A stretch of DNA of 64,000 nucleotides from a virus (Duplodnaviria > Caudoviricetes), in IMG/VR virus record IMGVR_UViG_3300022074_005559; one strand, 5' to 3'. Both the position numbers and the translations under genes were made by a program. The notes beneath the pieces were generated by a model. That model saw nothing but the letters and a program-made list of their open reading frames with translations, had not been told where the DNA came from and ran no database searches. Positions 1-64,000 of the stretch are shown here, in pieces (position 1 is the first letter of the stretch; each line of letters begins with the position of its first letter).

Positions 1-20
1 ACGTAGCAACACTTAACCGT

Positions 21-1028
21 GTGATCCTACCAGTGATCAGACGTGTTATGCCAACTGTTATCGCTAACGAAATCGTTGGTGTTCAGCCAATGCAAGGCCC
101 AGTTGGACAGATTCACACTCTACGTGTTCGTTATGCAGACACAGTATCTTCATCAGCAAGTGCACCGTTTGATACAAGCACAACAGCAGGTGACGAAGCA
201 CTATCGCCATTCAAGATTGCAACAGCGTATTCAGGTTCAACCACAACAGGTAAAGCTGATACAACAGCAGCAAAAGAAGGCACAGGTGGTTCACAACTAT
301 CAATCCAAATCTTGAAGCAGCCGGTCGAAGCAAAGACTCGTAAGCTACAAGCACGTTGGACTTTTGAAGCAGCACAAGATGCACAGTCAATGCACGGCAT
401 CGATGTAGAAGCAGAAGTAATGGCAGCTCTTGCACAAGAGATCACTGCTGAAATCGACCAGGAAATCCTAGGTTCACTTCGTTCACTAGCAGCTACAGAA
501 GAAACATACAACCAGGCAGCAGTGTCAGGTACAGCAACTTACGTTGGTGACGAGCATGCAGCACTTGCAGTTCTAATCAACCGCACAGCAAACAAGATTG
601 CACAGCGCACACGTCGCGGTGCAGGCAACTTTGCAGTATGTTCACCAGAAGCACTAACAGTACTTCAGTCAGCATCAACAAGTGCATTTGCTCGTACAAC
701 AGAAGGTGCTTTCGAAGCTCCAACTAACACTAAGTTTGTAGGTACACTAAACGGCGCAATGCGTGTTTACGTTGACTCATATGCAGCAGACGGTACAGCA
801 GTACTTGTTGGCTACAAAGGCTCAAGTGAAACAGATGCGGCAGCATTCTATTGCCCATACGTTCCGCTAATGTCAAGTGGCACAGTGCTTGATCCATCAA
901 CTTTCGAGCCAGTCGTATCATTCATGACACGTTATGGCTACGTTGAGCTTTCAAACACAGCAAGTTCACTAGGTAACGCAGGTGACTACGTTGGTGAAGT
1001 TGCAATGTCAAACATCTCATTCTCATAA
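21..1028 (+). CDS. gp23: T4-like major capsid protein, 5'-truncated (frame is open to the window edge)
   Basis: gp23 motifs LPVIRRVMP..IANEIVGVQPM.GP.GQI, VEAKTRKLQARWTFEAAQD, AFYCPYVPL, FMTRYG. Confidence 0.95.
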   Translation: MILPVIRRVMPTVIANEIVGVQPMQGPVGQIHTLRVRYADTVSSSASAPFDTSTTAGDEALSPFKIATAYSGSTTTGKADTTAAKEGTGGSQLSIQILKQPVEAKTRKLQARWTFEAAQDAQSMHGIDVEAEVMAALAQEITAEIDQEILGSLRSLAATEETYNQAAVSGTATYVGDEHAALAVLINRTANKIAQRTRRGAGNFAVCSPEALTVLQSASTSAFARTTEGAFEAPTNTKFVGTLNGAMRVYVDSYAADGTAVLVGYKGSSETDAAAFYCPYVPLMSSGTVLDPSTFEPVVSFMTRYGYVELSNTASSLGNAGDYVGEVAMSNISFS

Positions 1029-1054
1029 GTCTAACTTATAGAATAGGAATACAG

Positions 1055-1081
1055 AAACAGGGACTTAGGTCCCTGTTTTTT
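1055..1081 (+). terminator. Intrinsic terminator after gp23
   Basis: AAACAGGGAC-TTAG-GTCCCTGTTT followed by Ts. Confidence 0.9.
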
Positions 1082-1089
1082 GTTAAATA
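1082..1089 (+). promoter_or_regulatory. T4-type late promoter variant GTTAAATA
   Basis: Resembles TATAAATA; lies just after the terminator, upstream of the gene at 1158. Confidence 0.65.
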
Positions 1090-1093
1090 CAGT

Positions 1094-1150
1094 ATCAGCA
1101 AAGACTGATTTATGGGGCACCAACCCCGTAGGCTTAGAACGTCAAAGGAG
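1094..1150 (+). promoter_or_regulatory. Structured 5' leader with two hairpins before the SD
   Basis: ATCAG-caaaga-CTGAT (1094-1109), TATGGGG-caccaa-CCCCGTA (1111-1130), then AAGGAG. Confidence 0.5.
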
Positions 1151-1157
1151 AAAACAA

Positions 1158-1592
1158 ATGGGAAGACCAATTAAAAGCGCCGAAACAGTAGGCGGAACAT
1201 CAAAACTTGCTAGTGTAAACACAGTATTGCCAATCGGTAACAGTGGACTAAGCGGCAATCAAATTATTATGAGAGCCTTTGTTACTGGAGGCAGTGCGCA
1301 GGTTACAACAAACGTTATCCAAAAAGGTACAAAACGTTTTCGTTGTACAACTGCAACTGGTACAGAAACACTAACTCTTGTGCCAGTAGTACACACTTCA
1401 ATTAGTGCAGGGCAGTGCCAGATTACTGGTACAGACAGTGCAGGCGGAACTTACTTTGCTAGTAAGATCACAGGACGTCATTTTGTAGTAGGCGCACTAG
1501 GAACAGGCTCGCAGTTTGCAGTAGGCGATAAAGCAAATATTGTAGCATCAAGCCCAGTTTTAAACGTAAGTGTAAGTATTCCTAACGGCTAA
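1158..1592 (+). CDS. Hypothetical virion-associated protein
   Basis: ATG at 1158 follows SD AAGGAG (ORF track starts at 1080); Gly/Thr-rich; directly after gp23. Confidence 0.7.
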   Translation: MGRPIKSAETVGGTSKLASVNTVLPIGNSGLSGNQIIMRAFVTGGSAQVTTNVIQKGTKRFRCTTATGTETLTLVPVVHTSISAGQCQITGTDSAGGTYFASKITGRHFVVGALGTGSQFAVGDKANIVASSPVLNVSVSIPNG

Positions 1593-1599
1593 TAGTTAC

Positions 1600-1628
1600 T
1601 TGACTAAAATAAAGGGTTACAGTATAAT
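1600..1628 (+). promoter_or_regulatory. sigma70-like promoter TTGACT-N17-TATAAT
   Basis: TTGACT 1600-1605, 17-nt spacer, TATAAT 1623-1628. Confidence 0.8.
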
Positions 1629-1646
1629 ACACTGTAACCTTTTTTT
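1611..1646 (+). terminator. Intrinsic terminator overlapping the -10 box
   Basis: GGTTACAGT-ataatac-ACTGTAACC followed by T7. Confidence 0.7.
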
Positions 1647-1651
1647 AAGAC

Positions 1652-2239
1652 ATGAATAAAGATTTCGCATTTATATTAGGCAATGGTATTACTAGACTAC
1701 AAGTAGACTGTGAAGGTCTTCTTGACTATGGATATGTGTACGGTTGTAATAGAATATACCAAGAGTTTGCTTCTACTGTGTTAGTTAGTACTGATGCAGG
1801 TATGGCAAGAGAAATACAAGGAAGTGGATATAGTTCGAGATACACGCACTATACAAGAAAAAAACACATAATAAAAAATCGTGGATCTCGTGTACTGCCA
1901 GCTCATTTACATGATTATAGCAGTGGTCCTGCGGCTTTGGGTATAGCTGCATCTAGTGATAGCAACTATCTTTTTATGATAGGCATGGATCTCAAAGGAA
2001 AAAACAATATGATTAACAACATATACGCAGGCACACCTAACTATCTAGACAATAATGCAGATCCAACTTTTTTTGGTAACTGGGTAGATCAAGTAAACAC
2101 GCTAATGAAACTATACAGTAACAAAAGATTCTTTCATGTCAATCCTTTAGATAACTTTACAGATGAAAGTTTTAGAAAAAATCCTAACTTCACTGTGATG
2201 ACTTTAGAGGAGTTTAAGAGGATGATAAATAAAGTATAA
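1652..2239 (+). CDS. Maf/DUF115 (MptE-like, CstII-fold) putative glycosyltransferase
   Basis: Motifs FILGNG, YGCNRIY, VLVSTD, SSGPAALGIA, LFMIGMDL. Confidence 0.6.
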   Translation: MNKDFAFILGNGITRLQVDCEGLLDYGYVYGCNRIYQEFASTVLVSTDAGMAREIQGSGYSSRYTHYTRKKHIIKNRGSRVLPAHLHDYSSGPAALGIAASSDSNYLFMIGMDLKGKNNMINNIYAGTPNYLDNNADPTFFGNWVDQVNTLMKLYSNKRFFHVNPLDNFTDESFRKNPNFTVMTLEEFKRMINKV

Positions 2240-2257
2240 CGCAGGATTGTTAAAAGA

Positions 2258-2896
2258 ATGGCACAAACCAAAAGAGTATCTGGTACCTATACTATTAGCG
2301 CAAGCAGTTTTACGCTTGACAATGATGTAACTGTCACTGGTAACCTTACAGTTACTGGTACTACTAATAGTGTTGAAACTACAAACACAAGGATCACTGA
2401 TAATATTGTGACTTACAACCAAGGCGCATCGGGCGCAGGTGTTGGAGGTACTGGATTTAGTGGTATTGAGATTGAACGTGGTAGTTTAGACAATGCGTTG
2501 CTAGTGTTTGATGAATCAGATGATACATTTAAAATCAGTACTGATGGAGGTAGCAGTTATGTCAGTCTAACAACCGGCAGCGGCGGCATAAACAATGTTG
2601 TAGAAGATACAACTCCGCAGCTCGGCGGTGACTTAGATATTAATGGCAAAAATATTGTTAGTGCTACAAGTAACATGGATATTCAACTTATTCCTAACGG
2701 TACAGGTCGTGTTACAGTAACAAGTGCCCTAAAACTTAACGATCAAGTAAGTGCTCCTAGTAGTGCTACAGGTGCTACACTGCTTTACGCTGACACAGCG
2801 GCAGGCGGAGGCACTGGTGTGTTTTTTGTAGATGGCAGTGCTAGTGATGAACTAGTAAGCAAAAGTAAAGCCATCGTATATGGTTTGATTTTTTAA
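2258..2896 (+). CDS. Fibre/baseplate-associated structural protein
   Basis: Late promoter GATAAATA 2224-2231; shared fibre module VTGNLTVTGTT...GIEIERG...FDESDD. Confidence 0.7.
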   Translation: MAQTKRVSGTYTISASSFTLDNDVTVTGNLTVTGTTNSVETTNTRITDNIVTYNQGASGAGVGGTGFSGIEIERGSLDNALLVFDESDDTFKISTDGGSSYVSLTTGSGGINNVVEDTTPQLGGDLDINGKNIVSATSNMDIQLIPNGTGRVTVTSALKLNDQVSAPSSATGATLLYADTAAGGGTGVFFVDGSASDELVSKSKAIVYGLIF

Positions 2897-2907
2897 AGGA
2901 CAGGTAA

Positions 2908-3216
2908 ATGGCAATCAGTCAACAAGCAGTAGGAACAAGTGCAACAACAGTTTATACTAGCACAAACACAACAGCAATCACTTGTATGTTCTTTATGAAC
3001 GACAATGCCGCTGCAAGAACACTAGATGTTCATGTTGTAAAAAGTGGTGAGTCACCAGGCACAGCAAACAAGATTGTAAAAACTATTACTATTGATCCTG
3101 CTGATACATATGTTATTAATATTGAAAAACTTGTGTTGGACAATGGTGACACAGTCCAATGTGTTGCTAGTGCAGCAACAAGTGTCTATGCAACAGTCAG
3201 TTCAGTGAGTATCTAA
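2908..3216 (+). CDS. Small beta-rich virion protein
   Basis: SD GGA/AGGT; in the structural operon; Thr/Ser/Val-rich. Confidence 0.65.
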   Translation: MAISQQAVGTSATTVYTSTNTTAITCMFFMNDNAAARTLDVHVVKSGESPGTANKIVKTITIDPADTYVINIEKLVLDNGDTVQCVASAATSVYATVSSVSI

Positions 3217-3656
3217 TGGCAGGTTTTGTAAAAAACAAAGGTAGTTTTGATGGTGGTAACACAATCAAAGCAGATGAAATCGGTGCAACAGGAACACCTT
3301 CAGGCGGATCTGCAGATAGACCAAATGATCCAGAAACAGGTGATCTTCGCTTTAACACAGATGATGGTGCGTTAGAAGTTTATGATGGCACTCAGTTCAA
3401 AACACTTGCGACTAGTGGTACTGCAACCATTACACAGGATAGCTTCACAGGCGATGGATCAACTACTGCATTCACAATGAGTACTAGTGTAACTAGTGAC
3501 CAAGAACAACGCATTATTGTAGCAGTAGGAAACGTTTATCAAAATCCAGCAAGTGCTTACACAGTAAGCGGTACAACTATTACATTCACAAGTCCGCCGG
3601 GCGCCGCAGAAACAATCACTGTTGTACACGGTTTCGATAGCACTACCGCAGCCTGA
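3216..3656 (+). CDS. Fibre-module protein
   Basis: RP...GDLRFNT..LEVYDG and FTGDGSTTAF...VYQNP..YTVSGTTITF..PP modules shared with 7205 and 8483. Confidence 0.7.
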   Translation: MAGFVKNKGSFDGGNTIKADEIGATGTPSGGSADRPNDPETGDLRFNTDDGALEVYDGTQFKTLATSGTATITQDSFTGDGSTTAFTMSTSVTSDQEQRIIVAVGNVYQNPASAYTVSGTTITFTSPPGAAETITVVHGFDSTTAA

Positions 3657-3728
3657 TAAATACATGCAACAAACCCTGGCACCTCGGATGTTAGCATGGT
3701 GTTCGCAGGATAGCGGAGTGTATTAAGT

Positions 3729-6700
3729 ATGGCTATTAGTCGTATTGGCGGTAAAGCCTTAAAAGCAAATCTAGAACGTGATAGCAATCTTACTTTCAAT
3801 ACTGACACTCTAACGGTTGACTATACCAATGATCGTATTGGTATTGGCACAACTAACCCTTCAGAAAAACTCAGTGTAACGGGATCAGCAACTATTAGTG
3901 ACACGCTAACAGTTGATACTAGTGCTGACATTGATGGCATCCGCATCATTGATAACAACATTCAAGCAACCAGAACTAACGATGATGTTACTATTGTACC
4001 AAGTGGTACAGGCAGTGTTAACGTTAGTTCAAGTGTTATTAGCAATGTAGTTGATCCAGTATCAGCACAAGATGCTGCAACTAAATCATATGTAGATGCA
4101 CAGATAAGCGGTAATGCAATCGGCACAGGCATGCAGATTACATTAGGTACTCCTACAGATAGTAGTCTAGTAACAGATTCTATGTACAAAAGTTTTGTAA
4201 CAGGGACAAAAGTTACAGATGCTATTGACGATCTTAACGAAGCAATACAAAACGTACTTAATAGTACCGCAGTTAGTAATGTAGACTTTGTTGCTGATAC
4301 AACAAGTGGCGGTGCAGGTACAACAGTAACACTTACTATCACAGCAGATGGTAATCCAAACAGATATGATATTACTTGGGGCGATGGTGATACCACAACA
4401 GGTACAACAGACAGCACCCCAAGTCACACTTATGCCACCAACACAGGCAGTCCATTTAGTGTAACAGTTAGAGCATACAATAATGGTGGTAGTGGCTCTG
4501 GAAGCGAAGAAAGTAAAACTCGTACAGATTATATAACAATCTTCACCGCTGACCCAGTTGTGAGTTTCGCGGCATACGCGGCAAGTTCTGGAGGTTCGCC
4601 CATCACAGTGTGGAACGACGGTGACACGATTTATTTTCAAAACAATACTACTAATATCGGTAGCGCAACAATCCAGTTTACTTGGGATTGGGGCGACAGT
4701 GAATCAGATGATGTTATCACTGACGATACAGCAAATGGTGGCACAGCGGGCGGACGACTTGCTCACACATTTACTGCCAGTACTGAGACAGAAGTACAAC
4801 GCACTGTTAGACTAACACTGGATAGCCATAGCACAGCATTGCCTGCTAGTATACCAACCAACACTACAAACACATACAAGATTTATGACACACATACACC
4901 TACTGTAACACTTGATGACAACAGTGGTGTAAACGAAGAAAGCACCAGTGGTCACGTTGTAAGTCTTACAAATACAACAGAAGCAGGTGTAGGAAGTTAT
5001 GCTACATACGGCATACAATATCAATACCAGTTTGGTGATGGCACAAGCAATGTCACTGTTAACGCTGGCAGCGGATCAGTAGGTGATAGAAACGTTGCAC
5101 TAAGTCATACATATGCACTAAGTTCAAGTGACCAAGCAAATGGCACTGCACGAGACTATACAGGTAACCTGCGTGTAATCAGTAACCACACAAGTTCACC
5201 ATTTATAAGCAGTACATTTACAGTACACGTTGAGCCAGATGTTAGAGCAAACATTGCTGGTACGGCAATTAGTGTTAGTGATGGTAGTGGTGATGATCAG
5301 TATGACATTTATAATTTTACAGATTACAATGGTGTAAACAGAGCAAGAGTGCGCATGACAAACACCAGTCAAAATGCAGATGATTATGTTTATGTATGGG
5401 GTGATGGCGACACAGACAACGTAACAGAAGATGGTACTAGTGCAGGTAGTATAGGAGCAGTGATTAATCACAACTATCTAGGTGAAAGCACAGGTAGTTA
5501 CAATGTGTCATTCACAGCAAACGGCACACCAGATTTGACTGCCCAAACAGATGTAGACACAAGCATTACATTCAACATAAAAGCAACACCAAGTGCTCCA
5601 ACAAGTTTAAGTGGCAAAAGTCTTACATTAAGTGACAGTGCGCAAGGCACAAGTCCGTTGCTTGCAGCAAACTTTGATGACAACACTAGTTCAGCAACAA
5701 CACTCAGTGCTGGTTCTAACCTAAACACTACAACAGCAAGACGATATACCAGTGGCACTATTGACACCAGCACAGTCAACGACGCATACAATGGTGTAAG
5801 TGGTACACTAGCCGCAGAGATCAATGCCAGTGATGATGGAACAAAAACATTTAGTACAAGCACGGGCGAAACAGGCACATTTACAAGTCTTGTGGTTAGT
5901 CAAAACGTTGATTATCATGATATTGATGCAAGTTATCCAAGTGATTTTTATCAAACGTTTGACGCAAAAATCACAAAAGCACTTACAGGATATACTGTAG
6001 GACTAAACGCACAGCGACTAACACACACTACAACAGGCAACACAAACTATGTGTATGTGCTAAAAGATGATATGACAGGCAGTCCTAGTTTCGGAGCAAC
6101 AGGCACACTTAGTGAAGGTACTGGTGGTACAAAGAGATTTATCTCTGGTATTCCCTATTACAACACTGGCAGTCCAACTTTAACACTAAGCGGAGTAACT
6201 GTAAACAACCTTGTAGGTCAGGCATACACAAATCAAAATGACATTGTTGAAGTAGATCCTGGTACAAACTATGAAAGTACTAGTAATAGTGCTATTCAAA
6301 ATGAAAACTACACTTATGCGAATATTTTAGAATCTGGACAACTCAGCAGTGGCATTCCTGTAAAAGACATTGGTACAAGCAGTGCTTACAGTATCAAAGA
6401 TCTCACAGTGGACATTACAACTTCAAGTGTGCGCACTGTTGAAGCACCGCGTATCCGTGCAAGAAATGTTAATGGATCCAGCAGTTATACACAACTTAGC
6501 ACAAAAGTACAGGTGCATAGAAGCGCACAAAGTGGCATCAGTGAGATTGCTATTGCGGTAAGTGACAGTTTAGGTGCTACATATGATGACGATGCTGTGC
6601 GTGTATTTGATTTCAGTGCAGACACTACTAACACACCAAGTTACACAAGTAGCACAAACTTTTACACAAACAGTGTGTACGGTGAAAGTGCAGATCCGGG

Positions 6701-7205
6701 TGTGAGTGGTACACAAGAAGCAACTATTAGACTGGGTATACTAGAACACAATGTAATAGACTATAGCACAGGGTTCCTACCAGTGGGTCCTGACAGAAGC
6801 GGTGATACTGGCACACAGTATTTTACATTTGCATTCCGCAGAACTACAGTTAGTAACTTTGATATCAACATCACAAGTTCAAGTGGTGTAAGTGGTGTGT
6901 TTATTGCGGCACCAGGTACAGGCATTGATGACAGTAGTGGACTCAACGGTTGGCTAGATTGTAGTACAACATATGGTGGTAGTGGACAACCCGGCAGTGA
7001 CACAGGCAATGGTGGTAATGGTTCAAACGGTTGTGCATTTACATCAGGTGATAGAATAGTAACAGGCACTGCACTCAGCGGTGGCTATACAATGACACTG
7101 GGCAGTGAGAACATGTCAAACGCTCAGGATAATGTAGTGTTGGTGCGTATTGCACTAGCAAGTGGCGAAAGCGTAACTGCATTAAGTATAGGAGTTGCTA
7201 GTTAA
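3729..7205 (+). CDS. Large PKD-repeat virion/adhesin protein (1158 aa)
   Basis: Four W/FGDG-type PKD signatures (ITWGDG, WDWGDS, YQFGDG, YVWGDG) each followed by HTY/HTF/HNY; DPxSAQDAATKxYVD motif; late promoter 3655-3662. Confidence 0.75.
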   Translation: MAISRIGGKALKANLERDSNLTFNTDTLTVDYTNDRIGIGTTNPSEKLSVTGSATISDTLTVDTSADIDGIRIIDNNIQATRTNDDVTIVPSGTGSVNVSSSVISNVVDPVSAQDAATKSYVDAQISGNAIGTGMQITLGTPTDSSLVTDSMYKSFVTGTKVTDAIDDLNEAIQNVLNSTAVSNVDFVADTTSGGAGTTVTLTITADGNPNRYDITWGDGDTTTGTTDSTPSHTYATNTGSPFSVTVRAYNNGGSGSGSEESKTRTDYITIFTADPVVSFAAYAASSGGSPITVWNDGDTIYFQNNTTNIGSATIQFTWDWGDSESDDVITDDTANGGTAGGRLAHTFTASTETEVQRTVRLTLDSHSTALPASIPTNTTNTYKIYDTHTPTVTLDDNSGVNEESTSGHVVSLTNTTEAGVGSYATYGIQYQYQFGDGTSNVTVNAGSGSVGDRNVALSHTYALSSSDQANGTARDYTGNLRVISNHTSSPFISSTFTVHVEPDVRANIAGTAISVSDGSGDDQYDIYNFTDYNGVNRARVRMTNTSQNADDYVYVWGDGDTDNVTEDGTSAGSIGAVINHNYLGESTGSYNVSFTANGTPDLTAQTDVDTSITFNIKATPSAPTSLSGKSLTLSDSAQGTSPLLAANFDDNTSSATTLSAGSNLNTTTARRYTSGTIDTSTVNDAYNGVSGTLAAEINASDDGTKTFSTSTGETGTFTSLVVSQNVDYHDIDASYPSDFYQTFDAKITKALTGYTVGLNAQRLTHTTTGNTNYVYVLKDDMTGSPSFGATGTLSEGTGGTKRFISGIPYYNTGSPTLTLSGVTVNNLVGQAYTNQNDIVEVDPGTNYESTSNSAIQNENYTYANILESGQLSSGIPVKDIGTSSAYSIKDLTVDITTSSVRTVEAPRIRARNVNGSSSYTQLSTKVQVHRSAQSGISEIAIAVSDSLGATYDDDAVRVFDFSADTTNTPSYTSSTNFYTNSVYGESADPGVSGTQEATIRLGILEHNVIDYSTGFLPVGPDRSGDTGTQYFTFAFRRTTVSNFDINITSSSGVSGVFIAAPGTGIDDSSGLNGWLDCSTTYGGSGQPGSDTGNGGNGSNGCAFTSGDRIVTGTALSGGYTMTLGSENMSNAQDNVVLVRIALASGESVTALSIGVAS

Positions 7206-8335
7206 TGGCTATTACAGATACCCAAAAAGTTGACTACCTTTGGAAAAAACTAGGTTACGCTGCAACTAAATCTGATACCAATGCTAACAAAAAAGCACCT
7301 AACGAAGCGATTGCATCGCCTCTTATACTTCGTGCAGACAAAGTACTAAAAGACTCGTCTAGTATTCCAAGCACACAGCCTGCAAGTAGCACAGGTGTTG
7401 TTACTGTGTATCCAACAAGCAGTCCTATTGAAACAACACTGGATAATACTGCAACTGCAAACAGAACTTGGAAAACAGGACAAACAGATTGGATCTCTCC
7501 AGAGTTTGGTAGTACATATCAAGTAAAAGTTTACATTCACACCAGCAGTGATGCCGCTGGCGCTAGTGGCGGAGATCAAGTGTTTGCCACAGGTAGTGGC
7601 AATGATGATGAATGGTTCTTTGACTATCAGAGTGGTGTGCTACACTTTATTGGTACTAATCTGCCTAATGGTATTAATTTTACTGGTAAGAGTGTTTACA
7701 TTGCAGGTGCAAGATACAGCGGTGAGTTTGGTGTAGGTGGTGACTTAGGTGCATTTACTTTTACAGACAACAGACTGCAAACCACTGTAACTAACGAAGA
7801 GATTATTATTGAACCTGCTGGCACAGGGTATGTTAAAGTAGACGCAAGCAGTGGACTTATTGTTCCTGTTGGAAGTACTTTAGAACGTCCTAGTGGACAA
7901 ACTGGTATGATGCGTTTTAACACCACTACAAGTTTGATGGAAGTATACAATGGTAGTGCATGGGTCAACGTAGGTGGTAGCACAGTTACACTTGATGAGT
8001 TTGATGGAGATGGCACTGATACTGCATTTACACTTTCACAAAGTGCTACAACTGCAACTGTTATTGTTAGTATGAATGGTACTGTACAAGAAGCAACAAA
8101 CACATATACAGTAAGTGGAACTACACTGACTTTTAATGAAGCACCTGTTACGGGAGATAAAATACAAGTAAGAAACTTTTTCAGCGGAAATGAGTTACAA
8201 CCTGCAAGCAAGTTTCAAAGTTATACTACAACTCAGCGTAACTCATTAAGTCCTAGTAATGGTGATGTGATATATAACACTACTACACATAAGTTTCAAG
8301 GTTATGCAAATAGCGGTTGGGTAGACTTCCACTAA
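7205..8335 (+). CDS. Fibre/baseplate structural protein
   Basis: Shared modules VPVGSTLERP..GMMRFNT and FDGDGTDTAF..NGTVQE..YTVSGTTLTF. Confidence 0.7.
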   Translation: MAITDTQKVDYLWKKLGYAATKSDTNANKKAPNEAIASPLILRADKVLKDSSSIPSTQPASSTGVVTVYPTSSPIETTLDNTATANRTWKTGQTDWISPEFGSTYQVKVYIHTSSDAAGASGGDQVFATGSGNDDEWFFDYQSGVLHFIGTNLPNGINFTGKSVYIAGARYSGEFGVGGDLGAFTFTDNRLQTTVTNEEIIIEPAGTGYVKVDASSGLIVPVGSTLERPSGQTGMMRFNTTTSLMEVYNGSAWVNVGGSTVTLDEFDGDGTDTAFTLSQSATTATVIVSMNGTVQEATNTYTVSGTTLTFNEAPVTGDKIQVRNFFSGNELQPASKFQSYTTTQRNSLSPSNGDVIYNTTTHKFQGYANSGWVDFH

Positions 8336-8482
8336 TAGATAAATAAGTTTGTAAGAACTTCCTTTTTACAACATTCCCCCTCTTTATAACGTCTGTAATG
8401 CTTTTTTTTTCAGGCGCTGATTCATCACGGCTATTGATAAATATGCTTATAGATAAGACCGTGATTGGAGTAGAGACACAAA

Positions 8483-10945
8483 ATGGCTATTACACGAATT
8501 AAAACTAACCAGATTACTGATCTGGCGGTAACTACGGCTAAACTTGCTGCAAACGCAGTTACAGCAGCAAAGTTGGAGAACAATCTTACCTACGGCAGTG
8601 ACCTTACTGTCTCAGGTAACTTAACAGTTTCAGGTACAACAACAAGTGTTAGTACCACAAATACAAGAGTTGAAGACGCTATCATTGCACTTGCCGCTGA
8701 AACCAGTGGCACGCCAAGCAATGACGCAGGTCTCCTTATCAACCGTGGGTCAAGCGACAACCAAGCATTCCTTTGGGACGAAAGTGCAGATGAGTTTGTC
8801 ATGGCTAACGTTACATCAGAGGATGGTGATACAGCAGGTAACGTAACAATCGGCAGTTACGCAACTTTACAAATAGGCAACCTAACAGCCGTAGCACCAA
8901 CATTTAGTGGTGCAGTAAACATTGATAATACAACAGCATCAACAAGTGTATCAACAGGTTCACTTATTGTTGACGGTGGTGCAGGTGTTGCAGGTGCGCT
9001 GTTTGTTGGTGGAACATTTGATGTTGCATCAGGTCAAACAGTTGACTTTAACACAAACGCACTAACAAATGTTGCAGATCCAAGTGGTGCACAAGATGCA
9101 GCAACTAAAGCATATGTTGACAGTGAAGTATCAAGTGGTTCAACACTGGCTATTGCTGGTGATAGTGGCACAGACAACGTTATTGTTGGTACTAACACAT
9201 TTACTTTTAGTGGTACTGCTAATGAGATTGTTACAGCGGTAACAGACAACACAGTAACTATTAGTTTGCCGGATGATGTAACAATCGGCGGTGATGCAGT
9301 GGTTACAGGTAACTTGACAGTTAACGGTACTACAACTACTATCTCTACAACAAACAGTGTGGTTAGTGATAACTTGATCGAACTTAACAACGGTGCAAGT
9401 TCAAATGCTAATGACAGTGGTATTGTTATTGAGCGTGGTTCAACAGGTGACAATGCAATCTTTGCGTGGGACGAAAGCGCAGATACATTTATTGTTGGTA
9501 CAACAACAGCAACAGGTGCTAGCACAGGCGATCTTACAATCACAGCAGGTGCTTTCCAAGCAGGCGCAGCTACACTTGACAGTGCATCAATTGGCGGCGG
9601 CTATGGTTCAACAGGTGCTACAATCAGTAGTGCAGGTGTTGGTCAATTCAACGGCGCAGTTACAGTTGACGGACTAACAAGTGCAGATGGCGGTATAGAT
9701 GTAAACGGTGCAAACTTTGCAGTTTCAACAGCAGGTATTGTAACAACTGTAGAAGATATCCGTATTACAGCAGACAGCAAGCAACTTGAGATTGGTGCAG
9801 GTACAGACTTTACTATTGGGCACGATGGTACAGATACAACTATAACTAACAGTACAGGTATTCTTAAGATTGATGGTGCAGCTTCAAGTTCAATCCGTGT
9901 TAACGAAGCAGGCGCAGACGTAGACTTTATCATTGAAGGCGACAGTGCTACATCATTGTTTGTAGTAGATGCAGGCAACGACAACGTTGGTATTGGTGGA
10001 GCAGCAAACGCAAACGCAATCTTCCATGTTAACGACACAGGTGCAATGATTCTTGCTGCAGGTACAACTGCACAGCGTCCAGGTACAGCAGTTACTGGTA
10101 TGTTCCGTTATAACACAACCACTAACCAGTTAGAGTATTATGATAACGATAGTTGGGAATCACTAAGTACAGCGTTTACACTAGCAACATCACAAACATT
10201 TAACGGTGACGACAGTACAACAGACTTTAGTTTGTCATCACTTAGTGGATCTGATAGCTACACTGTTGCTGGTATACTTGTTATGCTAAACGGTGTGGTA
10301 CAAGAACCAACAACTGTATATGGCTTGAGTGGTAACACACTACAGTTTACAACAGCACCTGCAACAGGTGATTTGATTGAAGTTCGTAAGTTTACAACAA
10401 CAACTACAGTTACAGCAGTAAGTGATGCAGACGGTGACACACTAGTACAAGTTGAAGAGTCAAGTGATGAAGATATTATCCGCTTTGATGTAGGCGGCTC
10501 GCAGATTGCAAGAATTGAAAGTACAGGCATTATCCTAGATAGTGGTAAAACTTTCCAAGGTACAGCAACAGCAGCACAATACGCTGACTTGGCTGAAATG
10601 TATGCCACTGACACAGATATTGAAGCAGGCACAGTTGTACACTTTGTTGGTGAAGGTAAACTTGCAGCATGTGATACAGAAAACTGTCGTGCAGTAGCAG
10701 GTATTGTATCAACAGATCCAGCATACTTAATGAACAGTATGCAAGAAGGTGCAGCACTTGCACTAGCAGGTCGTGTACCATGTAAAGTAACTGGTGCAGT
10801 GGCGGCAGGTGACTTGATGGTCTCAGCAGGCAACGGTATGGCAATGGCTAATAACGAAGCAGCAATGGGTACTGTGATTGGTAAAGCGATTGAAGCAAAC
10901 GCAGATGGCGAAGGCGTCATAGAAGTTCTAGCACTAATGATGTAA
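8483..10945 (+). CDS. Tail fibre-like protein with C-terminal YADLAE chaperone-like domain (820 aa)
   Basis: Gly/Thr/Ala-rich beta repeats; C-terminal AQYADLAEMY...GIVSTDPAYLMN...GRVP...IGKAIE. Confidence 0.8.
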   Translation: MAITRIKTNQITDLAVTTAKLAANAVTAAKLENNLTYGSDLTVSGNLTVSGTTTSVSTTNTRVEDAIIALAAETSGTPSNDAGLLINRGSSDNQAFLWDESADEFVMANVTSEDGDTAGNVTIGSYATLQIGNLTAVAPTFSGAVNIDNTTASTSVSTGSLIVDGGAGVAGALFVGGTFDVASGQTVDFNTNALTNVADPSGAQDAATKAYVDSEVSSGSTLAIAGDSGTDNVIVGTNTFTFSGTANEIVTAVTDNTVTISLPDDVTIGGDAVVTGNLTVNGTTTTISTTNSVVSDNLIELNNGASSNANDSGIVIERGSTGDNAIFAWDESADTFIVGTTTATGASTGDLTITAGAFQAGAATLDSASIGGGYGSTGATISSAGVGQFNGAVTVDGLTSADGGIDVNGANFAVSTAGIVTTVEDIRITADSKQLEIGAGTDFTIGHDGTDTTITNSTGILKIDGAASSSIRVNEAGADVDFIIEGDSATSLFVVDAGNDNVGIGGAANANAIFHVNDTGAMILAAGTTAQRPGTAVTGMFRYNTTTNQLEYYDNDSWESLSTAFTLATSQTFNGDDSTTDFSLSSLSGSDSYTVAGILVMLNGVVQEPTTVYGLSGNTLQFTTAPATGDLIEVRKFTTTTTVTAVSDADGDTLVQVEESSDEDIIRFDVGGSQIARIESTGIILDSGKTFQGTATAAQYADLAEMYATDTDIEAGTVVHFVGEGKLAACDTENCRAVAGIVSTDPAYLMNSMQEGAALALAGRVPCKVTGAVAAGDLMVSAGNGMAMANNEAAMGTVIGKAIEANADGEGVIEVLALMM
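9302..9540 (+). repeat. Fibre module near-duplicated at 13498-13740
   Basis: TGNLTV.GTTTTISTTNS.V.D.LIELN.GASSNAND.GIV.ERGSTGDNAIF.WDESAD.F.VGTTTATGASTG in both the 8483 and 12679 proteins. Confidence 0.9.
10519..10945 (+). repeat. C-terminal YADLAE domain repeated at ~15673-16059 and ~17185-17598
   Basis: Aligned protein motifs; the DNA stretch compared (around YADLAEMY) differs at third codon positions. Confidence 0.85.
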
Positions 10946-10964
10946 TCAACAACGCATATAAAAG

Positions 10965-10990
10965 ATAGCACCTTAGGGTGCTATTTTTTT
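10965..10990 (+). terminator. Intrinsic terminator
   Basis: ATAGCACC-TTAG-GGTGCTAT followed by T6. Confidence 0.9.
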
Positions 10991-11035
10991 GAGTGATGTG
11001 GTAGATAAATACACATACTATAAAGGATTACACGA

Positions 11036-12679
11036 ATGGCATTTACAAGACCAAAAGCCTCCCAGATTAACTTTGATGTAACCAATATTTCTGATACACT
11101 TATACGCTTAAATAGTGGTCAGACAGGAAGTGCAGACAAAGACGTTGGACTGGTTATTGAACGTGGCAGTGATACAAATGCTGCTTTTTTGTATGACGAA
11201 AGTGCAGACCAGTTTGTATTAGTAAATACCACAGAAGATGGAACCACAAGCGGTAATGTAACTATAGCAAGTTATGCTGGGCTACGGACAAATGCTATTG
11301 TATATGGCAGTCTTAATGATGGGACTACAACACTAACATCAACAGTTGCAGAACTAAATAACCTAGATGGTGTCACAGGCATTTCACTGGGCAGTGCTAA
11401 TGAACTGGTTATTGTTGATAGCGATGGTACAGGCTTCACAAGTAGTAGCACACTAAGCATTGATACCGGCAACAACTATATTGGTATAAATCAAAGTTCA
11501 CCCGAAGTAACACTGCATATGACAGGCGATGGTGCACAGACTGCACAGATTCGCATGGAGCAACACAACGATACAGCAGATGCTCCAGATGTAAGAACAC
11601 GCAGAAGTAGAGGCACAGCCGCAAGTCCAAGTAACCTCAATGCAGGCGATTATCTGTTTCGAATCAATGCAGAAGCATACGAAAGTGGAACTTATAACAC
11701 AAAAGGCAGTATTCAACTTGACACAAGTTCAGCTGATGTCAGCAAAGGTGTAATACAGTTTCAAACACACGACGGAACAAGCCTAGCAACTAGATTACAA
11801 ATACTAGACAGTGGTGCTGTTAGATTTAACAGTGCTTATACATTCCCAACAGCAGATGGCAGTGCAAACCAAATATTAACCACTAATGGTAGTGGAGTAT
11901 TGAGTTTTGCAAGTCCTGCTAGTAGTAGTTTTACACTTGCTGCTGATAGCGGTACAAGTGATTCATTCAGTACTGGCGGAACATTAACTTTTGATGGCGG
12001 CACAGGTATTGATACAACTGTAAGCAATGATCAAATAAGCATTGCTATCGACAGCACAGTCGCTACACTTACCGGCAGTCAGACACTAACAAACAAAACA
12101 CTAACAAGTCCAAATATAAACGAGGCGGTTGCATTAACTAGTACTGCAACTGAACTAAATCTACTGGATGGCGCAAGTGCTGGTACAGTAACAGCAAGCA
12201 AGGCTGTTATCTATGACAGCGATGGCGGCATTGTTGCAGGCGGCGATATTAATCTTAACGATGCAGATGATCAAATAATTCACGGTGATGCAAGTTATAA
12301 ACAAAAGCAATATGTGCTATACGGCACAACTACAAATGGATCAGAAACAGAAATCTTTATTGGCGGCACTAGTAACAGTCGCATACCAGTAGCAACAGAC
12401 ACAACAGTATTTTACGAGTGTGACATTGCAGCAAGACGCACAGATGCAACAGGTGAAAGTGGTGGCTGGCACTTAAAAGCAGTTGTTGATAACTTCAGCG
12501 GCACTGTTGCTGACGTAGGCAACGTGTATGAAGTTCAAGTTGCATCTGATGATGAAAACTTTGAAGTGGATGTAGCGGCTGACAATTCAAACAATGCAAT
12601 AGCAGTAAAAGTTACAGGTGCAGGCGGTAAGACAATTCGTTGGGTAGCAATAGTGAGAACATTTGAGGTAACAGAATAA
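11036..12679 (+). CDS. Tail fibre-like structural protein (547 aa)
   Basis: Late promoter 11004-11011; modules GLVIERG..FLYDESAD, FPTADGSANQILTTNGSG, QTLTNKTLTSP. Confidence 0.75.
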   Translation: MAFTRPKASQINFDVTNISDTLIRLNSGQTGSADKDVGLVIERGSDTNAAFLYDESADQFVLVNTTEDGTTSGNVTIASYAGLRTNAIVYGSLNDGTTTLTSTVAELNNLDGVTGISLGSANELVIVDSDGTGFTSSSTLSIDTGNNYIGINQSSPEVTLHMTGDGAQTAQIRMEQHNDTADAPDVRTRRSRGTAASPSNLNAGDYLFRINAEAYESGTYNTKGSIQLDTSSADVSKGVIQFQTHDGTSLATRLQILDSGAVRFNSAYTFPTADGSANQILTTNGSGVLSFASPASSSFTLAADSGTSDSFSTGGTLTFDGGTGIDTTVSNDQISIAIDSTVATLTGSQTLTNKTLTSPNINEAVALTSTATELNLLDGASAGTVTASKAVIYDSDGGIVAGGDINLNDADDQIIHGDASYKQKQYVLYGTTTNGSETEIFIGGTSNSRIPVATDTTVFYECDIAARRTDATGESGGWHLKAVVDNFSGTVADVGNVYEVQVASDDENFEVDVAADNSNNAIAVKVTGAGGKTIRWVAIVRTFEVTE

Positions 12680-15600
12680 TGGCAAGACGCGAACGAAGTT
12701 TCTTTTTTAACAACAAAACTGGTGCACTAAAATCCAAAGGTAAAACCATTATCGCTGCCACAGCAGATAATGTGCTTGAACTACGTGGCGGCAATAGTGG
12801 GCAACAAGTTGGTCTTATTGCTGTAGGAGATGATAACAATATTGATATTGCGATCACGCCCAAGGGCAACGGTGAAGTTAATATTGCAGCAGGAAACCTA
12901 AACTACGCCGGAACTGCAATAACTGCTACAGGTGCAGAACTTAACTTTGTAGATGGTGTAACTAGTAATATTCAAACACAGTTAGATGCTAAAACAAATA
13001 ACACTGGCACAGTGACCAGTGTTGCTGGCACTGGCACAGTAAACGGACTTACACTTAGTGGCACAGTAACTAGCAGTGGAAGTTTAACTCTTGGTGGTAC
13101 ATTAAGTATAACTGAAAGTCAAATCAGCGATTTAGGTACTTACTTAACTGCAAGTGATATTACTGGGAAACTAAATCTAAGCGGTGGAACCATGTCTGGT
13201 GCTATTGCGATGGGCACTAATAAGATTACTGGAATGGGCGATCCTACTTCAGCACAAGATGCCGCAACTAAGGCATATGTAGACAGTAATGTTAGTAGTG
13301 CTGCAAACGATGCTACTATTACAATCACTGCAAGCACTGGTCTTAGCGGTAGTGCATCCTTTACTACAGACCAAAGTTCAGACGAGACTATTACACTAGC
13401 TATAGACAGTACAGTCGCAACACTTACTGGTGCACAAACACTTACAAATAAAACACTGACAAGTCCAACTATTGAAACAATAAACAGTGATCTTACTGTA
13501 ACAGGTAACTTAACAGTAAGTGGAACAACAACTACAATATCAACAACAAATAGTACAGTAGCAGACAGTCTTATTGAACTAAACACTGGCGCAAGCAGTA
13601 ACGCAAATGACTTGGGTATTGTTATGGAACGTGGTAGCACTGGTGACAATGCTATCTTTATATGGGATGAAAGTGCTGATAAGTTTGTAGTAGGCACTAC
13701 AACTGCAACTGGAGCAAGTACAGGCAACTTATCTGTTACCACAGGCACTCTTGTTGCAAATATTGAAGGTAATGTAACAGGTAACGTAACAGGCGATGTA
13801 ACTGGTAATGCTGACACTGCAACTGCTCTTGCAACAGCAAGAAACATTGCTGGTCAAAGTTTTGACGGCTCCTCGGCTATTACTATTGCAAGCACAGATT
13901 TAAGCGATACAAGTTCTATCACACTTAATGCTGCAACGCAAACTTTAACAAATAAAACTTTGGGTGCTACTACTATTGCAGGGCATATTGTTCCTGATAC
14001 TGATGATGCATACGATTTAGGATCTTCTAGTTTAAAGTTTAAAGACTTGTATCTCAGCGGATCAAGTCTTTTCTTGGAAGCATTTTCATTACAAACACAT
14101 GCTAGTGGTATTACGTTTAACCATAGTTCAAACACTACGCTACTTCCTGTAGGCGGAGGAAGTCATACACTAGCAACTCTTACTGCTACACAAACACTTA
14201 CAAATAAAACACTTACAACCCCAACAATAAATGGATTCAGTGGCACAGGAAATGGCACAGTAACAGGAAACTTAACTGTAACAAGTAATGTAAATGCCGA
14301 TAACTTTACTACTGAAGGATTGAAGATAGTTGACAACAACATTCAATCTACTAGAAGTAACGATCATATTAACCTTGTGCCAAACGGTACAGGCAGTGTA
14401 CAAATTAACGGCAGTGTATGGCCCACAGGACTAGGCACAGATGGTTATGTGCTTACTACAGATGGCGCAGGCACACTTACATGGGCTGCAGCAAGCGGCG
14501 GCGGGCAAACTGCTGGTCATACTATTCAAAATGCAGGATCAAACTTAACAGCAAGAGCTGGTCTTAACTTTGATGGTACATACTTAATCGCAACAGATGA
14601 TAGTGGAAATAGTCAAACTGATGTTACAGTCAGCAGTGCATTGCAAACAGTTGCAGGCATTACATTCCCTAGCGGAGCAGTGATTGGCTCAAGCGATACA
14701 CAAACATTAACAAACAAAACAATAGATAGTGCAAGTAACACACTTACACTAGATTTAAGTGAAGGCACACTTACAGGCACTACAGCAGAGTTTAACACTG
14801 CACTTAGTGATGATAGTTTTGTTACACTTACAAATACTGTAACACTTACAAATAAAACTCTAACAAGTCCTACTATAACTGGTGCAAGTTTGACATCCCC
14901 AACAGTGACTACCGCTGTAACACTAAACGCACAAGCAGATTTACGCTTTGCAGATAGTGATAGCAGTCATTATGTAGGTTTTAAAGCACCTGCTACAGTA
15001 ACAGCAAACAATATTTGGACTTTACCAGCAGAAGATGGTTCTAACACACAGGTACTAACTACCGATGGTAGTGGCACACTTAGTTGGACTGACGGCGGCG
15101 GAGGCGGCGGTGCAAGCACACTAGGTGGTCTAAATGATGTGACAGTATCAAGTATAGCAGTAAACGACTTGATAGTTTATACTGGAAGCGGTTTTGAAAA
15201 TAAAGCAAAACATGAAGTTGTACCAACTGTAAACTTTACAAAAAGAGACGGTACAGCAGTTCTTATTGAACTTACAAATGCTTATGATACTACTACAATA
15301 CTAGGATATATGAATGACAGAGTTTCTCAAAAATACCGCATGGCATTTACAGACAGTAGCGGTACTAGTCATACTACACTGCAAACTGGACTAGATAGCG
15401 TTCCTGAATTATCAAATGCTAGAAATATCGGCGGCGTATCATTTAACGGAAGTGTTGATATAGATTTGCCTGGTGTTAACACTGCTGGTAATCAAGATAC
15501 AAGTGGCACAGCAGCCATTGGAACTTCAGTAACAGTTACCGCAAATAACACAGCAAACGAAACAGTATACCTTACATTTGTAGATGGCGCTACTGGTACA

Positions 15601-16059
15601 CAAGGTATTGAAACAGATACAGGATTAACATACAATCCTAGCACAGGAAATCTTGGTGCATCAATATTTACTGGTACAGCGACATCAGCACAGTATGCTG
15701 ACTTGGCTGAGATGTATGCTACAGATGAAAAAATAAGTGCAGGCACTGTAGTAATGTTTGCTGGAGCAGGCAAAGTAAAGCCTTGCAATGATGAGAACTG
15801 TAGACGAGTAGCAGGTATTGTTAGTACAGATCCTGCATATCTAATGAATAGCGCATGTGAAGGCGTGCCACTTGCTATAAGTGGTCGAGTACCTTGCAGA
15901 GTAATAGGCCCTGTTGAAGCAGGTGACTTAATGGTAAGTGCTGGAAATGGAATGGCAATGACTAACAATGATGCAAAGTCTGGAACAATCATTGGTAAAG
16001 CAATTGAAGAAAATGTTAATGGCGAAGGCATCATTGAAATACTAGCAATGATGATGTAA
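12679..16059 (+). CDS. Long tail fibre-like protein with C-terminal YADLAE domain (1126 aa)
   Basis: Many QTLTNKTL repeats, DPTSAQDAATKAYVD, C-terminal domain shared with 8483. Confidence 0.8.
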   Translation: MARRERSFFFNNKTGALKSKGKTIIAATADNVLELRGGNSGQQVGLIAVGDDNNIDIAITPKGNGEVNIAAGNLNYAGTAITATGAELNFVDGVTSNIQTQLDAKTNNTGTVTSVAGTGTVNGLTLSGTVTSSGSLTLGGTLSITESQISDLGTYLTASDITGKLNLSGGTMSGAIAMGTNKITGMGDPTSAQDAATKAYVDSNVSSAANDATITITASTGLSGSASFTTDQSSDETITLAIDSTVATLTGAQTLTNKTLTSPTIETINSDLTVTGNLTVSGTTTTISTTNSTVADSLIELNTGASSNANDLGIVMERGSTGDNAIFIWDESADKFVVGTTTATGASTGNLSVTTGTLVANIEGNVTGNVTGDVTGNADTATALATARNIAGQSFDGSSAITIASTDLSDTSSITLNAATQTLTNKTLGATTIAGHIVPDTDDAYDLGSSSLKFKDLYLSGSSLFLEAFSLQTHASGITFNHSSNTTLLPVGGGSHTLATLTATQTLTNKTLTTPTINGFSGTGNGTVTGNLTVTSNVNADNFTTEGLKIVDNNIQSTRSNDHINLVPNGTGSVQINGSVWPTGLGTDGYVLTTDGAGTLTWAAASGGGQTAGHTIQNAGSNLTARAGLNFDGTYLIATDDSGNSQTDVTVSSALQTVAGITFPSGAVIGSSDTQTLTNKTIDSASNTLTLDLSEGTLTGTTAEFNTALSDDSFVTLTNTVTLTNKTLTSPTITGASLTSPTVTTAVTLNAQADLRFADSDSSHYVGFKAPATVTANNIWTLPAEDGSNTQVLTTDGSGTLSWTDGGGGGGASTLGGLNDVTVSSIAVNDLIVYTGSGFENKAKHEVVPTVNFTKRDGTAVLIELTNAYDTTTILGYMNDRVSQKYRMAFTDSSGTSHTTLQTGLDSVPELSNARNIGGVSFNGSVDIDLPGVNTAGNQDTSGTAAIGTSVTVTANNTANETVYLTFVDGATGTQGIETDTGLTYNPSTGNLGASIFTGTATSAQYADLAEMYATDEKISAGTVVMFAGAGKVKPCNDENCRRVAGIVSTDPAYLMNSACEGVPLAISGRVPCRVIGPVEAGDLMVSAGNGMAMTNNDAKSGTIIGKAIEENVNGEGIIEILAMMM

Positions 16060-16094
16060 CACTTGATAAATATACTAAAGACAGGATAGTTTAA

Positions 16095-17012
16095 ATGGCA
16101 GCAAAAACACCGATTAAAGCAACCTTTAGTGGTAGCGATGTAACTGGACTAGCAGAATATACCTCATCGGATTTTATTGAAGTCGCTGACGGTGGTACTG
16201 GTGTAGTCACACTTACTAGCGGCGGTGTTCTTGTTGGCGCTGGTACAGGTGCAGTAACTACTAACAAAGCCGCTCCTAGCGGAGATTTTGTTGGTACTAG
16301 CGATACACAAACGCTGACAAACAAAACACTGACTACTCCAACATTGACTACTCCGTTGGCAAATGCAGGATTACAACTAAAAAACGGTGCTACCAGTGCT
16401 GGCTTTATTGAGTTTTTTGAAGATAGTGATAACGGCACTAACAAGGCTACATTAATAGGTCCTGCAAGTACTGCTGACGTTACAATCACATTACCTGCCG
16501 CAACAGATACACTAGTTGGTAAAGCAACTACAGATACACTAACAAACAAGACACTTACATCTCCAACAATAACAGAACCAGAAGTTAGTACTACGCTGGA
16601 CATGAATGCCCAAGCAAGCACACGTTATTATGACAGTGATAGCAGTAACTTTGTAGCATTTAAGGCGCCAGCTACAGTGGCTACTAGCTTTACTATGTCA
16701 TGGCCCGATGCAGATGGTGCTAGTGGACATGTTATGACCACAGACGGTGCAGGTAATCTAAGTTTTGCAGCCGGCGGTGGCGGAGGTAGTAGTTCTGGGT
16801 ACAATAACAGTACCATTAGTACTATTCCAGGTAAAAACGGTAACTTTGATTTAAGTTATAATGTGGCACAAACAGTGCAAGAAACACCATTCGACAGCGG
16901 AGCAACAGATCCATTTGGAGTTAACTTGGGCAGTGTGTTTTCAATGATGGATCCAGTTGGTACAATTGAAGACAATAGCGGCGATGGTTTAGATCTAGGT
17001 GCATTTACATAA
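16095..17012 (+). CDS. Fibre-module structural protein
   Basis: Late promoter 16065-16072; TLTNKTLT repeats; DSDSSNFVAFKAPATV module shared with 12679. Confidence 0.7.
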   Translation: MAAKTPIKATFSGSDVTGLAEYTSSDFIEVADGGTGVVTLTSGGVLVGAGTGAVTTNKAAPSGDFVGTSDTQTLTNKTLTTPTLTTPLANAGLQLKNGATSAGFIEFFEDSDNGTNKATLIGPASTADVTITLPAATDTLVGKATTDTLTNKTLTSPTITEPEVSTTLDMNAQASTRYYDSDSSNFVAFKAPATVATSFTMSWPDADGASGHVMTTDGAGNLSFAAGGGGGSSSGYNNSTISTIPGKNGNFDLSYNVAQTVQETPFDSGATDPFGVNLGSVFSMMDPVGTIEDNSGDGLDLGAFT

Positions 17013-17040
17013 TAAATATAGGATATAGCAGGAGCAAAAG

Positions 17041-17598
17041 ATGCCTACAGTATTACAGTTTCGTAGAGGAACAGCAGCACAAAACAATGCGTTTACCGGC
17101 GCAGCAGGTGAACTTAGTATCAACACTGATGTTGATAGTATTCGAATCCATGATGGATCGACAGCAGGCGGCTTTGAAACAAACGCTAAAGAGGCAACAT
17201 ACGCGGACGTGGCAGAACGATATCAAGCAGATGCCGAATATGATCCAGGCACACTATTAGTATTTGGCGGCGAACAAGAAGTCACAGAATCAACAACAGC
17301 AATCAGTAAACGTATTTCTGGGATTGTAACAACTGATCCATACTGTGTGATGAATAGTCCAAAAGACCGTAGAGATGATCCAACCTTTCCTGCAATGGCT
17401 CTCTTAGGTCGTGTACCTGCTAAAGTAGTAGGCGAAGTACAAAAAGGTGATTTAATGGTATCTAGTGATACTGCCGGTCATGCTTGTGCATGGACTGAAG
17501 AAGGTTCACCACCTGCTGGCAGTATTGTTGGTAAAGCAGTTGAGGACAAAACTGGTGCAGAAGCCGGTGTTATTGAGGTAGCAGTAGGAATCAACTAA
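17041..17598 (+). CDS. Mtd_N-like domain fused to a YADLAE domain (mini-fibre or chaperone)
   Basis: N-terminal LQFRRGT...GEL.INTD..IRIHDGSTAGG; C-terminal YADVAERY...TTDPY..MN...GRVP; late promoter 17011-17018. Confidence 0.65.
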   Translation: MPTVLQFRRGTAAQNNAFTGAAGELSINTDVDSIRIHDGSTAGGFETNAKEATYADVAERYQADAEYDPGTLLVFGGEQEVTESTTAISKRISGIVTTDPYCVMNSPKDRRDDPTFPAMALLGRVPAKVVGEVQKGDLMVSSDTAGHACAWTEEGSPPAGSIVGKAVEDKTGAEAGVIEVAVGIN

Positions 17599-17599
17599 C

Positions 17600-18334
17600 A
17601 TGCCCCAGGGTCGGTTTTATACCGCAGACTACTTGGGAGAGATGGTTAGCGCAAATACTAGTTGGAAAGATAGAAAAGACCCAAGTACAATGACTTGGGT
17701 TGAAAAAACTATCTTCAACGAAGATCATGATAACATTGCACATGTTATTGGCAACAGTAAAAGGCGTCTCTGGCTTGATTTAAACTTACTTAAAGGACAA
17801 ACAGGCGGTAAAAAAGTTCGCAGTGTAGGGCAAACTTACGGTTGTAACTTACTTTATAAAGACTTTAATCCTACGTTTCTTGTTTGTACAAACAAAAATA
17901 TTTGCGATGAGCTTGCAAATCAGAGATACGGCGATGACAACATTGTATTCTCAAACGTAAAAAATATTTTACAACATCCTGGACATTTTCATTTATATCC
18001 TCAACTTTACAGTGCAAGTGCAGGTAATCTAGCACTTACTCTAGCATGTGCAGACGGTCATAAAACAGTGTACATGATTGGTATGGATACTTATTCTCAG
18101 CCTGACGACAATGTATATACAGAGGATTACGGTCTTGCAGATGTGCAAGGTGCAAACAACAAGTTTATCTCTGAGAACTGTAAGACGTTTTTAACTTATA
18201 GTGATGTACAGTTTTACTATGTCAGTGACAAAGCAACTATAATGCCAGAACAATACAACTGGTGTCCTAACGTAAAAAAACTAGAATGGATGCAGTATGT
18301 AAGCCTAGCAAGCCTGGGTGCTATTGCACATTAA
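17600..18334 (+). CDS. Second Maf/DUF115 (CstII-fold) putative glycosyltransferase
   Basis: HVIGNS, TYGCNLLY, FLVCTN, SAGNLALTLA, VYMIGMD; paralog of 1652-2239. Confidence 0.6.
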   Translation: MPQGRFYTADYLGEMVSANTSWKDRKDPSTMTWVEKTIFNEDHDNIAHVIGNSKRRLWLDLNLLKGQTGGKKVRSVGQTYGCNLLYKDFNPTFLVCTNKNICDELANQRYGDDNIVFSNVKNILQHPGHFHLYPQLYSASAGNLALTLACADGHKTVYMIGMDTYSQPDDNVYTEDYGLADVQGANNKFISENCKTFLTYSDVQFYYVSDKATIMPEQYNWCPNVKKLEWMQYVSLASLGAIAH

Positions 18335-18781
18335 ATCTTCAATAGTTTTTATTTTACTAACAATCTCATCAATCTGAAAAGTAGTAAACACGCCTGGATG
18401 CAGTGGCTTGGGCCAGGCATCTAGTTTACTCCAAGCATAACCTTTATGTTCGTGATTAAGTGTAGGTAAAAACTCTTCTTCTACAACACAAACATATGAA
18501 CTGTAAGTAAAGTTATTTTTCTTATTAGTAAACTTTTCTACTGGGATAGTTTTAAGCACAAGAGGCATAAAGCCTATTTCTTCAACTATTTCTCGTTGTA
18601 GTGCAGTGTACTCTGTTTCGCCTTGTTCTGTTTTTCCACCAACAAAAGCCCATGTGCTATCGTGTTTTGCACCATTGCGTAGTACAAACAAGTAACGTTT
18701 AGTTGATTTACTGAAGAATAATGCTCCAACACTAGCGTTAAATGACGATACTCCAGTCGCCTGCTCGATATTCGCCTTCAT
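18305..18781 (-). CDS. Nudix hydrolase
   Basis: Nudix box GGKTEQGETEYTALQREIVEEIG. Confidence 0.9.
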   Translation of the reverse strand: MKANIEQATGVSSFNASVGALFFSKSTKRYLFVLRNGAKHDSTWAFVGGKTEQGETEYTALQREIVEEIGFMPLVLKTIPVEKFTNKKNNFTYSSYVCVVEEEFLPTLNHEHKGYAWSKLDAWPKPLHPGVFTTFQIDEIVSKIKTIEDLMCNSTQAC

Positions 18782-20126
18782 AACTCTTAACCCATTCCGT
18801 GCCGTTGTACTTGTATTGAAGTCCTGTATGACTATTTGTCATATAGTGTACACCCTCTTCTGCACTACTGTCAAATGCAACTTGCCAGTTGACACCATTA
18901 TACTCAATAATATCATTTGCACCTGCTACTAAATCACCCCATGCATCTGGCCCATCACTGTTATCTGCATCTCCTATTGCGTTAAGAATGAGATATCTTT
19001 GCCCAGTTGCTGCTGTTGGTAAATGTGTGCCCGGACTTGACCTTAATGGGTTTATGATTTTGTTTACTGCACCTATATCATTTGTAGGGATAGTATCTTG
19101 TTGTACAGTCCATAAAAGTTTGTGTGCATCGCTAGGATGAAATGCAATAGTTCCAACAATCTCTGCAGCACCACCTGTCTCTAAACGTATCTGACTAATA
19201 CCACTTTGCATCTCACCATATTGATTAATAAGAGCTGCCCAACTTACATCGTCGTCTCCTATTTTCGTCGGTGGATCGTTTAGAGGTGTGTAGTCTACTT
19301 TATTAGTTGTTGTTTCGTTACGATCTAGTATTTGCACTGTATTGCCCAGTACAATAATACCAAAGTTCATAGGAGTAAACTTCATGCGTTCTCCCATTAG
19401 TATTTGTCCGTCAATCACCCCATCGGCAATGCCGCCTTGATCGTCATATATGCTTGCAACAATCTTGTTAATGACACCAAGTTTTTTAACTTTTGCTGGC
19501 GCAGTTAAAAAGATTGGCACAGTAAACTGTAGTGTTGCAATATCTATTTGTTCATCTACTCCTTGCGGAACACTTCTGCTACTGAACTGCACATTCTGTA
19601 GTTCTATGTAACTTAGACTGGTCCAGTCTAAATAGTTGTCTGTGCTTTGTATTTCCAATGCCGGATTGAAAAGCACTAGTATCTGTTCCATTAGTTGTAG
19701 TTTTTGATTTGTATTACTGGTCCAAACATCTACACTCATTTGCAGTGTATACGGAACAGGCATCATGCGTTCAATAGTAAATGCATTACCTTGCTGTGTG
19801 TTATATTCATTTGTGTTTGGATCAAACTTGCGCATACGGATATGCTTTTTATCAACAAACGTTGGATCCTGTCTGCGCTCTGGATTATATTCTAATCCAG
19901 TTATATAACAACTAATCATTGGTGTTGGTATAATCTTGTTTTCACTGTTCTCACGAATAATACTGCTTACCATACGAGTACTATCGCCATACTTTACAGG
20001 TACTGTAAGCAGTGTAGTATTGCCGTCTCTGTCTTTGCCGTATTCTACTTGAAAGTTACTAAATGCTCGTACGAACTGTAATAGAAAACGTCTTATTTGT
20101 TCATCGTAAAAAAACTGTTGCGGCAT
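18738..20126 (-). CDS. gp15: Tail terminator / tail sheath stabiliser (gp15-like)
   Basis: FFYDEQIRRFLLQF..FSNFQV, VPVKYG, PVPYTLQM..DVWT..Q..QLMEQIL..FNP. Confidence 0.8.
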   Translation of the reverse strand: MPQQFFYDEQIRRFLLQFVRAFSNFQVEYGKDRDGNTTLLTVPVKYGDSTRMVSSIIRENSENKIIPTPMISCYITGLEYNPERRQDPTFVDKKHIRMRKFDPNTNEYNTQQGNAFTIERMMPVPYTLQMSVDVWTSNTNQKLQLMEQILVLFNPALEIQSTDNYLDWTSLSYIELQNVQFSSRSVPQGVDEQIDIATLQFTVPIFLTAPAKVKKLGVINKIVASIYDDQGGIADGVIDGQILMGERMKFTPMNFGIIVLGNTVQILDRNETTTNKVDYTPLNDPPTKIGDDDVSWAALINQYGEMQSGISQIRLETGGAAEIVGTIAFHPSDAHKLLWTVQQDTIPTNDIGAVNKIINPLRSSPGTHLPTAATGQRYLILNAIGDADNSDGPDAWGDLVAGANDIIEYNGVNWQVAFDSSAEEGVHYMTNSHTGLQYKYNGTEWVKSYEGEYRAGDWSIVI

Positions 20127-21307
20127 TAGTCTTCCCTAGGTTTCAGTGCGTCACTAAGCGACTGTCTACTATTAGCAGTAGTATTATCATCTGCTGTAAA
20201 CGTGCTAGTGTTGTTGATAAATCCGTCTCTTAGTGTGTTGCCTGTTCCTGGTGTCATTCCTGAACGTACATCATCTTCTACTTTAATCCAACGAGATCCA
20301 CTGTATCTAAATAGTCTGTTTGGTAAAAAGTCTACACGAAGTACAAAATCACCTTCTTGTGAATTGCTAGGAAAACTAGTGCCCATACTAATCGGTTCGC
20401 CATTAGGAGCAAGCCCATCGCCTATGAGATACCCGCTGTAAGCACTACTGTTTTGCGGAGTAATACGTCTAGAATCTGCACTTGAATCAATATTATCAGC
20501 ATTCATATCAGAGTCATCTGCATTAACACCCTTGGGTTCTAATGGTCTACCAGTTACTGGATCTGTAGGAACTATATAGTATTGGCTCGTGTCATATCCA
20601 CTTTCTGGAACTTCTGCTTCTGCTGCTTGTACTACTTTGTTAGAAATATCAAGTTCTTTTTGGTATGTACTCAGCAAGTCTCTCAGCGAAGTTTCAGTTA
20701 CATCACCGTCACTGTTTTCTTGCATTATATTAAGAATATCGTTGTATTCTTGTGCGTCTGTTAGTGGTGTACACTTAACACGCCATAGATGACTCCACCA
20801 ACTTGGTGAAAATCCTTCACTAGGACGACTGCCTTCTTGTACTACATAGTAGCGTTTGAGACTAAGTTCTACACTTTCATCCAATGCGCTAAAGTCTGTA
20901 AGGTGTGGCAATTCAATAACATCGCCTGCCATAAGTTTGCGACCCAAGTTGTTTAGCATGTCATTCTCATGGAATGTAATAAACAATGTATCGTTCGCTA
21001 AGAACAAACCAAACTGGCTAAGATCAAAATCAGTGTCGCTTACACTGTATATGCCACGCAAACTGTAAATATCTTGGTCATAAATTCTGTCTCTATTTTC
21101 TAAAAATAGAAAATCTTGTATTCCGAGTGGATCTGGTTCTTGATAGTTAGGCTGACTTGGGTCATTACCACCTTGGCTTGCTACGCCAAGATACTTATGT
21201 ACATTGATTCCTGTGCCACCTATTGTGAACATTTCTTTCATACGACGGTCAAAGAACCTGTAATCGTTGGTATGTGCGCCGTCTTTCCATAAACTTATTC
21301 TTGGCAA
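20126..21307 (-). CDS. gp14: Neck protein (gp14-like), TTG start
   Basis: LFLENRDR.YD, DFDLSQFGLF, GDVIELP; upstream late promoter and GGAG SD; co-oriented with gp15. Confidence 0.7.
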   Translation of the reverse strand: MPRISLWKDGAHTNDYRFFDRRMKEMFTIGGTGINVHKYLGVASQGGNDPSQPNYQEPDPLGIQDFLFLENRDRIYDQDIYSLRGIYSVSDTDFDLSQFGLFLANDTLFITFHENDMLNNLGRKLMAGDVIELPHLTDFSALDESVELSLKRYYVVQEGSRPSEGFSPSWWSHLWRVKCTPLTDAQEYNDILNIMQENSDGDVTETSLRDLLSTYQKELDISNKVVQAAEAEVPESGYDTSQYYIVPTDPVTGRPLEPKGVNADDSDMNADNIDSSADSRRITPQNSSAYSGYLIGDGLAPNGEPISMGTSFPSNSQEGDFVLRVDFLPNRLFRYSGSRWIKVEDDVRSGMTPGTGNTLRDGFINNTSTFTADDNTTANSRQSLSDALKPRED

Positions 21308-21330
21308 AGTAGTAACTCCATCTGGTAATG

Positions 21331-21379
21331 TATTTATCTAGCAAAAAAAGGTTGACAGTGTAGTAGATTATGTTACTAT
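21331..21379. promoter_or_regulatory. Back-to-back promoters: late GATAAATA (minus strand, 21331-21338) and early TTGACA-N16-TACTAT (plus strand, 21352-21379)
   Basis: Direct motif reading. Confidence 0.75.
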
Positions 21380-21413
21380 GTATAGTAAGTTGAAGTTGAG
21401 GAGAGATAACATT

Positions 21414-21629
21414 ATGGTTAGTAACGCAAAATTTAAAGACTTCGTTGTAGCACTTAGCGCAGAAGATCAGCAAACAGTTGTTGATAGACAGTTGCGTTTG
21501 CTTCCTGCGTTTATAATGCAAGAAGTTGCTACTACTAATAACGCTAAAGTTATTCGTAAGTTAGAGAGCCGTTTGAAGCAGGTTCGCTTAATGTTGTCCT
21601 CTATTGTTGCTAACGGCAAGGTTGTATAA
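21414..21629 (+). CDS. Small hypothetical early protein
   Basis: ATG after SD GAGGAGAG; first gene behind the early promoter. Confidence 0.7.
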   Translation: MVSNAKFKDFVVALSAEDQQTVVDRQLRLLPAFIMQEVATTNNAKVIRKLESRLKQVRLMLSSIVANGKVV

Positions 21630-21632
21630 AGT

Positions 21633-21812
21633 ATGAACGAAATCCTAAACGATATTGAAGACTTGGAAGCAGTTGTAGACGCAGCTAAAAACGGTTGCGG
21701 TACTATTAGAACTGTGCAAATGTTAGATAAACTTATTCAAGATAAAAAACTTGAGGTAAGTAAGTTCGAAGAATATATGTTAAAGGAGGTCAATACCGGT
21801 GGCAGTTCGTAA
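21633..21812 (+). CDS. 59-aa hypothetical protein (below the ORF-track cut-off)
   Basis: MNEILNDIEDLEAVV...GGSS*; fills the gap between neighbouring genes. Confidence 0.6.
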   Translation: MNEILNDIEDLEAVVDAAKNGCGTIRTVQMLDKLIQDKKLEVSKFEEYMLKEVNTGGSS

Positions 21813-23004
21813 GAAAAAAAGAGCACCAGCAAGACGTAAGACTGGGGTAGGTGTAAGTTTAGATTGGGCCGATAGTCTAAATCTTGCAGGAAACGTATAT
21901 CATAGTAAACAACGTGCAGCACAGGATGCATTGTACTTTGAAGCAAAAGCATCTGAACTTGTTCCATTTTTATTCACTTGGATGAAGAAGAATGATTACA
22001 CTGCTGATGATATAAAATGTGCAAAAGCTGCACCTAGTACAAACGTTGTACCTTGTATAGTAGCAAAACTATTGTTGGATGGCATGCCTGACTTTCATCC
22101 ACAGCATGCAGAATATTGGGAAAGTCTAGCAGGCACTTCAGGTACACTAAAACCTAAAACGGAATATCTAAAAAAATACATTGCAGATGCTATTGCCCGA
22201 GGTAAGCCGTTTATTGATGCTAAAAAGGAAGAAGAAAAAGCCGCTCAGGTTGAAAAGCGTGTGGTGAGTATTCAGGATCGTATCCGAATGGCAAGTGATG
22301 TTATCATTTGTGATCTTGAAGAAGTTGTTGATACGTTTCATGCAGATATTTCCAAGTCCAAAAAGTTTGATGCTGTAAAGTTCTTTCGAGGCAAGCAAGT
22401 TAATCAAGCACACTGTAAACATATTCGTAACTATTATGCACCTCAACTTGCAGAGTACAATGAACTTACATTGCCTGTGCGTGAGCAAGACGAAGACCTG
22501 CGTGAAGGTTATGCACACCTCAGTAAAACAGATGTAAAGAAGGCTGTTGAACTGTTTAATAGTATTGTTGGTGCTTGTGATCTGATCGAAGCAGAAAGCA
22601 AAGCAACTCGCAAGACAAGAACACCTAAGCCTAAGAGTGCTGACAAGTTGGTTGCAAAAATGAAGTATTGTAAAACCGACGAAAAGTATAAAGTAGCCAG
22701 CATTAATCCTATAGATATCGTCGATGCTACAGAAGTTTGGGTGTTTAACATTAAGACACGCAAGATTGGCAAGTATGTTGCAGAAGATCACGCTACTCTT
22801 AGTGTCAAAGGCACTACACTACAGTTCTTCAATCCAAGACAAAGTGTTGCAAAGACACTGCGCAAGCCTGAGGAACAACTTAGAGAGTTTAACAAAGCAG
22901 GCAAGGTAGCATTACGCAAATACATGGACAACATTAATGCTGTAGAAACACAGATGAATGGACGCATCAATGCCGACACTGTGATTCTTAAAGCGATAAA
23001 GTAA
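21799..23004 (+). CDS. Conserved T4-like hypothetical protein (401 aa)
   Basis: GTG start after AAGGAGG; basic termini; KLVAKMKY...VWVFNIKTRKIGKYVA...KTLRKP. Confidence 0.75.
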   Translation: MAVRKKKRAPARRKTGVGVSLDWADSLNLAGNVYHSKQRAAQDALYFEAKASELVPFLFTWMKKNDYTADDIKCAKAAPSTNVVPCIVAKLLLDGMPDFHPQHAEYWESLAGTSGTLKPKTEYLKKYIADAIARGKPFIDAKKEEEKAAQVEKRVVSIQDRIRMASDVIICDLEEVVDTFHADISKSKKFDAVKFFRGKQVNQAHCKHIRNYYAPQLAEYNELTLPVREQDEDLREGYAHLSKTDVKKAVELFNSIVGACDLIEAESKATRKTRTPKPKSADKLVAKMKYCKTDEKYKVASINPIDIVDATEVWVFNIKTRKIGKYVAEDHATLSVKGTTLQFFNPRQSVAKTLRKPEEQLREFNKAGKVALRKYMDNINAVETQMNGRINADTVILKAIK

Positions 23005-23032
23005 TAAATAGTGTATACGCAAAGGATACACT

Positions 23033-23788
23033 ATGGCAACACTAGCATCATTAAGAGCAGATACAGTAGACTATATTCGCTTTCGTCTCGGCGATGGAAT
23101 GGTGGATGTTGAGCTTGATCCAGAACACTATGATAATGTTATTGATAAGTCAGTAAAACGTTTTCGTCAGCGCAGTCAAAATGCATATGAAAGTTCGTAT
23201 GTATTTTTAAGTGTAGTGAAAGAACAACAAGAGTACACACTTCCTGACGAGATTGAAGAAGTGCGTCAAGTGTTCAGGCGAGGTGTTGGTAGTGGTAGTA
23301 ACACAGGCAGTACACAGTTTGAGCCATATGAAGCGGCGTTCCAAAACACTTATTTGTTGCAAAGTGGACGTATTGGCGGTATGGCAACATATGAAATGTA
23401 CTATCAGTATCAAGAACTAAGCGCAAGATTGTTTGGCGGCTTTGTAAACTTTGAGTTTAATCCCGTAACTAAAAAGGTAACCTTACTGCGCAAGTTCAGT
23501 GCAAGTGGCGAACAAGTTGTACTATGGACATACAATCTACGCCCTGAATCTAGACTACTTCAAGACAGACACGCTGGTCCATGGATACAAGATTATGCAC
23601 TAGCTCTAGCAAAGTACACACTAGGCGAAGCACGTTCAAAGTTTAGTACTATCGCCGGACCACAAGGCGGTACAAGTCTCAACGGTGATGCACTTAAAGC
23701 AGAAGCACAAGTTGAAATAGACAAACTCGATGAAGAACTACGCAACTATGTTGACGGTAGTGATCCACTCTCATTTATTATAGGTTGA
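23033..23788 (+). CDS. gp13: Neck protein (gp13-like)
   Basis: YIRFRLGDGMVDVELD, WIQDYALALAK..LG..RSKF..I.GPQGG..LNG; late promoter 23003-23010. Confidence 0.85.
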   Translation: MATLASLRADTVDYIRFRLGDGMVDVELDPEHYDNVIDKSVKRFRQRSQNAYESSYVFLSVVKEQQEYTLPDEIEEVRQVFRRGVGSGSNTGSTQFEPYEAAFQNTYLLQSGRIGGMATYEMYYQYQELSARLFGGFVNFEFNPVTKKVTLLRKFSASGEQVVLWTYNLRPESRLLQDRHAGPWIQDYALALAKYTLGEARSKFSTIAGPQGGTSLNGDALKAEAQVEIDKLDEELRNYVDGSDPLSFIIG

Positions 23789-23813
23789 CAACTAACTCCT
23801 AAAGTGCTATACT
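23785..23813 (+). promoter_or_regulatory. sigma70-like promoter TTGACA-N17-TATACT with TG extension
   Basis: The -35 box overlaps the gp13 TGA stop. Confidence 0.75.
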
Positions 23814-23840
23814 GTAAGCACAGTTAAAGGAGTTCTTATC

Positions 23841-24122
23841 TTGAGTAAAAACATCGATTACAAATACAATGAAGGTGAACTTATTGCAGAGTTCAAAGAC
23901 TATATTGATGCAACCTATGGCGAACACTACAGTCTAAACAAATATCAAGCAACAGAGTTTATCATTGATGCAGGTCATGGAGATGGCTTTTGTATTGGTA
24001 ATGTAATGAAGTATGCTCAACGTTACGGCAAGAAAGATGGACACAATCGCAAAGACTTAATGAAAGTTTTGCATTACGCATTGATTGAACTGTATGTACA
24101 TGACCTTAATCGTCGGGGGTAA
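23841..24122 (+). CDS. DUF3310-like (T7 gp1.7-related) small protein
   Basis: HY...QATEFI...GFCIGNVMKYAQRYGKKDG...DLMKVLHY. Confidence 0.65.
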   Translation: MSKNIDYKYNEGELIAEFKDYIDATYGEHYSLNKYQATEFIIDAGHGDGFCIGNVMKYAQRYGKKDGHNRKDLMKVLHYALIELYVHDLNRRG

Positions 24123-24435
24123 GATCTCCTCTGCTCCATCCTGTCTTAACTAGTTCAGCATTACAGTTTAGACATACCGTTTTTAAGTTTCTACTATAAA
24201 CATTATTTAGGTCACCGTCAATATAGAACACAGTGACCTGGCTTCTTATTGTAGGTTTAAATCCACACGCCTCACACTTTCTCTTTACTTTATAGCCGCT
24301 GTCTACCCATAATGGTTTTACAGGCTTGTGTAGTTTTAGACACTGCTCGCACTTGCGTCTATAATAAACCTTATCGCCTTTTCGGTAGTTTACTGCTTTT
24401 GGACGTTGTCCACATTTCTCGCAAACCGGTCTCAT
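24106..24435 (-). CDS. Zinc-binding, degenerate HNH-like protein
   Basis: Four CxxC pairs; FYIDG..NN...NLKTVCLNCN; ATG 5 nt after GTTAAATA (24441-24448). Confidence 0.7.
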   Translation of the reverse strand: MRPVCEKCGQRPKAVNYRKGDKVYYRRKCEQCLKLHKPVKPLWVDSGYKVKRKCEACGFKPTIRSQVTVFYIDGDLNNVYSRNLKTVCLNCNAELVKTGWSRGDLTPDD

Positions 24436-24546
24436 ACATGTATTTAACACGGACCTTTAAAGGGATTCGTCAAAATAGGTGTTTTTTGCCCTGGATCATA
24501 TAAATATATGTATAAAAAAATCTTGTGAGAGATAAGGAACAAAAAC

Positions 24547-27500
24547 ATGGCACTAATATCACCAGGAGTAGAAGTTACCGTTGTTGACGAAAGTAACTAC
24601 ACACCTTCAGCAGCCGGCACAGTAGCAGCGATTGTTATTGCAACGGCACAAGATAAAACAAGTGGTACTGGCACAGGCACAGCAGTTGGAACAACCGCTG
24701 CAAATGCTGGCGAGACATACTTGATCGGAAGCCAAAGAGAGCTAACTGCTACTTTTGGTAATCCAACTTTTTACAATACATCAGCTGGCACACCTATTAA
24801 CGGTTATGAACTTAACGAATATGGTTTGATGGCAGCTTATAGTTTGCTAGGAGTAAGCAACCGCGCATACGTCCTTAGAGCAGACATTGACCTTAGTGAA
24901 CTTGTAAGCAGTACAAGTCGTCCACTAGGTCAACCTACTAACAATACAGTATGGTGGGACATCAGCGCAGATACACGTTGGGGTATATTTGAATGGAATA
25001 AATCAACAGGCGCATTTACAAATAAAGTTCCAACAGTTATTACAAGTACAACAGATTTAACAGGCGGCGTTCCAAAGACCTCAATCGGTGCTATTGGTGA
25101 TTATGCATTGGTTGCAACCAACGCTAACAATCCTGTTTATTATAAGAACAGAGACAATGCATGGGTACTAGTAGGCAGTAGCAGTTGGCAAACAAGCCAT
25201 GCAACTATTGCAGGCACAGTAGCAAGCCCATTGTTTACAAACGGTAACAGCATTACCATTAACGGTACAACAGTTACACTCACAGGAACAACTGTAGCAC
25301 AACTTGCAACAAGTATTAATAATGCTAGTATTACAGGTGTAACAGCAGCGGCTAAGAGTAATAAGATTGAAATCTATGCTACAAGTTCAGCAGTAGGCGT
25401 AGACAGTGTTGCAGATGGTAAGATTGTACTAGCAAATGCTTCAGGCACAATCCTATCAGATGCCGGACTTACAGCAGGTACATATGCTGCTCCAGTTATC
25501 CAGCAGAGCGCACACTATACAGTGCCAACTTGGAAAACAACAGATACTGTTCCACGTCCAACAGGAAGTGTGTGGGTCAAAACAACTGCAAGTAACTTAG
25601 GTTTCTTAGCAGACGTAAGTTCATACTCAACTGCAAACACTGCTTTTGCTAGCAAGAGTGCACCAGCGTATGAAAATGATCAAACTGCACTTAAGAACTT
25701 GGACACAACTGGCGGTAAAAACATTGCTGCAGGTAGTTACTATATCCAGTACGATGCAACTGAAAACGATACTGTAACCTACAAACTATTCCAACGTTAC
25801 AGCAGTGGCGAACTAGAAGTTACTGGCACAGTTGACAGTGCTAATCCACTTACAGCAAGTGAAGAGTTTACTATCCAAGCAAGTGTTGCAAACAGTACAT
25901 CACTTTCGACAGCAGTAACAGTAATACTAAGCGGCACAAGCCTAGCAGATATGGCAAGTGATATTAACGGTGCTAATGTTGCTAACGTAAGTGCAAGTGT
26001 TAACAGTGCAGGCAACTTGGTTATTAAACACTCACTAGGTGGGTTGATTGTAGCAAAAGATACAAGTGGTACTCCACTAGCAGATGCAGGCATTAGCACA
26101 GGCATTACAACTGGACAGGTTCGTGCAGGCAACAACAGTGATTTGATTCTAAGTAACTGGATTGCTCCAACTTATACAGCAGCTACAAGTGCTCCTAGTG
26201 CAAATCCAGTAGATGGTACACATTGGTATCACGGTGGATTTGAAGCAGACATCCTAGTACACGATGGTACAACTTGGAGAGGCTATCAAAACATCACAGA
26301 TGCAAGAGGATATGCACTAGCAAACACAAGTCCAAATGGTGTACTCTATAGCACAGCAGAACCAACACAGCAAAGTGATGAAACTGCACTAGTTGAAGGT
26401 GACCTTTGGATTGATACAAGTGACCTTGAGAACTATCCAGCACTTTACAGATATCAAACTGTAAGCGGAGAAACACAATGGGTTGCTATTGATAAGACAG
26501 ACAGCACAACTGAAAACGGTATTATCTTTGGAGATGCTCGTTTTATTGGCGATAACAGTACAGACGTAATCACAGGAACTATTGCAACAACTAAGACACT
26601 ACTTAGTAGCGATTACTTAGATGTTGATCGTCCAGATCCAACTGTTTATCCGCGTGGTATGTTGCTATTCAACACACGTCGCAGTACTTACGGTGTGAAG
26701 AAGTTTAGAAGCAACTACTTCTCACGCACAAACTTTAGTGATACAACTGTATATCCAACACTTCCAACAGAGAAGGATGCATGGGTTTCAGAAAGTGGCA
26801 GTCAGTTTGGACGTAAAGCGGTGCGCGAAGTTGTTGTAAATGCAATGAAGAGTTCATTGGATGCAAGCACAGAGTTGCGTGAAGATGCAAGAACATTTAA
26901 TGTTATTGCAGCTCCAGGGTATCCAGAGCTAATCAGCAACATGGTAGGTTTGAACAACGATAGACGTCAAACAGCATTTGTAGTAGGTGACAGTCCAATG
27001 AGACTAGCAGCTACACCAACTGCTATTGAAAACTGGGCTACTAACACAGCAGCGGCTGCAGATAACAACGAAGATGGGCTAGTTACTAGTGATCCGCATT
27101 TGGCTGTTTTCTATCCAAGCGCAAGCACAAATGACCTAAGTGGCAACAGTATTGTTGTTCCTGCAAGTCATGCAATGCTAAGAACTATTGCAAGAAGCGA
27201 TGATATTAGTTTCCCATGGTTTGCACCAGCTGGCGTAAGACGTGGACTAGTAGATAACATTGCAAGCCTAGGCTATATTAATGGTATAACAGGACAGTTT
27301 GTTGTAGACAACATCCGTGAAGCAGTAAGAGATACACTGTACTCAAACAGAGTTAATCCTATTGCATTCTTCAACGGTAGTGGGATTCTTAACTACGGTA
27401 ACAAGACTCGTGCTCCAAGCACAAGTGCATTGGACCGTATTAACGTATCACGTTTAACAGGATACCTAAGACGTCAACTACAAACTATTGCAACTGGCTT

Positions 27501-27774
27501 TGTATTTGAACCAAACGATAAACTAACAAGAGATGAAATCAAACAACAGGTTGAACAAACTCTTAACGATTTGGTTGCAAAGCGCGGTATTTACGATTAC
27601 TTGGTAGTGTGTGATGAAACAAACAACACTAGTGAAAGAATCGACCGCAACGAGTTGTATGTAGACGTTGCTATTGAACCTACAAAGGCTGCGGAGTTTA
27701 TCTTTATTCCGATCAGACTTAAGAACACAGGTGAGATTGCAAGCGGTAACGTAGCGGCTGCAAGCACAGTATAA
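24547..27774 (+). CDS. gp18: Tail sheath protein, enlarged (1075 aa)
   Basis: MALISPGVEVTVVDES, WFAPAGVRRG, RDTLYSNRVNPI, LDRINVSRL, FEPND, YDYLVVCDETNNT, EFIFIPI; late promoter TATAAATA 24499-24506. Confidence 0.95.
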   Translation: MALISPGVEVTVVDESNYTPSAAGTVAAIVIATAQDKTSGTGTGTAVGTTAANAGETYLIGSQRELTATFGNPTFYNTSAGTPINGYELNEYGLMAAYSLLGVSNRAYVLRADIDLSELVSSTSRPLGQPTNNTVWWDISADTRWGIFEWNKSTGAFTNKVPTVITSTTDLTGGVPKTSIGAIGDYALVATNANNPVYYKNRDNAWVLVGSSSWQTSHATIAGTVASPLFTNGNSITINGTTVTLTGTTVAQLATSINNASITGVTAAAKSNKIEIYATSSAVGVDSVADGKIVLANASGTILSDAGLTAGTYAAPVIQQSAHYTVPTWKTTDTVPRPTGSVWVKTTASNLGFLADVSSYSTANTAFASKSAPAYENDQTALKNLDTTGGKNIAAGSYYIQYDATENDTVTYKLFQRYSSGELEVTGTVDSANPLTASEEFTIQASVANSTSLSTAVTVILSGTSLADMASDINGANVANVSASVNSAGNLVIKHSLGGLIVAKDTSGTPLADAGISTGITTGQVRAGNNSDLILSNWIAPTYTAATSAPSANPVDGTHWYHGGFEADILVHDGTTWRGYQNITDARGYALANTSPNGVLYSTAEPTQQSDETALVEGDLWIDTSDLENYPALYRYQTVSGETQWVAIDKTDSTTENGIIFGDARFIGDNSTDVITGTIATTKTLLSSDYLDVDRPDPTVYPRGMLLFNTRRSTYGVKKFRSNYFSRTNFSDTTVYPTLPTEKDAWVSESGSQFGRKAVREVVVNAMKSSLDASTELREDARTFNVIAAPGYPELISNMVGLNNDRRQTAFVVGDSPMRLAATPTAIENWATNTAAAADNNEDGLVTSDPHLAVFYPSASTNDLSGNSIVVPASHAMLRTIARSDDISFPWFAPAGVRRGLVDNIASLGYINGITGQFVVDNIREAVRDTLYSNRVNPIAFFNGSGILNYGNKTRAPSTSALDRINVSRLTGYLRRQLQTIATGFVFEPNDKLTRDEIKQQVEQTLNDLVAKRGIYDYLVVCDETNNTSERIDRNELYVDVAIEPTKAAEFIFIPIRLKNTGEIASGNVAAASTV

Positions 27775-27790
27775 TAAAAATAAGAAAAAT

Positions 27791-27819
27791 ATGGGGGGTT
27801 GAGATACCCCCCATTTTTT
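27791..27819 (+). terminator. Intrinsic terminator after the sheath gene
   Basis: ATGGGGGGT-tgagat-ACCCCCCAT followed by Ts. Confidence 0.85.
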
Positions 27820-27868
27820 ATGACTGGAAACAGATAAATACTTTTATATTAAATAGGAGCGAAACGAA

Positions 27869-28486
27869 ATGTCAGTTTCATCATTAACAAAGTTTACAGT
27901 ACCTATTGACGGTGATCAGAGTGCATCAAGCCAAGGCTTGTTGATGCCAAAACTAAAGTATCGCTTTAGAGCGAGCTTTGAAAACTTTGGTATTAGTACT
28001 CCACGTACTGAAATGACTAAACAAGTTATGAATATCACAAGACCTGCAGTGACTTTTGAAGAACAGCAGATTGATATCTACAACAGTAAAGTCTATTTGG
28101 TAGGTAAGCACACTTGGGATCCTGTGACTATCACTATGCGTGATGATGTAAACGGTGGCGTCACAAAGTTGTGTGGAGAGCAAATCCAGAAGCAGTTTGA
28201 CTTTATGGAGCAGAGCAGTGCTAGTTCAGGTATTGACTACAAGTTCGTTACACGTTTTGAACTACTAGACGGCGGTAACGGTGCTAACACTCCATCAGTG
28301 TTGGAAACATGGGAACTATATGGATGCTTTGTACAAAACATCAACTATGGTGATTTAGATTACGCATCACAAGATCCAGCAACCATTACTTTGCAACTTA
28401 GATTTGACAACGCTGTGCAATCTCCACTAGGTGATGGCATTGGTGCTGCAGTAACGAGAACACTTGGTCAAACAGTAACTGGCTAA
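27869..28486 (+). CDS. gp19: Tail tube protein
   Basis: LMPKLKYRFR, VYLVGKHTW.PVTITMRDD, ETWELYGCF, ITLQLRFDNA; late promoter 27833-27840. Confidence 0.85.
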   Translation: MSVSSLTKFTVPIDGDQSASSQGLLMPKLKYRFRASFENFGISTPRTEMTKQVMNITRPAVTFEEQQIDIYNSKVYLVGKHTWDPVTITMRDDVNGGVTKLCGEQIQKQFDFMEQSSASSGIDYKFVTRFELLDGGNGANTPSVLETWELYGCFVQNINYGDLDYASQDPATITLQLRFDNAVQSPLGDGIGAAVTRTLGQTVTG

Positions 28487-28498
28487 TAGGAGTTTTCT

Positions 28499-29761
28499 AT
28501 GGCTAGTGTGAATCCATTACTAAATGGTTTATCAGCGACAGGTACAGTGCGTGACTACAAACATGGGTCACGCACTTTTGTTGATAACAACTTTGAACTA
28601 CAACCACGTTACAGTAATCTGTTTCATGTTGTGTTTGAGTTTACACCTGACGCAAGTACTTTATTCAATACAGTTGATCAACTGGAAATACCTATACTTG
28701 TAAAAAGTGTAGATCTTCCAGCATATACTATTGACGTACAAACACACAATCAGTATAATAGAAGAACACAGAGCCATCACAGAATAGACTATCAACCTAT
28801 TACAGTAAGATTCCATGATGACCAAAAAGAAGTTATTAGAAATATGTGGCACAAATACTACATATACTACAACGCGGATCCAACATACGCATTAGATGGA
28901 AACAGTTATACTACTACAGACAAGTACACAGATCGCACACAACAACAATGGGGCATGCAAAGAGGCAACAAAAGGTTCTTTAAAAACATTAAAATATACA
29001 GCATGCACAATCATAAGTTTGCTGAATACACGCTGATTAATCCTATTATTACAAGTTTTCAGCATGATGCTCATGCTTATGCTAGTGGTGCATTGATGGA
29101 GCATACAATGCAACTTGCATATGAAACTGTAAAATATGCAACTGGTTATGTGAATAATATTAGCCCACGTGGATTTGGTGATATACATTACGATGTTGAG
29201 ACCAGTGATCTAAGTAATAATCTGCCAGAAAACCAAGCATTTATTGATGGTAGTTTACAAAGTGTAGAAGGACAACGAAGTAGAGACTTGTTCCAAGGCA
29301 ATGTTATTGGTGTCATCAAAGATGCAACCATAATACATGATGAAGCAAGACTTGGCTTTAACCTTACCGGAGGATTGTTGCAGGATACCCTTGCTATTGT
29401 TGCAAACAATGCACTGACAGGCAAGAAACTAAGCAGTAATGTTCTTGTGCCTGTGACAGGTGCTATTGAAGCGGCTGTAACAAATAAAGTTAATGAAGTT
29501 GGCATAGTATCAGCTGCAGAAGGCTATATAAAATCAGGTGTAAACTTTGTAGGTGATTTGTTTGAGGGAAAAGTTTCAAGTCAAGGACAAAACATACAAA
29601 CACAAAACAACACTAGAAGAGTTAGTCAAAATAACTTCGGTGGTGCTAAAATAGCTCCAAGCGGAGATAGAACACAGAGTTACCCAGGTAAAATCAGTGA
29701 TACAAATCTTGTAGCAGACTTCGCTAGAGGGTTAGGTATTGGTAACAACAGGATAAGTTAA
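28499..29761 (+). CDS. Baseplate tail-tube junction protein (gp48/gp54-like)
   Basis: Tube-fold motifs LVKSVDLP.YTI, YQPITVRFHDD, EYTLINPIITSF, MQLAYE; follows gp19. Confidence 0.65.
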   Translation: MASVNPLLNGLSATGTVRDYKHGSRTFVDNNFELQPRYSNLFHVVFEFTPDASTLFNTVDQLEIPILVKSVDLPAYTIDVQTHNQYNRRTQSHHRIDYQPITVRFHDDQKEVIRNMWHKYYIYYNADPTYALDGNSYTTTDKYTDRTQQQWGMQRGNKRFFKNIKIYSMHNHKFAEYTLINPIITSFQHDAHAYASGALMEHTMQLAYETVKYATGYVNNISPRGFGDIHYDVETSDLSNNLPENQAFIDGSLQSVEGQRSRDLFQGNVIGVIKDATIIHDEARLGFNLTGGLLQDTLAIVANNALTGKKLSSNVLVPVTGAIEAAVTNKVNEVGIVSAAEGYIKSGVNFVGDLFEGKVSSQGQNIQTQNNTRRVSQNNFGGAKIAPSGDRTQSYPGKISDTNLVADFARGLGIGNNRIS

Positions 29762-30132
29762 TGTCTCAAAATACAAATCTACCTCTAACAAATCCAGCTG
29801 ATGTTTTTGACCAGCGTGTGCAAGATTATTTTGTTAACTATTTTGCTGACGATATTGTTATGACTGACAATGAATACGAAGCAGCAAAATCATTTTTTAT
29901 TGCTAGAACTAACACAGAAGAAGCAGCCGCTGCACTTACTGCGGCAACTGTAGAAGCCGCAAACAGATTAAACATTTATATTTTAGATGTCCTTAAACAG
30001 TTTGAAGATAGCGAAGATCTTAAAAGTGCAGTTCCAACTTTTTTAAATCTCAGTCGTAGATCAACTAGTTTGCTAGGATACGAAGCAGACATTCAGCCAA
30101 CAGAAAATATGAAACGCCAAGTGGAGGCGTAA
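29761..30132 (+). CDS. Hypothetical structural protein
   Basis: Translationally coupled between the gp48/54-like gene and gp4. Confidence 0.6.
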   Translation: MSQNTNLPLTNPADVFDQRVQDYFVNYFADDIVMTDNEYEAAKSFFIARTNTEEAAAALTAATVEAANRLNIYILDVLKQFEDSEDLKSAVPTFLNLSRRSTSLLGYEADIQPTENMKRQVEA

Positions 30133-30133
30133 C

Positions 30134-30574
30134 ATGTTCAGCCGTAACAAATACGCAAACGGTATATATACAATCAAGAATCCAGGAAAATATAGCGGCA
30201 ACAAAGAGCCTCGCTATCGAAGTGCCTGGGAACATGCGTTTATGCGCTTTTGTGATAATCATCCAAGTGTTATTAGTTGGGCTAGTGAAGCAATATCTAT
30301 ACCATATCGTAATCCACTGACAGGCAAAGGTACTATATATGTGCCTGACTTTGTTGTAGTATATCAAAACAAACAAGGTCAAAAACATGCCGAGCTTATT
30401 GAAATCAAACCTAAAGCACAGACCATGCTTACCGAAAAGACTCGTGAAAAAGAGAAACTAGCAATCGCTATTAACCATGCAAAGTGGGAAGCGGCTGCAA
30501 AGTGGGCGAAACACAAAGGTCTTCGCTTTCGTGTCGTGACAGAAGACGACATATTTCACAACGGTAAACGCTAG
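30134..30574 (+). CDS. gp4: Head completion nuclease (gp4-like, TnsA fold)
   Basis: YRSAWE..FM.FCD.HP.V..WASE...IPY, YVPDF, LIEIKP, KWEAA. Confidence 0.85.
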   Translation: MFSRNKYANGIYTIKNPGKYSGNKEPRYRSAWEHAFMRFCDNHPSVISWASEAISIPYRNPLTGKGTIYVPDFVVVYQNKQGQKHAELIEIKPKAQTMLTEKTREKEKLAIAINHAKWEAAAKWAKHKGLRFRVVTEDDIFHNGKR

Positions 30575-30613
30575 CACTAAGTACTAGTACTTCATACAAT
30601 CCTAGGAGAATCA

Positions 30614-31651
30614 TTGATGTTAATAGACATTGTTGCAAACAAGCCTCTGCAAAACTTCTATTTGCAGGACGTAGACGGCAACATAGTAAACTTTGAATGT
30701 GGAAAGTTTTTTGATGTATCTTATACTTGGTATAAACTAGTGATTGAATATCCTGGCAGTAAACTAAAAATACAAGATATCAAGATAAACGGACGTACAT
30801 TGGAAAACTTGCTATATAGTGGATGGTTTTTAGAAACAAGCACAGGAAACAAAGTTTGTCCAGGTACAACATTATATACTCAAGGACAGTATGAAATCTG
30901 GATACATCCAAATATTGGACTGATATGGCAAACGTTAAAAGAAAGTATTGTACATCGAGATTTTAGTACTAACTTATTTGACAAGTATATACACACTATA
31001 GATACTCCTGTAACACTAAGCACAGACTATCCTGAGCATGTGAGAGGTTTCTTTTCACATAGCAATGGTCCTAGATGGTGGCGTAAAAACAGTGTAACCA
31101 CTCCTTACGAAACACTAGATCCTAGTGTGCTTGCAGACATTGATAAGAAAAAACTATTAGCAGAAATGGATGCAATGTGCGAGTTTAACAGAGATAGCAA
31201 AGAGTTTGCCTTTCCTAAAAAAGGAGTTGAACTCCGAGGAGGACGCAGATGTTTCAGAGAAAGCCCGTATTTGCCTTTTACAGAGATAGAAGATTTGCCA
31301 GGAGAAGAACTGCAAAAACTCTGTAAACTTGTTGGATTTAAACGTATGCTTGCAGTAACATTGCAAACACAATATCCAGGTGAAACATTTGCTCCACATG
31401 TGGATACACACTATGAACAGGAAACAAAAATGCACTTGCAAGGCCCTTGTAGTTTTGTGCTTAATCTAGCAGAGGACACAAAGGGACATTACTTTAAAGT
31501 AAGTCAAGCAGGATTGATAAACTTGGATCATGGCACTTTCTTTAACTTTAACTACTGTCATGCTACATGGAACAACAGTGATGTAGTAAGACCTTTGTGC
31601 ATATTGTTTGGAGAACGTGACAACGAGATAAACTGGTATCTCAATAACTAG
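30614..31651 (+). CDS. Protein with a C-terminal cupin/2OG-Fe(II) (Asp/Asn hydroxylase-like) domain
   Basis: PGETFAPHVD...FN...HATWNNSDVVR..LCI.G (HxD...H facial triad). Confidence 0.55.
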   Translation: MMLIDIVANKPLQNFYLQDVDGNIVNFECGKFFDVSYTWYKLVIEYPGSKLKIQDIKINGRTLENLLYSGWFLETSTGNKVCPGTTLYTQGQYEIWIHPNIGLIWQTLKESIVHRDFSTNLFDKYIHTIDTPVTLSTDYPEHVRGFFSHSNGPRWWRKNSVTTPYETLDPSVLADIDKKKLLAEMDAMCEFNRDSKEFAFPKKGVELRGGRRCFRESPYLPFTEIEDLPGEELQKLCKLVGFKRMLAVTLQTQYPGETFAPHVDTHYEQETKMHLQGPCSFVLNLAEDTKGHYFKVSQAGLINLDHGTFFNFNYCHATWNNSDVVRPLCILFGERDNEINWYLNN

Positions 31652-31660
31652 GAAAATATT

Positions 31661-32173
31661 ATGACTAAAAAACTAGAAGAACTATTTGATTTAGATACAA
31701 CAGATCAACTAGACATCACAGCAGAAGAAAACAAGGAAGTCGTTGAAACTGTTACAGCGGAAGATATTCCACAACTGCAAACTGCGCTAACAAATGTAGA
31801 CAAGATTGATGCTGCACTGCCTAGTGTGAAAGACTTGGAAAGCAGTGATAAAGAAATGGATGATATTGCACAGATGGCACAGGACACATTTAAAGACTTA
31901 ATGGATCTTGGCATGAATGTAGAAGCACGTTTTAGTGGCGAAATCTTCAGCAATGCAAGCCGTATGTTGGATACTGCGCTGAGTGCAAAAGCACACAAAG
32001 TAAACAAAAAACTAAAAATGGTTGACCTACAGTTGAAAAAAGCCAATCTTGATGCTAGACTTGCTAAAGAAGCAAAAGCAAATGGCGAAGATACTGAAGA
32101 AGGTGATGGTCAAGTAGTAGATAGAAACGCTCTGCTTATGGAGATTTTAGGCAGAAATAATCCAGAAAAGTAA
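31661..32173 (+). CDS. Putative terminase small subunit (gp16-like)
   Basis: Coiled-coil core (EIFSNASRML...KKLKMVDLQLKK), C-terminal VDRNALL; upstream of the large terminase. Confidence 0.5.
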   Translation: MTKKLEELFDLDTTDQLDITAEENKEVVETVTAEDIPQLQTALTNVDKIDAALPSVKDLESSDKEMDDIAQMAQDTFKDLMDLGMNVEARFSGEIFSNASRMLDTALSAKAHKVNKKLKMVDLQLKKANLDARLAKEAKANGEDTEEGDGQVVDRNALLMEILGRNNPEK

Positions 32174-32205
32174 TAAATAGTAGTATATTAGCAAGGAATA
32201 CGGCA

Positions 32206-32712
32206 ATGAAAAGTTTTAGAAGTTATCTTGTAGAAAGCGAACAAACATATAAGTTTCGCATTAAAATGGCAGAAAAGTGCAGTGATGAAACAATGGACGC
32301 ACTAGAGACTGCTCTACAGAAATATGATATGAAGAGTATGAGCAAGCCAAAGAAAACTCCTATTCAAGAACATCCAATGGATTTTCAAACACTTACAAAT
32401 GCAGAAGTGTTTATCATGGATACAGAACTACAGTATCCAGTAACTGCACATCAGCTATATGAATATATTAGTCAAACTGTTGGCGTTCCTGCTAGTCATT
32501 TAGTTGTTATTGACCAAGCCCATCCTGAAGAGATTGCTCGTGAAGAAGCACTTAAAGAGGAAGGTGATGAGTATGAAGCAAAACTAGATGATGCAGAATA
32601 CAAAGATGCGGATAAGATCAAAGCAGAAGATCACTTTGGTGACAAGTACAACGAGAACATGCTTAAAGATTTGGAAACCCGCAAGTACGAGTTTGCTAAG
32701 GAAGAAAAATGA
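32206..32712 (+). CDS. Putative internal head protein
   Basis: N-terminal MKSFRSYLVE resembles T4 capsid-targeting sequences; late promoter 32172-32179. Confidence 0.55.
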   Translation: MKSFRSYLVESEQTYKFRIKMAEKCSDETMDALETALQKYDMKSMSKPKKTPIQEHPMDFQTLTNAEVFIMDTELQYPVTAHQLYEYISQTVGVPASHLVVIDQAHPEEIAREEALKEEGDEYEAKLDDAEYKDADKIKAEDHFGDKYNENMLKDLETRKYEFAKEEK

Positions 32713-33494
32713 GAGATCTACTAGAATCCCTGGACAGTATTGCAGAACAAGATCTAGACGAGCGTGTAACTTATAGTACACTTGCTAAACTAAGCGGTAT
32801 TGAAAACCCAGATAAGATTTATCCAGGTCAAAAGATTACACTGCCGGGCGGCGGCAGTTACACAGTAAAGCGTGGCGATACACTTAGTGGTATAGCACAG
32901 GATTACAGACTAGGTAATATTGGTAAATCAGGCCCTGATGGAAAATATGACGGTGATGACTTGGGTAATGCTCCTACAACTAAAAAAGGTAAAGGACCTG
33001 ATCCACTAAACATCATGAATCCATCACCTGAAGTCAGAGCAAAAGTAAAAGACAGACCTAAACAAGGTGGCGCTGATCCGTTAGGCATTTTTAGCCCTAA
33101 AAACAAAGCCGAGCCAAAAGCTACAAAAGCAGTAGACACAAAACCAGTAGACCAGACAGCTCAAATAACAAACAAATACAATGCGATTAAAAACATGGCA
33201 GGGGATAAAGCTGCAGACGTTTTTGCAAAAGGTGTACAGTCAGATCCAAGGGCATCACAAGATACTAAAAATGCTTTGCCTAATACATATTCTACGGATA
33301 AAGACGGCAAAATTACACCAGTTAGCAATCCTATTCAACCTAAAATGAAGCCTGCTGATCAACCTAAACCTCAGCCAACGCCAACTAAGCAACAACGTGC
33401 AGATAGTTTGTATCAGCAGATCAAAAGCATGGTTGATGCCAAGCCCAGCACAAGCGGGCAAATGAAACGATTTAACACCGGAGACAAAAAATGA
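32709..33494 (+). CDS. Protein with a circularly permuted LysM domain and a Lys/Pro-rich tail
   Basis: LAKLSGIENPDKIYPGQKITLP-GGGS-YTVKRGDTLSGIAQDY. Confidence 0.75.
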   Translation: MRDLLESLDSIAEQDLDERVTYSTLAKLSGIENPDKIYPGQKITLPGGGSYTVKRGDTLSGIAQDYRLGNIGKSGPDGKYDGDDLGNAPTTKKGKGPDPLNIMNPSPEVRAKVKDRPKQGGADPLGIFSPKNKAEPKATKAVDTKPVDQTAQITNKYNAIKNMAGDKAADVFAKGVQSDPRASQDTKNALPNTYSTDKDGKITPVSNPIQPKMKPADQPKPQPTPTKQQRADSLYQQIKSMVDAKPSTSGQMKRFNTGDKK

Positions 33495-34255
33495 ATATTG
33501 CTGAACTTAGAAACAGACTAGCAGATATCGCAGCTGAACTTGCAGAGCAAGACATTCAGCAAGAAGATGTTGCAGTTGAAGGCAAAAAAGATGACGAAGA
33601 GCATGAGTTAGAAAAACTTATGAAAGGTTCGCCAATTGATATAGATGCATCAGGCCCAATGAATTCAAAGAAAATGAAGAAAGAAGCAGTTAAAGAAGTA
33701 GAAACACCTGAAGCAGAACTAGAGTTTGCTGAAGAAGATGACCTAGAAGTTGAAGAAGCAGAAGAAGTTTCTGAGGAAGAAGTTGAAGAAACTGTTGAAG
33801 TTCCTGTAGCTGCACTTGAAGAACTTATGCAACTAGCAGGTTTTGATGGATACAAGCCAGTACAAGAATATGCTAACGAGCCAGAAGAAGAATACATGGA
33901 CATTGAAGATCAACTTATTGGTCTAAGTGGCGGACTTAACGGACCTAAGAATATGCATCCTGCAGCAGCTGGTGGTGACAATCCAATGGATCAAGAGCCA
34001 CGCAAAGTTGAAGAAGAAGACACTATTGAAAGTGTAGAACAAAATCTATACAAGTCTTACAAAGACTTTTTAGAAGCACAAGAGATTGAACTTGACGAAG
34101 AACAAGCTGATGAAGGAATCCAAGCAGTAGCAACTAAAGACGGAAAAATCATTGCAGGTGCTGGCAAAGGTGGTACTAGTAAATCCTGGTTGAAAAACAG
34201 AGACAGCAAGTACGATGATGCTCCTCTAAGACAAGTTAGAAAAGATATGAAGTAA
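33491..34255 (+). CDS. Highly acidic putative prohead core/internal protein
   Basis: Glu-rich, many [ILV]xE sites, LEELMQLAG motif. Confidence 0.6.
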   Translation: MNIAELRNRLADIAAELAEQDIQQEDVAVEGKKDDEEHELEKLMKGSPIDIDASGPMNSKKMKKEAVKEVETPEAELEFAEEDDLEVEEAEEVSEEEVEETVEVPVAALEELMQLAGFDGYKPVQEYANEPEEEYMDIEDQLIGLSGGLNGPKNMHPAAAGGDNPMDQEPRKVEEEDTIESVEQNLYKSYKDFLEAQEIELDEEQADEGIQAVATKDGKIIAGAGKGGTSKSWLKNRDSKYDDAPLRQVRKDMK

Positions 34256-34515
34256 TGCGTGATTTATTGGAAAGCCTAGACCAACTTACAACTGAAGCAT
34301 CAGGCGAGTTTGCAGAACCATTCTACGAACTACAAGATGATTACTGTGGCGGTGAATGTCCAAGCGATGCACACAAAGCACTTATTGACGAGCTTGTAAA
34401 CTTTATGAGCGGTGACGATATTAAACGCTTTGTCGCAGACTTCCGTAGAGAACATGACATGAATCACCCAGGTGAGGACGGCGACTACGGCGAGGATGAT
34501 CCAAACTTCAGTTGA
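34255..34515 (+). CDS. Small acidic protein sharing the MRDLLESLD N-terminus with 32709
   Basis: First 9 aa identical, with synonymous DNA differences. Confidence 0.65.
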   Translation: MRDLLESLDQLTTEASGEFAEPFYELQDDYCGGECPSDAHKALIDELVNFMSGDDIKRFVADFRREHDMNHPGEDGDYGEDDPNFS

Positions 34516-35075
34516 TTCTGTAACAACCGATGAATATAGCGGTGACCTTCGTCATTAGGATGTAAGTGATCCGCTATATATTTTGACTTACTTTTATTAT
34601 TACTTCCATCCGCACCTAATATTCCTACCATTCCTGGTACACAATCCACATGCATGTATCTTAGATTGTTTAACTCACATGTAGTTTCTACTATGTGACG
34701 AGGATACCAACCGTGTAACTGTTCTATGTAATCACAGTTTTGATGCAGTATATAATCACGAACGCTTTCTGTGTTTATACTGCCACGTTCTTTCTGTTGA
34801 ATGTAGTTCATATGTTCCCAACGCTGTTGGTACTTGTTGTACCAACTTTGCCTATTAGGATGACTCCATCCAAATATAACTAAATCATCAGGCGTAATAT
34901 CGGTGTAAGTTTCGCAAAACTTTAATGCTATGTGAGGATTACTAGCACTGCTTTCACTGCGTTGTATAAAGTCATAGCCTAACTGTTCTGCTATGAGTTG
35001 CCCATAACAGATAGTGGCTTCCTCGCCTAAACTAACACTACACCCGTACTGAACTAGTTTCACGATATTCGCCAT
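34485..35075 (-). CDS. SGNH/GDSL-like hydrolase or acyltransferase
   Basis: YGCSVS.G block I; DHLHPNDEGH block V. Confidence 0.6.
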   Translation of the reverse strand: MANIVKLVQYGCSVSLGEEATICYGQLIAEQLGYDFIQRSESSASNPHIALKFCETYTDITPDDLVIFGWSHPNRQSWYNKYQQRWEHMNYIQQKERGSINTESVRDYILHQNCDYIEQLHGWYPRHIVETTCELNNLRYMHVDCVPGMVGILGADGSNNKSKSKYIADHLHPNDEGHRYIHRLLQNQLKFGSSSP

Positions 35076-35583
35076 TTGGAATGTAGTCTAGCCATGATTG
35101 ATGTTTTACTTGAAACGGAAAACGGCTCCGAAGAGCCGCTAGTTGATATACATTTGGTTCAAACGGTTCCCGCATGGGCCGCCACAAATCACTGCCTTTG
35201 TCCCTATTGCAATCTTTGCAAGCACTAACAATGTTCATCCAACATGTAGTTCCGCCAGCACTACGAGGCTTTACATGGTCCATGGTAAGTTCTTTAAATG
35301 TATGTTCGTCTCCGCAATACTGACACTTAAACTCGTCACGCATATGTACATTGAATCTACTAAAGCGTACAGGTTTTTTAATGTGATGATAGCGTTTTGT
35401 CATGATAGTTGCAGGAACTTTCATGGTAGTTGTTGGACTGCTAACTTCCCAATCTTCATACCAGTTAAGCACTGTTATACGATCTTGAAAGTAAAGTTTG
35501 ACTGCTCTACGCCAGTCGATGACACTGACAGGGAACTGTGATATAGGTTGTCCACTTGTGTTTAAAAGTAGCGTATCACTCAT
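35038..35583 (-). CDS. HNH endonuclease (McrA-like)
   Basis: CQYCG, LTMDHVKPRSAGG...NIVSACKDCNRDKG; start at MSDTLLLN behind GGTAAATA. Confidence 0.85.
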   Translation of the reverse strand: MSDTLLLNTSGQPISQFPVSVIDWRRAVKLYFQDRITVLNWYEDWEVSSPTTTMKVPATIMTKRYHHIKKPVRFSRFNVHMRDEFKCQYCGDEHTFKELTMDHVKPRSAGGTTCWMNIVSACKDCNRDKGSDLWRPMREPFEPNVYQLAALRSRFPFQVKHQSWLDYIPNGEYRETSSVRV

Positions 35584-35627
35584 TGCACTATTATTTACCA
35601 CCCTGGGTTGTTTTTATAAATATTTGT

Positions 35628-36053
35628 ATGAGATATGTTGACAATCATTACATATCTGCTTTTAAGGATTGCATTGCGCAAACCAGTCAACATGCGGGCT
35701 ACACATTGCCAGAGGATGTAGAAGCATACTGTGCAATACTATTAGGCAGCTTTGTTGACCGTCCAGATTTTCTACCTGCGGATAGTTTTGCAGAAAGTTA
35801 TCTTCAATTAACGAGACGAGATAGCGCAAACGCAAAAGAACTTGCAGATGTGTGTTTGTTTGTAGTTAGTGTTTTTCCTGACTATGGAGTGAGCACAGAC
35901 TACTATATTAATATTGGCAAGACAAGTTATGACATTGCCAGTAAACAACTACATTATAACCTATTTCAGGATCTATGTCAACATTTTGAAATCGTCAGCG
36001 AAGTCATCAGACTAAGTACAACACCGCAACAGTTTAAAGTAAGGATTGGTTAA
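35628..36053 (+). CDS. Hypothetical helical protein
   Basis: ATG 5 nt after TATAAATA (35615-35622); LADVCLF...YYINIGKTSY; coupled to the terminase gene. Confidence 0.65.
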   Translation: MRYVDNHYISAFKDCIAQTSQHAGYTLPEDVEAYCAILLGSFVDRPDFLPADSFAESYLQLTRRDSANAKELADVCLFVVSVFPDYGVSTDYYINIGKTSYDIASKQLHYNLFQDLCQHFEIVSEVIRLSTTPQQFKVRIG

Positions 36054-37618
36054 TGTCTAAAAGCCTAGACGGTGTGCTAGTTAAAAAAGCATACAAAAAA
36101 GAAACATTTACTCGTGAACAACTCACAGAGTTTGCTAAGTGCGCCGATCCTAAGAACGGAGTAAAATACTTTCTCAGCAACTATTTTGCTATTCAGCACC
36201 CTACTAAAGGTCGTATGGTGTATAATCCGTTTGAATACCAAGAAAAACTTATAGACGTTTATCACAACTATCGCTTTAACATTAACATGTTGCCCAGACA
36301 AACAGGCAAATCAACAACAGCCGCAGGCTACTTGCTATGGTATGCAATGTTTGTACCAGACAGTGTAATCCTTATTGCGGCACACAAGTATGCTGGTGCG
36401 CAGGAGATTATGCAACGCATACGCTATGCTTATGAACTGTGTCCAGATCATATTCGTGCAGGTGTTACTAGTTATAACAAGGGTAGCATTGACTTTGATA
36501 ATGGCAGTCGTATTGTAGCACAAGCAACTACAGACAACACTGGTCGAGGCATGAGTATTACATTGCTATACTGTGATGAGTTTGCATTTGTGCGTCCTAG
36601 TATTGCTCGTGAGTTTTGGACTAGTATTTCGCCTACGCTAGCAACAGGTGGTAAGGCTATTATTACAAGTACACCTAACAGTGACGAAGACCAGTTTGCA
36701 ACTATTTGGCGTGATGCTAACAAAACATTTGATAGCGATGGAGAAGAAACAGATATAGGTGTTAATGGCTTTAAGAGTTACCGCAGTTACTGGTGGGAAC
36801 ATCCAGACAGAGACGATCAATGGAAAGCAGAAGAACTAGGTCGTATTGGAGAAGAACGTTTTAGACGTGAACACGATTGTGAGTTTATTATCTTCGATGA
36901 AACATTGATCGACAGTCTTGTGCTTACTAACATGATTGGCAATGATCCTAGTTTTAGACACGGCAAAGTACGTTGGTATAAAAAACCAGAAAAAGGCAAA
37001 AGTTATCTAGTAGGACTTGATCCTAGTTTGGGTACTGGCGGAGATCCAGCGGCTATTGAGATATTTGAAGTGCCTAGTATGATACAGGTAGGCGAATGGA
37101 GTCATAACAAAACTCCTATTCCACAACAAGTTCGCATATTAATGGACATAACAAAGTATCTAGTTGAGGAATGCGGTGATAACAATAGTGTGTACTACAG
37201 TGTAGAGAACAATACTATTGGCGAAGCAGCATTAATGAGCATTGCAGAAATAGGTGAAGAAAACATATCAGGATTTTTCTTAACAGAACCAAAATCACAC
37301 GGCAATGCTAGAGCATATAGAAGAGGCTTTAACACTACACATCGCAGTAAACTAACAGTCTGTGCTAAGTTCAAAACACTGGTAGAAACAGAAAAAGTAA
37401 AGATAAACAGCAAAGCTCTTATTAGTGAACTTAAAAGTTTCATTGCTAGTGGAAATAGTTACAGTGCTAAAGTAGGTGATACAGATGACCTAGTAATGGC
37501 AACACTGTTAGTAATGCGTATGGCACAAACGCTGAAAAGTTACAATCCAGAGCTTGATAGTCACATGGCAGACAGTGACGATTATAACATGGATCCGATG
37601 CCATTCATTATGATGTAG
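36053..37618 (+). CDS. gp17: Terminase large subunit
   Basis: Walker A PRQTGKS, Walker B LLYCDEFAF, IITSTPN, nuclease GLDPSLG.GGD, DDLVMA. Confidence 0.95.
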   Translation: MSKSLDGVLVKKAYKKETFTREQLTEFAKCADPKNGVKYFLSNYFAIQHPTKGRMVYNPFEYQEKLIDVYHNYRFNINMLPRQTGKSTTAAGYLLWYAMFVPDSVILIAAHKYAGAQEIMQRIRYAYELCPDHIRAGVTSYNKGSIDFDNGSRIVAQATTDNTGRGMSITLLYCDEFAFVRPSIAREFWTSISPTLATGGKAIITSTPNSDEDQFATIWRDANKTFDSDGEETDIGVNGFKSYRSYWWEHPDRDDQWKAEELGRIGEERFRREHDCEFIIFDETLIDSLVLTNMIGNDPSFRHGKVRWYKKPEKGKSYLVGLDPSLGTGGDPAAIEIFEVPSMIQVGEWSHNKTPIPQQVRILMDITKYLVEECGDNNSVYYSVENNTIGEAALMSIAEIGEENISGFFLTEPKSHGNARAYRRGFNTTHRSKLTVCAKFKTLVETEKVKINSKALISELKSFIASGNSYSAKVGDTDDLVMATLLVMRMAQTLKSYNPELDSHMADSDDYNMDPMPFIMM

Positions 37619-37632
37619 GCATAAATACATAT

Positions 37633-40137
37633 ATGCGACCAATAGAAAACATATCACAAGAACTATTTGATAAGATTCGTAGTAGAGTTAGCAGTATTCG
37701 CTTAGGCGATGAAACTGGTGCAGTCACTACAGATCCAAAACAAGCACGTTTCTTTGAGTTTAACTTTAAACACAGAAACTTACCAGTAGGTGCAGTAACA
37801 ATAAGCCTCAATGAAGAAGGCGTATTGCAAGTATACTTCCCAAACAGCATGGTGGAAGATGTAGACACAAACACAGCAAATGCTTGGTACGGCTTTCTCA
37901 AAGAACTAAGCAAGTTCAGTGCAAGAAATATGCTTAACTATGAAACACATAACGTAACAAAAGAACGACTTGATAAGAAAGATTATCAGTTTTTAACACA
38001 ACGTAGCCAGGACGAAGTGATGGAAAACAAAATGTATGGAACCAGCCAAAAGAGTTTCTTAGAACAAGGAACCGCAAAACTTATTATTCAACATGATAAG
38101 ACAGTAGACGAAACTAAGATGGGTGCGAGAAGCCGCAACATCAAAGCAATCTACATTGAGAATGCAGACGGCGAACGCTTTAAGTTTGCTAATAACTATC
38201 TGCCAGGTGCGAGAGCAATGGCAAGACACATTAGCAACGAAGGTCACACTCGTGATGAACGAGGTGGACATATTGTAAGCATAATGCATGAAATGAATGA
38301 CCTTAAAACATTTGTTCGTGCTATTAAGCGTGAAGATTATGTCACAGATGAACAAAACGAAATCATTGAAGCCGCAACAGACAGATACTATGGTTTGAAA
38401 GATACGCTAAAAAGCCTGGCAAGTGCAAATGGTTATCAATCTTACTTTGAAAACTGGGTTCCAGAAGCAGTAGAAGATGAAGGCGATTTAGACGATCTTA
38501 AAGAAAAACTAACTCGTACAGTGTATGACGAACGTCTTACAACTGCGCTACCAGCAGTACGTCGTGCTATGGAACAACGTTCACAAATGCGTGAAGCAAA
38601 TGATGAAGAAGCACTAAAGATGGCAATGAGCGATGAGCCCATTGAAATCTTTGATAATGAAGCAGACATGGCTGAAATCAAAAACTACATGCAGTACATT
38701 AAAAACAGTGATATGGAAGCACAGCGTAAGAATCAAGCACTAGTAGTTGCTATTGTGCGTTTCCTAGTTAAGAATAGTACTAATGACAATCTTGCTAATG
38801 CAATGAGTGAGTTTGATGTAGAAAACAAAAAGCACATGGCAGCAGGCTATGCACTTGCTAAGAAGTTTATCCAAGGCAAGTACGAAGTCAAACAGAAGGC
38901 TGCTAAGAAAGATTTGTACGGCAAAGAGAAGTCTGAGAGTGTAACATTTGAATCATTTGAACAGAGCATGGATATGATTGCAGAAGGCACTTGGCATTTG
39001 TTTAGTACAGAGGAAGAGATTAAAGACTTCCTTGACCTTCTCAAACAACCTCTTAAAGCAGGAGAAGATGGCGAAGATGCTATCAATGCTGTAATGAAGT
39101 TTGTAGGTGATGACGATATGTTGGATGACATAGCTGTGTTTGTAGAGAAAAATGGTGCTGACAGAGATGCTCGTCCGGTGATCATTAAGTGGCTCGAAAA
39201 TAATCAATACGGTGGTCGTTACAGATATCCAGAACAGTATACAGACGCAATCAAAGCAGTGCTTGCTGGTTTGAAAGGCAAAGCAGAAAGTGTAGAAGAA
39301 GCAGAGATTGAATTAGAACCAGGATATACTATTAAAACAGACAAGCCAGGGGAATTCAAAGGCACCAAAACAACTACAGGATATGTAGGTGGCAAAGGTG
39401 GCGAAGTAATGTACAAAGCAAACAGAATTTTAGATAAAATTGAAAAGGAAGATCCTGCAACCGACGAGCAAGTAAAAGAACTTTTCATTAAATATGCTGG
39501 TGGTGAAGACAAAGCAGTCAAGACAAAGGTTATGAAAGCACTTAGAGAACTTGGATGGTTTGAGGGTGCTACAGAAAGTGTAGAAGAAGGTCGCATGAGT
39601 GATGTAGCACAAGAGATTGATGAAGTGGCTGCAGAAATGGAACAAAACGACACGTTAGCACCATTTGTAGATGACTTTATTACTATGGCTAAAAAGACTT
39701 ATGATATTAAAGCAGCACTAGAAGCAGTACTACCAGACTATGTTCCAGGTAATATGATTAAAGATTTAGTAGGCGAAGCAGTTGAAGAAGATGTAACTGA
39801 ATCTATGTGTTCACTAAAGTGTAAGCATTGCGGTGATATGCTAGGACAACCTACAACAGATTGTCCTTGTGACAGCATGGATCCAAAAGGTGACCATTGG
39901 GAAATGGTAGACATTGATGGAGACGGTGACGACGACATTGCATTTGCAAAAGAAGAAATAGAAGAAGTAGATGAAGCAACGGAAAGTCTTGCTAAGTTGA
40001 AGGCAATGGCTGGCGTAGGGTCAAAGTTCAGAAGTAATCATGGGATACACGAAGGCGAAGAGGGATACCAACTCACACCAAGAAGTATAGTGGCACGAGA
40101 ACTAAGGAAACTACAGGACATTGAAAAAGACTCATAA
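37633..40137 (+). CDS. Large acidic hypothetical virion protein (834 aa)
   Basis: ATG 5 nt after CATAAATA; repeated ESVEE/EAVEE sites; LKAMAG motif. Confidence 0.75.
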   Translation: MRPIENISQELFDKIRSRVSSIRLGDETGAVTTDPKQARFFEFNFKHRNLPVGAVTISLNEEGVLQVYFPNSMVEDVDTNTANAWYGFLKELSKFSARNMLNYETHNVTKERLDKKDYQFLTQRSQDEVMENKMYGTSQKSFLEQGTAKLIIQHDKTVDETKMGARSRNIKAIYIENADGERFKFANNYLPGARAMARHISNEGHTRDERGGHIVSIMHEMNDLKTFVRAIKREDYVTDEQNEIIEAATDRYYGLKDTLKSLASANGYQSYFENWVPEAVEDEGDLDDLKEKLTRTVYDERLTTALPAVRRAMEQRSQMREANDEEALKMAMSDEPIEIFDNEADMAEIKNYMQYIKNSDMEAQRKNQALVVAIVRFLVKNSTNDNLANAMSEFDVENKKHMAAGYALAKKFIQGKYEVKQKAAKKDLYGKEKSESVTFESFEQSMDMIAEGTWHLFSTEEEIKDFLDLLKQPLKAGEDGEDAINAVMKFVGDDDMLDDIAVFVEKNGADRDARPVIIKWLENNQYGGRYRYPEQYTDAIKAVLAGLKGKAESVEEAEIELEPGYTIKTDKPGEFKGTKTTTGYVGGKGGEVMYKANRILDKIEKEDPATDEQVKELFIKYAGGEDKAVKTKVMKALRELGWFEGATESVEEGRMSDVAQEIDEVAAEMEQNDTLAPFVDDFITMAKKTYDIKAALEAVLPDYVPGNMIKDLVGEAVEEDVTESMCSLKCKHCGDMLGQPTTDCPCDSMDPKGDHWEMVDIDGDGDDDIAFAKEEIEEVDEATESLAKLKAMAGVGSKFRSNHGIHEGEEGYQLTPRSIVARELRKLQDIEKDS

Positions 40138-40154
40138 ACAATAGTATACGGAAG

Positions 40155-40184
40155 AAAAGCAGTGCTTAGGCACTGCTTTTTTTT
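40155..40184 (+). terminator. Intrinsic terminator
   Basis: AAAAGCAGTGC-TTAG-GCACTGCTTTT followed by further Ts. Confidence 0.9.
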
Positions 40185-40209
40185 ATTCAAAAAAACCTAA
40201 AAAAAAATG

Positions 40210-40248
40210 TTGACTTGATAAATAAAATAGCATATACTGTAACAGTAT
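40210..40248 (+). promoter_or_regulatory. Composite gp32 promoter: TTGACT-N17-TATACT with late GATAAATA in the spacer and an inverted repeat over the -10
   Basis: TTGACT 40210-40215, GATAAATA 40217-40224, TATACT 40233-40238, ATACTGT-a-ACAGTAT 40234-40248. Confidence 0.75.
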
Positions 40249-40253
40249 TTGCA

Positions 40254-40288
40254 AATAGGCACATACAATACATGACAATAGGCACATA
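40254..40288 (+). repeat. Direct repeat AATAGGCACATA x2 in the gp32 leader
   Basis: 40254-40265 and 40277-40288, immediately before SD AGGAG. Confidence 0.85.
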
Positions 40289-40302
40289 TAGGAGAAAATA
40301 TT

Positions 40303-41292
40303 ATGGCATCTTTGGCAGAAATTAGAGCAAAACTAAAGTCTCAAGAATCACGCAGTGAGCGTACAGGCGGCGGCGACAACGCAATCTTCCCACATTGGAA
40401 TATCCCAGAAGGCACAACGGCAGCAGTACGTTTTTTGCCTGACGGCGATCCTAACAACACATTTTTCTGGGCTGAAAGGCTTATGATTCGTTTACCTTTT
40501 AACGGAGTTAAAGGTGATATGAACAGTAAGCCAGTAGTGGTTCAAGTTCCATGTGTAGAGATGTGGAACGAAACATGTCCTGTACTAACAGAAGTTCGTG
40601 GTTGGTTCAAAGACTCGTCACTAGAAGAAATGGGACGTAAGTATTGGAAGAAGCGTAGTTATATCTTCCAAGGCTTTGTAAACGAAAACCCACTTCAAGA
40701 AGATACACCTGAGAATCCGATTCGCAGATTTGTTATCTCACCAAGCATCTTTAACTTGATTAAGGACGCACTTATGGATCCGGATATTCAAGAAATGCCA
40801 ACAGATTATACTGCTGGTCTAGATTTCCGTATCACAAAAACCACTAAGGGACAGTATGCAGATTACAGCACCAGTAAATGGGCTCGTAAAGAAACTGCAC
40901 TATCTGAACAGCAAATGGCGGCTATTGAAACACATGGTCTTCATACACTTAGTGACTTCCTTCCTAAGAAACCTACTGAAGTAGAATTACAGTGCATCAA
41001 AGAGATGTTCGAAGCAAGTGTAGATGGACAGCCCTATGACGTTGAACGTTTTGGGCAATACTATCGTCCATACGGTATTGACGCTCCTGCGAGTTCCTCA
41101 AACTCTAGTACGTCTACAGCACCAGCGGCAACTACCCCAGCACCTGCTCCGGCAGCAACTCCAACACCTGTAGCAGAGGCTCCTGTTCCTGCACCACAAA
41201 CTGAAACTGTGGCAGCACCAGCGGCAGCACCTGAAGGTGAAAGCAAGCGGGCAGAAGACATCCTAGCGATGATCCGTAACCGCCAATCATAA
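40303..41292 (+). CDS. gp32: Single-stranded DNA-binding protein
   Basis: AAVRFLP, CPVL.EVRGWF, KYWKKRSY, GLDFRITK, YADYSTSKW; Pro/Ala linker and short C-terminal tail. Confidence 0.9.
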   Translation: MASLAEIRAKLKSQESRSERTGGGDNAIFPHWNIPEGTTAAVRFLPDGDPNNTFFWAERLMIRLPFNGVKGDMNSKPVVVQVPCVEMWNETCPVLTEVRGWFKDSSLEEMGRKYWKKRSYIFQGFVNENPLQEDTPENPIRRFVISPSIFNLIKDALMDPDIQEMPTDYTAGLDFRITKTTKGQYADYSTSKWARKETALSEQQMAAIETHGLHTLSDFLPKKPTEVELQCIKEMFEASVDGQPYDVERFGQYYRPYGIDAPASSSNSSTSTAPAATTPAPAPAATPTPVAEAPVPAPQTETVAAPAAAPEGESKRAEDILAMIRNRQS

Positions 41293-41302
41293 GACTAAGT
41301 AA

Positions 41303-41326
41303 GGACGAGCAAGGAATTGCTCGTCC
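41303..41326 (+). other. Perfect 10-bp hairpin with a GGAA (GNRA) loop and no U-tract
   Basis: GGACGAGCAA-GGAA-TTGCTCGTCC between gp32 and uvsX. Confidence 0.7.
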
Positions 41327-41350
41327 ATTCTATTCAGAAAGGAAATTTTA

Positions 41351-42430
41351 ATGGCAAAGCCGTTTGACGTAAGTAAATTTAGAAAAGACATTACAAAGAG
41401 CATTGATGGACTAAGCATTGGTTTTCATGATCCTACAGACTGGATCAGTACTGGCAGTTATGCACTTAACTATCTTGTAAGTGGAGACTTTTACAAGGGT
41501 GTGCCTATGGGTAAAGTTACAGTGTTTGCTGGTGAATCGGGCGCAGGCAAGAGTTACTTTGCTAGTGGCAACATTATTAGAGCCGCACAGGAACAAGGTA
41601 TTTTTGTTGTGGTAATCGACAGTGAAAACGCACTAGATGAAAGTTGGCTACATGCACTTGGCGTTGACACAGATGAAAGCAAACTGCTTAAACTAAGCAT
41701 GAGCATGATTGATGACGTTGCTAAAACGTTTAGCACATTCATGGCAGACTACAAAGCAATGGCAGAGGAAGATCGTCCTAAGGTACTATTTGTACTGGAT
41801 AGTTTAGGCATGATGATGACACCTACTGATGTTGACCAGTTTAATAAAGGCGACATGAAAGGTGACATGGGACGTAAACCTAAGGCACTAACTAGTCTTG
41901 TGCGTAACACAGTAAACATGATTGGCAGTTATAACGTTGGTATGGTGTGTACTAACCACACATACGCTTCACAGGACATGTTTGATCCAGATGACAAGAT
42001 CAGTGGCGGACAAGGCTTTATCTATGCAAGTAGTATTGTTATTGCAATGCGTAAACTAAAACTAAAAGAAGACCTAGATGGCAATAAAACTACTACTGTA
42101 AATGGTATTCGTGCAGCGTGTAAGGTTATGAAAACACGTTATGCAAAGCCGTTTGAAGCAGTACAGGTTAAGATTCCATATGAAACAGGCATGGATCCCT
42201 ATAGTGGATTACTTGACTTGTTTGAAGCAAAAGGTATGCTAACTAAACAGGGCAATCGACTAAAGTATACAACTACCGCAGGCGAAGAAATGCTAGAGTT
42301 TCGTAAAGGATGGACAGGAGATAAACTTCAGGTTATTATGGATGACATTTCTAACGCAGATGGACTAAGTATTGATGACATTGTTGAGCAAACAGTGACA
42401 GAACCGGAGGAAGTAACATCTGATGAATGA
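41351..42430 (+). CDS. uvsX: RecA-like recombinase UvsX
   Basis: WISTGSYALN, Walker A GESGAGKS, DSENALD, FVLDSLG, TNHTY, GGQGFIYASS. Confidence 0.95.
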   Translation: MAKPFDVSKFRKDITKSIDGLSIGFHDPTDWISTGSYALNYLVSGDFYKGVPMGKVTVFAGESGAGKSYFASGNIIRAAQEQGIFVVVIDSENALDESWLHALGVDTDESKLLKLSMSMIDDVAKTFSTFMADYKAMAEEDRPKVLFVLDSLGMMMTPTDVDQFNKGDMKGDMGRKPKALTSLVRNTVNMIGSYNVGMVCTNHTYASQDMFDPDDKISGGQGFIYASSIVIAMRKLKLKEDLDGNKTTTVNGIRAACKVMKTRYAKPFEAVQVKIPYETGMDPYSGLLDLFEAKGMLTKQGNRLKYTTTAGEEMLEFRKGWTGDKLQVIMDDISNADGLSIDDIVEQTVTEPEEVTSDE

Positions 42431-42647
42431 AGATATCTTTAAATCGATATATAGTGTACTCAAACAATATATTCCTGCAAAAGATTTACAACAAGCAACA
42501 GATCATCTTGTAGATGATGCACAAGAGTTTTTAGAAGAAGATGAACTGTATAGACTAGCAGGACTTGACAAGCATATGAAAGCAAGTGTTAGCGAGATTA
42601 TTGGCGAGCCAGACTTTGATCATGAAGACGAGGACCTAGACTATTGA
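42423..42647 (+). CDS. Small acidic hypothetical protein
   Basis: Coupled between uvsX and uvsY. Confidence 0.65.
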   Translation: MNEDIFKSIYSVLKQYIPAKDLQQATDHLVDDAQEFLEEDELYRLAGLDKHMKASVSEIIGEPDFDHEDEDLDY

Positions 42648-43105
42648 GTCAATGGTATAATAGAGTAGTAAACAATCTTGTTGAGATTCCTAAGTTCATT
42701 AGTTACTATGAAAGTGAACTAGAAGAAGCAAAGCATGAGTGTAATGTTAAAGGTATTGTAGAAAAAAATATCACTGCACTGCCAGGTATAACCGAGCATC
42801 GTTTCAATCAACTTCAAGAGATTGAAGCAGTGCTTAACTACTTAAACATACAACTTCGTAAGATTAGACGCAAGCATTTCCAAAAATATTTGGAAGGATA
42901 TGCCCGTGCGTTAACAAGTCGCGATGCTGAAAAGTATGTTGATGGCGAGGATGAGGTCATTGACTTTGAAACTATTATTAACGAAGTAGCACTGTTGCGC
43001 AATAGATGGCTAGGCATAATGAAAGGCTTAGATACTAAGCAGTGGCAGATGGGACATGTTGTTAGACTTAGAACAGCAGGCATGGAAGATATCAGGATAG
43101 ATTAA
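42644..43105 (+). CDS. uvsY: Recombination mediator UvsY-like
   Basis: FQKYLEGYARALTSRDAEKYVDGE, LLRNRWLGIMKGLD.KQWQM. Confidence 0.75.
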   Translation: MSQWYNRVVNNLVEIPKFISYYESELEEAKHECNVKGIVEKNITALPGITEHRFNQLQEIEAVLNYLNIQLRKIRRKHFQKYLEGYARALTSRDAEKYVDGEDEVIDFETIINEVALLRNRWLGIMKGLDTKQWQMGHVVRLRTAGMEDIRID

Positions 43106-43518
43106 TGGACTTATTTCAACAAGTAGAATTTATATCACACGCAGGCATTCCAATGACATGGAAGATCGAAATGGATGCGCTCACAGATGCCGAATGGGCA
43201 GCTTGTGCAAAAATGGTTATGGAATATCAAAAACGTCCTTTCTACAAAGCAGTAGGAATTCCACGTGGCGGTGTTAAGTTTGCAAATGCACTTAACAAAT
43301 ACGCCAGTGGAGATCCCAACGATGAAGTGATGGTTGTTGATGATGTTTACACTACTGGTACAAGTTTCCGTGAATTTATTGCAGAGAACTATCCTATGTG
43401 GACAATGCAACAAGGTTTTCGTTGGTGTGTGTTTGCTCGCAAACCAAGTGATACTATAGAAGGTGGATTTGTAAAAGCTCTGTTTACTATGCCAGAAGCA
43501 ACGAACCAATATGATTAA
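43105..43518 (+). CDS. Type I phosphoribosyltransferase (PyrE-like, short)
   Basis: GIPRGG and PRPP loop VVDDVYTTGTS. Confidence 0.75.
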   Translation: MDLFQQVEFISHAGIPMTWKIEMDALTDAEWAACAKMVMEYQKRPFYKAVGIPRGGVKFANALNKYASGDPNDEVMVVDDVYTTGTSFREFIAENYPMWTMQQGFRWCVFARKPSDTIEGGFVKALFTMPEATNQYD

Positions 43519-44032
43519 GCAGTACATCAAAAGTTATCCAGACTTTCCCAAAGAGGGTGTAGACTTTAAATGTACAGCAAGTTTATGTGCAGGCGAAGGT
43601 TTAAGACTTGTAAACAACTATATGTATGATAACCTTTTGAAGTACATGCCTTGCGATAAGATTATAGGCTTAGATGCCCGTGGTTTTATATTTGGCGCAG
43701 TGCTAGCACATCGCACACGCTGTCCACTTGTACTGTGCCGCAAGCAGGGCAAACTACCTGGTGCTACCGTAAGCAACACATTTGAACTTGAATACGGTAC
43801 TGCTACAATGGAAATACAAAAAGATAGTATCAACAGAGGCGATAGAGTAATCATTATAGACGACTTGATGGCTACTGGCGGTACTATGCAAGCCGCGATT
43901 GATATGATATATGAACTTCATGCCACTCCTGTTGCAGTCGCAGTCGCAATGGATCTAAGTTACCTAAATGGTAGCAAACGTATCAAAGAACAAGGAATAC
44001 CTTTTTATGCAGCAACAGAATATCAATCCTGA
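43511..44032 (+). CDS. apt: Adenine phosphoribosyltransferase
   Basis: YPDFPKEGVDFK, GLDARGFIFG, RKQGKLPG, LEYG, IIDDLMATGGT. Confidence 0.9.
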   Translation: MIKQYIKSYPDFPKEGVDFKCTASLCAGEGLRLVNNYMYDNLLKYMPCDKIIGLDARGFIFGAVLAHRTRCPLVLCRKQGKLPGATVSNTFELEYGTATMEIQKDSINRGDRVIIIDDLMATGGTMQAAIDMIYELHATPVAVAVAMDLSYLNGSKRIKEQGIPFYAATEYQS

Positions 44033-44756
44033 CCACAGTCTACTAACACTAGAAGCACTAAATGAGTTTGACGACTTCAAGGCAAGTATTAAACACATGG
44101 CAGACTTTGGTTGCGGTAAAGGACTTGATCTAGAGTACTGGGGGAATATGCGTGAGAACACAGAACAAGGCCCAGGTAGATACTTGGATTTTAACTGTGT
44201 AGGCTTTGATTTAAATGCAGAAAGCAATAAACCAAGTCGCAAAAATATCAAATACAAAAACTTTGATTTAAACAGCAGTGATCCTATGTGGAGTGTTCCA
44301 TTTGATTTGATTTGGTGTAACAACACAATGCAATACTTACACAGTCCTGTTGAGTTTTTAGGCAGAGTAAACAAAAATCTCAGCATGGGTGGGATGCTGT
44401 ACTTGTGTGTTCCTAGCACAATAAATGTACTGCATCATAGGTTTCAAAACTATACTCCTGCAGGACATTTGAATACTTTCACTGTTACACAAATAATCTA
44501 CTTGCTAGCTCTTAACGGATTCGACGTAAAAGACTTTTATTTACAAAAACGTAAGTTTGAGGATATTATACAAGTGATTGTATACAAAGAGCGCGAACCT
44601 CTGCCTTATAATACTACATGGTACGAGCTAGTAGACAAAGACATCCTCAATGATGAAATGAAAGAGATCGTGCTTAAAAACAATGTACTTACAGACTTGG
44701 GTGTAGTTACTACTTGGGTAGATGGCACAGTACAAGACTATAGATGGCACACCTAA
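44007..44756 (+). CDS. Class I SAM-dependent methyltransferase
   Basis: ADFGCGKG, VGFDL, FDLIWC, GGMLYLCVP. Confidence 0.8.
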   Translation: MQQQNINPDHSLLTLEALNEFDDFKASIKHMADFGCGKGLDLEYWGNMRENTEQGPGRYLDFNCVGFDLNAESNKPSRKNIKYKNFDLNSSDPMWSVPFDLIWCNNTMQYLHSPVEFLGRVNKNLSMGGMLYLCVPSTINVLHHRFQNYTPAGHLNTFTVTQIIYLLALNGFDVKDFYLQKRKFEDIIQVIVYKEREPLPYNTTWYELVDKDILNDEMKEIVLKNNVLTDLGVVTTWVDGTVQDYRWHT

Positions 44757-45607
44757 AGTTTATTGCGAATTCTATTCCACTGCACACCTATCTCATCAGC
44801 AAACCATTCAGTATATGTCATACGATTTAACCAGTTGTGTCTATCAGGCTTGCTTAACCATTCTCCCATGCTAGTACCTACTTCATATGCTAAACTACTT
44901 TCACTTACTACTGCAGGCACACCTTGTATAACGCTAGTAATGCCAGCGTTGCTACTATGACTAACAGTAAAGTGTGTGTGCTTGAGCATATGTTCTAAAT
45001 CAAAACTGTCATAGGTTTGTTGTACATGCTTGGGTATATTCCATGTTACACCTTGATCCTTGTACCATTGCATATCGCAGTTCCAGTGCAGAGATTCTCT
45101 ATAGCGAGGATGACTGCGAACAACTATAGGTTTGTCTGTAACTTTGCGCACTTCTTGGATAGTATTACGATAGTAATAATCCATAACAGGCATATTGCGC
45201 CATTGCTCACTGCACCCATGTTGTCCACATATTAGCACATACTCGCCTTCTTGTTGCCATGGCTGTAACACAATGCCAAACTTGCTTAGTCTGTCGTCAG
45301 GCATGTAAGCATCTACAGCAAAGTCTGCATCTCTGTTGATCCCGTTTATACCCAACTTCCAAGTAGTGTTGCGTATAAGCCCGCCCACTTCAATGACAAT
45401 GATTGGCTTGTTTTGTGCGCGGTAATGATCCCATACACGTTTGTTAGCACTCATCTTTCCATACCATAGCACACTCCATATAAGTGCTGCATCAGCATCC
45501 ATGCTACCTTCAACAAGTGTGTCTGTTTGTTGTATAGCATCTACAAGTTGTGGATATACTTCTTGTGCATTGTTTGGTAAGTTATTTGGGAAGTGCGCTA
45601 TCTTCAT
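44753..45607 (-). CDS. KpsS/KpsC (Capsule_synth, GT107)-like protein
   Basis: YVLICGQ, IVVRSHP, SHSSNAGITSVIQGVPAV. Confidence 0.6.
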   Translation of the reverse strand: MKIAHFPNNLPNNAQEVYPQLVDAIQQTDTLVEGSMDADAALIWSVLWYGKMSANKRVWDHYRAQNKPIIVIEVGGLIRNTTWKLGINGINRDADFAVDAYMPDDRLSKFGIVLQPWQQEGEYVLICGQHGCSEQWRNMPVMDYYYRNTIQEVRKVTDKPIVVRSHPRYRESLHWNCDMQWYKDQGVTWNIPKHVQQTYDSFDLEHMLKHTHFTVSHSSNAGITSVIQGVPAVVSESSLAYEVGTSMGEWLSKPDRHNWLNRMTYTEWFADEIGVQWNRIRNKL

Positions 45608-46478
45608 CTTTGACTCTCTGTATGTTTTCCTCACTAATAGGAAACTCTGGTAAAACTTTCTGCAAGTATTCTAAATGCAGTAAAGGTGTAGGATGATGGT
45701 CAACACGTTCCCATAACCTAAACTTCGTGATTTCCTCTAGGGTTTCTGCATTCATTTTGTCTAATAAAAAACTGGTACTACGGCTGTGACGATCGATGTT
45801 TCCTTGTTCTAAATCTTGTATTGTAGGCAGTATACTGTCCTCAGGATTTTGATCGTAAAAATAGTTATCTGGAACATATAACTGTTCATACCAACTGCGA
45901 TCCTTTACAAGCTCACTGCGTCTGTTATACCAGTTTCCTTTGTAAACAACATCCAACATGCTAGGACGAACTTGATCAAAAAACCTTTGATATTTACGTT
46001 TATATAGACTTACTGTGTCATTGTTTAGTACTTGTTGTGTCCAACTTAACCGTAGATATTCTTTTGCATTGTCCAGTGGCATCATACTAGTGAATATGTA
46101 TTGACATCCTGTGTGTTCTAATGCTAAAAGTGCTGCAGATATATGTGCGCAATCTCTTATAAAAAAGCCTACAGGATCTACATACTCCATAAAGCCGTCA
46201 TTGTATGTGTTTTGATTATATATACAACCAGGTGCAATCCAGTCGTCTCCTACATAACGGTCTTCTCTAATCGTATTGCTCCACATGACTATAACAGTGC
46301 TTGATTCTGATATCTTGCGTTCTGCTATACATTGTAGTATACTATTGAAAATGTAAGTGTTACCTGCGCCACCTCTGCCGTGATTTTCAGAGTAATCAAA
46401 CTCTCTGCCTAAGATGTCCGCCCAGGTGCTCCAGTTATAGCTCGTAAAACTACAACCAAACGTAAAAAGTTCACTCAT
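45582..46478 (-). CDS. SGNH/GDSL-like hydrolase or acyltransferase
   Basis: FTFGCSFT, NHGRGGAGN, VIVMWS, DHHPT..LH. Confidence 0.6.
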   Translation of the reverse strand: MSELFTFGCSFTSYNWSTWADILGREFDYSENHGRGGAGNTYIFNSILQCIAERKISESSTVIVMWSNTIREDRYVGDDWIAPGCIYNQNTYNDGFMEYVDPVGFFIRDCAHISAALLALEHTGCQYIFTSMMPLDNAKEYLRLSWTQQVLNNDTVSLYKRKYQRFFDQVRPSMLDVVYKGNWYNRRSELVKDRSWYEQLYVPDNYFYDQNPEDSILPTIQDLEQGNIDRHSRSTSFLLDKMNAETLEEITKFRLWERVDHHPTPLLHLEYLQKVLPEFPISEENIQRVKDEDSALPK

Positions 46479-46502
46479 GTTTAAGGACCGATAAATAGTT
46501 AT

Positions 46503-47393
46503 ATGCGTACATTATCAGTATTTACCACCTGGCATCCCACAGGTTATAAGAAATATGGCAAGCAGTTTATTGAGGGATATAATCTAAACTGGCCCAAAGA
46601 AGTTCCTCTTACAATCTATGCAGAGGATCACAGCCCAAGTGTAGAAGGTAATCACAGTATTACTGTACACGACCAACGAACAACCTTGCCAGACCTTAAG
46701 GCTTGGCAAGAACGACACAAAGACAATCCGCATGCACACGGATGGAACAAAGATAAGAGCAAGAAAAGTTTTTTGTGGGACGCAAGTCGTTTTGCAAACA
46801 AAGTATTTGCACTGTGGCATTTTGCAGAACACTGTGATACAGATATCTTCGTCTGGTGTGATGCGGATGTGAGAACACATACACCAATGACACTGGAGTT
46901 TTTACATAGTATTGCACCAAACGAAAATCAACTTGCAACATATCTAGGACGCAAGACTTGGCCCGAGTGTGGCTGGATGATGTTTAATCGTCGTCATCCA
47001 CAGTTTGCGGAGTTAATGGAACAGTGGCGTTGGATTTACGAAAGCGATGATATTTTCAATCACGATGAAAGCCATGACAGTTTTATCTTTGGAGAACTTG
47101 TAGAGGACTTTAAAGCAGTGGGTGTAGAGTTTAATGACCTAGGCGGCGCTGACCAAGGCGGGCATATCTTTATTAACAGTGTACTAGGTGCTTACATGGA
47201 TCACTTAAAGGGCTTTAGAAAAGAAGTAGGCAAAAGTCTTGCAGGCGATATCACTGGTGGTTTTCAGCATAAAGACAACGAATGGTGGCAGGACGTAAGA
47301 CATGTTACTAAAAGTCAAATACAAGCAGAGAAACTTAAAAATCCGCATGAGTACGATGCTACTAAACAAGTGAAATCGAAAGGTATAAAATGA
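46503..47393 (+). CDS. GT-A glycosyltransferase (GT34/GT77-like)
   Basis: RFANKVFAL, WCDADV (DxD), HDSFIF, YMDHLKG; ATG 5 nt after GATAAATA (46490-46497). Confidence 0.75.
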   Translation: MRTLSVFTTWHPTGYKKYGKQFIEGYNLNWPKEVPLTIYAEDHSPSVEGNHSITVHDQRTTLPDLKAWQERHKDNPHAHGWNKDKSKKSFLWDASRFANKVFALWHFAEHCDTDIFVWCDADVRTHTPMTLEFLHSIAPNENQLATYLGRKTWPECGWMMFNRRHPQFAELMEQWRWIYESDDIFNHDESHDSFIFGELVEDFKAVGVEFNDLGGADQGGHIFINSVLGAYMDHLKGFRKEVGKSLAGDITGGFQHKDNEWWQDVRHVTKSQIQAEKLKNPHEYDATKQVKSKGIK

Positions 47394-48163
47394 GTAACCT
47401 AAGTGTATTACAAAACATAACAGAAGTGCGCAGCGATCCATTTCCATATGTGTGCGTGGAAGGCGCAATGCCTGATAGATTTTACAGAGAACTAGAAGCA
47501 ACATTTCCAGAGGATATGATTGTTAATAATACACAGCCACATGATGGCGGTATTTGTTATCGCTTTAAATGTAAAGAAGCAACTATGTGGCAACCGCCTG
47601 CTATTTGGCAAGACTTTTTTGCGTATCACTCAAGCACAGAATACTTTCGTAGTTGTGCAGAACTATTTGCTCCTCACATTGTTGCAGCATATGGTGAAGA
47701 GTTTTATGAAAACTTAAAAACAAAGCCAGTTAGTGTGCGTGATGTTGACCCCAGTGGACACTATGTAACAGACTGTCAGTTTGTTGTGCATGAGCCTGTG
47801 GATCAAACTGGCACTAGTCGTACACCGCATGTTGATAATCCTGTAGAGATTTATGCCGGACTACTATACATGCGCAAGCAAGCAGACATGGCAGAGGGTG
47901 GAAACTTTACAGTACATCGTGTAACAGGAGAAATCACAGAAGTAAATAAGAGCTTGGGCAGACAAGTGGACAACAGTTTGCACGAGCCGGTGTTTGAAGT
48001 ACCTTATCGTGCAAATAACTTTTGTATGTTCCTAAATGTAAAAAACAGTGTACACAGTGTTACACCTCGCATTGCTCCGACAGAGCGCAGACACAGCATC
48101 AACATTATTGGTGAGTTCAACGGCACAGGCAAGATGTGGAAAGTAAAAGAAATCAAATCGTGA
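47390..48163 (+). CDS. 2OG-Fe(II) oxygenase
   Basis: PHVDNP..IYAGLLYM, GGNF, VHSVTP, RHSIN. Confidence 0.8.
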   Translation: MSNLSVLQNITEVRSDPFPYVCVEGAMPDRFYRELEATFPEDMIVNNTQPHDGGICYRFKCKEATMWQPPAIWQDFFAYHSSTEYFRSCAELFAPHIVAAYGEEFYENLKTKPVSVRDVDPSGHYVTDCQFVVHEPVDQTGTSRTPHVDNPVEIYAGLLYMRKQADMAEGGNFTVHRVTGEITEVNKSLGRQVDNSLHEPVFEVPYRANNFCMFLNVKNSVHSVTPRIAPTERRHSINIIGEFNGTGKMWKVKEIKS

Positions 48164-49293
48164 AAGCACATTGTTTAATACCCTGGACTAACATAGACAT
48201 AGGCCCACGTGGACACATGGTGCCATGCTGTAAGTATGAATGTGACAACAGTGAAATGTTAAACATTACAGAAAACAGTGTACAAGATTATGTTGACAGT
48301 GACTTTCTCAAAGATATCAAAACCACTATGCTGAAAAATGAATGGCCCGAAGGTTGCATTCGTTGTCGCACAGAGGAAGAGAATGGTATTAAAAGCAAAC
48401 GAGAACTTGACTACGAGCGTTGGCAAACTCACTATGATGACTACAATGATCAAAAAGGATTTATTACAGCAAGCATAGGCTTCGGTAACACTTGTAACCT
48501 GAAGTGTATTACTTGTAATCCAACAAGCAGTAGTCGTTGGCGCAAAGAATACGCAGACATATATGGCGTAGACAAACCTCCTGTTGAAACAATCAGTCAA
48601 GCTGCTGACGACATTTATGCTAGCATGCCTAATCTCATACACTTGGATGTTATTGGTGGTGAACCTCTTATCAGTGAACCAGAAAAACAACAAGAACTAC
48701 TATTACGTTATGTACAAAGCGGACAAGCAAAAGACATGACACTGCACTATACTACAAATGCACAACAGTTTCCCAGTGAGATATGGTGGGACATTTGGTG
48801 TAACTTTGCAGAGATTGACATGCAGTTGAGCATTGACGCAGTAGGTCCTCGCTATGAATACATACGTCATCCTGCATGCAGTGTAACACTTGAAGACAAT
48901 GTAAAGAGCTGGCAAGAGGCTACACGAGAATATAGTAACCTACGACTTAGTGTAAGTCATACACTAAGCGCATACAACGTTTATTATTTGGATGAGTTTT
49001 TTAGTTGGTGTGAACATTTTGAGTTGCCTAGACCGTGGGTAGGAAGAGTACACACGCCCAAACACATGCGAGTAGATGTATTTCCTATGCAAGTAAAACA
49101 AAATATTATAGAGCATTTGCAGACAAGTAAATACCGAGACGTAAATACTTGGGCAAAGTTTTTATCAAGTAACGACAGCAGCGAATACTATGCAGACTTT
49201 AGGCGTTATACAGATCAACACGATTTATACAGACACACTAACTTTGCAGAAACATTCCCAGAACTAGAAAGGGTTATAAATGGCGTTCAATAA
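48160..49293 (+). CDS. Radical SAM protein with an N-terminal SPASM/twitch domain
   Basis: CLIPW...PCC; CNLKCITC (CxxxCxxC); GGEPL; TTN. Confidence 0.85.
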   Translation: MKAHCLIPWTNIDIGPRGHMVPCCKYECDNSEMLNITENSVQDYVDSDFLKDIKTTMLKNEWPEGCIRCRTEEENGIKSKRELDYERWQTHYDDYNDQKGFITASIGFGNTCNLKCITCNPTSSSRWRKEYADIYGVDKPPVETISQAADDIYASMPNLIHLDVIGGEPLISEPEKQQELLLRYVQSGQAKDMTLHYTTNAQQFPSEIWWDIWCNFAEIDMQLSIDAVGPRYEYIRHPACSVTLEDNVKSWQEATREYSNLRLSVSHTLSAYNVYYLDEFFSWCEHFELPRPWVGRVHTPKHMRVDVFPMQVKQNIIEHLQTSKYRDVNTWAKFLSSNDSSEYYADFRRYTDQHDLYRHTNFAETFPELERVINGVQ

Positions 49294-50095
49294 CATTATG
49301 CAGTTAGCAACTGCTACACTAGTGCAGCAAAATGCTTTTGCTCCTGATGCAACAGTTGTTGAATGGGGTAATCAAAGATTTAGATACAGTGATAGTTGGA
49401 TTGACACATGTGCAGCTGTAAGCGGAAAGACACTGCGTAAACCCACACAGTATGTCTGGGAATACTTTGAAGATCTTGGATTTAGTGATTATCTTGCTAT
49501 TGATATCAACACTGAACTGCGCAGTATTGCAATGGATCTCAACTTTATTCTTAAAGACAAATACAACTACACCCGACAGTTTGACTATGTAACAAACAAC
49601 GGCACAGGCGAACACATCTTTGACCAGCGCACAGTGTTTGAAAACATGCACAACTTGTGCAAAGTTGGCGGTACAATGATAAATGTACTGCCATTTGCGC
49701 CATGGTTTAATCATTGTTTTTACAGTTTTCATCCGCAGTTGTTCCGTGACATTGCCGCTGCAAATGGATACACTTGGCAGTTTATGTGGTTAGCACAAAA
49801 CACAGGCAAGTATGTAGACTGCCCTACAGACTTTGAAAGTTGGACATACTATGAACAAAAAAAGCCTCGCACTCCTGTTAGTGATTTGGAAAAGCATTTT
49901 GATGCCCTTCATAATCGCGAAGGCAAAACTCATAATGTTAGTATTGTTACTGCGTATACTAAAACAGAAGATAAGCCGTTTCAGATCCCGTTCCAAGGAA
50001 GATATGTAAACGATATTGTTGATGATTTGAAGAGCGAGTATAGTGAAACAAACGTAGATGTAAGACAAAAGGATCATACCAGTGCAACTTACTAG
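49280..50095 (+). CDS. Class I SAM-dependent methyltransferase
   Basis: YLAIDIN, FDYVTNNGTGEHIFDQ, GGTMINVLP. Confidence 0.7.
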   Translation: MAFNNIMQLATATLVQQNAFAPDATVVEWGNQRFRYSDSWIDTCAAVSGKTLRKPTQYVWEYFEDLGFSDYLAIDINTELRSIAMDLNFILKDKYNYTRQFDYVTNNGTGEHIFDQRTVFENMHNLCKVGGTMINVLPFAPWFNHCFYSFHPQLFRDIAAANGYTWQFMWLAQNTGKYVDCPTDFESWTYYEQKKPRTPVSDLEKHFDALHNREGKTHNVSIVTAYTKTEDKPFQIPFQGRYVNDIVDDLKSEYSETNVDVRQKDHTSATY

Positions 50096-50660
50096 TGCAG
50101 ATGTATGCCGTATTACATTTGAAAAGTGTATACCGCATATTACAAACTTTACTACAGCAATAGATGTAGGCTGTCGTTATGGACAGTTTACTAGACCTAT
50201 TTTAGAATATTTTGATCATTGTTATAGTTTCGATTACAGGTTGACGAAAGACATGAAGGCGTTGCTAGCAGAAACACTTGGAAAAAAAATAACCTACTAT
50301 GAAACAGGACTCAGTGACAAAGAAGAAACTGCTACGGCATGGGGTGGCGTTATCGTAGAAAACAGACAAGGACACTTCAGCGACAGTAAAAAGATGCAAG
50401 CACATTTAACAACCATGGACAGTTATGGTATACAAGACGTGGGCTTTATTAAGATAGATGTAGAAGGGCACGAGCTCATGGTACTGCGAGGTGCGCTGAA
50501 CACAATAGAAAGAAATAATCCTGTTATTTGCATAGAGCAAAATGATGCTACAGAGAAATGGGGAAAAGGCAAGGAGTTTGAGGCACTAGACTTTCTTAAA
50601 GACATAGGCTACACAGTGGTTGATACAAGAAAGCATGATTACATTATGGTACGCAAATAA
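50082..50660 (+). CDS. FkbM-family methyltransferase
   Basis: AIDVGCRYG, GLSD, FIKIDVEGHELMVLRGA, PVICIE. Confidence 0.85.
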   Translation: MQLTSADVCRITFEKCIPHITNFTTAIDVGCRYGQFTRPILEYFDHCYSFDYRLTKDMKALLAETLGKKITYYETGLSDKEETATAWGGVIVENRQGHFSDSKKMQAHLTTMDSYGIQDVGFIKIDVEGHELMVLRGALNTIERNNPVICIEQNDATEKWGKGKEFEALDFLKDIGYTVVDTRKHDYIMVRK

Positions 50661-51352
50661 TGTTTATTACAACAAATCACGAGCTGGGATTCATACACAT
50701 TCCTAAATGTGGCGGAAGCAGTGTGTATCTAGCATTTGCAGGAGAAGATAAACGCTACAGGAAACGTGCAGACATGCCGTGGGCACCATGGCCCATACAT
50801 AAAGCACACTCAAAATACAGAAGTGCATACCCTTATAAATCAGATAATAAACAACTGCCATTATTTCCACCACCTAAGCAGTGGTTCGCTACAGTGCGTA
50901 ATCCATATGCACGTTATCACACTTGGTTTTACTATCAACAAGAGTGGGATAGAAAACGATACGAAGGCGAACTGCCGTTAAAAGGTGGACTAACAATGGA
51001 AATGCTGGAATGGAGAATGCGTTATTGGGATACTGCAACTCCGCTCGGTGTTATTAAAACGTTTGATACAATCGACAAAGACGACTGTTGGCTATATGCT
51101 GTTGGTAATATTAGAACTCCTCAGTGGATGTGGATTACTGGCAGTGATGCAAAGTGCTTCAAACTAGAAAATATTGATAAAATGTGGACTTGGCTAGAAG
51201 ACATGGGCACACATGTTGAGCCTTTACACAATAAAAAGAACACAGCCAAAAAAGGCACATGGCTAGACCTAGACGAAGAAGTACTAGTGCTTATTCAACA
51301 ACGCTACAAGCAGGATTTCAATAAGTTTAAATATGACATGGTTATTACCTAA
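50660..51352 (+). CDS. Sulfotransferase family 2 protein
   Basis: 5'-PSB FIHIPKCGGSS; 3'-PB VRNPYAR; Y..DF..F.Y terminus. Confidence 0.85.
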   Translation: MFITTNHELGFIHIPKCGGSSVYLAFAGEDKRYRKRADMPWAPWPIHKAHSKYRSAYPYKSDNKQLPLFPPPKQWFATVRNPYARYHTWFYYQQEWDRKRYEGELPLKGGLTMEMLEWRMRYWDTATPLGVIKTFDTIDKDDCWLYAVGNIRTPQWMWITGSDAKCFKLENIDKMWTWLEDMGTHVEPLHNKKNTAKKGTWLDLDEEVLVLIQQRYKQDFNKFKYDMVIT

Positions 51353-52043
51353 TACAGACTTACTGTTTATCCATATTCCTAAATGTGGTGGTACAAGCAT
51401 AAGCAAAAGTTTAACTCGTTGCGCTATTGATTTAACAGTTCCGAGATTTCCACAAAGCACAATAGAAACTATTTGGCCCAAGGATGTTAGAAAAAAAGCA
51501 CCACCTCACATTAAAGTAAGTGAATATATTGCACTGGGATATGATCTAAGTAAGCATCATGTGTTCACACAAGTACGCAACCCTTACACACGATTAGTCA
51601 GTGTATATTATTTTGTTAAACGACAAGACAAAGCAAGAATGCATGGCAGAGACACAGATTTAAAAGCAGATATACAGTTTTACCGCCGGCGTTACACGAT
51701 GTTCAAGCACATGAGCTTCGAAGAGTTTGTTAAGACTTTTTTAGACCGTGATCAACAACCTGATTTAATCAATAAATGGGTAGTAGAAACTACCAGTCAA
51801 CTAGTGTATGGACTTACTCCTCAGTATACATGGACAGATGGACACCCTGTACAAATCTTTAAAATGGAAAAAGCAAACAAAGCAGTAAGGTTTATACAAG
51901 AAAAGATGGGTAAAGAGTTTTTCTATAGACATATGAAATGGCAAAGAATACAAGACTACATGGGACATTACAACGATGAACTCAGAGAACTTGTATATGA
52001 ATACTATAAACAAGACTTTGCGAAGTTTGACTATGCTGCATAA
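51333..52043 (+). CDS. Second sulfotransferase family 2 protein
   Basis: FIHIPKCGGTS; VRNPYTRLVS.Y; YKQDFAKFDY. Confidence 0.85.
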   Translation: MTWLLPNTDLLFIHIPKCGGTSISKSLTRCAIDLTVPRFPQSTIETIWPKDVRKKAPPHIKVSEYIALGYDLSKHHVFTQVRNPYTRLVSVYYFVKRQDKARMHGRDTDLKADIQFYRRRYTMFKHMSFEEFVKTFLDRDQQPDLINKWVVETTSQLVYGLTPQYTWTDGHPVQIFKMEKANKAVRFIQEKMGKEFFYRHMKWQRIQDYMGHYNDELRELVYEYYKQDFAKFDYAA

Positions 52044-52800
52044 AAATCTCAACAATCCTGACAGTAAATGCAACTGGGTAATGAACAGTTTACAAACGGG
52101 TTGGCAAGGACCCGAGCATCATTTCTGGGGTTTTATTGGCAACAATGAACAACAAATAAAAAAACTAACAGCCGAAGGCAAGGACTGGTATTTCTGGGAC
52201 ATGCCATATTATGGAAGATGGAATGGACTTAAACAAGCACTCAATCCTGAACAAGATTTTTATTGGCGGGCAAGCCGTAATCACATACACTATCGTCGCA
52301 CTGAGGACTATCCGGACGATAGATTTAGACAATGGGGTGTACAACCAAAGCCACATACCCCTGGATCCAAAATACTAGTATGTCCTAGCAGTGAAACAAT
52401 GACACGTTGGTGTACTGGTATGGATGTAAAAATGTGGACAAATACCATTGTTACTGCACTGCGTAAGTATACTGATAGATATATTGAAGTTAGATATAAG
52501 CCTCGCAAAAACGGCACAAGCGGTCCTAGTGTTGCAGATATTCCTTTTGCACAGCAATGTGAAAATACGCACTGTGTAGTTACTTGCATAAGTTTAGCGG
52601 CAGTGGAAGCACAACTATTAGGTATTCCAACCATATGTCATCCATACAGTTTTGCAGCGGACATAAGTAGTACTAAGTTAGAAGAAATCGAAAATCCTCG
52701 TCGTGTAGACACACAGCAATGGTTTAATAATCTTGCATACAGCCAGTTTACACATGGTGAGATTGAAAGCGGATTAGCACAAGAGATACTCAATGCCTAA
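52033..52800 (+). CDS. KpsS/KpsC (GT107)-like protein
   Basis: YFWDMPYY, ILVCPS, IEVRYKP, VVTCISLAAVEA.LLGIP. Confidence 0.6.
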   Translation: MLHKNLNNPDSKCNWVMNSLQTGWQGPEHHFWGFIGNNEQQIKKLTAEGKDWYFWDMPYYGRWNGLKQALNPEQDFYWRASRNHIHYRRTEDYPDDRFRQWGVQPKPHTPGSKILVCPSSETMTRWCTGMDVKMWTNTIVTALRKYTDRYIEVRYKPRKNGTSGPSVADIPFAQQCENTHCVVTCISLAAVEAQLLGIPTICHPYSFAADISSTKLEEIENPRRVDTQQWFNNLAYSQFTHGEIESGLAQEILNA

Positions 52801-53719
52801 ACTATATGTGTTTGACACACAGCGAAAAATAACCACAGACGTAACCATTTCATTTGCCAGAGGTGTTGCGCATCATAATAATCTAACACAAGGTCCTTGG
52901 GAAGTTAGACACATTCCTATTCAAAACTTTTTGGACAACGGCATGCCAGGAGATCTTGAACCAGGCGTCGATGCAGTTGCTACACTGGGCATACTTCGTG
53001 GTACAGGACTTATGCTTAAACAAGCAAAACGCCAAGGACTAGATTATTACTATATGGATCATGCTTACTTTAATCCAGGCTATAACGGTAAAGGCTGGAT
53101 GCGTATTAGTAAGAATGGACACAGTTGCCCTATAATCAGAGAATGCGACAAAGATAAATTCAAAGGATTTCATAACAATCACGGACACACTATAGAACCA
53201 TGGCGTACTAATGAACAACGCGGAGATAAAATACTTGTGCTGCCTCCAACAAATGCTGTGGCATGGTTTTTTGATGAACCTGATTGGGCACAAAATACAG
53301 TGGCAGCACTAAAAAATATACTCCCTCCCGAACAACACACGAGAATAGTTGTTAGAAATAAACCAAAAGAACCTGTTGTTGATGCTAGAGGCTTTTTAAA
53401 ACATTTAAAAATAAATGATATGAATGGCTCAACGCCTATCCAACAAGATCTTGAAGATGCGCAGTGTGTAGTTGCTTACAATAGTATGGTTGCACTGCAA
53501 GCAACTATGATGGGTATTCCTGTTATTGCTAGCGAAAACAGTCCTTGTGCTAGGATTAGTTTTGCACTAGATGACATTGCAAATCCTCAAGTGTTCAACC
53601 AAGAACCACAAAATAGACATAAACTTGTGTATTGGTTAGCATACAATCAATGGAAAATCAGAGACATTGAAAACGGCAAAGCCTGGCAAATGTTGCAGGA
53701 GAACTATAGTGGTTTTTAA
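52793..53719 (+). CDS. KpsS/KpsC (GT107)-like protein
   Basis: YYMDHAYF, ILVLPP, IVVRNKP, VVAYNSMVALQA..MGIP. Confidence 0.6.
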   Translation: MPKLYVFDTQRKITTDVTISFARGVAHHNNLTQGPWEVRHIPIQNFLDNGMPGDLEPGVDAVATLGILRGTGLMLKQAKRQGLDYYYMDHAYFNPGYNGKGWMRISKNGHSCPIIRECDKDKFKGFHNNHGHTIEPWRTNEQRGDKILVLPPTNAVAWFFDEPDWAQNTVAALKNILPPEQHTRIVVRNKPKEPVVDARGFLKHLKINDMNGSTPIQQDLEDAQCVVAYNSMVALQATMMGIPVIASENSPCARISFALDDIANPQVFNQEPQNRHKLVYWLAYNQWKIRDIENGKAWQMLQENYSGF

Positions 53720-54719
53720 AACTAATAAGTTAAGAGTTACATCAGAAGACTTCTACGCTAGTATAGATGAAGTGCCTGGTGTAATGGAACTGGCAAGACA
53801 AGGCTTTCATGATGCACTAGCAATGATAAAGCAAAATCTAGACAAACCAAGTTTATGTTTACAAATAGTAGCGACACGTCAGGCAAGTAAAGTAGCTCAC
53901 AGTGAACAAGGCGATATGATTGCTGCATATGGTTGGAAAGTTTGTGAAATATTAGGGCAAGGCAAGGATGGCATAACCTTCTGGGGTTATAGATATGATG
54001 ACGACAGTGAAGAAATGAACATCGTAAAAATACTTACACAATATGCTAAACTGTATAATAACCATACAGAAATATTTAATGCTATTTTGAGGAAATGCCA
54101 AGAAAGAAAAGCTGCTCCACATACTGCTCTCTTGGATCATGTTGTAAAAAACGATTATACAAACTATAAATGTGATCAGGTTTACAAGCACATTAAACAA
54201 GATCGCAAACAAATACACAAAGCATTGAGTAATATATGTAAAATGAATGCTTGGTGTATTGCAAACACAGGATTTGTATTTTGGGATTTAGGTTATAGCA
54301 ACGGACGAAACTTTATGATTGACCGTAAAGGCACAATAAAGTGGGTTGACTATGGCGGCGCTGGTATGCTACAATGTAAGAACTTTAAAGAAATATATGA
54401 CAGTTATAAAGGACTGCCAGTGCTTACACAACAGGCATATCCAGGTAAGTTAAGTCTTGTTGCTGGACGCAGTGATTTTGTATTTTGTCAGTTTTTATTC
54501 AACTATGAGTTTTGGAGTCAACCAAATACAACAGCAGATTTGTACAGCAGCATGCTTCAAGTAAAGAGTGAAGTTATTCCTGAGATAACAAAATGGGTAC
54601 TGCCTAATGTATTGTCTACAAAAATATCTCGCCAACTATATGAGAAGTATAAAGGCTGGGATTGGCTAGATGACAGAACTTGGAAAAGCGTAGGAAAGTT
54701 TTTTGATGCAAACACTTGA
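53709..54719 (+). CDS. Kinase-fold protein (Kdo/RIO/WbdD-kinase-like), GTG start
   Basis: Gly loop LGQGKDGITF, IVK, catalytic loop FWDLG..NGRNFMID, KWVDYG. Confidence 0.7.
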   Translation: MVFKTNKLRVTSEDFYASIDEVPGVMELARQGFHDALAMIKQNLDKPSLCLQIVATRQASKVAHSEQGDMIAAYGWKVCEILGQGKDGITFWGYRYDDDSEEMNIVKILTQYAKLYNNHTEIFNAILRKCQERKAAPHTALLDHVVKNDYTNYKCDQVYKHIKQDRKQIHKALSNICKMNAWCIANTGFVFWDLGYSNGRNFMIDRKGTIKWVDYGGAGMLQCKNFKEIYDSYKGLPVLTQQAYPGKLSLVAGRSDFVFCQFLFNYEFWSQPNTTADLYSSMLQVKSEVIPEITKWVLPNVLSTKISRQLYEKYKGWDWLDDRTWKSVGKFFDANT

Positions 54720-55383
54720 ACGAGCAGACATTGAAAGTATCACATTTGGTGGACACGACAGTCCGATAACACAAGTACGAGGATATCAAAACTATGATAT
54801 CAGTGACGAACAAGTGTTAGCATTAAATAATCCAGGACCAAAGCGTCCATGGGTAGATACAAAAATAAAAAGCAGAGATTTTGAACGTATATTTTTTGAG
54901 ATAAGTCCTCGTAGTTATGCTGACTTTGGCAGTAATCTAGGCTATTATGTTTTCAAAAGCGCACAAGAGTTTGATGTACCCAGTGTAGGTGTAGACTATA
55001 ACCGAGAATACATCGGTGTATGCGAAACAATAAAGCAAAGACACAGTGCGGCATTGGCAACATTTGTAAACACTAACTTAGATACATGGTGCCTGGACTC
55101 AGACCATTATGATTTTATGACAGTGTTTAATGTTATTCATCATTTATACAATCGAACAGAACGCTACATGGACATGGAGAAACTCGTAAACGACTTTGCT
55201 GACAAAGCAAGTGTAATATTATTTGAAGTACCCACAGAAAAAGATAAAAAAGGTCACAAATGGACTATGGATACTGGCTACAGCGAAGCACTGTTTGTAG
55301 AATGTGCAAATGAAATCTTTGCTAGTGTTGAACACATGCCAGGACAAACACAGCATCGTCCTTATTATTTGTGCAAGACTTGA
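54706..55383 (+). CDS. SAM-dependent methyltransferase, WbdD-MTase-like
   Basis: YQ near the N-terminus, ADFGSNLGYY, GVDY...IGVC, YDFM..FNVIHHL. Confidence 0.75.
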   Translation: MQTLERADIESITFGGHDSPITQVRGYQNYDISDEQVLALNNPGPKRPWVDTKIKSRDFERIFFEISPRSYADFGSNLGYYVFKSAQEFDVPSVGVDYNREYIGVCETIKQRHSAALATFVNTNLDTWCLDSDHYDFMTVFNVIHHLYNRTERYMDMEKLVNDFADKASVILFEVPTEKDKKGHKWTMDTGYSEALFVECANEIFASVEHMPGQTQHRPYYLCKT

Positions 55384-55394
55384 AAGGATCCTCA

Positions 55395-56084
55395 ATGAAC
55401 AACATTTATGTAGGCTGGGACAGCCGTGAAGATATTGCATATCAAGTATGCGAACACTCAATACTAAGACGCACATACCGAGAGTTTGTAAATGTAATAC
55501 CACTAAAGCAAAATGATCTACGAGAGCAAAAAGTTTATTGGCGCGAAGTAGATAAACTTGCTAGCACAGAGTTTACATTTACACGCTTTCTTATTCCGCA
55601 TCTAAACAACTACAAAGGACTAGCAGTGTTCTGTGATAGTGATATGGTGTTTTTAACTGATGCACATCATTTGTTTAACAACGGATTTAGAGATACTAGC
55701 AAAGCAGTTTGGGTAGTAAAGCATGACTACAATCCTCCGGAAGGACTAAAGATGGATGGGCAAATGCAGTTGCAGTATCCTCGAAAGAACTGGTCGAGCT
55801 TTATGATCTTTAACTGCGAACATCCTAGTTGTAAGAACTTGGATTTAGAAACCGTAAACAGTGAAACAGGCGCATACCTGCACCGCTTCGAATGGTGCGA
55901 TGATAGCGAGATTGGTGTACTGGGTCCTGAATGGAACTGGCTAGTAGGACATTACAACGAGCCTCAGGATGGTACACCTAAGGTACTACACTACACCGAA
56001 GGTGGTCCGTGGTTTGAAAACATGCGTGATTGCGAATATGATCATGTGTGGAAAAAAGAAGTAATCAACATGTATAGTAGTTAA
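55395..56084 (+). CDS. GT8-like glycosyltransferase
   Basis: VGWDSRE, STEFTFTRFL, FCDSDM, YPRKNWSS, LHYTEGGPWF. Confidence 0.85.
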   Translation: MNNIYVGWDSREDIAYQVCEHSILRRTYREFVNVIPLKQNDLREQKVYWREVDKLASTEFTFTRFLIPHLNNYKGLAVFCDSDMVFLTDAHHLFNNGFRDTSKAVWVVKHDYNPPEGLKMDGQMQLQYPRKNWSSFMIFNCEHPSCKNLDLETVNSETGAYLHRFEWCDDSEIGVLGPEWNWLVGHYNEPQDGTPKVLHYTEGGPWFENMRDCEYDHVWKKEVINMYSS

Positions 56085-56867
56085 ATGAAAAAAGTAGTAT
56101 TAGTTACAGGCGGATTTGATCCCTTACATTCAGGACACATTGCATATTTTAAAGCGGCTGCTGAACTAGGCGATGAACTATGGGTTGGCTTAAACAGTGA
56201 TGAATGGTTATCCCGTAAAAAAGGACGCAGTTTTATGCCTATACAAGAACGTGCAAGTATTGTAGAAGCAATGGGCTGTGTTAAGCAAGTTATAACTGGA
56301 TTCAAAGATGATGACGATAGTGCTTGTGATGCTATTCGTTGGGCACTAGAGTTAGGTGCTGAACATGTAGTATTTGCCAATGGCGGCGACCGCGGCGATG
56401 GTAACTGCCCTGAACTAGAAACTTACACAGCGCACGATGATGTATCATTTGTTTGGGGTGTTGGCGGCACAGATAAAAAGAATAGCAGCAGTTGGATTCT
56501 CAAAGAATGGCGAGCACCTAAAGTAGAACGCGAGTGGGGACACTACAGAGAACTATACAGCGGTGATGGGTTTAGTGTCAAGGAACTGGTGATTGCTCCG
56601 CACAGTAGTCTCAGCATGCAGAAACATAAACATCGCAGTGAAACTTGGAATCTAGTAAGTGGCAGTGCATATGTACTAACCAGTACTGGTTCTGATCCAT
56701 TTGACGGCGCAGGACGACAAACGCTAACTCCGCCTAATCCTGTGGACATTCCACGTGGCGTATGGCACCAAGGCGTAAACGACAGCGATGAGCCTGCACA
56801 CATTGTTGAAGTTTGGAAAGGCCCTAGCGAGCAGTTAACCGAAGATGACATTGAGCGTTTTGAATGA
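56085..56867 (+). CDS. Cytidylyltransferase-like (HIGH) domain fused to a cupin (type II mannose-6-P isomerase-like)
   Basis: GGFDPLHSGH, VGLNSD.WL.RKKG, FANGGDR; C-terminal REWGHY, SLSMQKHKHRSETW. Confidence 0.85.
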   Translation: MKKVVLVTGGFDPLHSGHIAYFKAAAELGDELWVGLNSDEWLSRKKGRSFMPIQERASIVEAMGCVKQVITGFKDDDDSACDAIRWALELGAEHVVFANGGDRGDGNCPELETYTAHDDVSFVWGVGGTDKKNSSSWILKEWRAPKVEREWGHYRELYSGDGFSVKELVIAPHSSLSMQKHKHRSETWNLVSGSAYVLTSTGSDPFDGAGRQTLTPPNPVDIPRGVWHQGVNDSDEPAHIVEVWKGPSEQLTEDDIERFE

Positions 56868-57589
56868 AAGAAGTAGCACTGGTATGTGCTGGCGCAAAGT
56901 TTGATCCCGATATTCATGTCCGCCAAATATACCTAAACTTACAAAAGAACTGTAGTGATTTTAGATTAACTGTTTTTACTGACAAAGGCAGAGGTCTAGA
57001 CTTGCCAGGTGTGCGACTTATACAGTTACCAGATTGGAATCTATCACCTAGACAGTTATGGTGGTATAAACTTTACATACACGCACAGCATGAATGGACT
57101 GGACCTGTGCTATACATGGATTTAGACACTGTAATCATCAACAACATAGACAAGTTTTGGGATTATCACCCGGGTGATTTTTGTATTTGCCAAGACTTTA
57201 ATAGACAGTTTATCAGAGACTATGCTGTTAGCAACAGCAGTATTATGCGGTTTGATCCCGGCACTACCTCGGAGATGTATAATAACTTTGTAGGTAATAT
57301 AGAAAAACATCTGCGTCAGTTTCGAGGTGATCAAGACTATGTTACTGATTGGTTTAAGAATCGTCCTGAGAAAACTTGGTGGCCCAAAGAATGGGCAATG
57401 AGTTACAAATGGGAAATAAAACATGGCGGTAGTCGTATAGGTGGAATGGATGTAAAATATCCAGATGATTACTACCATCCGGAACATGATGAAGTCATTC
57501 CGGATAAATGCAGTATTGTAGTATTTCACGGAAAACCTGATCCATATGACACAGATTTTGGTAAAAAAAGGTTGACAGTTCCTATATAG
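56864..57589 (+). CDS. GT-A glycosyltransferase (GT8-related)
   Basis: LWWYKL, LYMDLDTVI, NSSIM, GDQDY, VVFHGKPDP. Confidence 0.8.
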   Translation: MKEVALVCAGAKFDPDIHVRQIYLNLQKNCSDFRLTVFTDKGRGLDLPGVRLIQLPDWNLSPRQLWWYKLYIHAQHEWTGPVLYMDLDTVIINNIDKFWDYHPGDFCICQDFNRQFIRDYAVSNSSIMRFDPGTTSEMYNNFVGNIEKHLRQFRGDQDYVTDWFKNRPEKTWWPKEWAMSYKWEIKHGGSRIGGMDVKYPDDYYHPEHDEVIPDKCSIVVFHGKPDPYDTDFGKKRLTVPI

Positions 57590-57611
57590 GTGCTATTATA
57601 TATGTATAGTT
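57572..57611 (+). promoter_or_regulatory. Early promoter TTGACA-N16-TATTAT...TATAGT
   Basis: TTGACA 57572-57577, TGC-TATTAT 57591-57599; 30 nt identical to the 63916 promoter. Confidence 0.8.
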
Positions 57612-57635
57612 AGAAACAAGAGAGAGAGCGGAACT

Positions 57636-57980
57636 ATGCAACAGCAAATCGAAACACTGATCCAAGATATCAAAGCAGACTATATTAAGTTTGCAGAAGC
57701 TGCTAACCGCGGTCCAATCGCAAAGCAAACAGGTTATTTTGCAGAGCAGGTTGCCAAGTTTGATGATCTTATTACTGTAAAAACAGGTAACAAATACATC
57801 AAGATCGTTAGAGAAGGTAGCGTCTGGGGATTCATCGTTAACACTGATAAAGATAAAAAGTTTCAATATGGTGACATATTGATGGCTGCAGGGTTTAACG
57901 CTCCTGCTCGTAACAAAGCACGTGGTAACATTTTCAAAGGTTACAACATTCAATGGACAGGTCCTAACTACCTGCGCTAA
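57636..57980 (+). CDS. Conserved phage hypothetical early protein
   Basis: KYIKIV..GSVWGFI, GDILMAAG..APARN.ARGNIF. Confidence 0.75.
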   Translation: MQQQIETLIQDIKADYIKFAEAANRGPIAKQTGYFAEQVAKFDDLITVKTGNKYIKIVREGSVWGFIVNTDKDKKFQYGDILMAAGFNAPARNKARGNIFKGYNIQWTGPNYLR

Positions 57981-58017
57981 AACAATCCTCAATATAAAAA
58001 AGCAAAAGGAAGCATTT

Positions 58018-58206
58018 ATGAACAATATCAAAGGTAGAACTGCTGCAGAACAAGCCGCTATTGACGAGTATTTTGCCAATGGCGGTAAGGTTACAATCTG
58101 CCCTGTCAACGAACGTACAGAGGATCTTGTGGTCAATATGTTCAAACGTGGACGAGGGCGTCCTAAGAAAAAAGATGCGGATAAGGGGTTGACATCTACC
58201 GAATAG
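58018..58206 (+). CDS. Small protein with an AT-hook-like tail
   Basis: YFANGGKVTICP; KRGRGRPKK. Confidence 0.7.
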   Translation: MNNIKGRTAAEQAAIDEYFANGGKVTICPVNERTEDLVVNMFKRGRGRPKKKDADKGLTSTE

Positions 58207-58226
58207 ATGTTATTATAAATGTATAG
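58189..58226 (+). promoter_or_regulatory. Early promoter TTGACA-N16-TATTAT...TATAGT
   Basis: TTGACA 58189-58194, TATTAT 58211-58216. Confidence 0.8.
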
Positions 58227-58245
58227 TAAACATTTGGAGAGAGAT

Positions 58246-58524
58246 ATGTTTAAGTTCGAAAACCTCGCAAACATCGGTGATACTATTCGCAGCTATGACT
58301 TCGATCCTAAGATGATGGAAGCAATGGGCGAAACACCCAAGTACATCCAAGGCAAGATCATTGCTAAAGGATGGATCAAGCATCCAGTACATGGCTTCGA
58401 AATGTACAAAGGGTACACTATCCAGATTGAAGAAGATACAGAAGGTCATCGTATTGGCGATGAAGGTTATGTGCCTTTTGAAACAAGTTTTATGGAATAT
58501 GATAACCGTGTGGAGTTGGTATAA
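58246..58524 (+). CDS. Hypothetical early protein
   Basis: SD GGAGAGA; first gene after its promoter. Confidence 0.7.
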   Translation: MFKFENLANIGDTIRSYDFDPKMMEAMGETPKYIQGKIIAKGWIKHPVHGFEMYKGYTIQIEEDTEGHRIGDEGYVPFETSFMEYDNRVELV

Positions 58525-58739
58525 TGAAAGCATATCTCGAGTGCTTGGATCAAGCAGAAGAAAATATCCGTGCAATGTTTAGCACAGTTGAGCGTGAAGT
58601 TGAATGGTGCTTAACAGATGAAACAACGCTAGGTACAGCAAAATCTATTACAAGCAAAATTACTGCTGGGTTAGATGAAGCACTAGCGGCAATCGAAGAA
58701 CAACGTGAAATATGTAAAAGGATAGAAGAATATGTCTAA
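58524..58739 (+). CDS. Hypothetical coiled-coil protein
   Basis: TAATG coupling with the upstream gene. Confidence 0.65.
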   Translation: MKAYLECLDQAEENIRAMFSTVEREVEWCLTDETTLGTAKSITSKITAGLDEALAAIEEQREICKRIEEYV

Positions 58740-59055
58740 AGAACTTTTTGAAGGAACACAGCAAGCAGTAAACCAACTGAGTTTGTTTAGTGTAACTCCT
58801 GAAACGATCCTTGCAGGCAAGTCATACACTTGTACATTCACTGTTCCTTGTATTCCACTAGACGAGTTTGGTCGTCCAGGCGGGATGATGAGTATGGCAG
58901 ACTTGCCCGTTAATCGTGTAGATGATTATACTAGCACAGGCTATATTGTCGCTCGTGACACTGAACAGCGTTTAGTAGAAGTCCAAGACGACAAATCAAA
59001 TCGCAAGTTTGTTGTTGAATATGATAACCTCGAGAATATTGTAGAGGATGTGTAA
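58732..59055 (+). CDS. Hypothetical protein (SH3-like C-terminus possible)
   Basis: Overlapping coupling; GYIVARD..QRLVEVQD. Confidence 0.65.
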   Translation: MSKELFEGTQQAVNQLSLFSVTPETILAGKSYTCTFTVPCIPLDEFGRPGGMMSMADLPVNRVDDYTSTGYIVARDTEQRLVEVQDDKSNRKFVVEYDNLENIVEDV

Positions 59056-59246
59056 TGGAAGTCACAGTTAACAACAGCGGCAACTTAGAACTGTTATTGG
59101 ACAAGTGGGATATTTTTGTAAACCTGTTAGCAATGGGTTTCACTATCGCACTTGTTGTAACTGTGATTGTTGCTAGCATTAAGTTGGGTTGGAAACTTTG
59201 GCCCTATATTTTAGTTGCTGGTGCGCTGGCATTTTTGTTTGTATAA
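59055..59246 (+). CDS. Small membrane protein
   Basis: Two hydrophobic stretches. Confidence 0.65.
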   Translation: MEVTVNNSGNLELLLDKWDIFVNLLAMGFTIALVVTVIVASIKLGWKLWPYILVAGALAFLFV

Positions 59247-59257
59247 AGGAGTATACA

Positions 59258-59443
59258 ATGAGTGAAGGACCTTTTGAAGCTGCGTTTAACATGGATACCA
59301 CAGGTGTTGTTCGCAGAGAAATCGTCACATATCGTTATGTAAATGGAACGATCCGCATGGAAACTGCAACAAGAACCTATACCGGTGACGACTATAACGA
59401 TTCTACGCAATCTATCCCAATGCCGGAGGGTACCAATGGCTGA
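59258..59443 (+). CDS. Hypothetical small protein
   Basis: ATG after AAGGAG. Confidence 0.65.
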   Translation: MSEGPFEAAFNMDTTGVVRREIVTYRYVNGTIRMETATRTYTGDDYNDSTQSIPMPEGTNG

Positions 59444-59627
59444 GCCAGTTGATCCCAGCAAGAAGCACTTTTACATTAGTCTTGTAAAAAGTGGGTTACG
59501 CCTAATAGGCTGTTATTTGCTTTGGAGTGCAGGCTATGTCATGGATGACATTCCAGGCATGTTTGTAATGTACACTGCATATGCACTAGGTGCCGCTGAA
59601 GTATTAGGCATTGTGGAGGAACTGTAA
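59436..59627 (+). CDS. Small membrane protein
   Basis: ATG after GGAGG; hydrophobic; AEVLGIVEEL terminus. Confidence 0.65.
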   Translation: MAEPVDPSKKHFYISLVKSGLRLIGCYLLWSAGYVMDDIPGMFVMYTAYALGAAEVLGIVEEL

Positions 59628-59851
59628 TGGGACCGTTTGATTTAGAAAAACAACTTGCTCGTAAAAAAGCCATAGCAAGTTTATTGTTAAATACTAATCT
59701 CAGCGACGATGCTAGAGTAATCTGGGAATATCACCTTAATAACATTACATTGGATGAAGGTGAATATAATCATCGTGTAAAGCAAATATTTGGAGGAACC
59801 GAATGGAACCGATATACTGGCACACACTCGCCTATATTGTTGGATCAGTAA
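59627..59851 (+). CDS. Hypothetical protein
   Basis: TAATG coupling. Confidence 0.55.
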   Translation: MGPFDLEKQLARKKAIASLLLNTNLSDDARVIWEYHLNNITLDEGEYNHRVKQIFGGTEWNRYTGTHSPILLDQ

Positions 59852-60024
59852 TAGGCTATATCTTTGGTCGTCAAAGCGGACTTACAGTTGGTATTGTGTC
59901 CGCTATTGACAGTTTGATTGACGGCGGATTTGTTAAAACAAAAGAAGACAAAGACGGCGATATTGAACTTATTAAACTAACATGGGAAGAAAGACATGGA
60001 ACTTCCAAATCAGAAACTAGTTAG
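59803..60024 (+). CDS. Small protein with an N-terminal TM helix
   Basis: ATG after GGAGG; hydrophobic N-terminus. Confidence 0.65.
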   Translation: MEPIYWHTLAYIVGSVIGYIFGRQSGLTVGIVSAIDSLIDGGFVKTKEDKDGDIELIKLTWEERHGTSKSETS

Positions 60025-60235
60025 GTTTGGTCCTGACTACGAACTAAGCATTGTTAGAGAAAAAGATCGCAATGATCTTTATGAAATGGCAGTGCTTTTC
60101 AAAGGTACGATTGTAAATATGCCAGGCATCAGTGATGAACATGACGATGTCACACGTTTCAGAACGGCACAAGATGTGCAAAGTGTTATGAAAAAAATGC
60201 ACATGCTTACCGGAAAACTACCAGAAAACAGTTGA
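59996..60235 (+). CDS. Hypothetical protein
   Basis: YELSIV...LYEMAVL...MPGI; in the early operon. Confidence 0.65.
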   Translation: MELPNQKLVRFGPDYELSIVREKDRNDLYEMAVLFKGTIVNMPGISDEHDDVTRFRTAQDVQSVMKKMHMLTGKLPENS

Positions 60236-60268
60236 CATATACCTCTCCTGTGCTATTATAAAGTATAA
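60232..60268 (+). promoter_or_regulatory. Early promoter TTGACA-N16-TATTAT
   Basis: TTGACA 60232-60237 overlaps the upstream TGA stop; TGC-TATTAT 60251-60259. Confidence 0.8.
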
Positions 60269-60289
60269 GTTAAAACAAAGGAGAGACGA

Positions 60290-60499
60290 ATGGGACGAGT
60301 TAAAGCACTTGTAATGGACTTTGAAGATAAGTTTATTGATAATGTCAGTGAAATTATTGGCGGTTGTGAATGTGTTGATGAACTGTTGACAAGTCTTGAA
60401 AAAGACGGTTCGATGGATCTTATTACACACATGACAGACAGTGATAAACTAGATTTTATCGGTGAACTTTGGAACGACTTTTGGCTTGAAAAAGTTTAG
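60290..60499 (+). CDS. Small acidic hypothetical protein
   Basis: SD AAGGAGAG; MGRVKAL start. Confidence 0.7.
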   Translation: MGRVKALVMDFEDKFIDNVSEIIGGCECVDELLTSLEKDGSMDLITHMTDSDKLDFIGELWNDFWLEKV

Positions 60500-60500
60500 G

Positions 60501-60528
60501 TTGACATACACTGTAGATGTGTTATTGT
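60501..60528 (+). promoter_or_regulatory. Early promoter TTGACA-N16-TATTGT
   Basis: TTGACA 60501-60506, TGT-TATTGT 60520-60528. Confidence 0.7.
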
Positions 60529-60560
60529 TAATAGTAAGTTAAATGTTTGGAGAGAAACAA

Positions 60561-60869
60561 ATGAACTATTCACCAGAACTTCAGAATGCATTAGATGCAA
60601 TGCGCAAGATTACTGATACATCAGATATGCATGTATTGGCTCAGCAGTACAACTCACACATTACACTGCTTGGCAAGCGCAACGGTGCTGGCATTATCAA
60701 AGGCGATAAGATTGCTTGGGAGTATGGCGGACTTAAAAAGGTTGGTATTGTAACCAAAGTTAACCGCAAGACCATTGAAGTACAGAACTATGGTAACACA
60801 CCATTTGGTTCAACACGCACACGCTTGGACAAGTCAATGATCCTGGGCAAAGTAACGGATAATGCCTAA
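60561..60869 (+). CDS. Hypothetical protein with an SH3/KOW-like C-terminus
   Basis: KGDKIAW...VGIVTKVNRKTIEV. Confidence 0.7.
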   Translation: MNYSPELQNALDAMRKITDTSDMHVLAQQYNSHITLLGKRNGAGIIKGDKIAWEYGGLKKVGIVTKVNRKTIEVQNYGNTPFGSTRTRLDKSMILGKVTDNA

Positions 60870-61066
60870 TGTTTAGTCACAACAGTGATACAATCAATAC
60901 AAAAGGACATCCATTCGTGGGTGTCCAGTGGCCCATTGTAGGCAGTCGCGGTGATAGTTACAGTGTAGAAATGACCGATTATGGTTTTAGTTGTGACTGC
61001 CCTGCTCGTGTTAAATGTAAACACATTAAAGGTGTTGAAAAAAGGTTAGACGATGTGGATCTTTGA
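60869..61066 (+). CDS. SWIM zinc-finger mini-protein
   Basis: YSVE...FSCDCP..VKCKHI (CxC...CxH). Confidence 0.75.
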   Translation: MFSHNSDTINTKGHPFVGVQWPIVGSRGDSYSVEMTDYGFSCDCPARVKCKHIKGVEKRLDDVDL

Positions 61067-61142
61067 AGAACTATTTAAGTGTGTTGCTATTGCATGGATA
61101 GCAATATTTGCAGTAATGTATTTGGTCAATGTCTTCGCATAA
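61053..61142 (+). CDS. 29-aa hydrophobic peptide
   Basis: MWIFEELFKCVAIAWIAIFAVMYLVNVFA*; overlaps both neighbours. Confidence 0.45.
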   Translation: MWIFEELFKCVAIAWIAIFAVMYLVNVFA

Positions 61143-62151
61143 GTATTGGCCCAATATTGTTAGAGAAGTTTTTCCAGGTGCGGTTGTAGTAGATGCTGCA
61201 CTTGAGTATCCTATTACTGACCATGGCTGGCGTGTAAACCTTCCTACCCCAAAAGACCTAGCATGGGAACTTCCTGATTTTAGACTTGTTTTAAATCTGC
61301 AGGATATGCTTACTCAAAGCAGAGAACACAAGTTTCCCATTGAGTTAAAAAATATACATGATTTTTATAGTGGATTTGATTTTGTAGATATGAACAAAAT
61401 CATTGTGCTTGTGTGGCCCATGGGTTTACAAAAAGACTGGAATATTGCAGACAGTTTTAAGATCGTTGAGTTCAGCAGTCATCAGTATGAAACTTGGTGT
61501 CAATATAAAGATGCTGAAGATGTTCTCCGCGATGCATTTAGTAGGGAACATAAAGACTTTGAATATAACTTTGTTTGCCCACAGCGAATATATAAGCCGC
61601 ATCGTGGTGCACTGCACGGTAGTTTAAACAACAGTATTGGTAATATTAGTTTACAAACCAAAGGTATAGAGCTTGCGTATCCAAGTTTAACAATGCAGGA
61701 ATATGATGATACATATAACAATCTGCTAAACTTGTTGGCTATGAAAAAGAACTACAATACTAGTTTGTTTACTATTATTAGTGAAAGTCAGTATGCAGAA
61801 GAATATGGAATCATTACAGAGAAAACATGGAACGCTATCGTAGCAGGACATCCGTTTTTAATGTGTGCGCACCAGTTTGCACTAGTACAACTGCAAGGGC
61901 TAGGCTTTCATACATACAGCAACATTTTTGATGAGACATATGACGAACTAGATAATATTGTTCGTATGAAAGATATGTTAGACAGCAACTACAGTTTTAC
62001 ACATGAACGTTTGAGTTATACTGAGATGGAAAATATCTACAACGAACTGCAAGGGCTGATTAACTACAACAGAGATTACTTTTTTGATCAGTTTGGTGAC
62101 CAGCTGATTAGTGAACTAAGAATGGACTTGTTGCACCTATGGGGCAAATAG
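61129..62151 (+). CDS. GT10-like (GT-B) putative glycosyltransferase
   Basis: FTIISES...IITEKTWNAIVAGHPFL resembles the GT10 FEN...YITEK...ALxAG.VP motif. Confidence 0.5.
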   Translation: MSSHKYWPNIVREVFPGAVVVDAALEYPITDHGWRVNLPTPKDLAWELPDFRLVLNLQDMLTQSREHKFPIELKNIHDFYSGFDFVDMNKIIVLVWPMGLQKDWNIADSFKIVEFSSHQYETWCQYKDAEDVLRDAFSREHKDFEYNFVCPQRIYKPHRGALHGSLNNSIGNISLQTKGIELAYPSLTMQEYDDTYNNLLNLLAMKKNYNTSLFTIISESQYAEEYGIITEKTWNAIVAGHPFLMCAHQFALVQLQGLGFHTYSNIFDETYDELDNIVRMKDMLDSNYSFTHERLSYTEMENIYNELQGLINYNRDYFFDQFGDQLISELRMDLLHLWGK

Positions 62152-62450
62152 AAAGAAACTTAGACGCATATGCAGCTACGATGTTTGAGCGCAATGTTAA
62201 TATGATGATACCTTACTATCTCATGGCGGCATATGCTTACTATAAAGAAGACGATCCTATATTCAGTGACGCTTTTTTTGATTCATTGGCAAAAACAATA
62301 CTAGAACGTTGGGACGACATAGAACATTTTCACAAGCATCTTCTTACCAAAGAGGATTTAGTAGCAGGTAGTTATTTGGGCGAATACCCAGAGCGCCTTA
62401 AAGGCGGCTTACGCAGGTTGCGAGAAGATACAAGATCGAAGCGAAAGTAA
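62139..62450 (+). CDS. Stand-alone NAD-dependent ligase domain Ia-like protein
   Basis: AYAYYKEDDPIFSDAFFDSL parallels LigA Y.YY..D.P.I.DAEYD.L. Confidence 0.65.
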   Translation: MGQIERNLDAYAATMFERNVNMMIPYYLMAAYAYYKEDDPIFSDAFFDSLAKTILERWDDIEHFHKHLLTKEDLVAGSYLGEYPERLKGGLRRLREDTRSKRK

Positions 62451-62455
62451 AAGTT

Positions 62456-63379
62456 TTGGAATATAATCTAAACAATAAACTGCCGCCTTTAGGGTTAAAA
62501 CAAGTTACAGGAACTAACGAAACCTTGAGAAGTTTGCACGATCCTGTTACAGGCTGGCCCATACGCACATTTAGATTACCTGCGCATATATGGTTGCAGG
62601 ATGAACTAACATTTAAAGATGGTAAACTATTAGAACTTGAAAAATATATAGATCATTATGGAAATGATATTGATCAGGTTACTTTTTATGTGGACCACAA
62701 AAAGAAACTAACAGAGCTTTATCCAAACTTAAATTTTGTTAACTTTCCCCATTTCCTCAATGAACAACGTGCTAGCATAGAACATATCAATGTTCCGGAA
62801 GTTTTTACATTTACTCAAGACAAAGAGTTTGCATTTATGTGTTTAAATATGAACCGTAGAGCTCATAGAGACAAAACTGTAAAACTATTACAAAACATGC
62901 CTAGTAGATTGATTAGTTATAAAGCATTTGGTTGGGATATATTTGAACACGATGACTGGACTATAGAACAATATAATCAAGGTCCTGGATTGACTGGCAA
63001 TAACGTCAATCTAAAACAACTGCAACCAGTATATAATCGTTGTGAGTTCAGCGTTGTAACTGAAACTAGATATGATTTGCCTTATGATTTTATAACAGAA
63101 AAAACAACACAGTGCTTTGTTGCACTGCATCCTGCACTTTATGTAAGTAATCGTGGACATGTTCAGGAACTTAGAAACTGTGGATTTGATGTTTTTGATG
63201 ATGTTTTTGATCACAGTTATGACACAGTAGAAGATGATAAACGAATAGAACATATGATCGAAAGTAACAGATCGGTACTTGAAAAAGGAATACCCAACTA
63301 TGGTGACCTTAAAGATAGACTATTAGATAACAGACGGCATTACTTAGATCCTAACTGCCAAATATATGAGGTATTTTAA
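62456..63379 (+). CDS. Second GT10-like (GT-B) putative glycosyltransferase
   Basis: FSVVTET...FITEKT...ALHP..GFDVFDDVFDHSYD; paralog of 61129. Confidence 0.5.
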   Translation: MEYNLNNKLPPLGLKQVTGTNETLRSLHDPVTGWPIRTFRLPAHIWLQDELTFKDGKLLELEKYIDHYGNDIDQVTFYVDHKKKLTELYPNLNFVNFPHFLNEQRASIEHINVPEVFTFTQDKEFAFMCLNMNRRAHRDKTVKLLQNMPSRLISYKAFGWDIFEHDDWTIEQYNQGPGLTGNNVNLKQLQPVYNRCEFSVVTETRYDLPYDFITEKTTQCFVALHPALYVSNRGHVQELRNCGFDVFDDVFDHSYDTVEDDKRIEHMIESNRSVLEKGIPNYGDLKDRLLDNRRHYLDPNCQIYEVF

Positions 63380-63919
63380 ATGGCTATACACGCAATGATT
63401 GATTTAGAAACACTGGATACAGGTGTTGACAGTGTAATCTTAACCTGTGGTGCTATTAAGTTTGATCCACTTAGCGATAGTGATCCATATGCAGAGATGT
63501 ATCATCGTATTGATGTAGATGAACAAACTGCACTTGGGCGTACAGTAGACGAAGGTACTATTGCTTGGTGGGGAACACAACCCGAGGAGATATGGCAAGA
63601 AGCACTAGGTGATGAAGATCGTGTCAGTATAGACGACTTTATCCGTGACTTGCAACGCTGGGTAGTTGGCGTAGATGTTATTTGGGCTCAAGGCTATGGC
63701 TTTGATATTACTATACTTGAAACATTGCTTAAAAGCAAAGGACATAACAAACCTTGGAACTTTTGGAATCTGCGTGATAGTAGAACACTGTTTCAACTTA
63801 TGCCCAAAGATCCTCGCAAAGCAATGAACTTTGCCGCACACAATGCACTAGAAGATTGCAGAGCACAAGCACAATGCGTTCAGTATTGTTTTAGAGAATT
63901 AGGCATCGAAAAAGGTTGA
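63380..63919 (+). CDS. DEDD 3'-5' exoribonuclease (DUF5051/RNase AS-like)
   Basis: MIDLETL, GAIKFDP, WAQG..FD..IL, RDSRTL, HNALED. Confidence 0.85.
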   Translation: MAIHAMIDLETLDTGVDSVILTCGAIKFDPLSDSDPYAEMYHRIDVDEQTALGRTVDEGTIAWWGTQPEEIWQEALGDEDRVSIDDFIRDLQRWVVGVDVIWAQGYGFDITILETLLKSKGHNKPWNFWNLRDSRTLFQLMPKDPRKAMNFAAHNALEDCRAQAQCVQYCFRELGIEKG

Positions 63920-63955
63920 CAAACACTATATAGGTGCTATTATATATGTATAGTT
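63916..63955 (+). promoter_or_regulatory. Early promoter TTGACA-N16-TATTAT...TATAGT
   Basis: The -35 box overlaps the TGA stop; 63926-63955 is identical to 57582-57611. Confidence 0.8.
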
Positions 63956-63976
63956 TGTTTTTGAGGAGAGATTGAA

Positions 63977-64000
63977 ATGGCATTTGCAGACTCTAGCGTT
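63977..64000 (+). CDS. Start of a 3'-truncated early gene
   Basis: SD GAGGAGAG then ATG GCA TTT GCA. Confidence 0.5.

Follow-up and report, generated by a model that had tools for sequence, protein, structure and literature searches.

The 64,000-nucleotide stretch of DNA analysed here (IMGVR_UViG_3300022074_005559, hereafter the window) derives from an uncultured marine T4-like jumbo myophage lineage and contains a long block of fibre genes that opens and closes with two small related proteins, P0001 and P0002 (Table 1). The intergenic element ahead of P0001, where the fibre transcription unit begins, is kept in close relatives with compensatory changes in the stem, and its counterpart in distant relatives consists of the hairpin and T-run only. 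At the other end, P0002 starts 1 nt past the stop of the Mtd-type fibre gene and is the final plus-strand gene ahead of a strand switch. The convergent NUDIX gene is a frequent rather than constant neighbour of P0002-type genes (30 of 77 loci). The first-pass annotation had placed the pair exactly at the two ends of the cassette, a fair description given the terminator hairpin before P0001 and the strand switch after P0002. A large sugar-tailoring island also lies in the window, at 44-57.6 kb and 26 kb from the fibre block, and is reported to vary among near-identical relatives.

Table 1. Features of the fibre block and its flanks, numbered from the first nucleotide of the window
Feature	Coordinates	Strand	Description
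Intergenic element before P0001	1600..1651	+	terminator-like hairpin, T-run and promoter
Sigma-70-like promoter	1600-1628	+	near-consensus TTGACT-17-TATAAT, 11/12 match; overlaps the terminator-like hairpin
Terminator-like hairpin	1615-1639	+	11-bp, with T-run; 3' of capsid genes
P0001	1652-2239	+	195 aa, single-domain protein of predicted Maf/CstII fold; first gene of the fibre block
Three small Ser/Thr-rich ORFs	2258-2896, 2908-3216, 3216-3656	+	weak tail-fibre/virion PHROG matches
Large Ser/Thr-rich mosaic fibre genes 1-3 of 6	3729-7205, 7205-8335, 8483-10945	+	PHROG/Pfam matches
Large Ser/Thr-rich mosaic fibre genes 4-6 of 6	11036-12679, 12679-16059, 16095-17012	+	PHROG/Pfam matches
Mtd-type fibre gene	17041..17598	+	185 aa; N-terminal Mtd_N, PF18454, E 5.6e-10
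P0002	17600-18334	+	244 aa, P0001 paralog; last gene of the fibre block
NUDIX hydrolase gene	18305..18781	-	PF00293, E 6e-14; convergent, 30-nt overlap with the P0002 3' end

The genes between the two proteins are, as had been proposed, a Thr/Ser-rich fibre cassette: their products contain 22-28% Ser+Thr, compared with a median of 13% among the 55 long ORFs of the window and 12% in P0001 and P0002 themselves, and they match tail-fibre and virion families of PHROG and Pfam. Fibre proteins in general tend to be rich in Ser and Thr. The modules of the six large fibre genes are reshuffled among relatives; the 8483-10945 protein carries a T7 tail-fibre N-terminal domain. The Mtd-type protein ends in a conserved domain of about 140 residues that is also found at the C-termini of the 8483-10945 and 12679-16059 proteins.

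Judged by sequence comparison, P0001 and P0002 are true paralogs. Both ORFs lie where the first-pass annotation had located them, and share the motifs GN(G/S)xxR, YGCN, LV.T(D/N), S(S/A)G and MIGMD that it had listed. BLASTP aligns them with 24% identity over 195 columns (E 6e-15), and reciprocal family-profile searches of the six-frame window return the other ORF as sole match (E 9e-28 and 8e-35). Likewise, the two family alignments match each other in hhalign with a probability of 100% (E 1e-46, 186 columns). The P0002 family has in addition a conserved 44-residue N-terminal extension of its own.

The bracket recurs in four other phage lineages (G001, G002, G025 and G028), always in the order capsid gene, P0001-type gene, three small ORFs, fibres, Mtd-type fibre and P0002-type gene, and is therefore not a chance arrangement. 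Three small ORFs follow the P0001-type gene in 5 of 5 lineages examined. Compared between bracket lineages, the enzymes are 32-60% identical and the capsid protein 84-95%, the bracket being retained even where enzyme identity falls to 32-37%. An ORF ending at most 120 nt upstream carries the conserved fibre C-terminal domain at 61 of the 65 P0002-type loci, so that the claimed tie to the fibre cassette holds across lineages. Among the diverse loci of the P0001 family, only about one in two retains recognisable fibre-module neighbours.

What fold do these proteins adopt? Each is modelled as one domain, with a pLDDT of 97.0 for P0001 and 90.8 for P0002. Maf of Magnetospirillum magneticum (5mu5) ranks first in VIA-align for both models: P0001 aligns at Z 13.2 over 170 of its 195 residues (rmsd 3.6), P0002 at Z 12.6 over 196 residues (rmsd 4.5). 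In Foldseek the best matches of both are CstII and Cst-I chains (probability 1.0, E 1.4e-4 to 4.5e-4, TM 0.4-0.57); Cst-I scores Z 9.2-9.4 in VIA-align. The predicted models thus place P0001 and P0002 in the Maf/CstII/PF01973 fold, in line with the DUF115/Maf/CstII assignment made earlier from motifs. The archaeal 6-hydroxymethyl-7,8-dihydropterin diphosphokinase MptE (8sd5), which has the same core fold as do thiamin pyrophosphokinases, comes second at Z 9.3 over 132 residues (P0001) and Z 10.8 over 157 residues (P0002), followed by SteA and the thiamin pyrophosphokinases (Z 6-8 for the latter). In the structural comparison with Maf and CstII that the first-pass annotation had proposed, the transferases therefore outrank the kinase.

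Sequence profiles point in the same direction, and at these two levels the first-pass annotation's refuting outcome, a better match to the kinase, does not occur. The P0001-family profile reaches nine GT42 sialyltransferases among PDB sequences (E 1.2e-8 to 2.1e-7) through two blocks, a gap-free GNGxS...CN and SSG...GxD, with no kinase and no Maf at E up to 10; the P0002-family profile reaches GT42 at E 0.018-0.06. Neither P0001 nor P0002 matches PF01973 or PF06002 in Pfam. Two of 49 P0001-family members match PF06002 (best E 8.6e-5). Distant homologs score 19-30 bits against PF01973, below its gathering cutoff of 34.6, which is exceeded only by a single domain (49.9 bits) of the tandem protein P0065. 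P0001 and P0002 form a phage-specific subfamily of the Maf/GT42/MptE nucleotide-binding fold. The rank of MptE, SteA and the thiamin pyrophosphokinases in the structural searches, together with the fact that the weak Pfam matches of distant members go to a family named after MptE, could be read as the signature of MptE- or thiamin-pyrophosphokinase-like kinases, or of another nucleotide-dependent enzyme, with a small molecule or sugar hydroxyl as substrate. We consider this quite unlikely. Maf scores 1.8 to 3.9 Z units higher than MptE with 38-39 more residues aligned, the profiles of both families reach GT42 and neither 8sd5 nor pyrophosphokinases at E up to 10, and the phage locus has no pterin or thiamin context. 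Pyrophosphokinases of this fold hold Mg via a larger acidic cluster, whereas the P0001 family conserves no more than two acidic positions.

These two acidic positions belong to a set of invariant or near-invariant P0001-family residues (G10 N11 G12 x S/T14 R15, C32 N33, Y36, D48, S91 G92, G111 x D113, N123 x Y125 and Y131) located at strand ends and helix starts of the model. D48 is kept in 48 of 49 members and D113 in all 49; position 91 is Ser in 37 and Ala in 10. The P0001 family conserves a putative counterpart of the Maf acid...Ser...acid pattern: the Maf key residues are an acid (MmMaf E324, CbMaf D272), a Ser (CbMaf S334) and an acid or Asn (MmMaf D415, CbMaf D357, GkMaf N379), and mutagenesis found D272, S334 and D357 of CbMaf to be essential. 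In P0001, D48...S90/S91...D113 shows the same Ser-to-acid spacing of 23 as CbMaf and GkMaf, an equivalence drawn from spacing and fold position. With this Maf-like triad retained, P0001 would by appearance be the standard catalyst. The GT42 catalytic base, His188 in CstII and His202 in Cst-I (PMC4202792), has no conserved counterpart in the phage family; in the HMM alignment His188 falls on non-conserved residues near P0001 G142, and the P0001 family has no conserved His. In the same alignment the CstII donor-site motifs GNGPS (N-terminal), CN31 and S132-G133 pair gap-free with GNGxS, CN and SSG.

The corresponding site of P0002 is remodelled: N98 replaces D48, the SSG serines are variable and position 163 is D or T, the GxD Asp being Thr in 15 of 39 family representatives and lost across a whole clade. 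Could P0002 then be a pseudoenzyme that kept the fold for fibre assembly or docking, leaving P0001 as the only working transferase? Its gene occupies the classic chaperone slot directly 3' of the receptor-binding fibre gene, the 1-nt coupling to that last fibre gene is conserved, and the family-specific extension would suit such a role. Yet many polar residues near the presumed site are nearly invariant, which fits ligand binding or catalysis (conserved in the P0002 family are N52, R56, C82, N83, H131, H154, Y165, N171, Y173, Y177, N186 and K188), and Asn is tolerated at acidic sites elsewhere in the fold, at the first in CstII and at the second in GkMaf, which is functional. We therefore regard a P0002 pseudoenzyme as unlikely. 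H131 and H154 lie elsewhere in the chain than the GT42 His188 position. P0002 also has a GxDxY (D163, Y165) that parallels G-I-D-F-Y156 of CstII, for which the roles of Tyr156 and Tyr162 have been described (bioRxiv 10.1101/2023.08.01.551455); in P0001, N123-x-Y125 and Y131 are farther along the loop after GxD.

How close, then, are the phage proteins to characterised transferases? The GT42 enzymes CstII and Cst-I of Campylobacter jejuni and Cst-I of Pasteurella multocida (PDB 1ro7, 2p2v, 9c08; PF06002) are the sole proteins of known structure that the sequence profiles reach. They resemble the phage proteins in their size, single catalytic domain, GNGxS...CN spacing and SSG...GxD blocks, but differ in their catalytic His, with TM-scores of only 0.4-0.57. 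The central domain of Maf (PF01973), a modified GT-A (Maf_flag10) fold that both models match, covers nearly the whole phage protein. However, Maf is a protein of about 630 residues in which an N-terminal Rossmann-like and a C-terminal helical (FliS/flagellin-like) domain flank the central one (three domains in all; PMC11339370), and the phage proteins consist of the central domain alone. The proposal of Maf-type transferases thus stands as regards fold and is backed by the GT42 profile link; P0001 and P0002 are nevertheless not Maf proteins, given the missing terminal domains and PF01973 match. A phage pair with similar features is PmgO and PmgP of P1 ('putative morphogenetic'), small single-domain proteins of the same fold encoded in a late/morphogenesis region. 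PmgO is named alpha-2,3-sialyltransferase in RefSeq and is weakly matched by the P0001-family profile across SSG...GxD...NxY (E 1.6e-4). The P1 proteins are only very distantly related to the phage pair described here, and pmgO and pmgP are adjacent genes, accompanied by a DxD glycosyltransferase, and not at the ends of a fibre block.

Maf chemistry, the transfer of a CMP-activated acidic sugar to Ser/Thr of a surface filament protein, is that which we propose for the phage pair. The first-pass annotation had suggested flagellin-style O-glycosylation of the fibres with pseudaminic or legionaminic acid; in its favour, Maf is the best structural match and Maf enzymes modify Ser/Thr with nonulosonic acids. 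The donor part of this claim fares poorly. Neither NeuB (PF03102) nor a CMP-sugar synthetase (PF02348) was found in five large related phage records with a P0001-type gene, one of them 99% complete, and five P0002-clade fragments, searched for the synthetase only, yielded none. The CMP-sugar, if any, must therefore be host-made, and host supply of nonulosonic acids is not a safe assumption. Moreover, the phage genes have fibre genes as neighbours, with neither the flagellin gene nor the nonulosonate pathway expected of a Maf locus nearby, and the three-domain Maf architecture is missing. Fibre glycosylation with a nonulosonic acid is accordingly highly improbable. Maf enzymes transfer Kdo or Neu5Ac from CMP donors onto Ser/Thr, and the donor is probably host-supplied, with CMP-Kdo the likeliest candidate.

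The acceptor need not be a fibre. P0001 and P0002 may transfer a CMP-sugar or another nucleotide sugar to cap or extend a product of the phage's own glycan islands, or to modify a host envelope glycan, their location in the fibre block reflecting shared late timing or history. Their closest sequence relatives, CstII and Cst-I, use oligosaccharides rather than proteins (lipooligosaccharide sugars in the case of CstII), they have no counterpart of the flagellin-related C-terminal domain of Maf, and the window holds the large sugar-tailoring island. In the cultured pelagiphage HTVC008M, none of three family paralogs adjoins fibres; two lie on either side of a Nol-like carbamoyltransferase and a pair of 2OG oxygenases in an early-gene setting, and a paralog site is also present between uvsY and uvsW. 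A non-fibre acceptor is nonetheless doubtful, as the bracket persists in lineages whose enzymes have diverged to about a third identity, P0002 homologs are coupled to one particular fibre C-terminal domain, and the glycan island is both distant and variable. As far as is known, enzymes that glycosylate mycobacteriophage virions have other glycosyltransferase folds. Mycobacteriophages do set a precedent for phages that glycosylate structural proteins of their own (Freeman et al. 2023, cited in PMC12619734); their glycans are on the C-termini of capsid and tail-tube proteins, with fibres not involved.

The reading that we favour, tentatively and at somewhat less than even confidence, is that P0001 and P0002 are single-domain CMP-acidic-sugar transferases that use a host donor and act on fibre Ser/Thr or on a fibre-borne glycan. 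As metal-independent, inverting glycosyltransferases, they would bind the activated sugar in a crevice at the C-terminal edge of the beta-sheet, predicted to be lined by GNGxSR, CN, D48/N98, SSG, GxD and the N-x-Y...Y loop, and would pass it to serines and threonines of the fibre proteins, or to a glycan on the fibres, during fibre production. P0002, with its remodelled site and N-terminal extension, is linked to the fibre gene bearing one particular C-terminal domain. The conserved arrangement suggests that the phage may sugar-coat its own fibres.

We find that P0001 and P0002, the two small paralogous enzymes at either end of the fibre block, are predicted to adopt the fold of the flagellin glycosyltransferase Maf and of the GT42 sialyltransferases CstII and Cst-I. 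AlphaFold2 models from alignments of 49 (P0001) and 39 (P0002) homologs have pLDDT 97.0 and pTM 0.92 for P0001, and pLDDT 90.8 and pTM 0.89 for P0002. In a VIA-align search of 48,161 PDB representatives both models rank Maf (PDB 5mu5) first, with Z 13.2 over 170 aligned residues (rmsd 3.6) for P0001 and Z 12.6 over 196 (rmsd 4.5) for P0002. The kinase MptE (PDB 8sd5) follows (Z 9.3 and 10.8, respectively); further matches are SteA, Cst-I (Z 9.2 and 9.4), eukaryotic GT29 sialyltransferases and thiamin pyrophosphokinases. In Foldseek, proposed in the first-pass annotation as a check of the Maf/CstII assignment, the top hits of either model are CstII/Cst-I chains (E 1.4e-4 to 4.5e-4, probability 1.0), and Maf comes lower. 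A profile of the P0001 family matches nine GT42 sialyltransferase sequences (E 1.2e-8 to 2.1e-7), aligning the blocks GNGxS...CN, gap-free over 35 residues, and SSG...GxD; the same search reached no kinase or Maf sequence. Distant family members match PF01973, the central domain of Maf, or the GT42 domain PF06002 weakly. Given the fold and the profile matches, both proteins fall, as modelled, in a divergent branch of the Maf/GT42/PF01973 superfamily that is carried by phages and has a single domain. Unlike Maf, they have one domain and no PF01973 match; searches of the archaeal and bacterial MAGs at homolog loci and of 13 genomes of one archaeal order turned up no PF01973, and a search for longer relatives gave no Maf-type protein.

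Since kinases share this fold, are the two proteins kinases? The second rank of MptE and the matches to thiamin pyrophosphokinases would speak for a kinase or another enzyme of this fold, which we consider rather improbable. Maf leads MptE by 1.8-3.9 Z units, its alignment being 38-39 residues longer, and by sequence GT42 enzymes are the only ones reached. A better fit to MptE than to the transferases, named at the outset as speaking against the assignment, is thus not seen at the level of fold and sequence, and P0001 and P0002 are probably sugar transferases. Invariant or near-invariant residues of the P0001 family (G10 N11 G12 x S14 R15, C32 N33, Y36, D48, S91 G92, G111 x D113, N123 x Y125, Y131) lie in the model at C-terminal strand ends and helix starts, where proteins of this fold usually have their ligand crevice. 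Mutagenesis has established that Maf enzymes depend on one acidic residue, one Ser and a further position that is acidic or Asn, the essential residues being E324 and D415 in MmMaf, D272, S334 and D357 in CbMaf, and D285, S356 and N379 in GkMaf (bioRxiv 10.1101/2020.06.03.131540). In the P0001 series D48...S90/S91...D113 the Ser-to-acid spacing is 23 residues, as in Maf, and from this spacing we infer that the three positions may be equivalent to the essential Maf residues. The catalytic residue of CstII is His188 (PMC4202792), and the family has no conserved counterpart of it. With neither this His nor a PF06002 match of their own, P0001 and P0002 are not clear GT42 members; as predicted from fold, profile and synteny, the Maf and GT42 families are the closest in presumed working.

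The site of P0002 departs from that of P0001. In its family the first acidic position is mostly Asn (29 N, 7 D), in which it resembles N51 of CstII, the SSG serines vary, and 15 of 39 representatives, together forming one clade, have Thr in place of the GxD Asp. Such changes would suit a P0002 that acts chiefly in docking or assembly rather than in catalysis, which is possible. The family keeps N52, R56, C82, N83, H131, H154, Y165, N171, Y173, Y177, N186 and K188 and has its own conserved N-terminal extension of 44 residues; Y165 lies two residues past the GxD Asp (D163), as does Tyr156 in CstII. Judged by this pattern of conservation, the P0002 site looks remodelled rather than decayed.

P0001 and P0002 are 24% identical (BLASTP E 6e-15), their family profiles match each other's ORF and nothing else in the six-frame translated window (E 9e-28 and 8e-35), and hhalign joins the two family alignments with a probability of 100% (E 1e-46, 186 columns). 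A single same-strand block, running from a terminator-like hairpin to a strand switch, holds P0001, three small ORFs, six large ORFs, an Mtd_N protein and P0002, in this order. The ORFs between both enzymes contain 22-28% Ser+Thr, compared with a window median of 13%, and match tail-fibre and virion PHROGs, the T7 tail-fibre N-terminal domain and Mtd_N. The initial description of a paralog pair at the ends of a Ser/Thr-rich fibre cassette is therefore borne out by BLASTP, reciprocal profiles, hhalign, composition and fibre-domain matches.

Features of the fibre block and of other parts of the window
Feature	Coordinates	Strand	Remarks
gp23 major capsid gene	3-1028		PF07068, E 1.9e-100
Sigma-70-like promoter with hairpin	1600-1651		just 5' of P0001
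Terminator-like hairpin	1615-1639		start of same-strand block
P0001	1652-2239	plus	195 aa; first in block
Fibre C-terminal domain, copy 1	10559-10945		about 140 residues; each copy ends a different fibre protein
Fibre C-terminal domain, copy 2	15673-16059		
Mtd_N protein	17041-17598		185 aa; directly before P0002
Fibre C-terminal domain, copy 3	17170-17598		
P0002	17600-18334	plus	244 aa; last in block, strand switch at 18334
NUDIX hydrolase gene	18305-18781	minus	converges on P0002, 30-nt overlap with its 3' end
gp15-type gene	18738-20126	minus	PHROGs name: tail sheath or sheath stabiliser
Sugar-tailoring island	44-57.6 kb		
PF01467-PF01050 fusion	56085-56867		

The source of the window is a T4-like myovirus whose nearest capsid proteins are those of the jumbo phages Phosso (469 kb), Vibrio 2.275.O (349 kb) and PA5oct (287 kb). 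Because CheckV puts related IMG/VR records of 134 kb at 37% complete, the full genome is probably about 350 kb. Among GenBank phages there is no near DNA match to the window and no tblastn match for P0002. The promoter before P0001 is near-consensus and lies inside the terminator hairpin; the close relatives L111-L114 keep it, their stems carrying compensatory changes, and the same spot in the distant relatives G025 and G028 has a hairpin and T-run only. We saw no enrichment of the T4 late-promoter motif TATAAATA and no copy of it near the fibre cassette. A NUDIX gene neighbours the P0002-type gene in 30 of 77 related loci.

Is the position of both enzymes beside fibre genes more than a peculiarity of one genome? 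The same gene order recurs in the IMG/VR records G001 and G002, in which the capsid is 95% identical, P0001 38-60% and P0002 47-60%. It is seen again in G028, which is more distant, with identities of 84% for the capsid and 32-36% for the enzymes, and in G025, where the P0001-type enzyme is 37% identical. Across records the fibre genes between the enzymes vary in number and make-up, and both enzymes persist. In four loci compared with the window (L109, L111, L192, L193), identities are 32-60% for the enzymes, 84-95% for the capsid and 71-86% for gp15. From sequence comparison, both enzymes appear to evolve far faster than capsid and gp15, about as fast as the mosaic fibre genes. The C-terminal domain of the Mtd_N protein is found in an ORF ending at most 120 nt from the P0002 homolog in 61 of the 65 IMG/VR loci with enough upstream sequence; in the window the P0002-type gene follows the last of its three copies only. 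By sequence, this domain matches nothing in Pfam or the PDB. A diversity-generating retroelement behind its repetition was rejected, because at DNA level the two large-fibre copies share only 71-72% identity. Around P0001-family genes, counted in 80 diverse loci, fibre-module genes are recognisable just downstream in 34 of 66 and a capsid gene just upstream in 29 of 51. The cultured pelagiphage HTVC008M is an exception: none of its three paralogs lies beside fibres. In its early region (L108, record 752-4983) two of them, gp002 and gp007, enclose genes for a Nol-like carbamoyltransferase and two 2OG-Fe(II) oxygenases, which looks like a small tailoring cassette, and the third paralog sits between uvsY and uvsW. 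Conserved order and domain coupling, set against this exception, are therefore good circumstantial evidence for an association conserved at the level of the lineage.

What sugar would such enzymes transfer? PF02348, the CMP-sugar synthetase family, was not found in five P0002-clade fragments, and neither it nor NeuB (PF03102) in five larger records with a P0001-type gene, one of which spans 345 kb at 99% completeness. Phage-made nonulosonic acid is thus unsupported. The surroundings of homologs in MAGs were uninformative on CMP-sugar synthetase genes; several of these 'bacterial' contigs are probably mis-binned phage. If the donor is a CMP-sugar, its supply must come from the host. CMP-Kdo is the one CMP-sugar donor of this type that Gram-negative hosts generally make. 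Maf enzymes accept CMP-Kdo (bioRxiv 10.1101/2020.06.03.131540). The window has a sugar-tailoring island with methyltransferases, sulfotransferases, a radical SAM enzyme, a GT8-like protein and a cytidylyltransferase-cupin fusion; the KpsS/KpsC-like identity of three of its ORFs had no single-sequence Pfam support. In the fusion a cytidylyltransferase-like domain (PF01467) is joined to a mannose-6-phosphate isomerase-type cupin (PF01050), an unusual combination, and the protein may make an activated donor for the adjoining island. The earlier proposal of flagellin-style O-glycosylation of fibres with nonulosonates is upheld in part: a transferase-type fold and the conserved fibre link favour it, but the enzymes are not Maf, and neither NeuB nor CMP-sugar synthetase turned up in the related records searched.

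The family is large (710 cluster representatives with E of 1e-3 or better; 577 or more loci in IMG/VR) and entirely unannotated; both proteins match phrog_30607 (no known function) and have no Pfam match, NCBIfam holds nothing for the family, and we found no description of it in phages in the literature searched. P0065, a metagenomic protein of 435 residues, is a naturally occurring fusion in which two P0001-like domains stand in tandem; one exceeds the PF01973 cutoff (49.9 vs 34.6 bits), and a P0065 sequence search does not reach 5mu5 or 8sd5. The tandem hints that family members could act as dimers or pairs, which fits the paralog pairs in phages. A 'Legionellales bacterium' MAG contig, PBLX01000007.1 (L085), encodes a P0001 homolog of 67% identity; it probably comes from a jumbo phage and was mis-binned as bacterial, as several other MAG contigs with homologs may have been. 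The P0001-family profile also matches phage P1 pmgO (E 1.6e-4) over the SSG...GxD...NxY region; pmgO, named alpha-2,3-sialyltransferase in RefSeq, and pmgP are distant relatives, likewise uncharacterised.

Two features are new here: the enzymes bracket the fibre block in a conserved way, and one paralog is tightly paired with a single fibre domain. On fold, profile and synteny, we tentatively suggest, at somewhat less than even confidence, that a minimal Maf/CstII-like transferase pair serves the fibre module, the donor probably being a host-supplied CMP-activated acidic sugar. A fuller version, which we hold to be less likely, is that a widespread marine jumbo-phage lineage O-glycosylates its own tail fibres with a host acidic sugar, for example Kdo, by a dedicated pair of minimal single-domain Maf/CstII-like enzymes, P0001 as general catalyst and P0002 adapted to one fibre C-terminal domain and inherited together with it, both evolving at fibre pace in host-range or anti-defence adaptation. 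To our knowledge, glycosylation of phage particles has been proven by experiment only in a few mycobacteriophages, and not on fibres. The hypothesis of a transferase pair in abundant marine phages is coherent and testable, and, the family being large and unannotated and its P1 relatives uncharacterised too, one biochemical result would name many genes. If true, a Maf/CstII transferase of about 200 residues could serve glyco-engineering, and acidic sugar on fibres would add a further layer to host recognition, or to escape from trapping or recognition, in abundant marine phages.

Follow-up and report, generated by a model that had tools for sequence, protein, structure and literature searches.

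What does a block of sugar-handling genes, placed after the recombination genes uvsX and uvsY, do for an uncultured marine jumbo phage? The window analysed here is a stretch of 64,000 nucleotides from such a phage, which is of lytic type and comes from a jumbo lineage with PA5oct, Atu_ph07 and Phosso as relatives. Positions 43968–57589 (13.6 kb) hold 17 tightly packed, mostly overlapping or abutting ORFs, here numbered g1 to g17 and lying on the plus strand unless stated otherwise; a previous sequence-only reading had counted 16 genes, although its own list of enzymes sums to 17. All island genes have conserved orthologs, which marks them as genuine genes, and at least 95% of the sampled words of the island were present in 15 metagenome runs, of seawater or viral type, that come from eight or more studies. 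Since the words recur in these 15 runs and the orthologs are conserved, the island is no assembly artefact. Short exact contigs of island genes also occur in marine RNA libraries, where they possibly represent carried-over DNA. The enzyme families and folds described below bear out the proposal of a phage-borne island for glycan assembly and tailoring, and this block of sugar-adding and sugar-decorating enzymes surely builds a decorated glycan.

The three GT-A glycosyltransferase genes claimed previously were recovered, each by a different line of evidence. The product of g4 (46503–47393) is a retaining-type enzyme recognized by its fold: the AlphaFold model (pLDDT 90.3) matches the retaining GT-A folds of GT6, GT8 and PBCV-1 A064R at Z 13–14, and the motif WxDxD (W118-x-D120-x-D122) is invariant among relatives, which share 79–91% identity. 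GT8-like g15 (55371–56084) was assigned by phrog_28018 (E 4e-51) and a weak GT8 match (PF01501, E 6.5e-4); it is the best-conserved gene of the island (93–95% identity), and its orientation here is inverted relative to most relatives. Finally, GT-A-like g17 (56864–57589) was identified by phrog_1962 (E 2.3e-19) together with an invariant DxD (D86-x-D88), with a weak GT8 match in four of nine orthologs and 50–69% identity among relatives.

Three further genes, g2 (44753–45634, minus strand), g11 (51976–52800) and g12 (52793–53719), are paralogs of one another and had been read as KpsS/GT107-like. The start of g2 is probably at 45607, because its orthologs are 284 aa long; its family comprises 1828 proteins, mostly from marine metagenomes. 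The AlphaFold model of g12 (pLDDT 91.8; 54–63% identity among relatives) finds its best structure matches in KpsC (Z 11.1), the O-antigen terminator WbbB, a GT99 beta-Kdo capping enzyme (Z 10.6), and KrkA (Z 8.2), while other GT-B enzymes reach Z 7.9 at most. All three paralogs have the retaining beta-Kdo transferase fold and are in this sense KpsC-like. The nucleophile motif QXXXD, present in WbbB, is missing from g12 and from both paralogs: g2 has QHGxS at this position and retains an intact (K/R)XHP motif (RSHP), whereas RYKP and RNKP replace the latter in g11 and g12, respectively. None of the three matches PF05159. The earlier GT107 label is thus not supported, as the catalytic-motif test of that family was failed by all three proteins.

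The remaining genes mostly encode tailoring enzymes. Methyltransferases number four as stated before: the class I SAM enzyme g1 (43968–44756, likely start 44007; PF13489, E 1.8e-12), the weakly called g7 (49280–50095; PF13489, E 6.7e-5), which is 79–90% identical among relatives, the FkbM-family enzyme g8 (50082–50660; PF05050, E 4e-12; phrog_8156, E 1.3e-22) and g14 (54703–55383; PF13489, E 2e-5). Orthologs of g1 with 66–73% identity occur in five of six full-length islands, but, as it closes the uvsX-uvsY transcription unit, it may not belong to the island. Two sulfotransferases, which share 26% identity, were likewise confirmed by Sulfotransfer_2 (PF03567), g9 (50660–51352) with E 4.3e-6 and phrog_3347, and g10 (51333–52043) over its full length with E 1.1e-12. 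The radical SAM/SPASM call also held for g6 (48136–49293; PF13186, PF04055), an enzyme with an N-terminal twitch/SPASM domain that scores 292.7 bits with NF033640 (E 4.6e-87), where the cut-off is 170. A cytidylyltransferase-cupin was found as predicted in g16 (56085–56867), a fusion of a TagD/RfaE-II-type nucleotidyltransferase (CTP_transf_like PF01467, E 2.2e-12) and a PMI-type cupin (MannoseP_isomer PF01050, E 2.4e-17), with partial matches to TIGR02199 and TIGR01518. The calls for the two sulfotransferases, the N-twitch radical SAM enzyme, the SAM methyltransferases, the cytidylyltransferase-cupin and the GT-A fold of g4 are solid.

Weaker labels apply to three candidates. In g5 (47390–48163), a candidate 2OG-Fe(II) oxygenase, the HxD...H residues H147, D149 and H222 are invariant across ten orthologs, but the match to 2OG-FeII_Oxy_3 (PF13640, E 1e-3) lies below the cut-off. 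The kinase-like g13 (53667–54719) belongs to a family seen only in marine metagenomes. Its invariant elements (GxGKDG, the Lys of IVK, DLGYSN and DYG) follow the spacing of protein kinases, yet it has neither a Pfam nor a PDB match. The SGNH/GDSL-like candidate g3 (45582–46478, minus strand), possibly an acyl esterase or transferase, owes its label to a GCS motif at the N-terminus and to a language model that pointed to DUF6071/Lipase_GDSL clusters; it has no Pfam match and is a singleton, found only here among the six genomes compared. The genes g13 and g14 form one cassette, both being present in three of six islands and both missing from the rest, and travel together as a split WbdD (a kinase and methyltransferase that adds a methyl-phosphate cap) would, a likeness of gene pairing rather than of compared sequences.

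Could the target of this chemistry be DNA? Glycosylated DNA is established for phages, as is thymidine hypermodification that depends on kinases or radical SAM enzymes (Pyle et al. 2024, cited in PMC12619734). Transferases, kinase-like protein, oxygenase, radical SAM enzyme and methyltransferases might together decorate a modified base against restriction, and the position after uvsX and uvsY would suit such a role. However, control is by a late and not an early promoter, and profile searches of the 17 island proteins gave no DNA methyltransferase or TET/JBP match, with g5 weakly matching only a prolyl-hydroxylase-type model. Furthermore, contigs of three relatives (9–38% complete) contain no thymidylate-synthase-like hydroxymethylase, sulfotransferases, pyruvyl transferases and six glycosyltransferases suit polysaccharide chemistry, and the cellular homologs adjoin KpsC-family capsule-synthesis genes. 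We therefore consider DNA modification an unlikely role of the island, to be given very little weight.

The same searches revealed no ABC, Wzx, Wzy or DNA-methylase match. None of the 17 proteins has a transmembrane-like segment, and no initiating phosphoglycosyl transferase, flippase, exporter or polymerase was found in the island. The reported absence of exporter, polymerase and DNA C5-methyltransferase was thereby corroborated.

Comparison with relatives whose UvsX and UvsY are 92–98% identical, and in which the island occupies the same position, showed that its content is reshuffled between near-identical phages as a core with exchangeable cassettes. Among six full-length islands (13.7–15.3 kb), nine families were present in all (g2, g4, g5, g7, g11, g12, g15, g16 and g17), and 28 of 38 were accessory, including 18 singletons; g3, g6, g8, g9 and g10 are accessory here, and g10, like g3, is a singleton. 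The identity of g12, g13 and g17 drops to 44–69% while that of UvsX and UvsY stays at 92–98%. Cassettes of the relatives include B12 radical SAM enzymes, GT61 and pyruvyl transferases; two phosphoribosyltransferase genes and a porin gene are also inserted at this site. Such turnover might indicate a hypervariable dumping ground of unrelated auxiliary genes with several independent targets (small molecules, proteins, envelope), as might the inclusion of g1 in the upstream operon, the opposite strand of g2 and g3 and the porin and phosphoribosyltransferase genes. This explanation appears improbable to us, since the nine core genes recur in every one of the six islands, in conserved order and with overlaps as for translational coupling, almost all identifiable genes, core or accessory, concern glycan chemistry, the triad of g4, g15 and a KpsC-like gene is linked in bacteria too, and a shorter version exists in phage Mosig.

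When would the glycan be made? A T4-type late promoter motif, GATAAATA, lies at 46490–46497 on the plus strand, 5 nt ahead of the g4 start codon (46503), so that the g4 transcript would be nearly leaderless. Fourteen of the 16 ATAAATA copies in the window are intergenic, just upstream of a start and on the coding strand (binomial P 8e-14), and this motif class is nearly confined to sites ahead of genes, most of which are structural. Across the 11 loci used for promoter comparison, g4 is preceded by NATAAATAGTTATATG in ten and by GGTAAATA in one, with diverging flanks. Motif placement and conservation thus bear out the earlier claim of a late promoter at 46490 as the start of the main unit; judged from the motif, the genes from g4 onward would be transcribed with the late particle genes. 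In relatives, additional late motifs stand back to back between g15 and g16, and no promoter was recognized for g2 and g3 on the opposite strand. Late timing says less about a virion target than it seems to, because in relatives a porin gene that adjoins g2 is preceded by a late promoter too.

This porin, as a late investment in the host envelope, leads to host-surface remodelling, a reading that we regard as possible but well short of an even chance. In this view, the island would be a phage counterpart of the serotype-specific middle region that is found in ABC-transporter-dependent capsule or K-antigen loci. The soluble island enzymes would synthesize, lengthen or cap a lipid-linked polymer on the inner membrane, a host exporter would move it, and the late surface change might, for example, mask receptors against adsorption of progeny or competitors to infected cells and debris. 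Among cellular proteins, g4 and g15 have their nearest homologs (39–42% identity) in Alphaproteobacteria, adjoining KpsC-family genes as in group 2-like capsule and rhizobial K-antigen loci: in Rhizobium and Pseudovibrio isolates the two homologs occur together and adjoin a Capsule_synth gene (PF05159) of 860–896 aa, an arrangement that recurs across several isolate genomes, and one Rhizobium locus further contains ManC, a KpsF-like SIS+CBS gene and a pair of ABC2_membrane and ABC_tran genes. Two Roseibium MAG loci place g4 and g8 homologs beside an ABC pair, one of them with an additional g2/g11/g12-like match. This neighbourhood fits a host-exported lipid-linked polymer equally well, and KpsC and WbbB, the solved structures closest to g12 (which shares the modified GT-B fold of KpsC), have lipid-linked glycans as their substrates (PMC12887879). 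Conserved genes beside variable serotype-like ones, and acidic or otherwise tailored decorations (sulfate, methyl, phosphate, pyruvate), are further likenesses to capsule loci. Missing membrane segments are no argument against this reading, because KpsC and KpsS are themselves soluble. In contrast to capsule loci, the island lacks a KpsM, KpsT, KpsE or KpsD exporter as well as KpsF and KpsU, its GT-B paralogs lack PF05159 matches and QXXXD, the Kdo-transferase nucleophile motif, and it sits on a lytic-type jumbo phage under late promoters; the ABC exporter that partners WbbB and WbdD is absent as well. Since neither exporter nor lipid-initiating enzyme, nor KpsF/KpsU, occurs in the island or the 64-kb window, remodelling would depend wholly on the host. 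In addition, late timing would be odd, superinfection exclusion usually being early, and the best-conserved island enzymes vary far less than a variable host acceptor would predict.

We tentatively favour, at somewhat less than even probability, attachment of the glycan to a virion component in the cytoplasm by a soluble factory transcribed with the late genes. The earlier inference of a glycan on virion proteins was not established, given the capsule-type context of the homologs, the late promoter of the porin gene and the lack of Ser/Thr-rich acceptor tails on structural proteins within the window, outside of which the capsid gene lies. In the favoured scheme, for which we infer the order of steps, sugar identities and acceptor, the core GT-A enzymes g4, g15 and g17, the KpsC-fold proteins g2, g11 and g12 and g5, g7 and g16 would build a conserved inner structure, which cassettes (here the radical SAM enzyme, FkbM methyltransferase, two sulfotransferases, kinase-like/methyltransferase pair and SGNH-like protein) would decorate strain-specifically. 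Nucleotide sugars, PAPS and SAM would be mostly host-supplied, and cytoplasmic attachment to the virion component would yield an acidic, methylated and sulfated coat specific to the strain. Ulosonic-acid-type chemistry is plausible because of the g12 fold match and a CMP-sugar synthetase (PF02348) that adjoins MptE/Maf-like genes (PF01973) in relatives. The Maf family glycosylates flagellin, and this gene pair is also a lead to a protein acceptor. A further such lead comes from Caulobacter phage CcrColossus, whose g12 homolog belongs to a transferase cluster flanked by a tail gene and the lysis cassette.

Giant eukaryotic viruses (chlorovirus PBCV-1 with A064R, Megavirinae) have clade-specific glycosylation gene clusters, which resemble the island in being multi-gene, virus-encoded and cytoplasmic, in methylated or pyruvylated sugars and in clade-specific gene sets. 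They belong to another virus realm with other hosts, and their fibril or capsid glycans are chemically characterized. Another lead to a protein acceptor is that g4 matches capsid-glycosylating A064R as well as any GT-A enzyme (Z 13.6 to its GT-A domain, tied with other retaining GT-A enzymes and a structural likeness only). Virion glycosylation is described for mycobacteriophages Che8, Corndog and Myrna (Freeman et al. 2023, cited in PMC12619734). There, phage-encoded soluble glycosyltransferases, in some phages with a methyltransferase, reportedly modify particle proteins, as would happen in the cytoplasm here; those systems comprise two to four genes with the C-termini of capsid and tail tube proteins as proven acceptor, unlike the island with its 17 genes, sulfation, KpsC-fold enzymes and Gram-negative-type host.

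Also comparable are the LPS-related and glycosyltransferase clusters that marine T4-like phages (pelagimyophages and cyanomyophages) carry, with GT8-type transferases, rfaE-like and radical SAM genes in hypervariable regions, for which modification of the host O-chain was proposed without experiments (PMC7029224), a published view in line with host-surface remodelling. Pelagibacter phage Mosig carries at 124.8–130.7 kb, consecutively, two methyltransferases, g4 and g12 homologs, a sulfotransferase and two glycosyltransferases. The island differs from the pelagimyophage clusters by its jumbo lineage, fixed insertion site after uvsY, larger gene set and explicit late promoter control; glycan islands of a similar kind are already known from marine myophages.

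The tail sheath, tail tube, fibre-like proteins, large terminase, gp32-like SSB, UvsX and UvsY encoded in the window place its source in the T4 superfamily. UvsX is 67% identical to that of Sinorhizobium phage Phosso and 63-66% to those of Agrobacterium phage Atu_ph07 and a 349-kb Vibrio phage, and the large terminase is 52% identical to that of Pseudomonas phage PA5oct. A 131.6-kb contig of a relative was rated 38% complete, which gives a genome of roughly 350 kb. The island had zero DNA-level match among GenBank phages by megablast, and at least 95% of its sampled words were present in 15 metagenome runs (seawater or viral), which come from at least eight studies. Taken together, these results identify the source as an uncultured, widespread marine jumbo phage. 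By analogy with the hosts of related phages and with the cellular homologs, the host group is likely to be the Alphaproteobacteria. The aquatic jumbo "moraphage" lineage, which is described as lacking many of the systems that other large phages encode and as having predicted Bacteroidota hosts (PMC12619734), was considered and rejected because T4-type gp32, UvsX, UvsY and late promoters are present here.

Seventeen open reading frames (g1-g17) fill window positions 43968-57589 with overlaps or near-zero gaps, g2 and g3 on the minus strand and the remainder on the plus strand. The sequence-only reading had described a contiguous block of 16 genes; the block stands, but the count does not, as the genes it listed sum to 17. 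Curated profiles upheld its sulfotransferase, radical SAM and cytidylyltransferase-cupin calls. Both g9 and g10 match Sulfotransfer_2 (PF03567; 27.5 and 49.1 bits, curated cut-off 22) and open with the N-terminal PAPS-loop HIPKCGG(S/T)S, while g6 is an N-terminal twitch radical SAM protein (NF033640, E 4.6e-87, 292.7 bits with a cut-off of 170, residues 11-380 covered) and g16 joins a nucleotidyltransferase of TagD/RfaE-II type to a cupin of PMI type. Of four proposed methyltransferases, g1, g8 and g14 have curated profile matches and g7 a weak one. The 2OG oxygenase proposed for g5 matches its profile below threshold, yet the HxD...H residues are invariant. We regard g13, from its motifs, as a candidate for a protein-kinase-like fold such as that of the WbdD kinase domain: the glycine-rich loop, catalytic Lys, D-x4-N and DxG are invariant in six orthologs at protein-kinase spacing, and g13 matched nothing in Pfam, NCBIfam or PDB profiles. 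The SGNH label of g3 is only a lead. The NCBIfam search returned no match for g2, g3, g4, g11, g12, g13 and g17, nor did PDB sequence and profile searches with g12, g13, g4, g5 and g17 give a usable one. A membrane-spanning segment is absent from all 17 proteins, and profile searches found no exporter, polymerase, initiating transferase or DNA methyltransferase among them, in agreement with the earlier claim that exporter, polymerase and DNA C5-methyltransferase are missing.

Two features flank the island. Between uvsY and g1 lie two overlapping phosphoribosyltransferase genes (43105-44032), the second with a PF00156 match (E 3.6e-13); this pair is missing from the compared relatives, where uvsY is followed directly by g1. 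On the other side, a minus-strand reading frame of 230 aa (57582-58274) was judged probably spurious as a gene because it has no family match, contains a strongly hydrophobic stretch and overlaps plus-strand early-promoter-like TTGACA-N16-TATTAT sites at 57572 and 58189.

T4-type late promoters have a -10 element resembling TATAAATA ahead of late (structural) genes, and transcription starts a few bases downstream of it. The 16 copies of ATAAATA in the window do not exceed chance expectation in number; 14 of them lie outside genes, on the coding strand and 12-144 nt before a start codon, mostly of structural genes. With 8.4% of the window non-genic, this enrichment upstream of starts has a P of 8e-14. 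The copy at 46490-46497 ends 5 nt before the g4 start codon (46503), a spacing repeated at an 834-aa structural-like gene (37633), and both arrangements (37621-37635 and 46491-46505) would imply late mRNAs with no leader or almost none. The motif before g4 is kept as NATAAATAGTTATATG in 10 of 11 loci, mostly as the perfect T4 consensus, whereas the sequence upstream of it diverges. Both its placement and its conservation thus bear out the late promoter proposed at 46490. As no further late motif occurs in the interior of g4-g17, this run of 14 genes looks like a single late transcription unit with almost no leader. In relatives, back-to-back late motifs separate g15 and g16. Marine RNA libraries hold short exact contigs of island genes, which record presence only (not strand, start or level) and are compatible with expression of the island without proving it.

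The predicted late timing also bears on whether the island hypermodifies the phage DNA. We consider this very unlikely, since late timing, the absence of a DNA methylase or TET-type oxygenase and a chemistry of polysaccharide type all speak against it, as does the absence of a thymidylate-synthase-like hydroxymethylase from the relatives' contigs, which are 9-38% complete.

The claim of three GT-A genes was supported by the fold of g4 and by DxD motifs in all three. Although g4 had no match in sequence-family searches, its predicted structure (pLDDT 90.3) contains a retaining-type GT-A domain of the GT6/GT8-like kind, which scored Z 13-14 over ~190 residues and was tied among GT6 enzymes, LARGE1, GlyE, glycogenin and the capsid-glycosylating A064R of PBCV-1; the WxDxD motif of g4 is invariant. 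For g15, a DSD motif and a weak GT8 match are accompanied by a strong PHROG match, and g17 has an invariant DLD, weak GT8 matches and a strong PHROG glycosyltransferase match.

The three genes described earlier as KpsS/GT107-like (g2, g11 and g12) are mutually paralogous, with additional copies in relatives. The 13 best PDB entries for the g12 model (pLDDT 91.8) are all KpsC, WbbB or KrkA (Z 8.2-11.1), compared with Z <=7.9 for other GT-B enzymes, so the claim holds at the level of the fold, in which g2 and g11 are placed by paralogy to g12. KpsC/KpsS (GT107), WbbB (GT99) and KrkA (GT140) represent the three solved retaining beta-Kdo transferase families with a modified GT-B fold, in which QXXXD supplies the nucleophilic Asp and a carboxylate-binding Gln and (K/R)XHP binds CMP (PMC12887879). 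In a MAFFT alignment of 26 family members, from which motif positions were read in an alignment-dependent rather than structure-based manner, the QXXXD position is occupied by QHGxS in g2 (Asp to Ser), SSETM in g11 and PTxAV in g12; canonical QKxxD occurs only in extra paralogs of five relatives (L005, L006, L008, L009 and L011). At the (K/R)XHP position g2 retains an intact RSHP, and g11 and g12 have RYKP and RNKP (His to Lys). In an hhalign comparison this motif region aligns marginally with the RxHP stretch of a Capsule_synth protein from Rhizobium (probability 45%, E 2e-4). None of the 26 members matches the Pfam Capsule_synth family PF05159 even at E 1, and the sole support for membership is a language-model lead that places PF05159 on 10% of one neighbouring cluster. 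GT107 membership was therefore not upheld, and given the incomplete QXXXD, the missing PF05159 match and the marginal profile comparison we class g2, g11 and g12 as a divergent group that shares the KpsC fold. In relatives, a CMP-sugar synthetase gene (PF02348) adjoins an MptE/Maf-like gene, which makes ulosonic-acid chemistry plausible for this phage lineage.

The island follows uvsY in 11 IMG/VR contigs, while in Phosso uvsX/uvsY are followed directly by helicase genes with no comparable block; an IMG/VR scan using radical SAM g6 gave no confirmed relatives. Across the six genomes that span the entire island, its length is 13.7-15.3 kb and its genes fall into 38 families. Nine of these are core to all six (g2, g4, g5, g7, g11, g12, g15, g16 and g17), g1 is present in five, and 28 are accessory, including 18 singletons. 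Against this variation, UvsX and UvsY are 92-98% identical among the island-bearing phages. Identity of g15 is 93-95% in most relatives and 78% in L006, that of g4 is 79-91%, and g12, g13 and g17 fall to 44-69%. Among the accessory cassettes of relatives are genes for pyruvyl transferases, GT61, further methyltransferases, and radical SAM enzymes of the B12 and SPASM types. The genes g13 and g14 are always jointly present or jointly absent, a co-occurrence that fits a functional pair, for example one adding a methyl-phosphate cap. That the island is a collection of unrelated genes and not a single system appears improbable to us.

Several local differences were also observed. In the window g15 is on the plus strand (55371-56084); in most relatives it is on the minus strand (L002:13633-14322) and paired with a GT61-like gene that the window does not have, and on gene order the locus here is a local inversion with cassette loss. 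At the position of g3, adjoining g2, six relatives (L002, at 1784-2620 on the minus strand, L003, L007, L009, L010 and L012) have a Gram-negative porin gene of 278-279 aa (PF13609, E 6.6e-21). A late-promoter motif precedes it in L007, L009, L010 and L012, so that the product would be a phage-borne porin expressed late. Multi-gene versions of the island, with g4 up to 80% identical, also occur in contigs binned into MAGs of Legionellales, TMED46, Rickettsiales, Verrucomicrobia, Pacearchaeota and Crocinitomicaceae (L016, L025, L038, L057, L062 and L074), which are probably phage contigs mis-binned into unrelated MAGs.

About 890 homologs of g4 were found, and orthologs of g2 occur on long metagenomic contigs, of which the longest measures 292,868 bases. 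In Rhizobium and Pseudovibrio isolates, homologs of g4 and g15 (39-42% identity) stand together beside a Capsule_synth protein of 860-896 aa, an arrangement repeated in several isolate genomes, and the locus of Rhizobium sp. CC1099 also has an ABC2_membrane/ABC_tran pair, a KpsF-like SIS+CBS gene and ManC. Two Roseibium MAGs have g4 and g8 homologs beside an ABC pair, one of them also with a g2/g11/g12-like match. The island therefore looks like the variable, biosynthetic section of a capsule or K-antigen locus that depends on an ABC transporter, minus the export part: no ABC, membrane or SIS-domain protein is encoded in the island, whereas the Rhizobium counterpart has all three, and the KpsMT ABC exporter, KpsED and KpsF/KpsU expected of a group 2-type capsule locus are absent. 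Among phages, Pelagibacter phage Mosig has a shorter version of the island, and in giant Caulobacter phages a g12 homolog is grouped with a sialyltransferase-like gene and further transferase genes, the group being bordered by a tail gene and the lysis cassette. In Caulobacter phage CcrColossus this cluster (98.8-103.4 kb), whose neighbour on the tail side encodes a 1665-aa tail protein, comprises gp126 (sialyltransferase-like), gp128 (the g12 homolog), gp129 (NDP-sugar transferase) and gp131 (GT9).

Where the glycan goes is suggested by these comparisons in two directions. We lean to the virion, at less than even confidence, on account of late-promoter control, the all-soluble enzyme set, the Maf-like genes of relatives and the precedent of virion glycosylation in mycobacteriophages and giant viruses. 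In mycobacteriophages the glycan is carried by capsid or tail proteins with Ser/Thr-rich C-terminal tails; no protein in the window has such an acceptor tail, and the major capsid gene lies outside it. The host surface is a serious possibility that we rank second. The cellular homologs adjoin capsule-synthesis (KpsC-family) genes, in one locus together with an ABC exporter, and the nearest structural relatives work on lipid-linked glycans. KpsC and KpsS, too, are soluble enzymes, and the porin that relatives would express late indicates that late does not equal virion.

Glycan-gene clusters of marine T4-like phages are already in the literature, where a role in modifying the host O-chain is proposed for them without experiments (PMC7029224). 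New here are a jumbo lineage with a fixed insertion site, the quantified core-plus-cassette variation, the conservation of the late promoters, KpsC-fold paralogs devoid of the nucleophile motif, and the association of g4 and g15 with KpsC-family (capsule-type) loci in bacteria. It is a tentative and rather doubtful proposal that, all in one, a widespread marine jumbo lineage uses capsule-type enzymes, among them a divergent KpsC-fold branch minus its usual nucleophile, to cover its virions with an acidic capsule-like polysaccharide bearing sulfate and methyl groups, and that cassette exchange like that of serotype loci gives near-identical phages different coats.

Under either destination, KpsC-fold paralogs without the QXXXD nucleophile pose a tractable enzymology question, and the conserved triad of g4, g15 and a KpsC-like gene gives uncharacterised genes of alphaproteobacterial capsule-like loci a testable role; CcrColossus, as a cultured phage, is a possible experimental model. 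If the glycan is destined for the host surface, a lytic phage would contribute no more of a capsule pathway than its variable section and connect this, late in infection, to the exporter of the host. If it is on the particle, virion glycosylation, known from mycobacteriophages and giant eukaryotic viruses, would also occur in abundant marine phages that infect Gram-negative hosts and would gain sulfation and serotype-like diversity; adsorption, aggregation, grazing and the response of host defences to the particle would all be affected.
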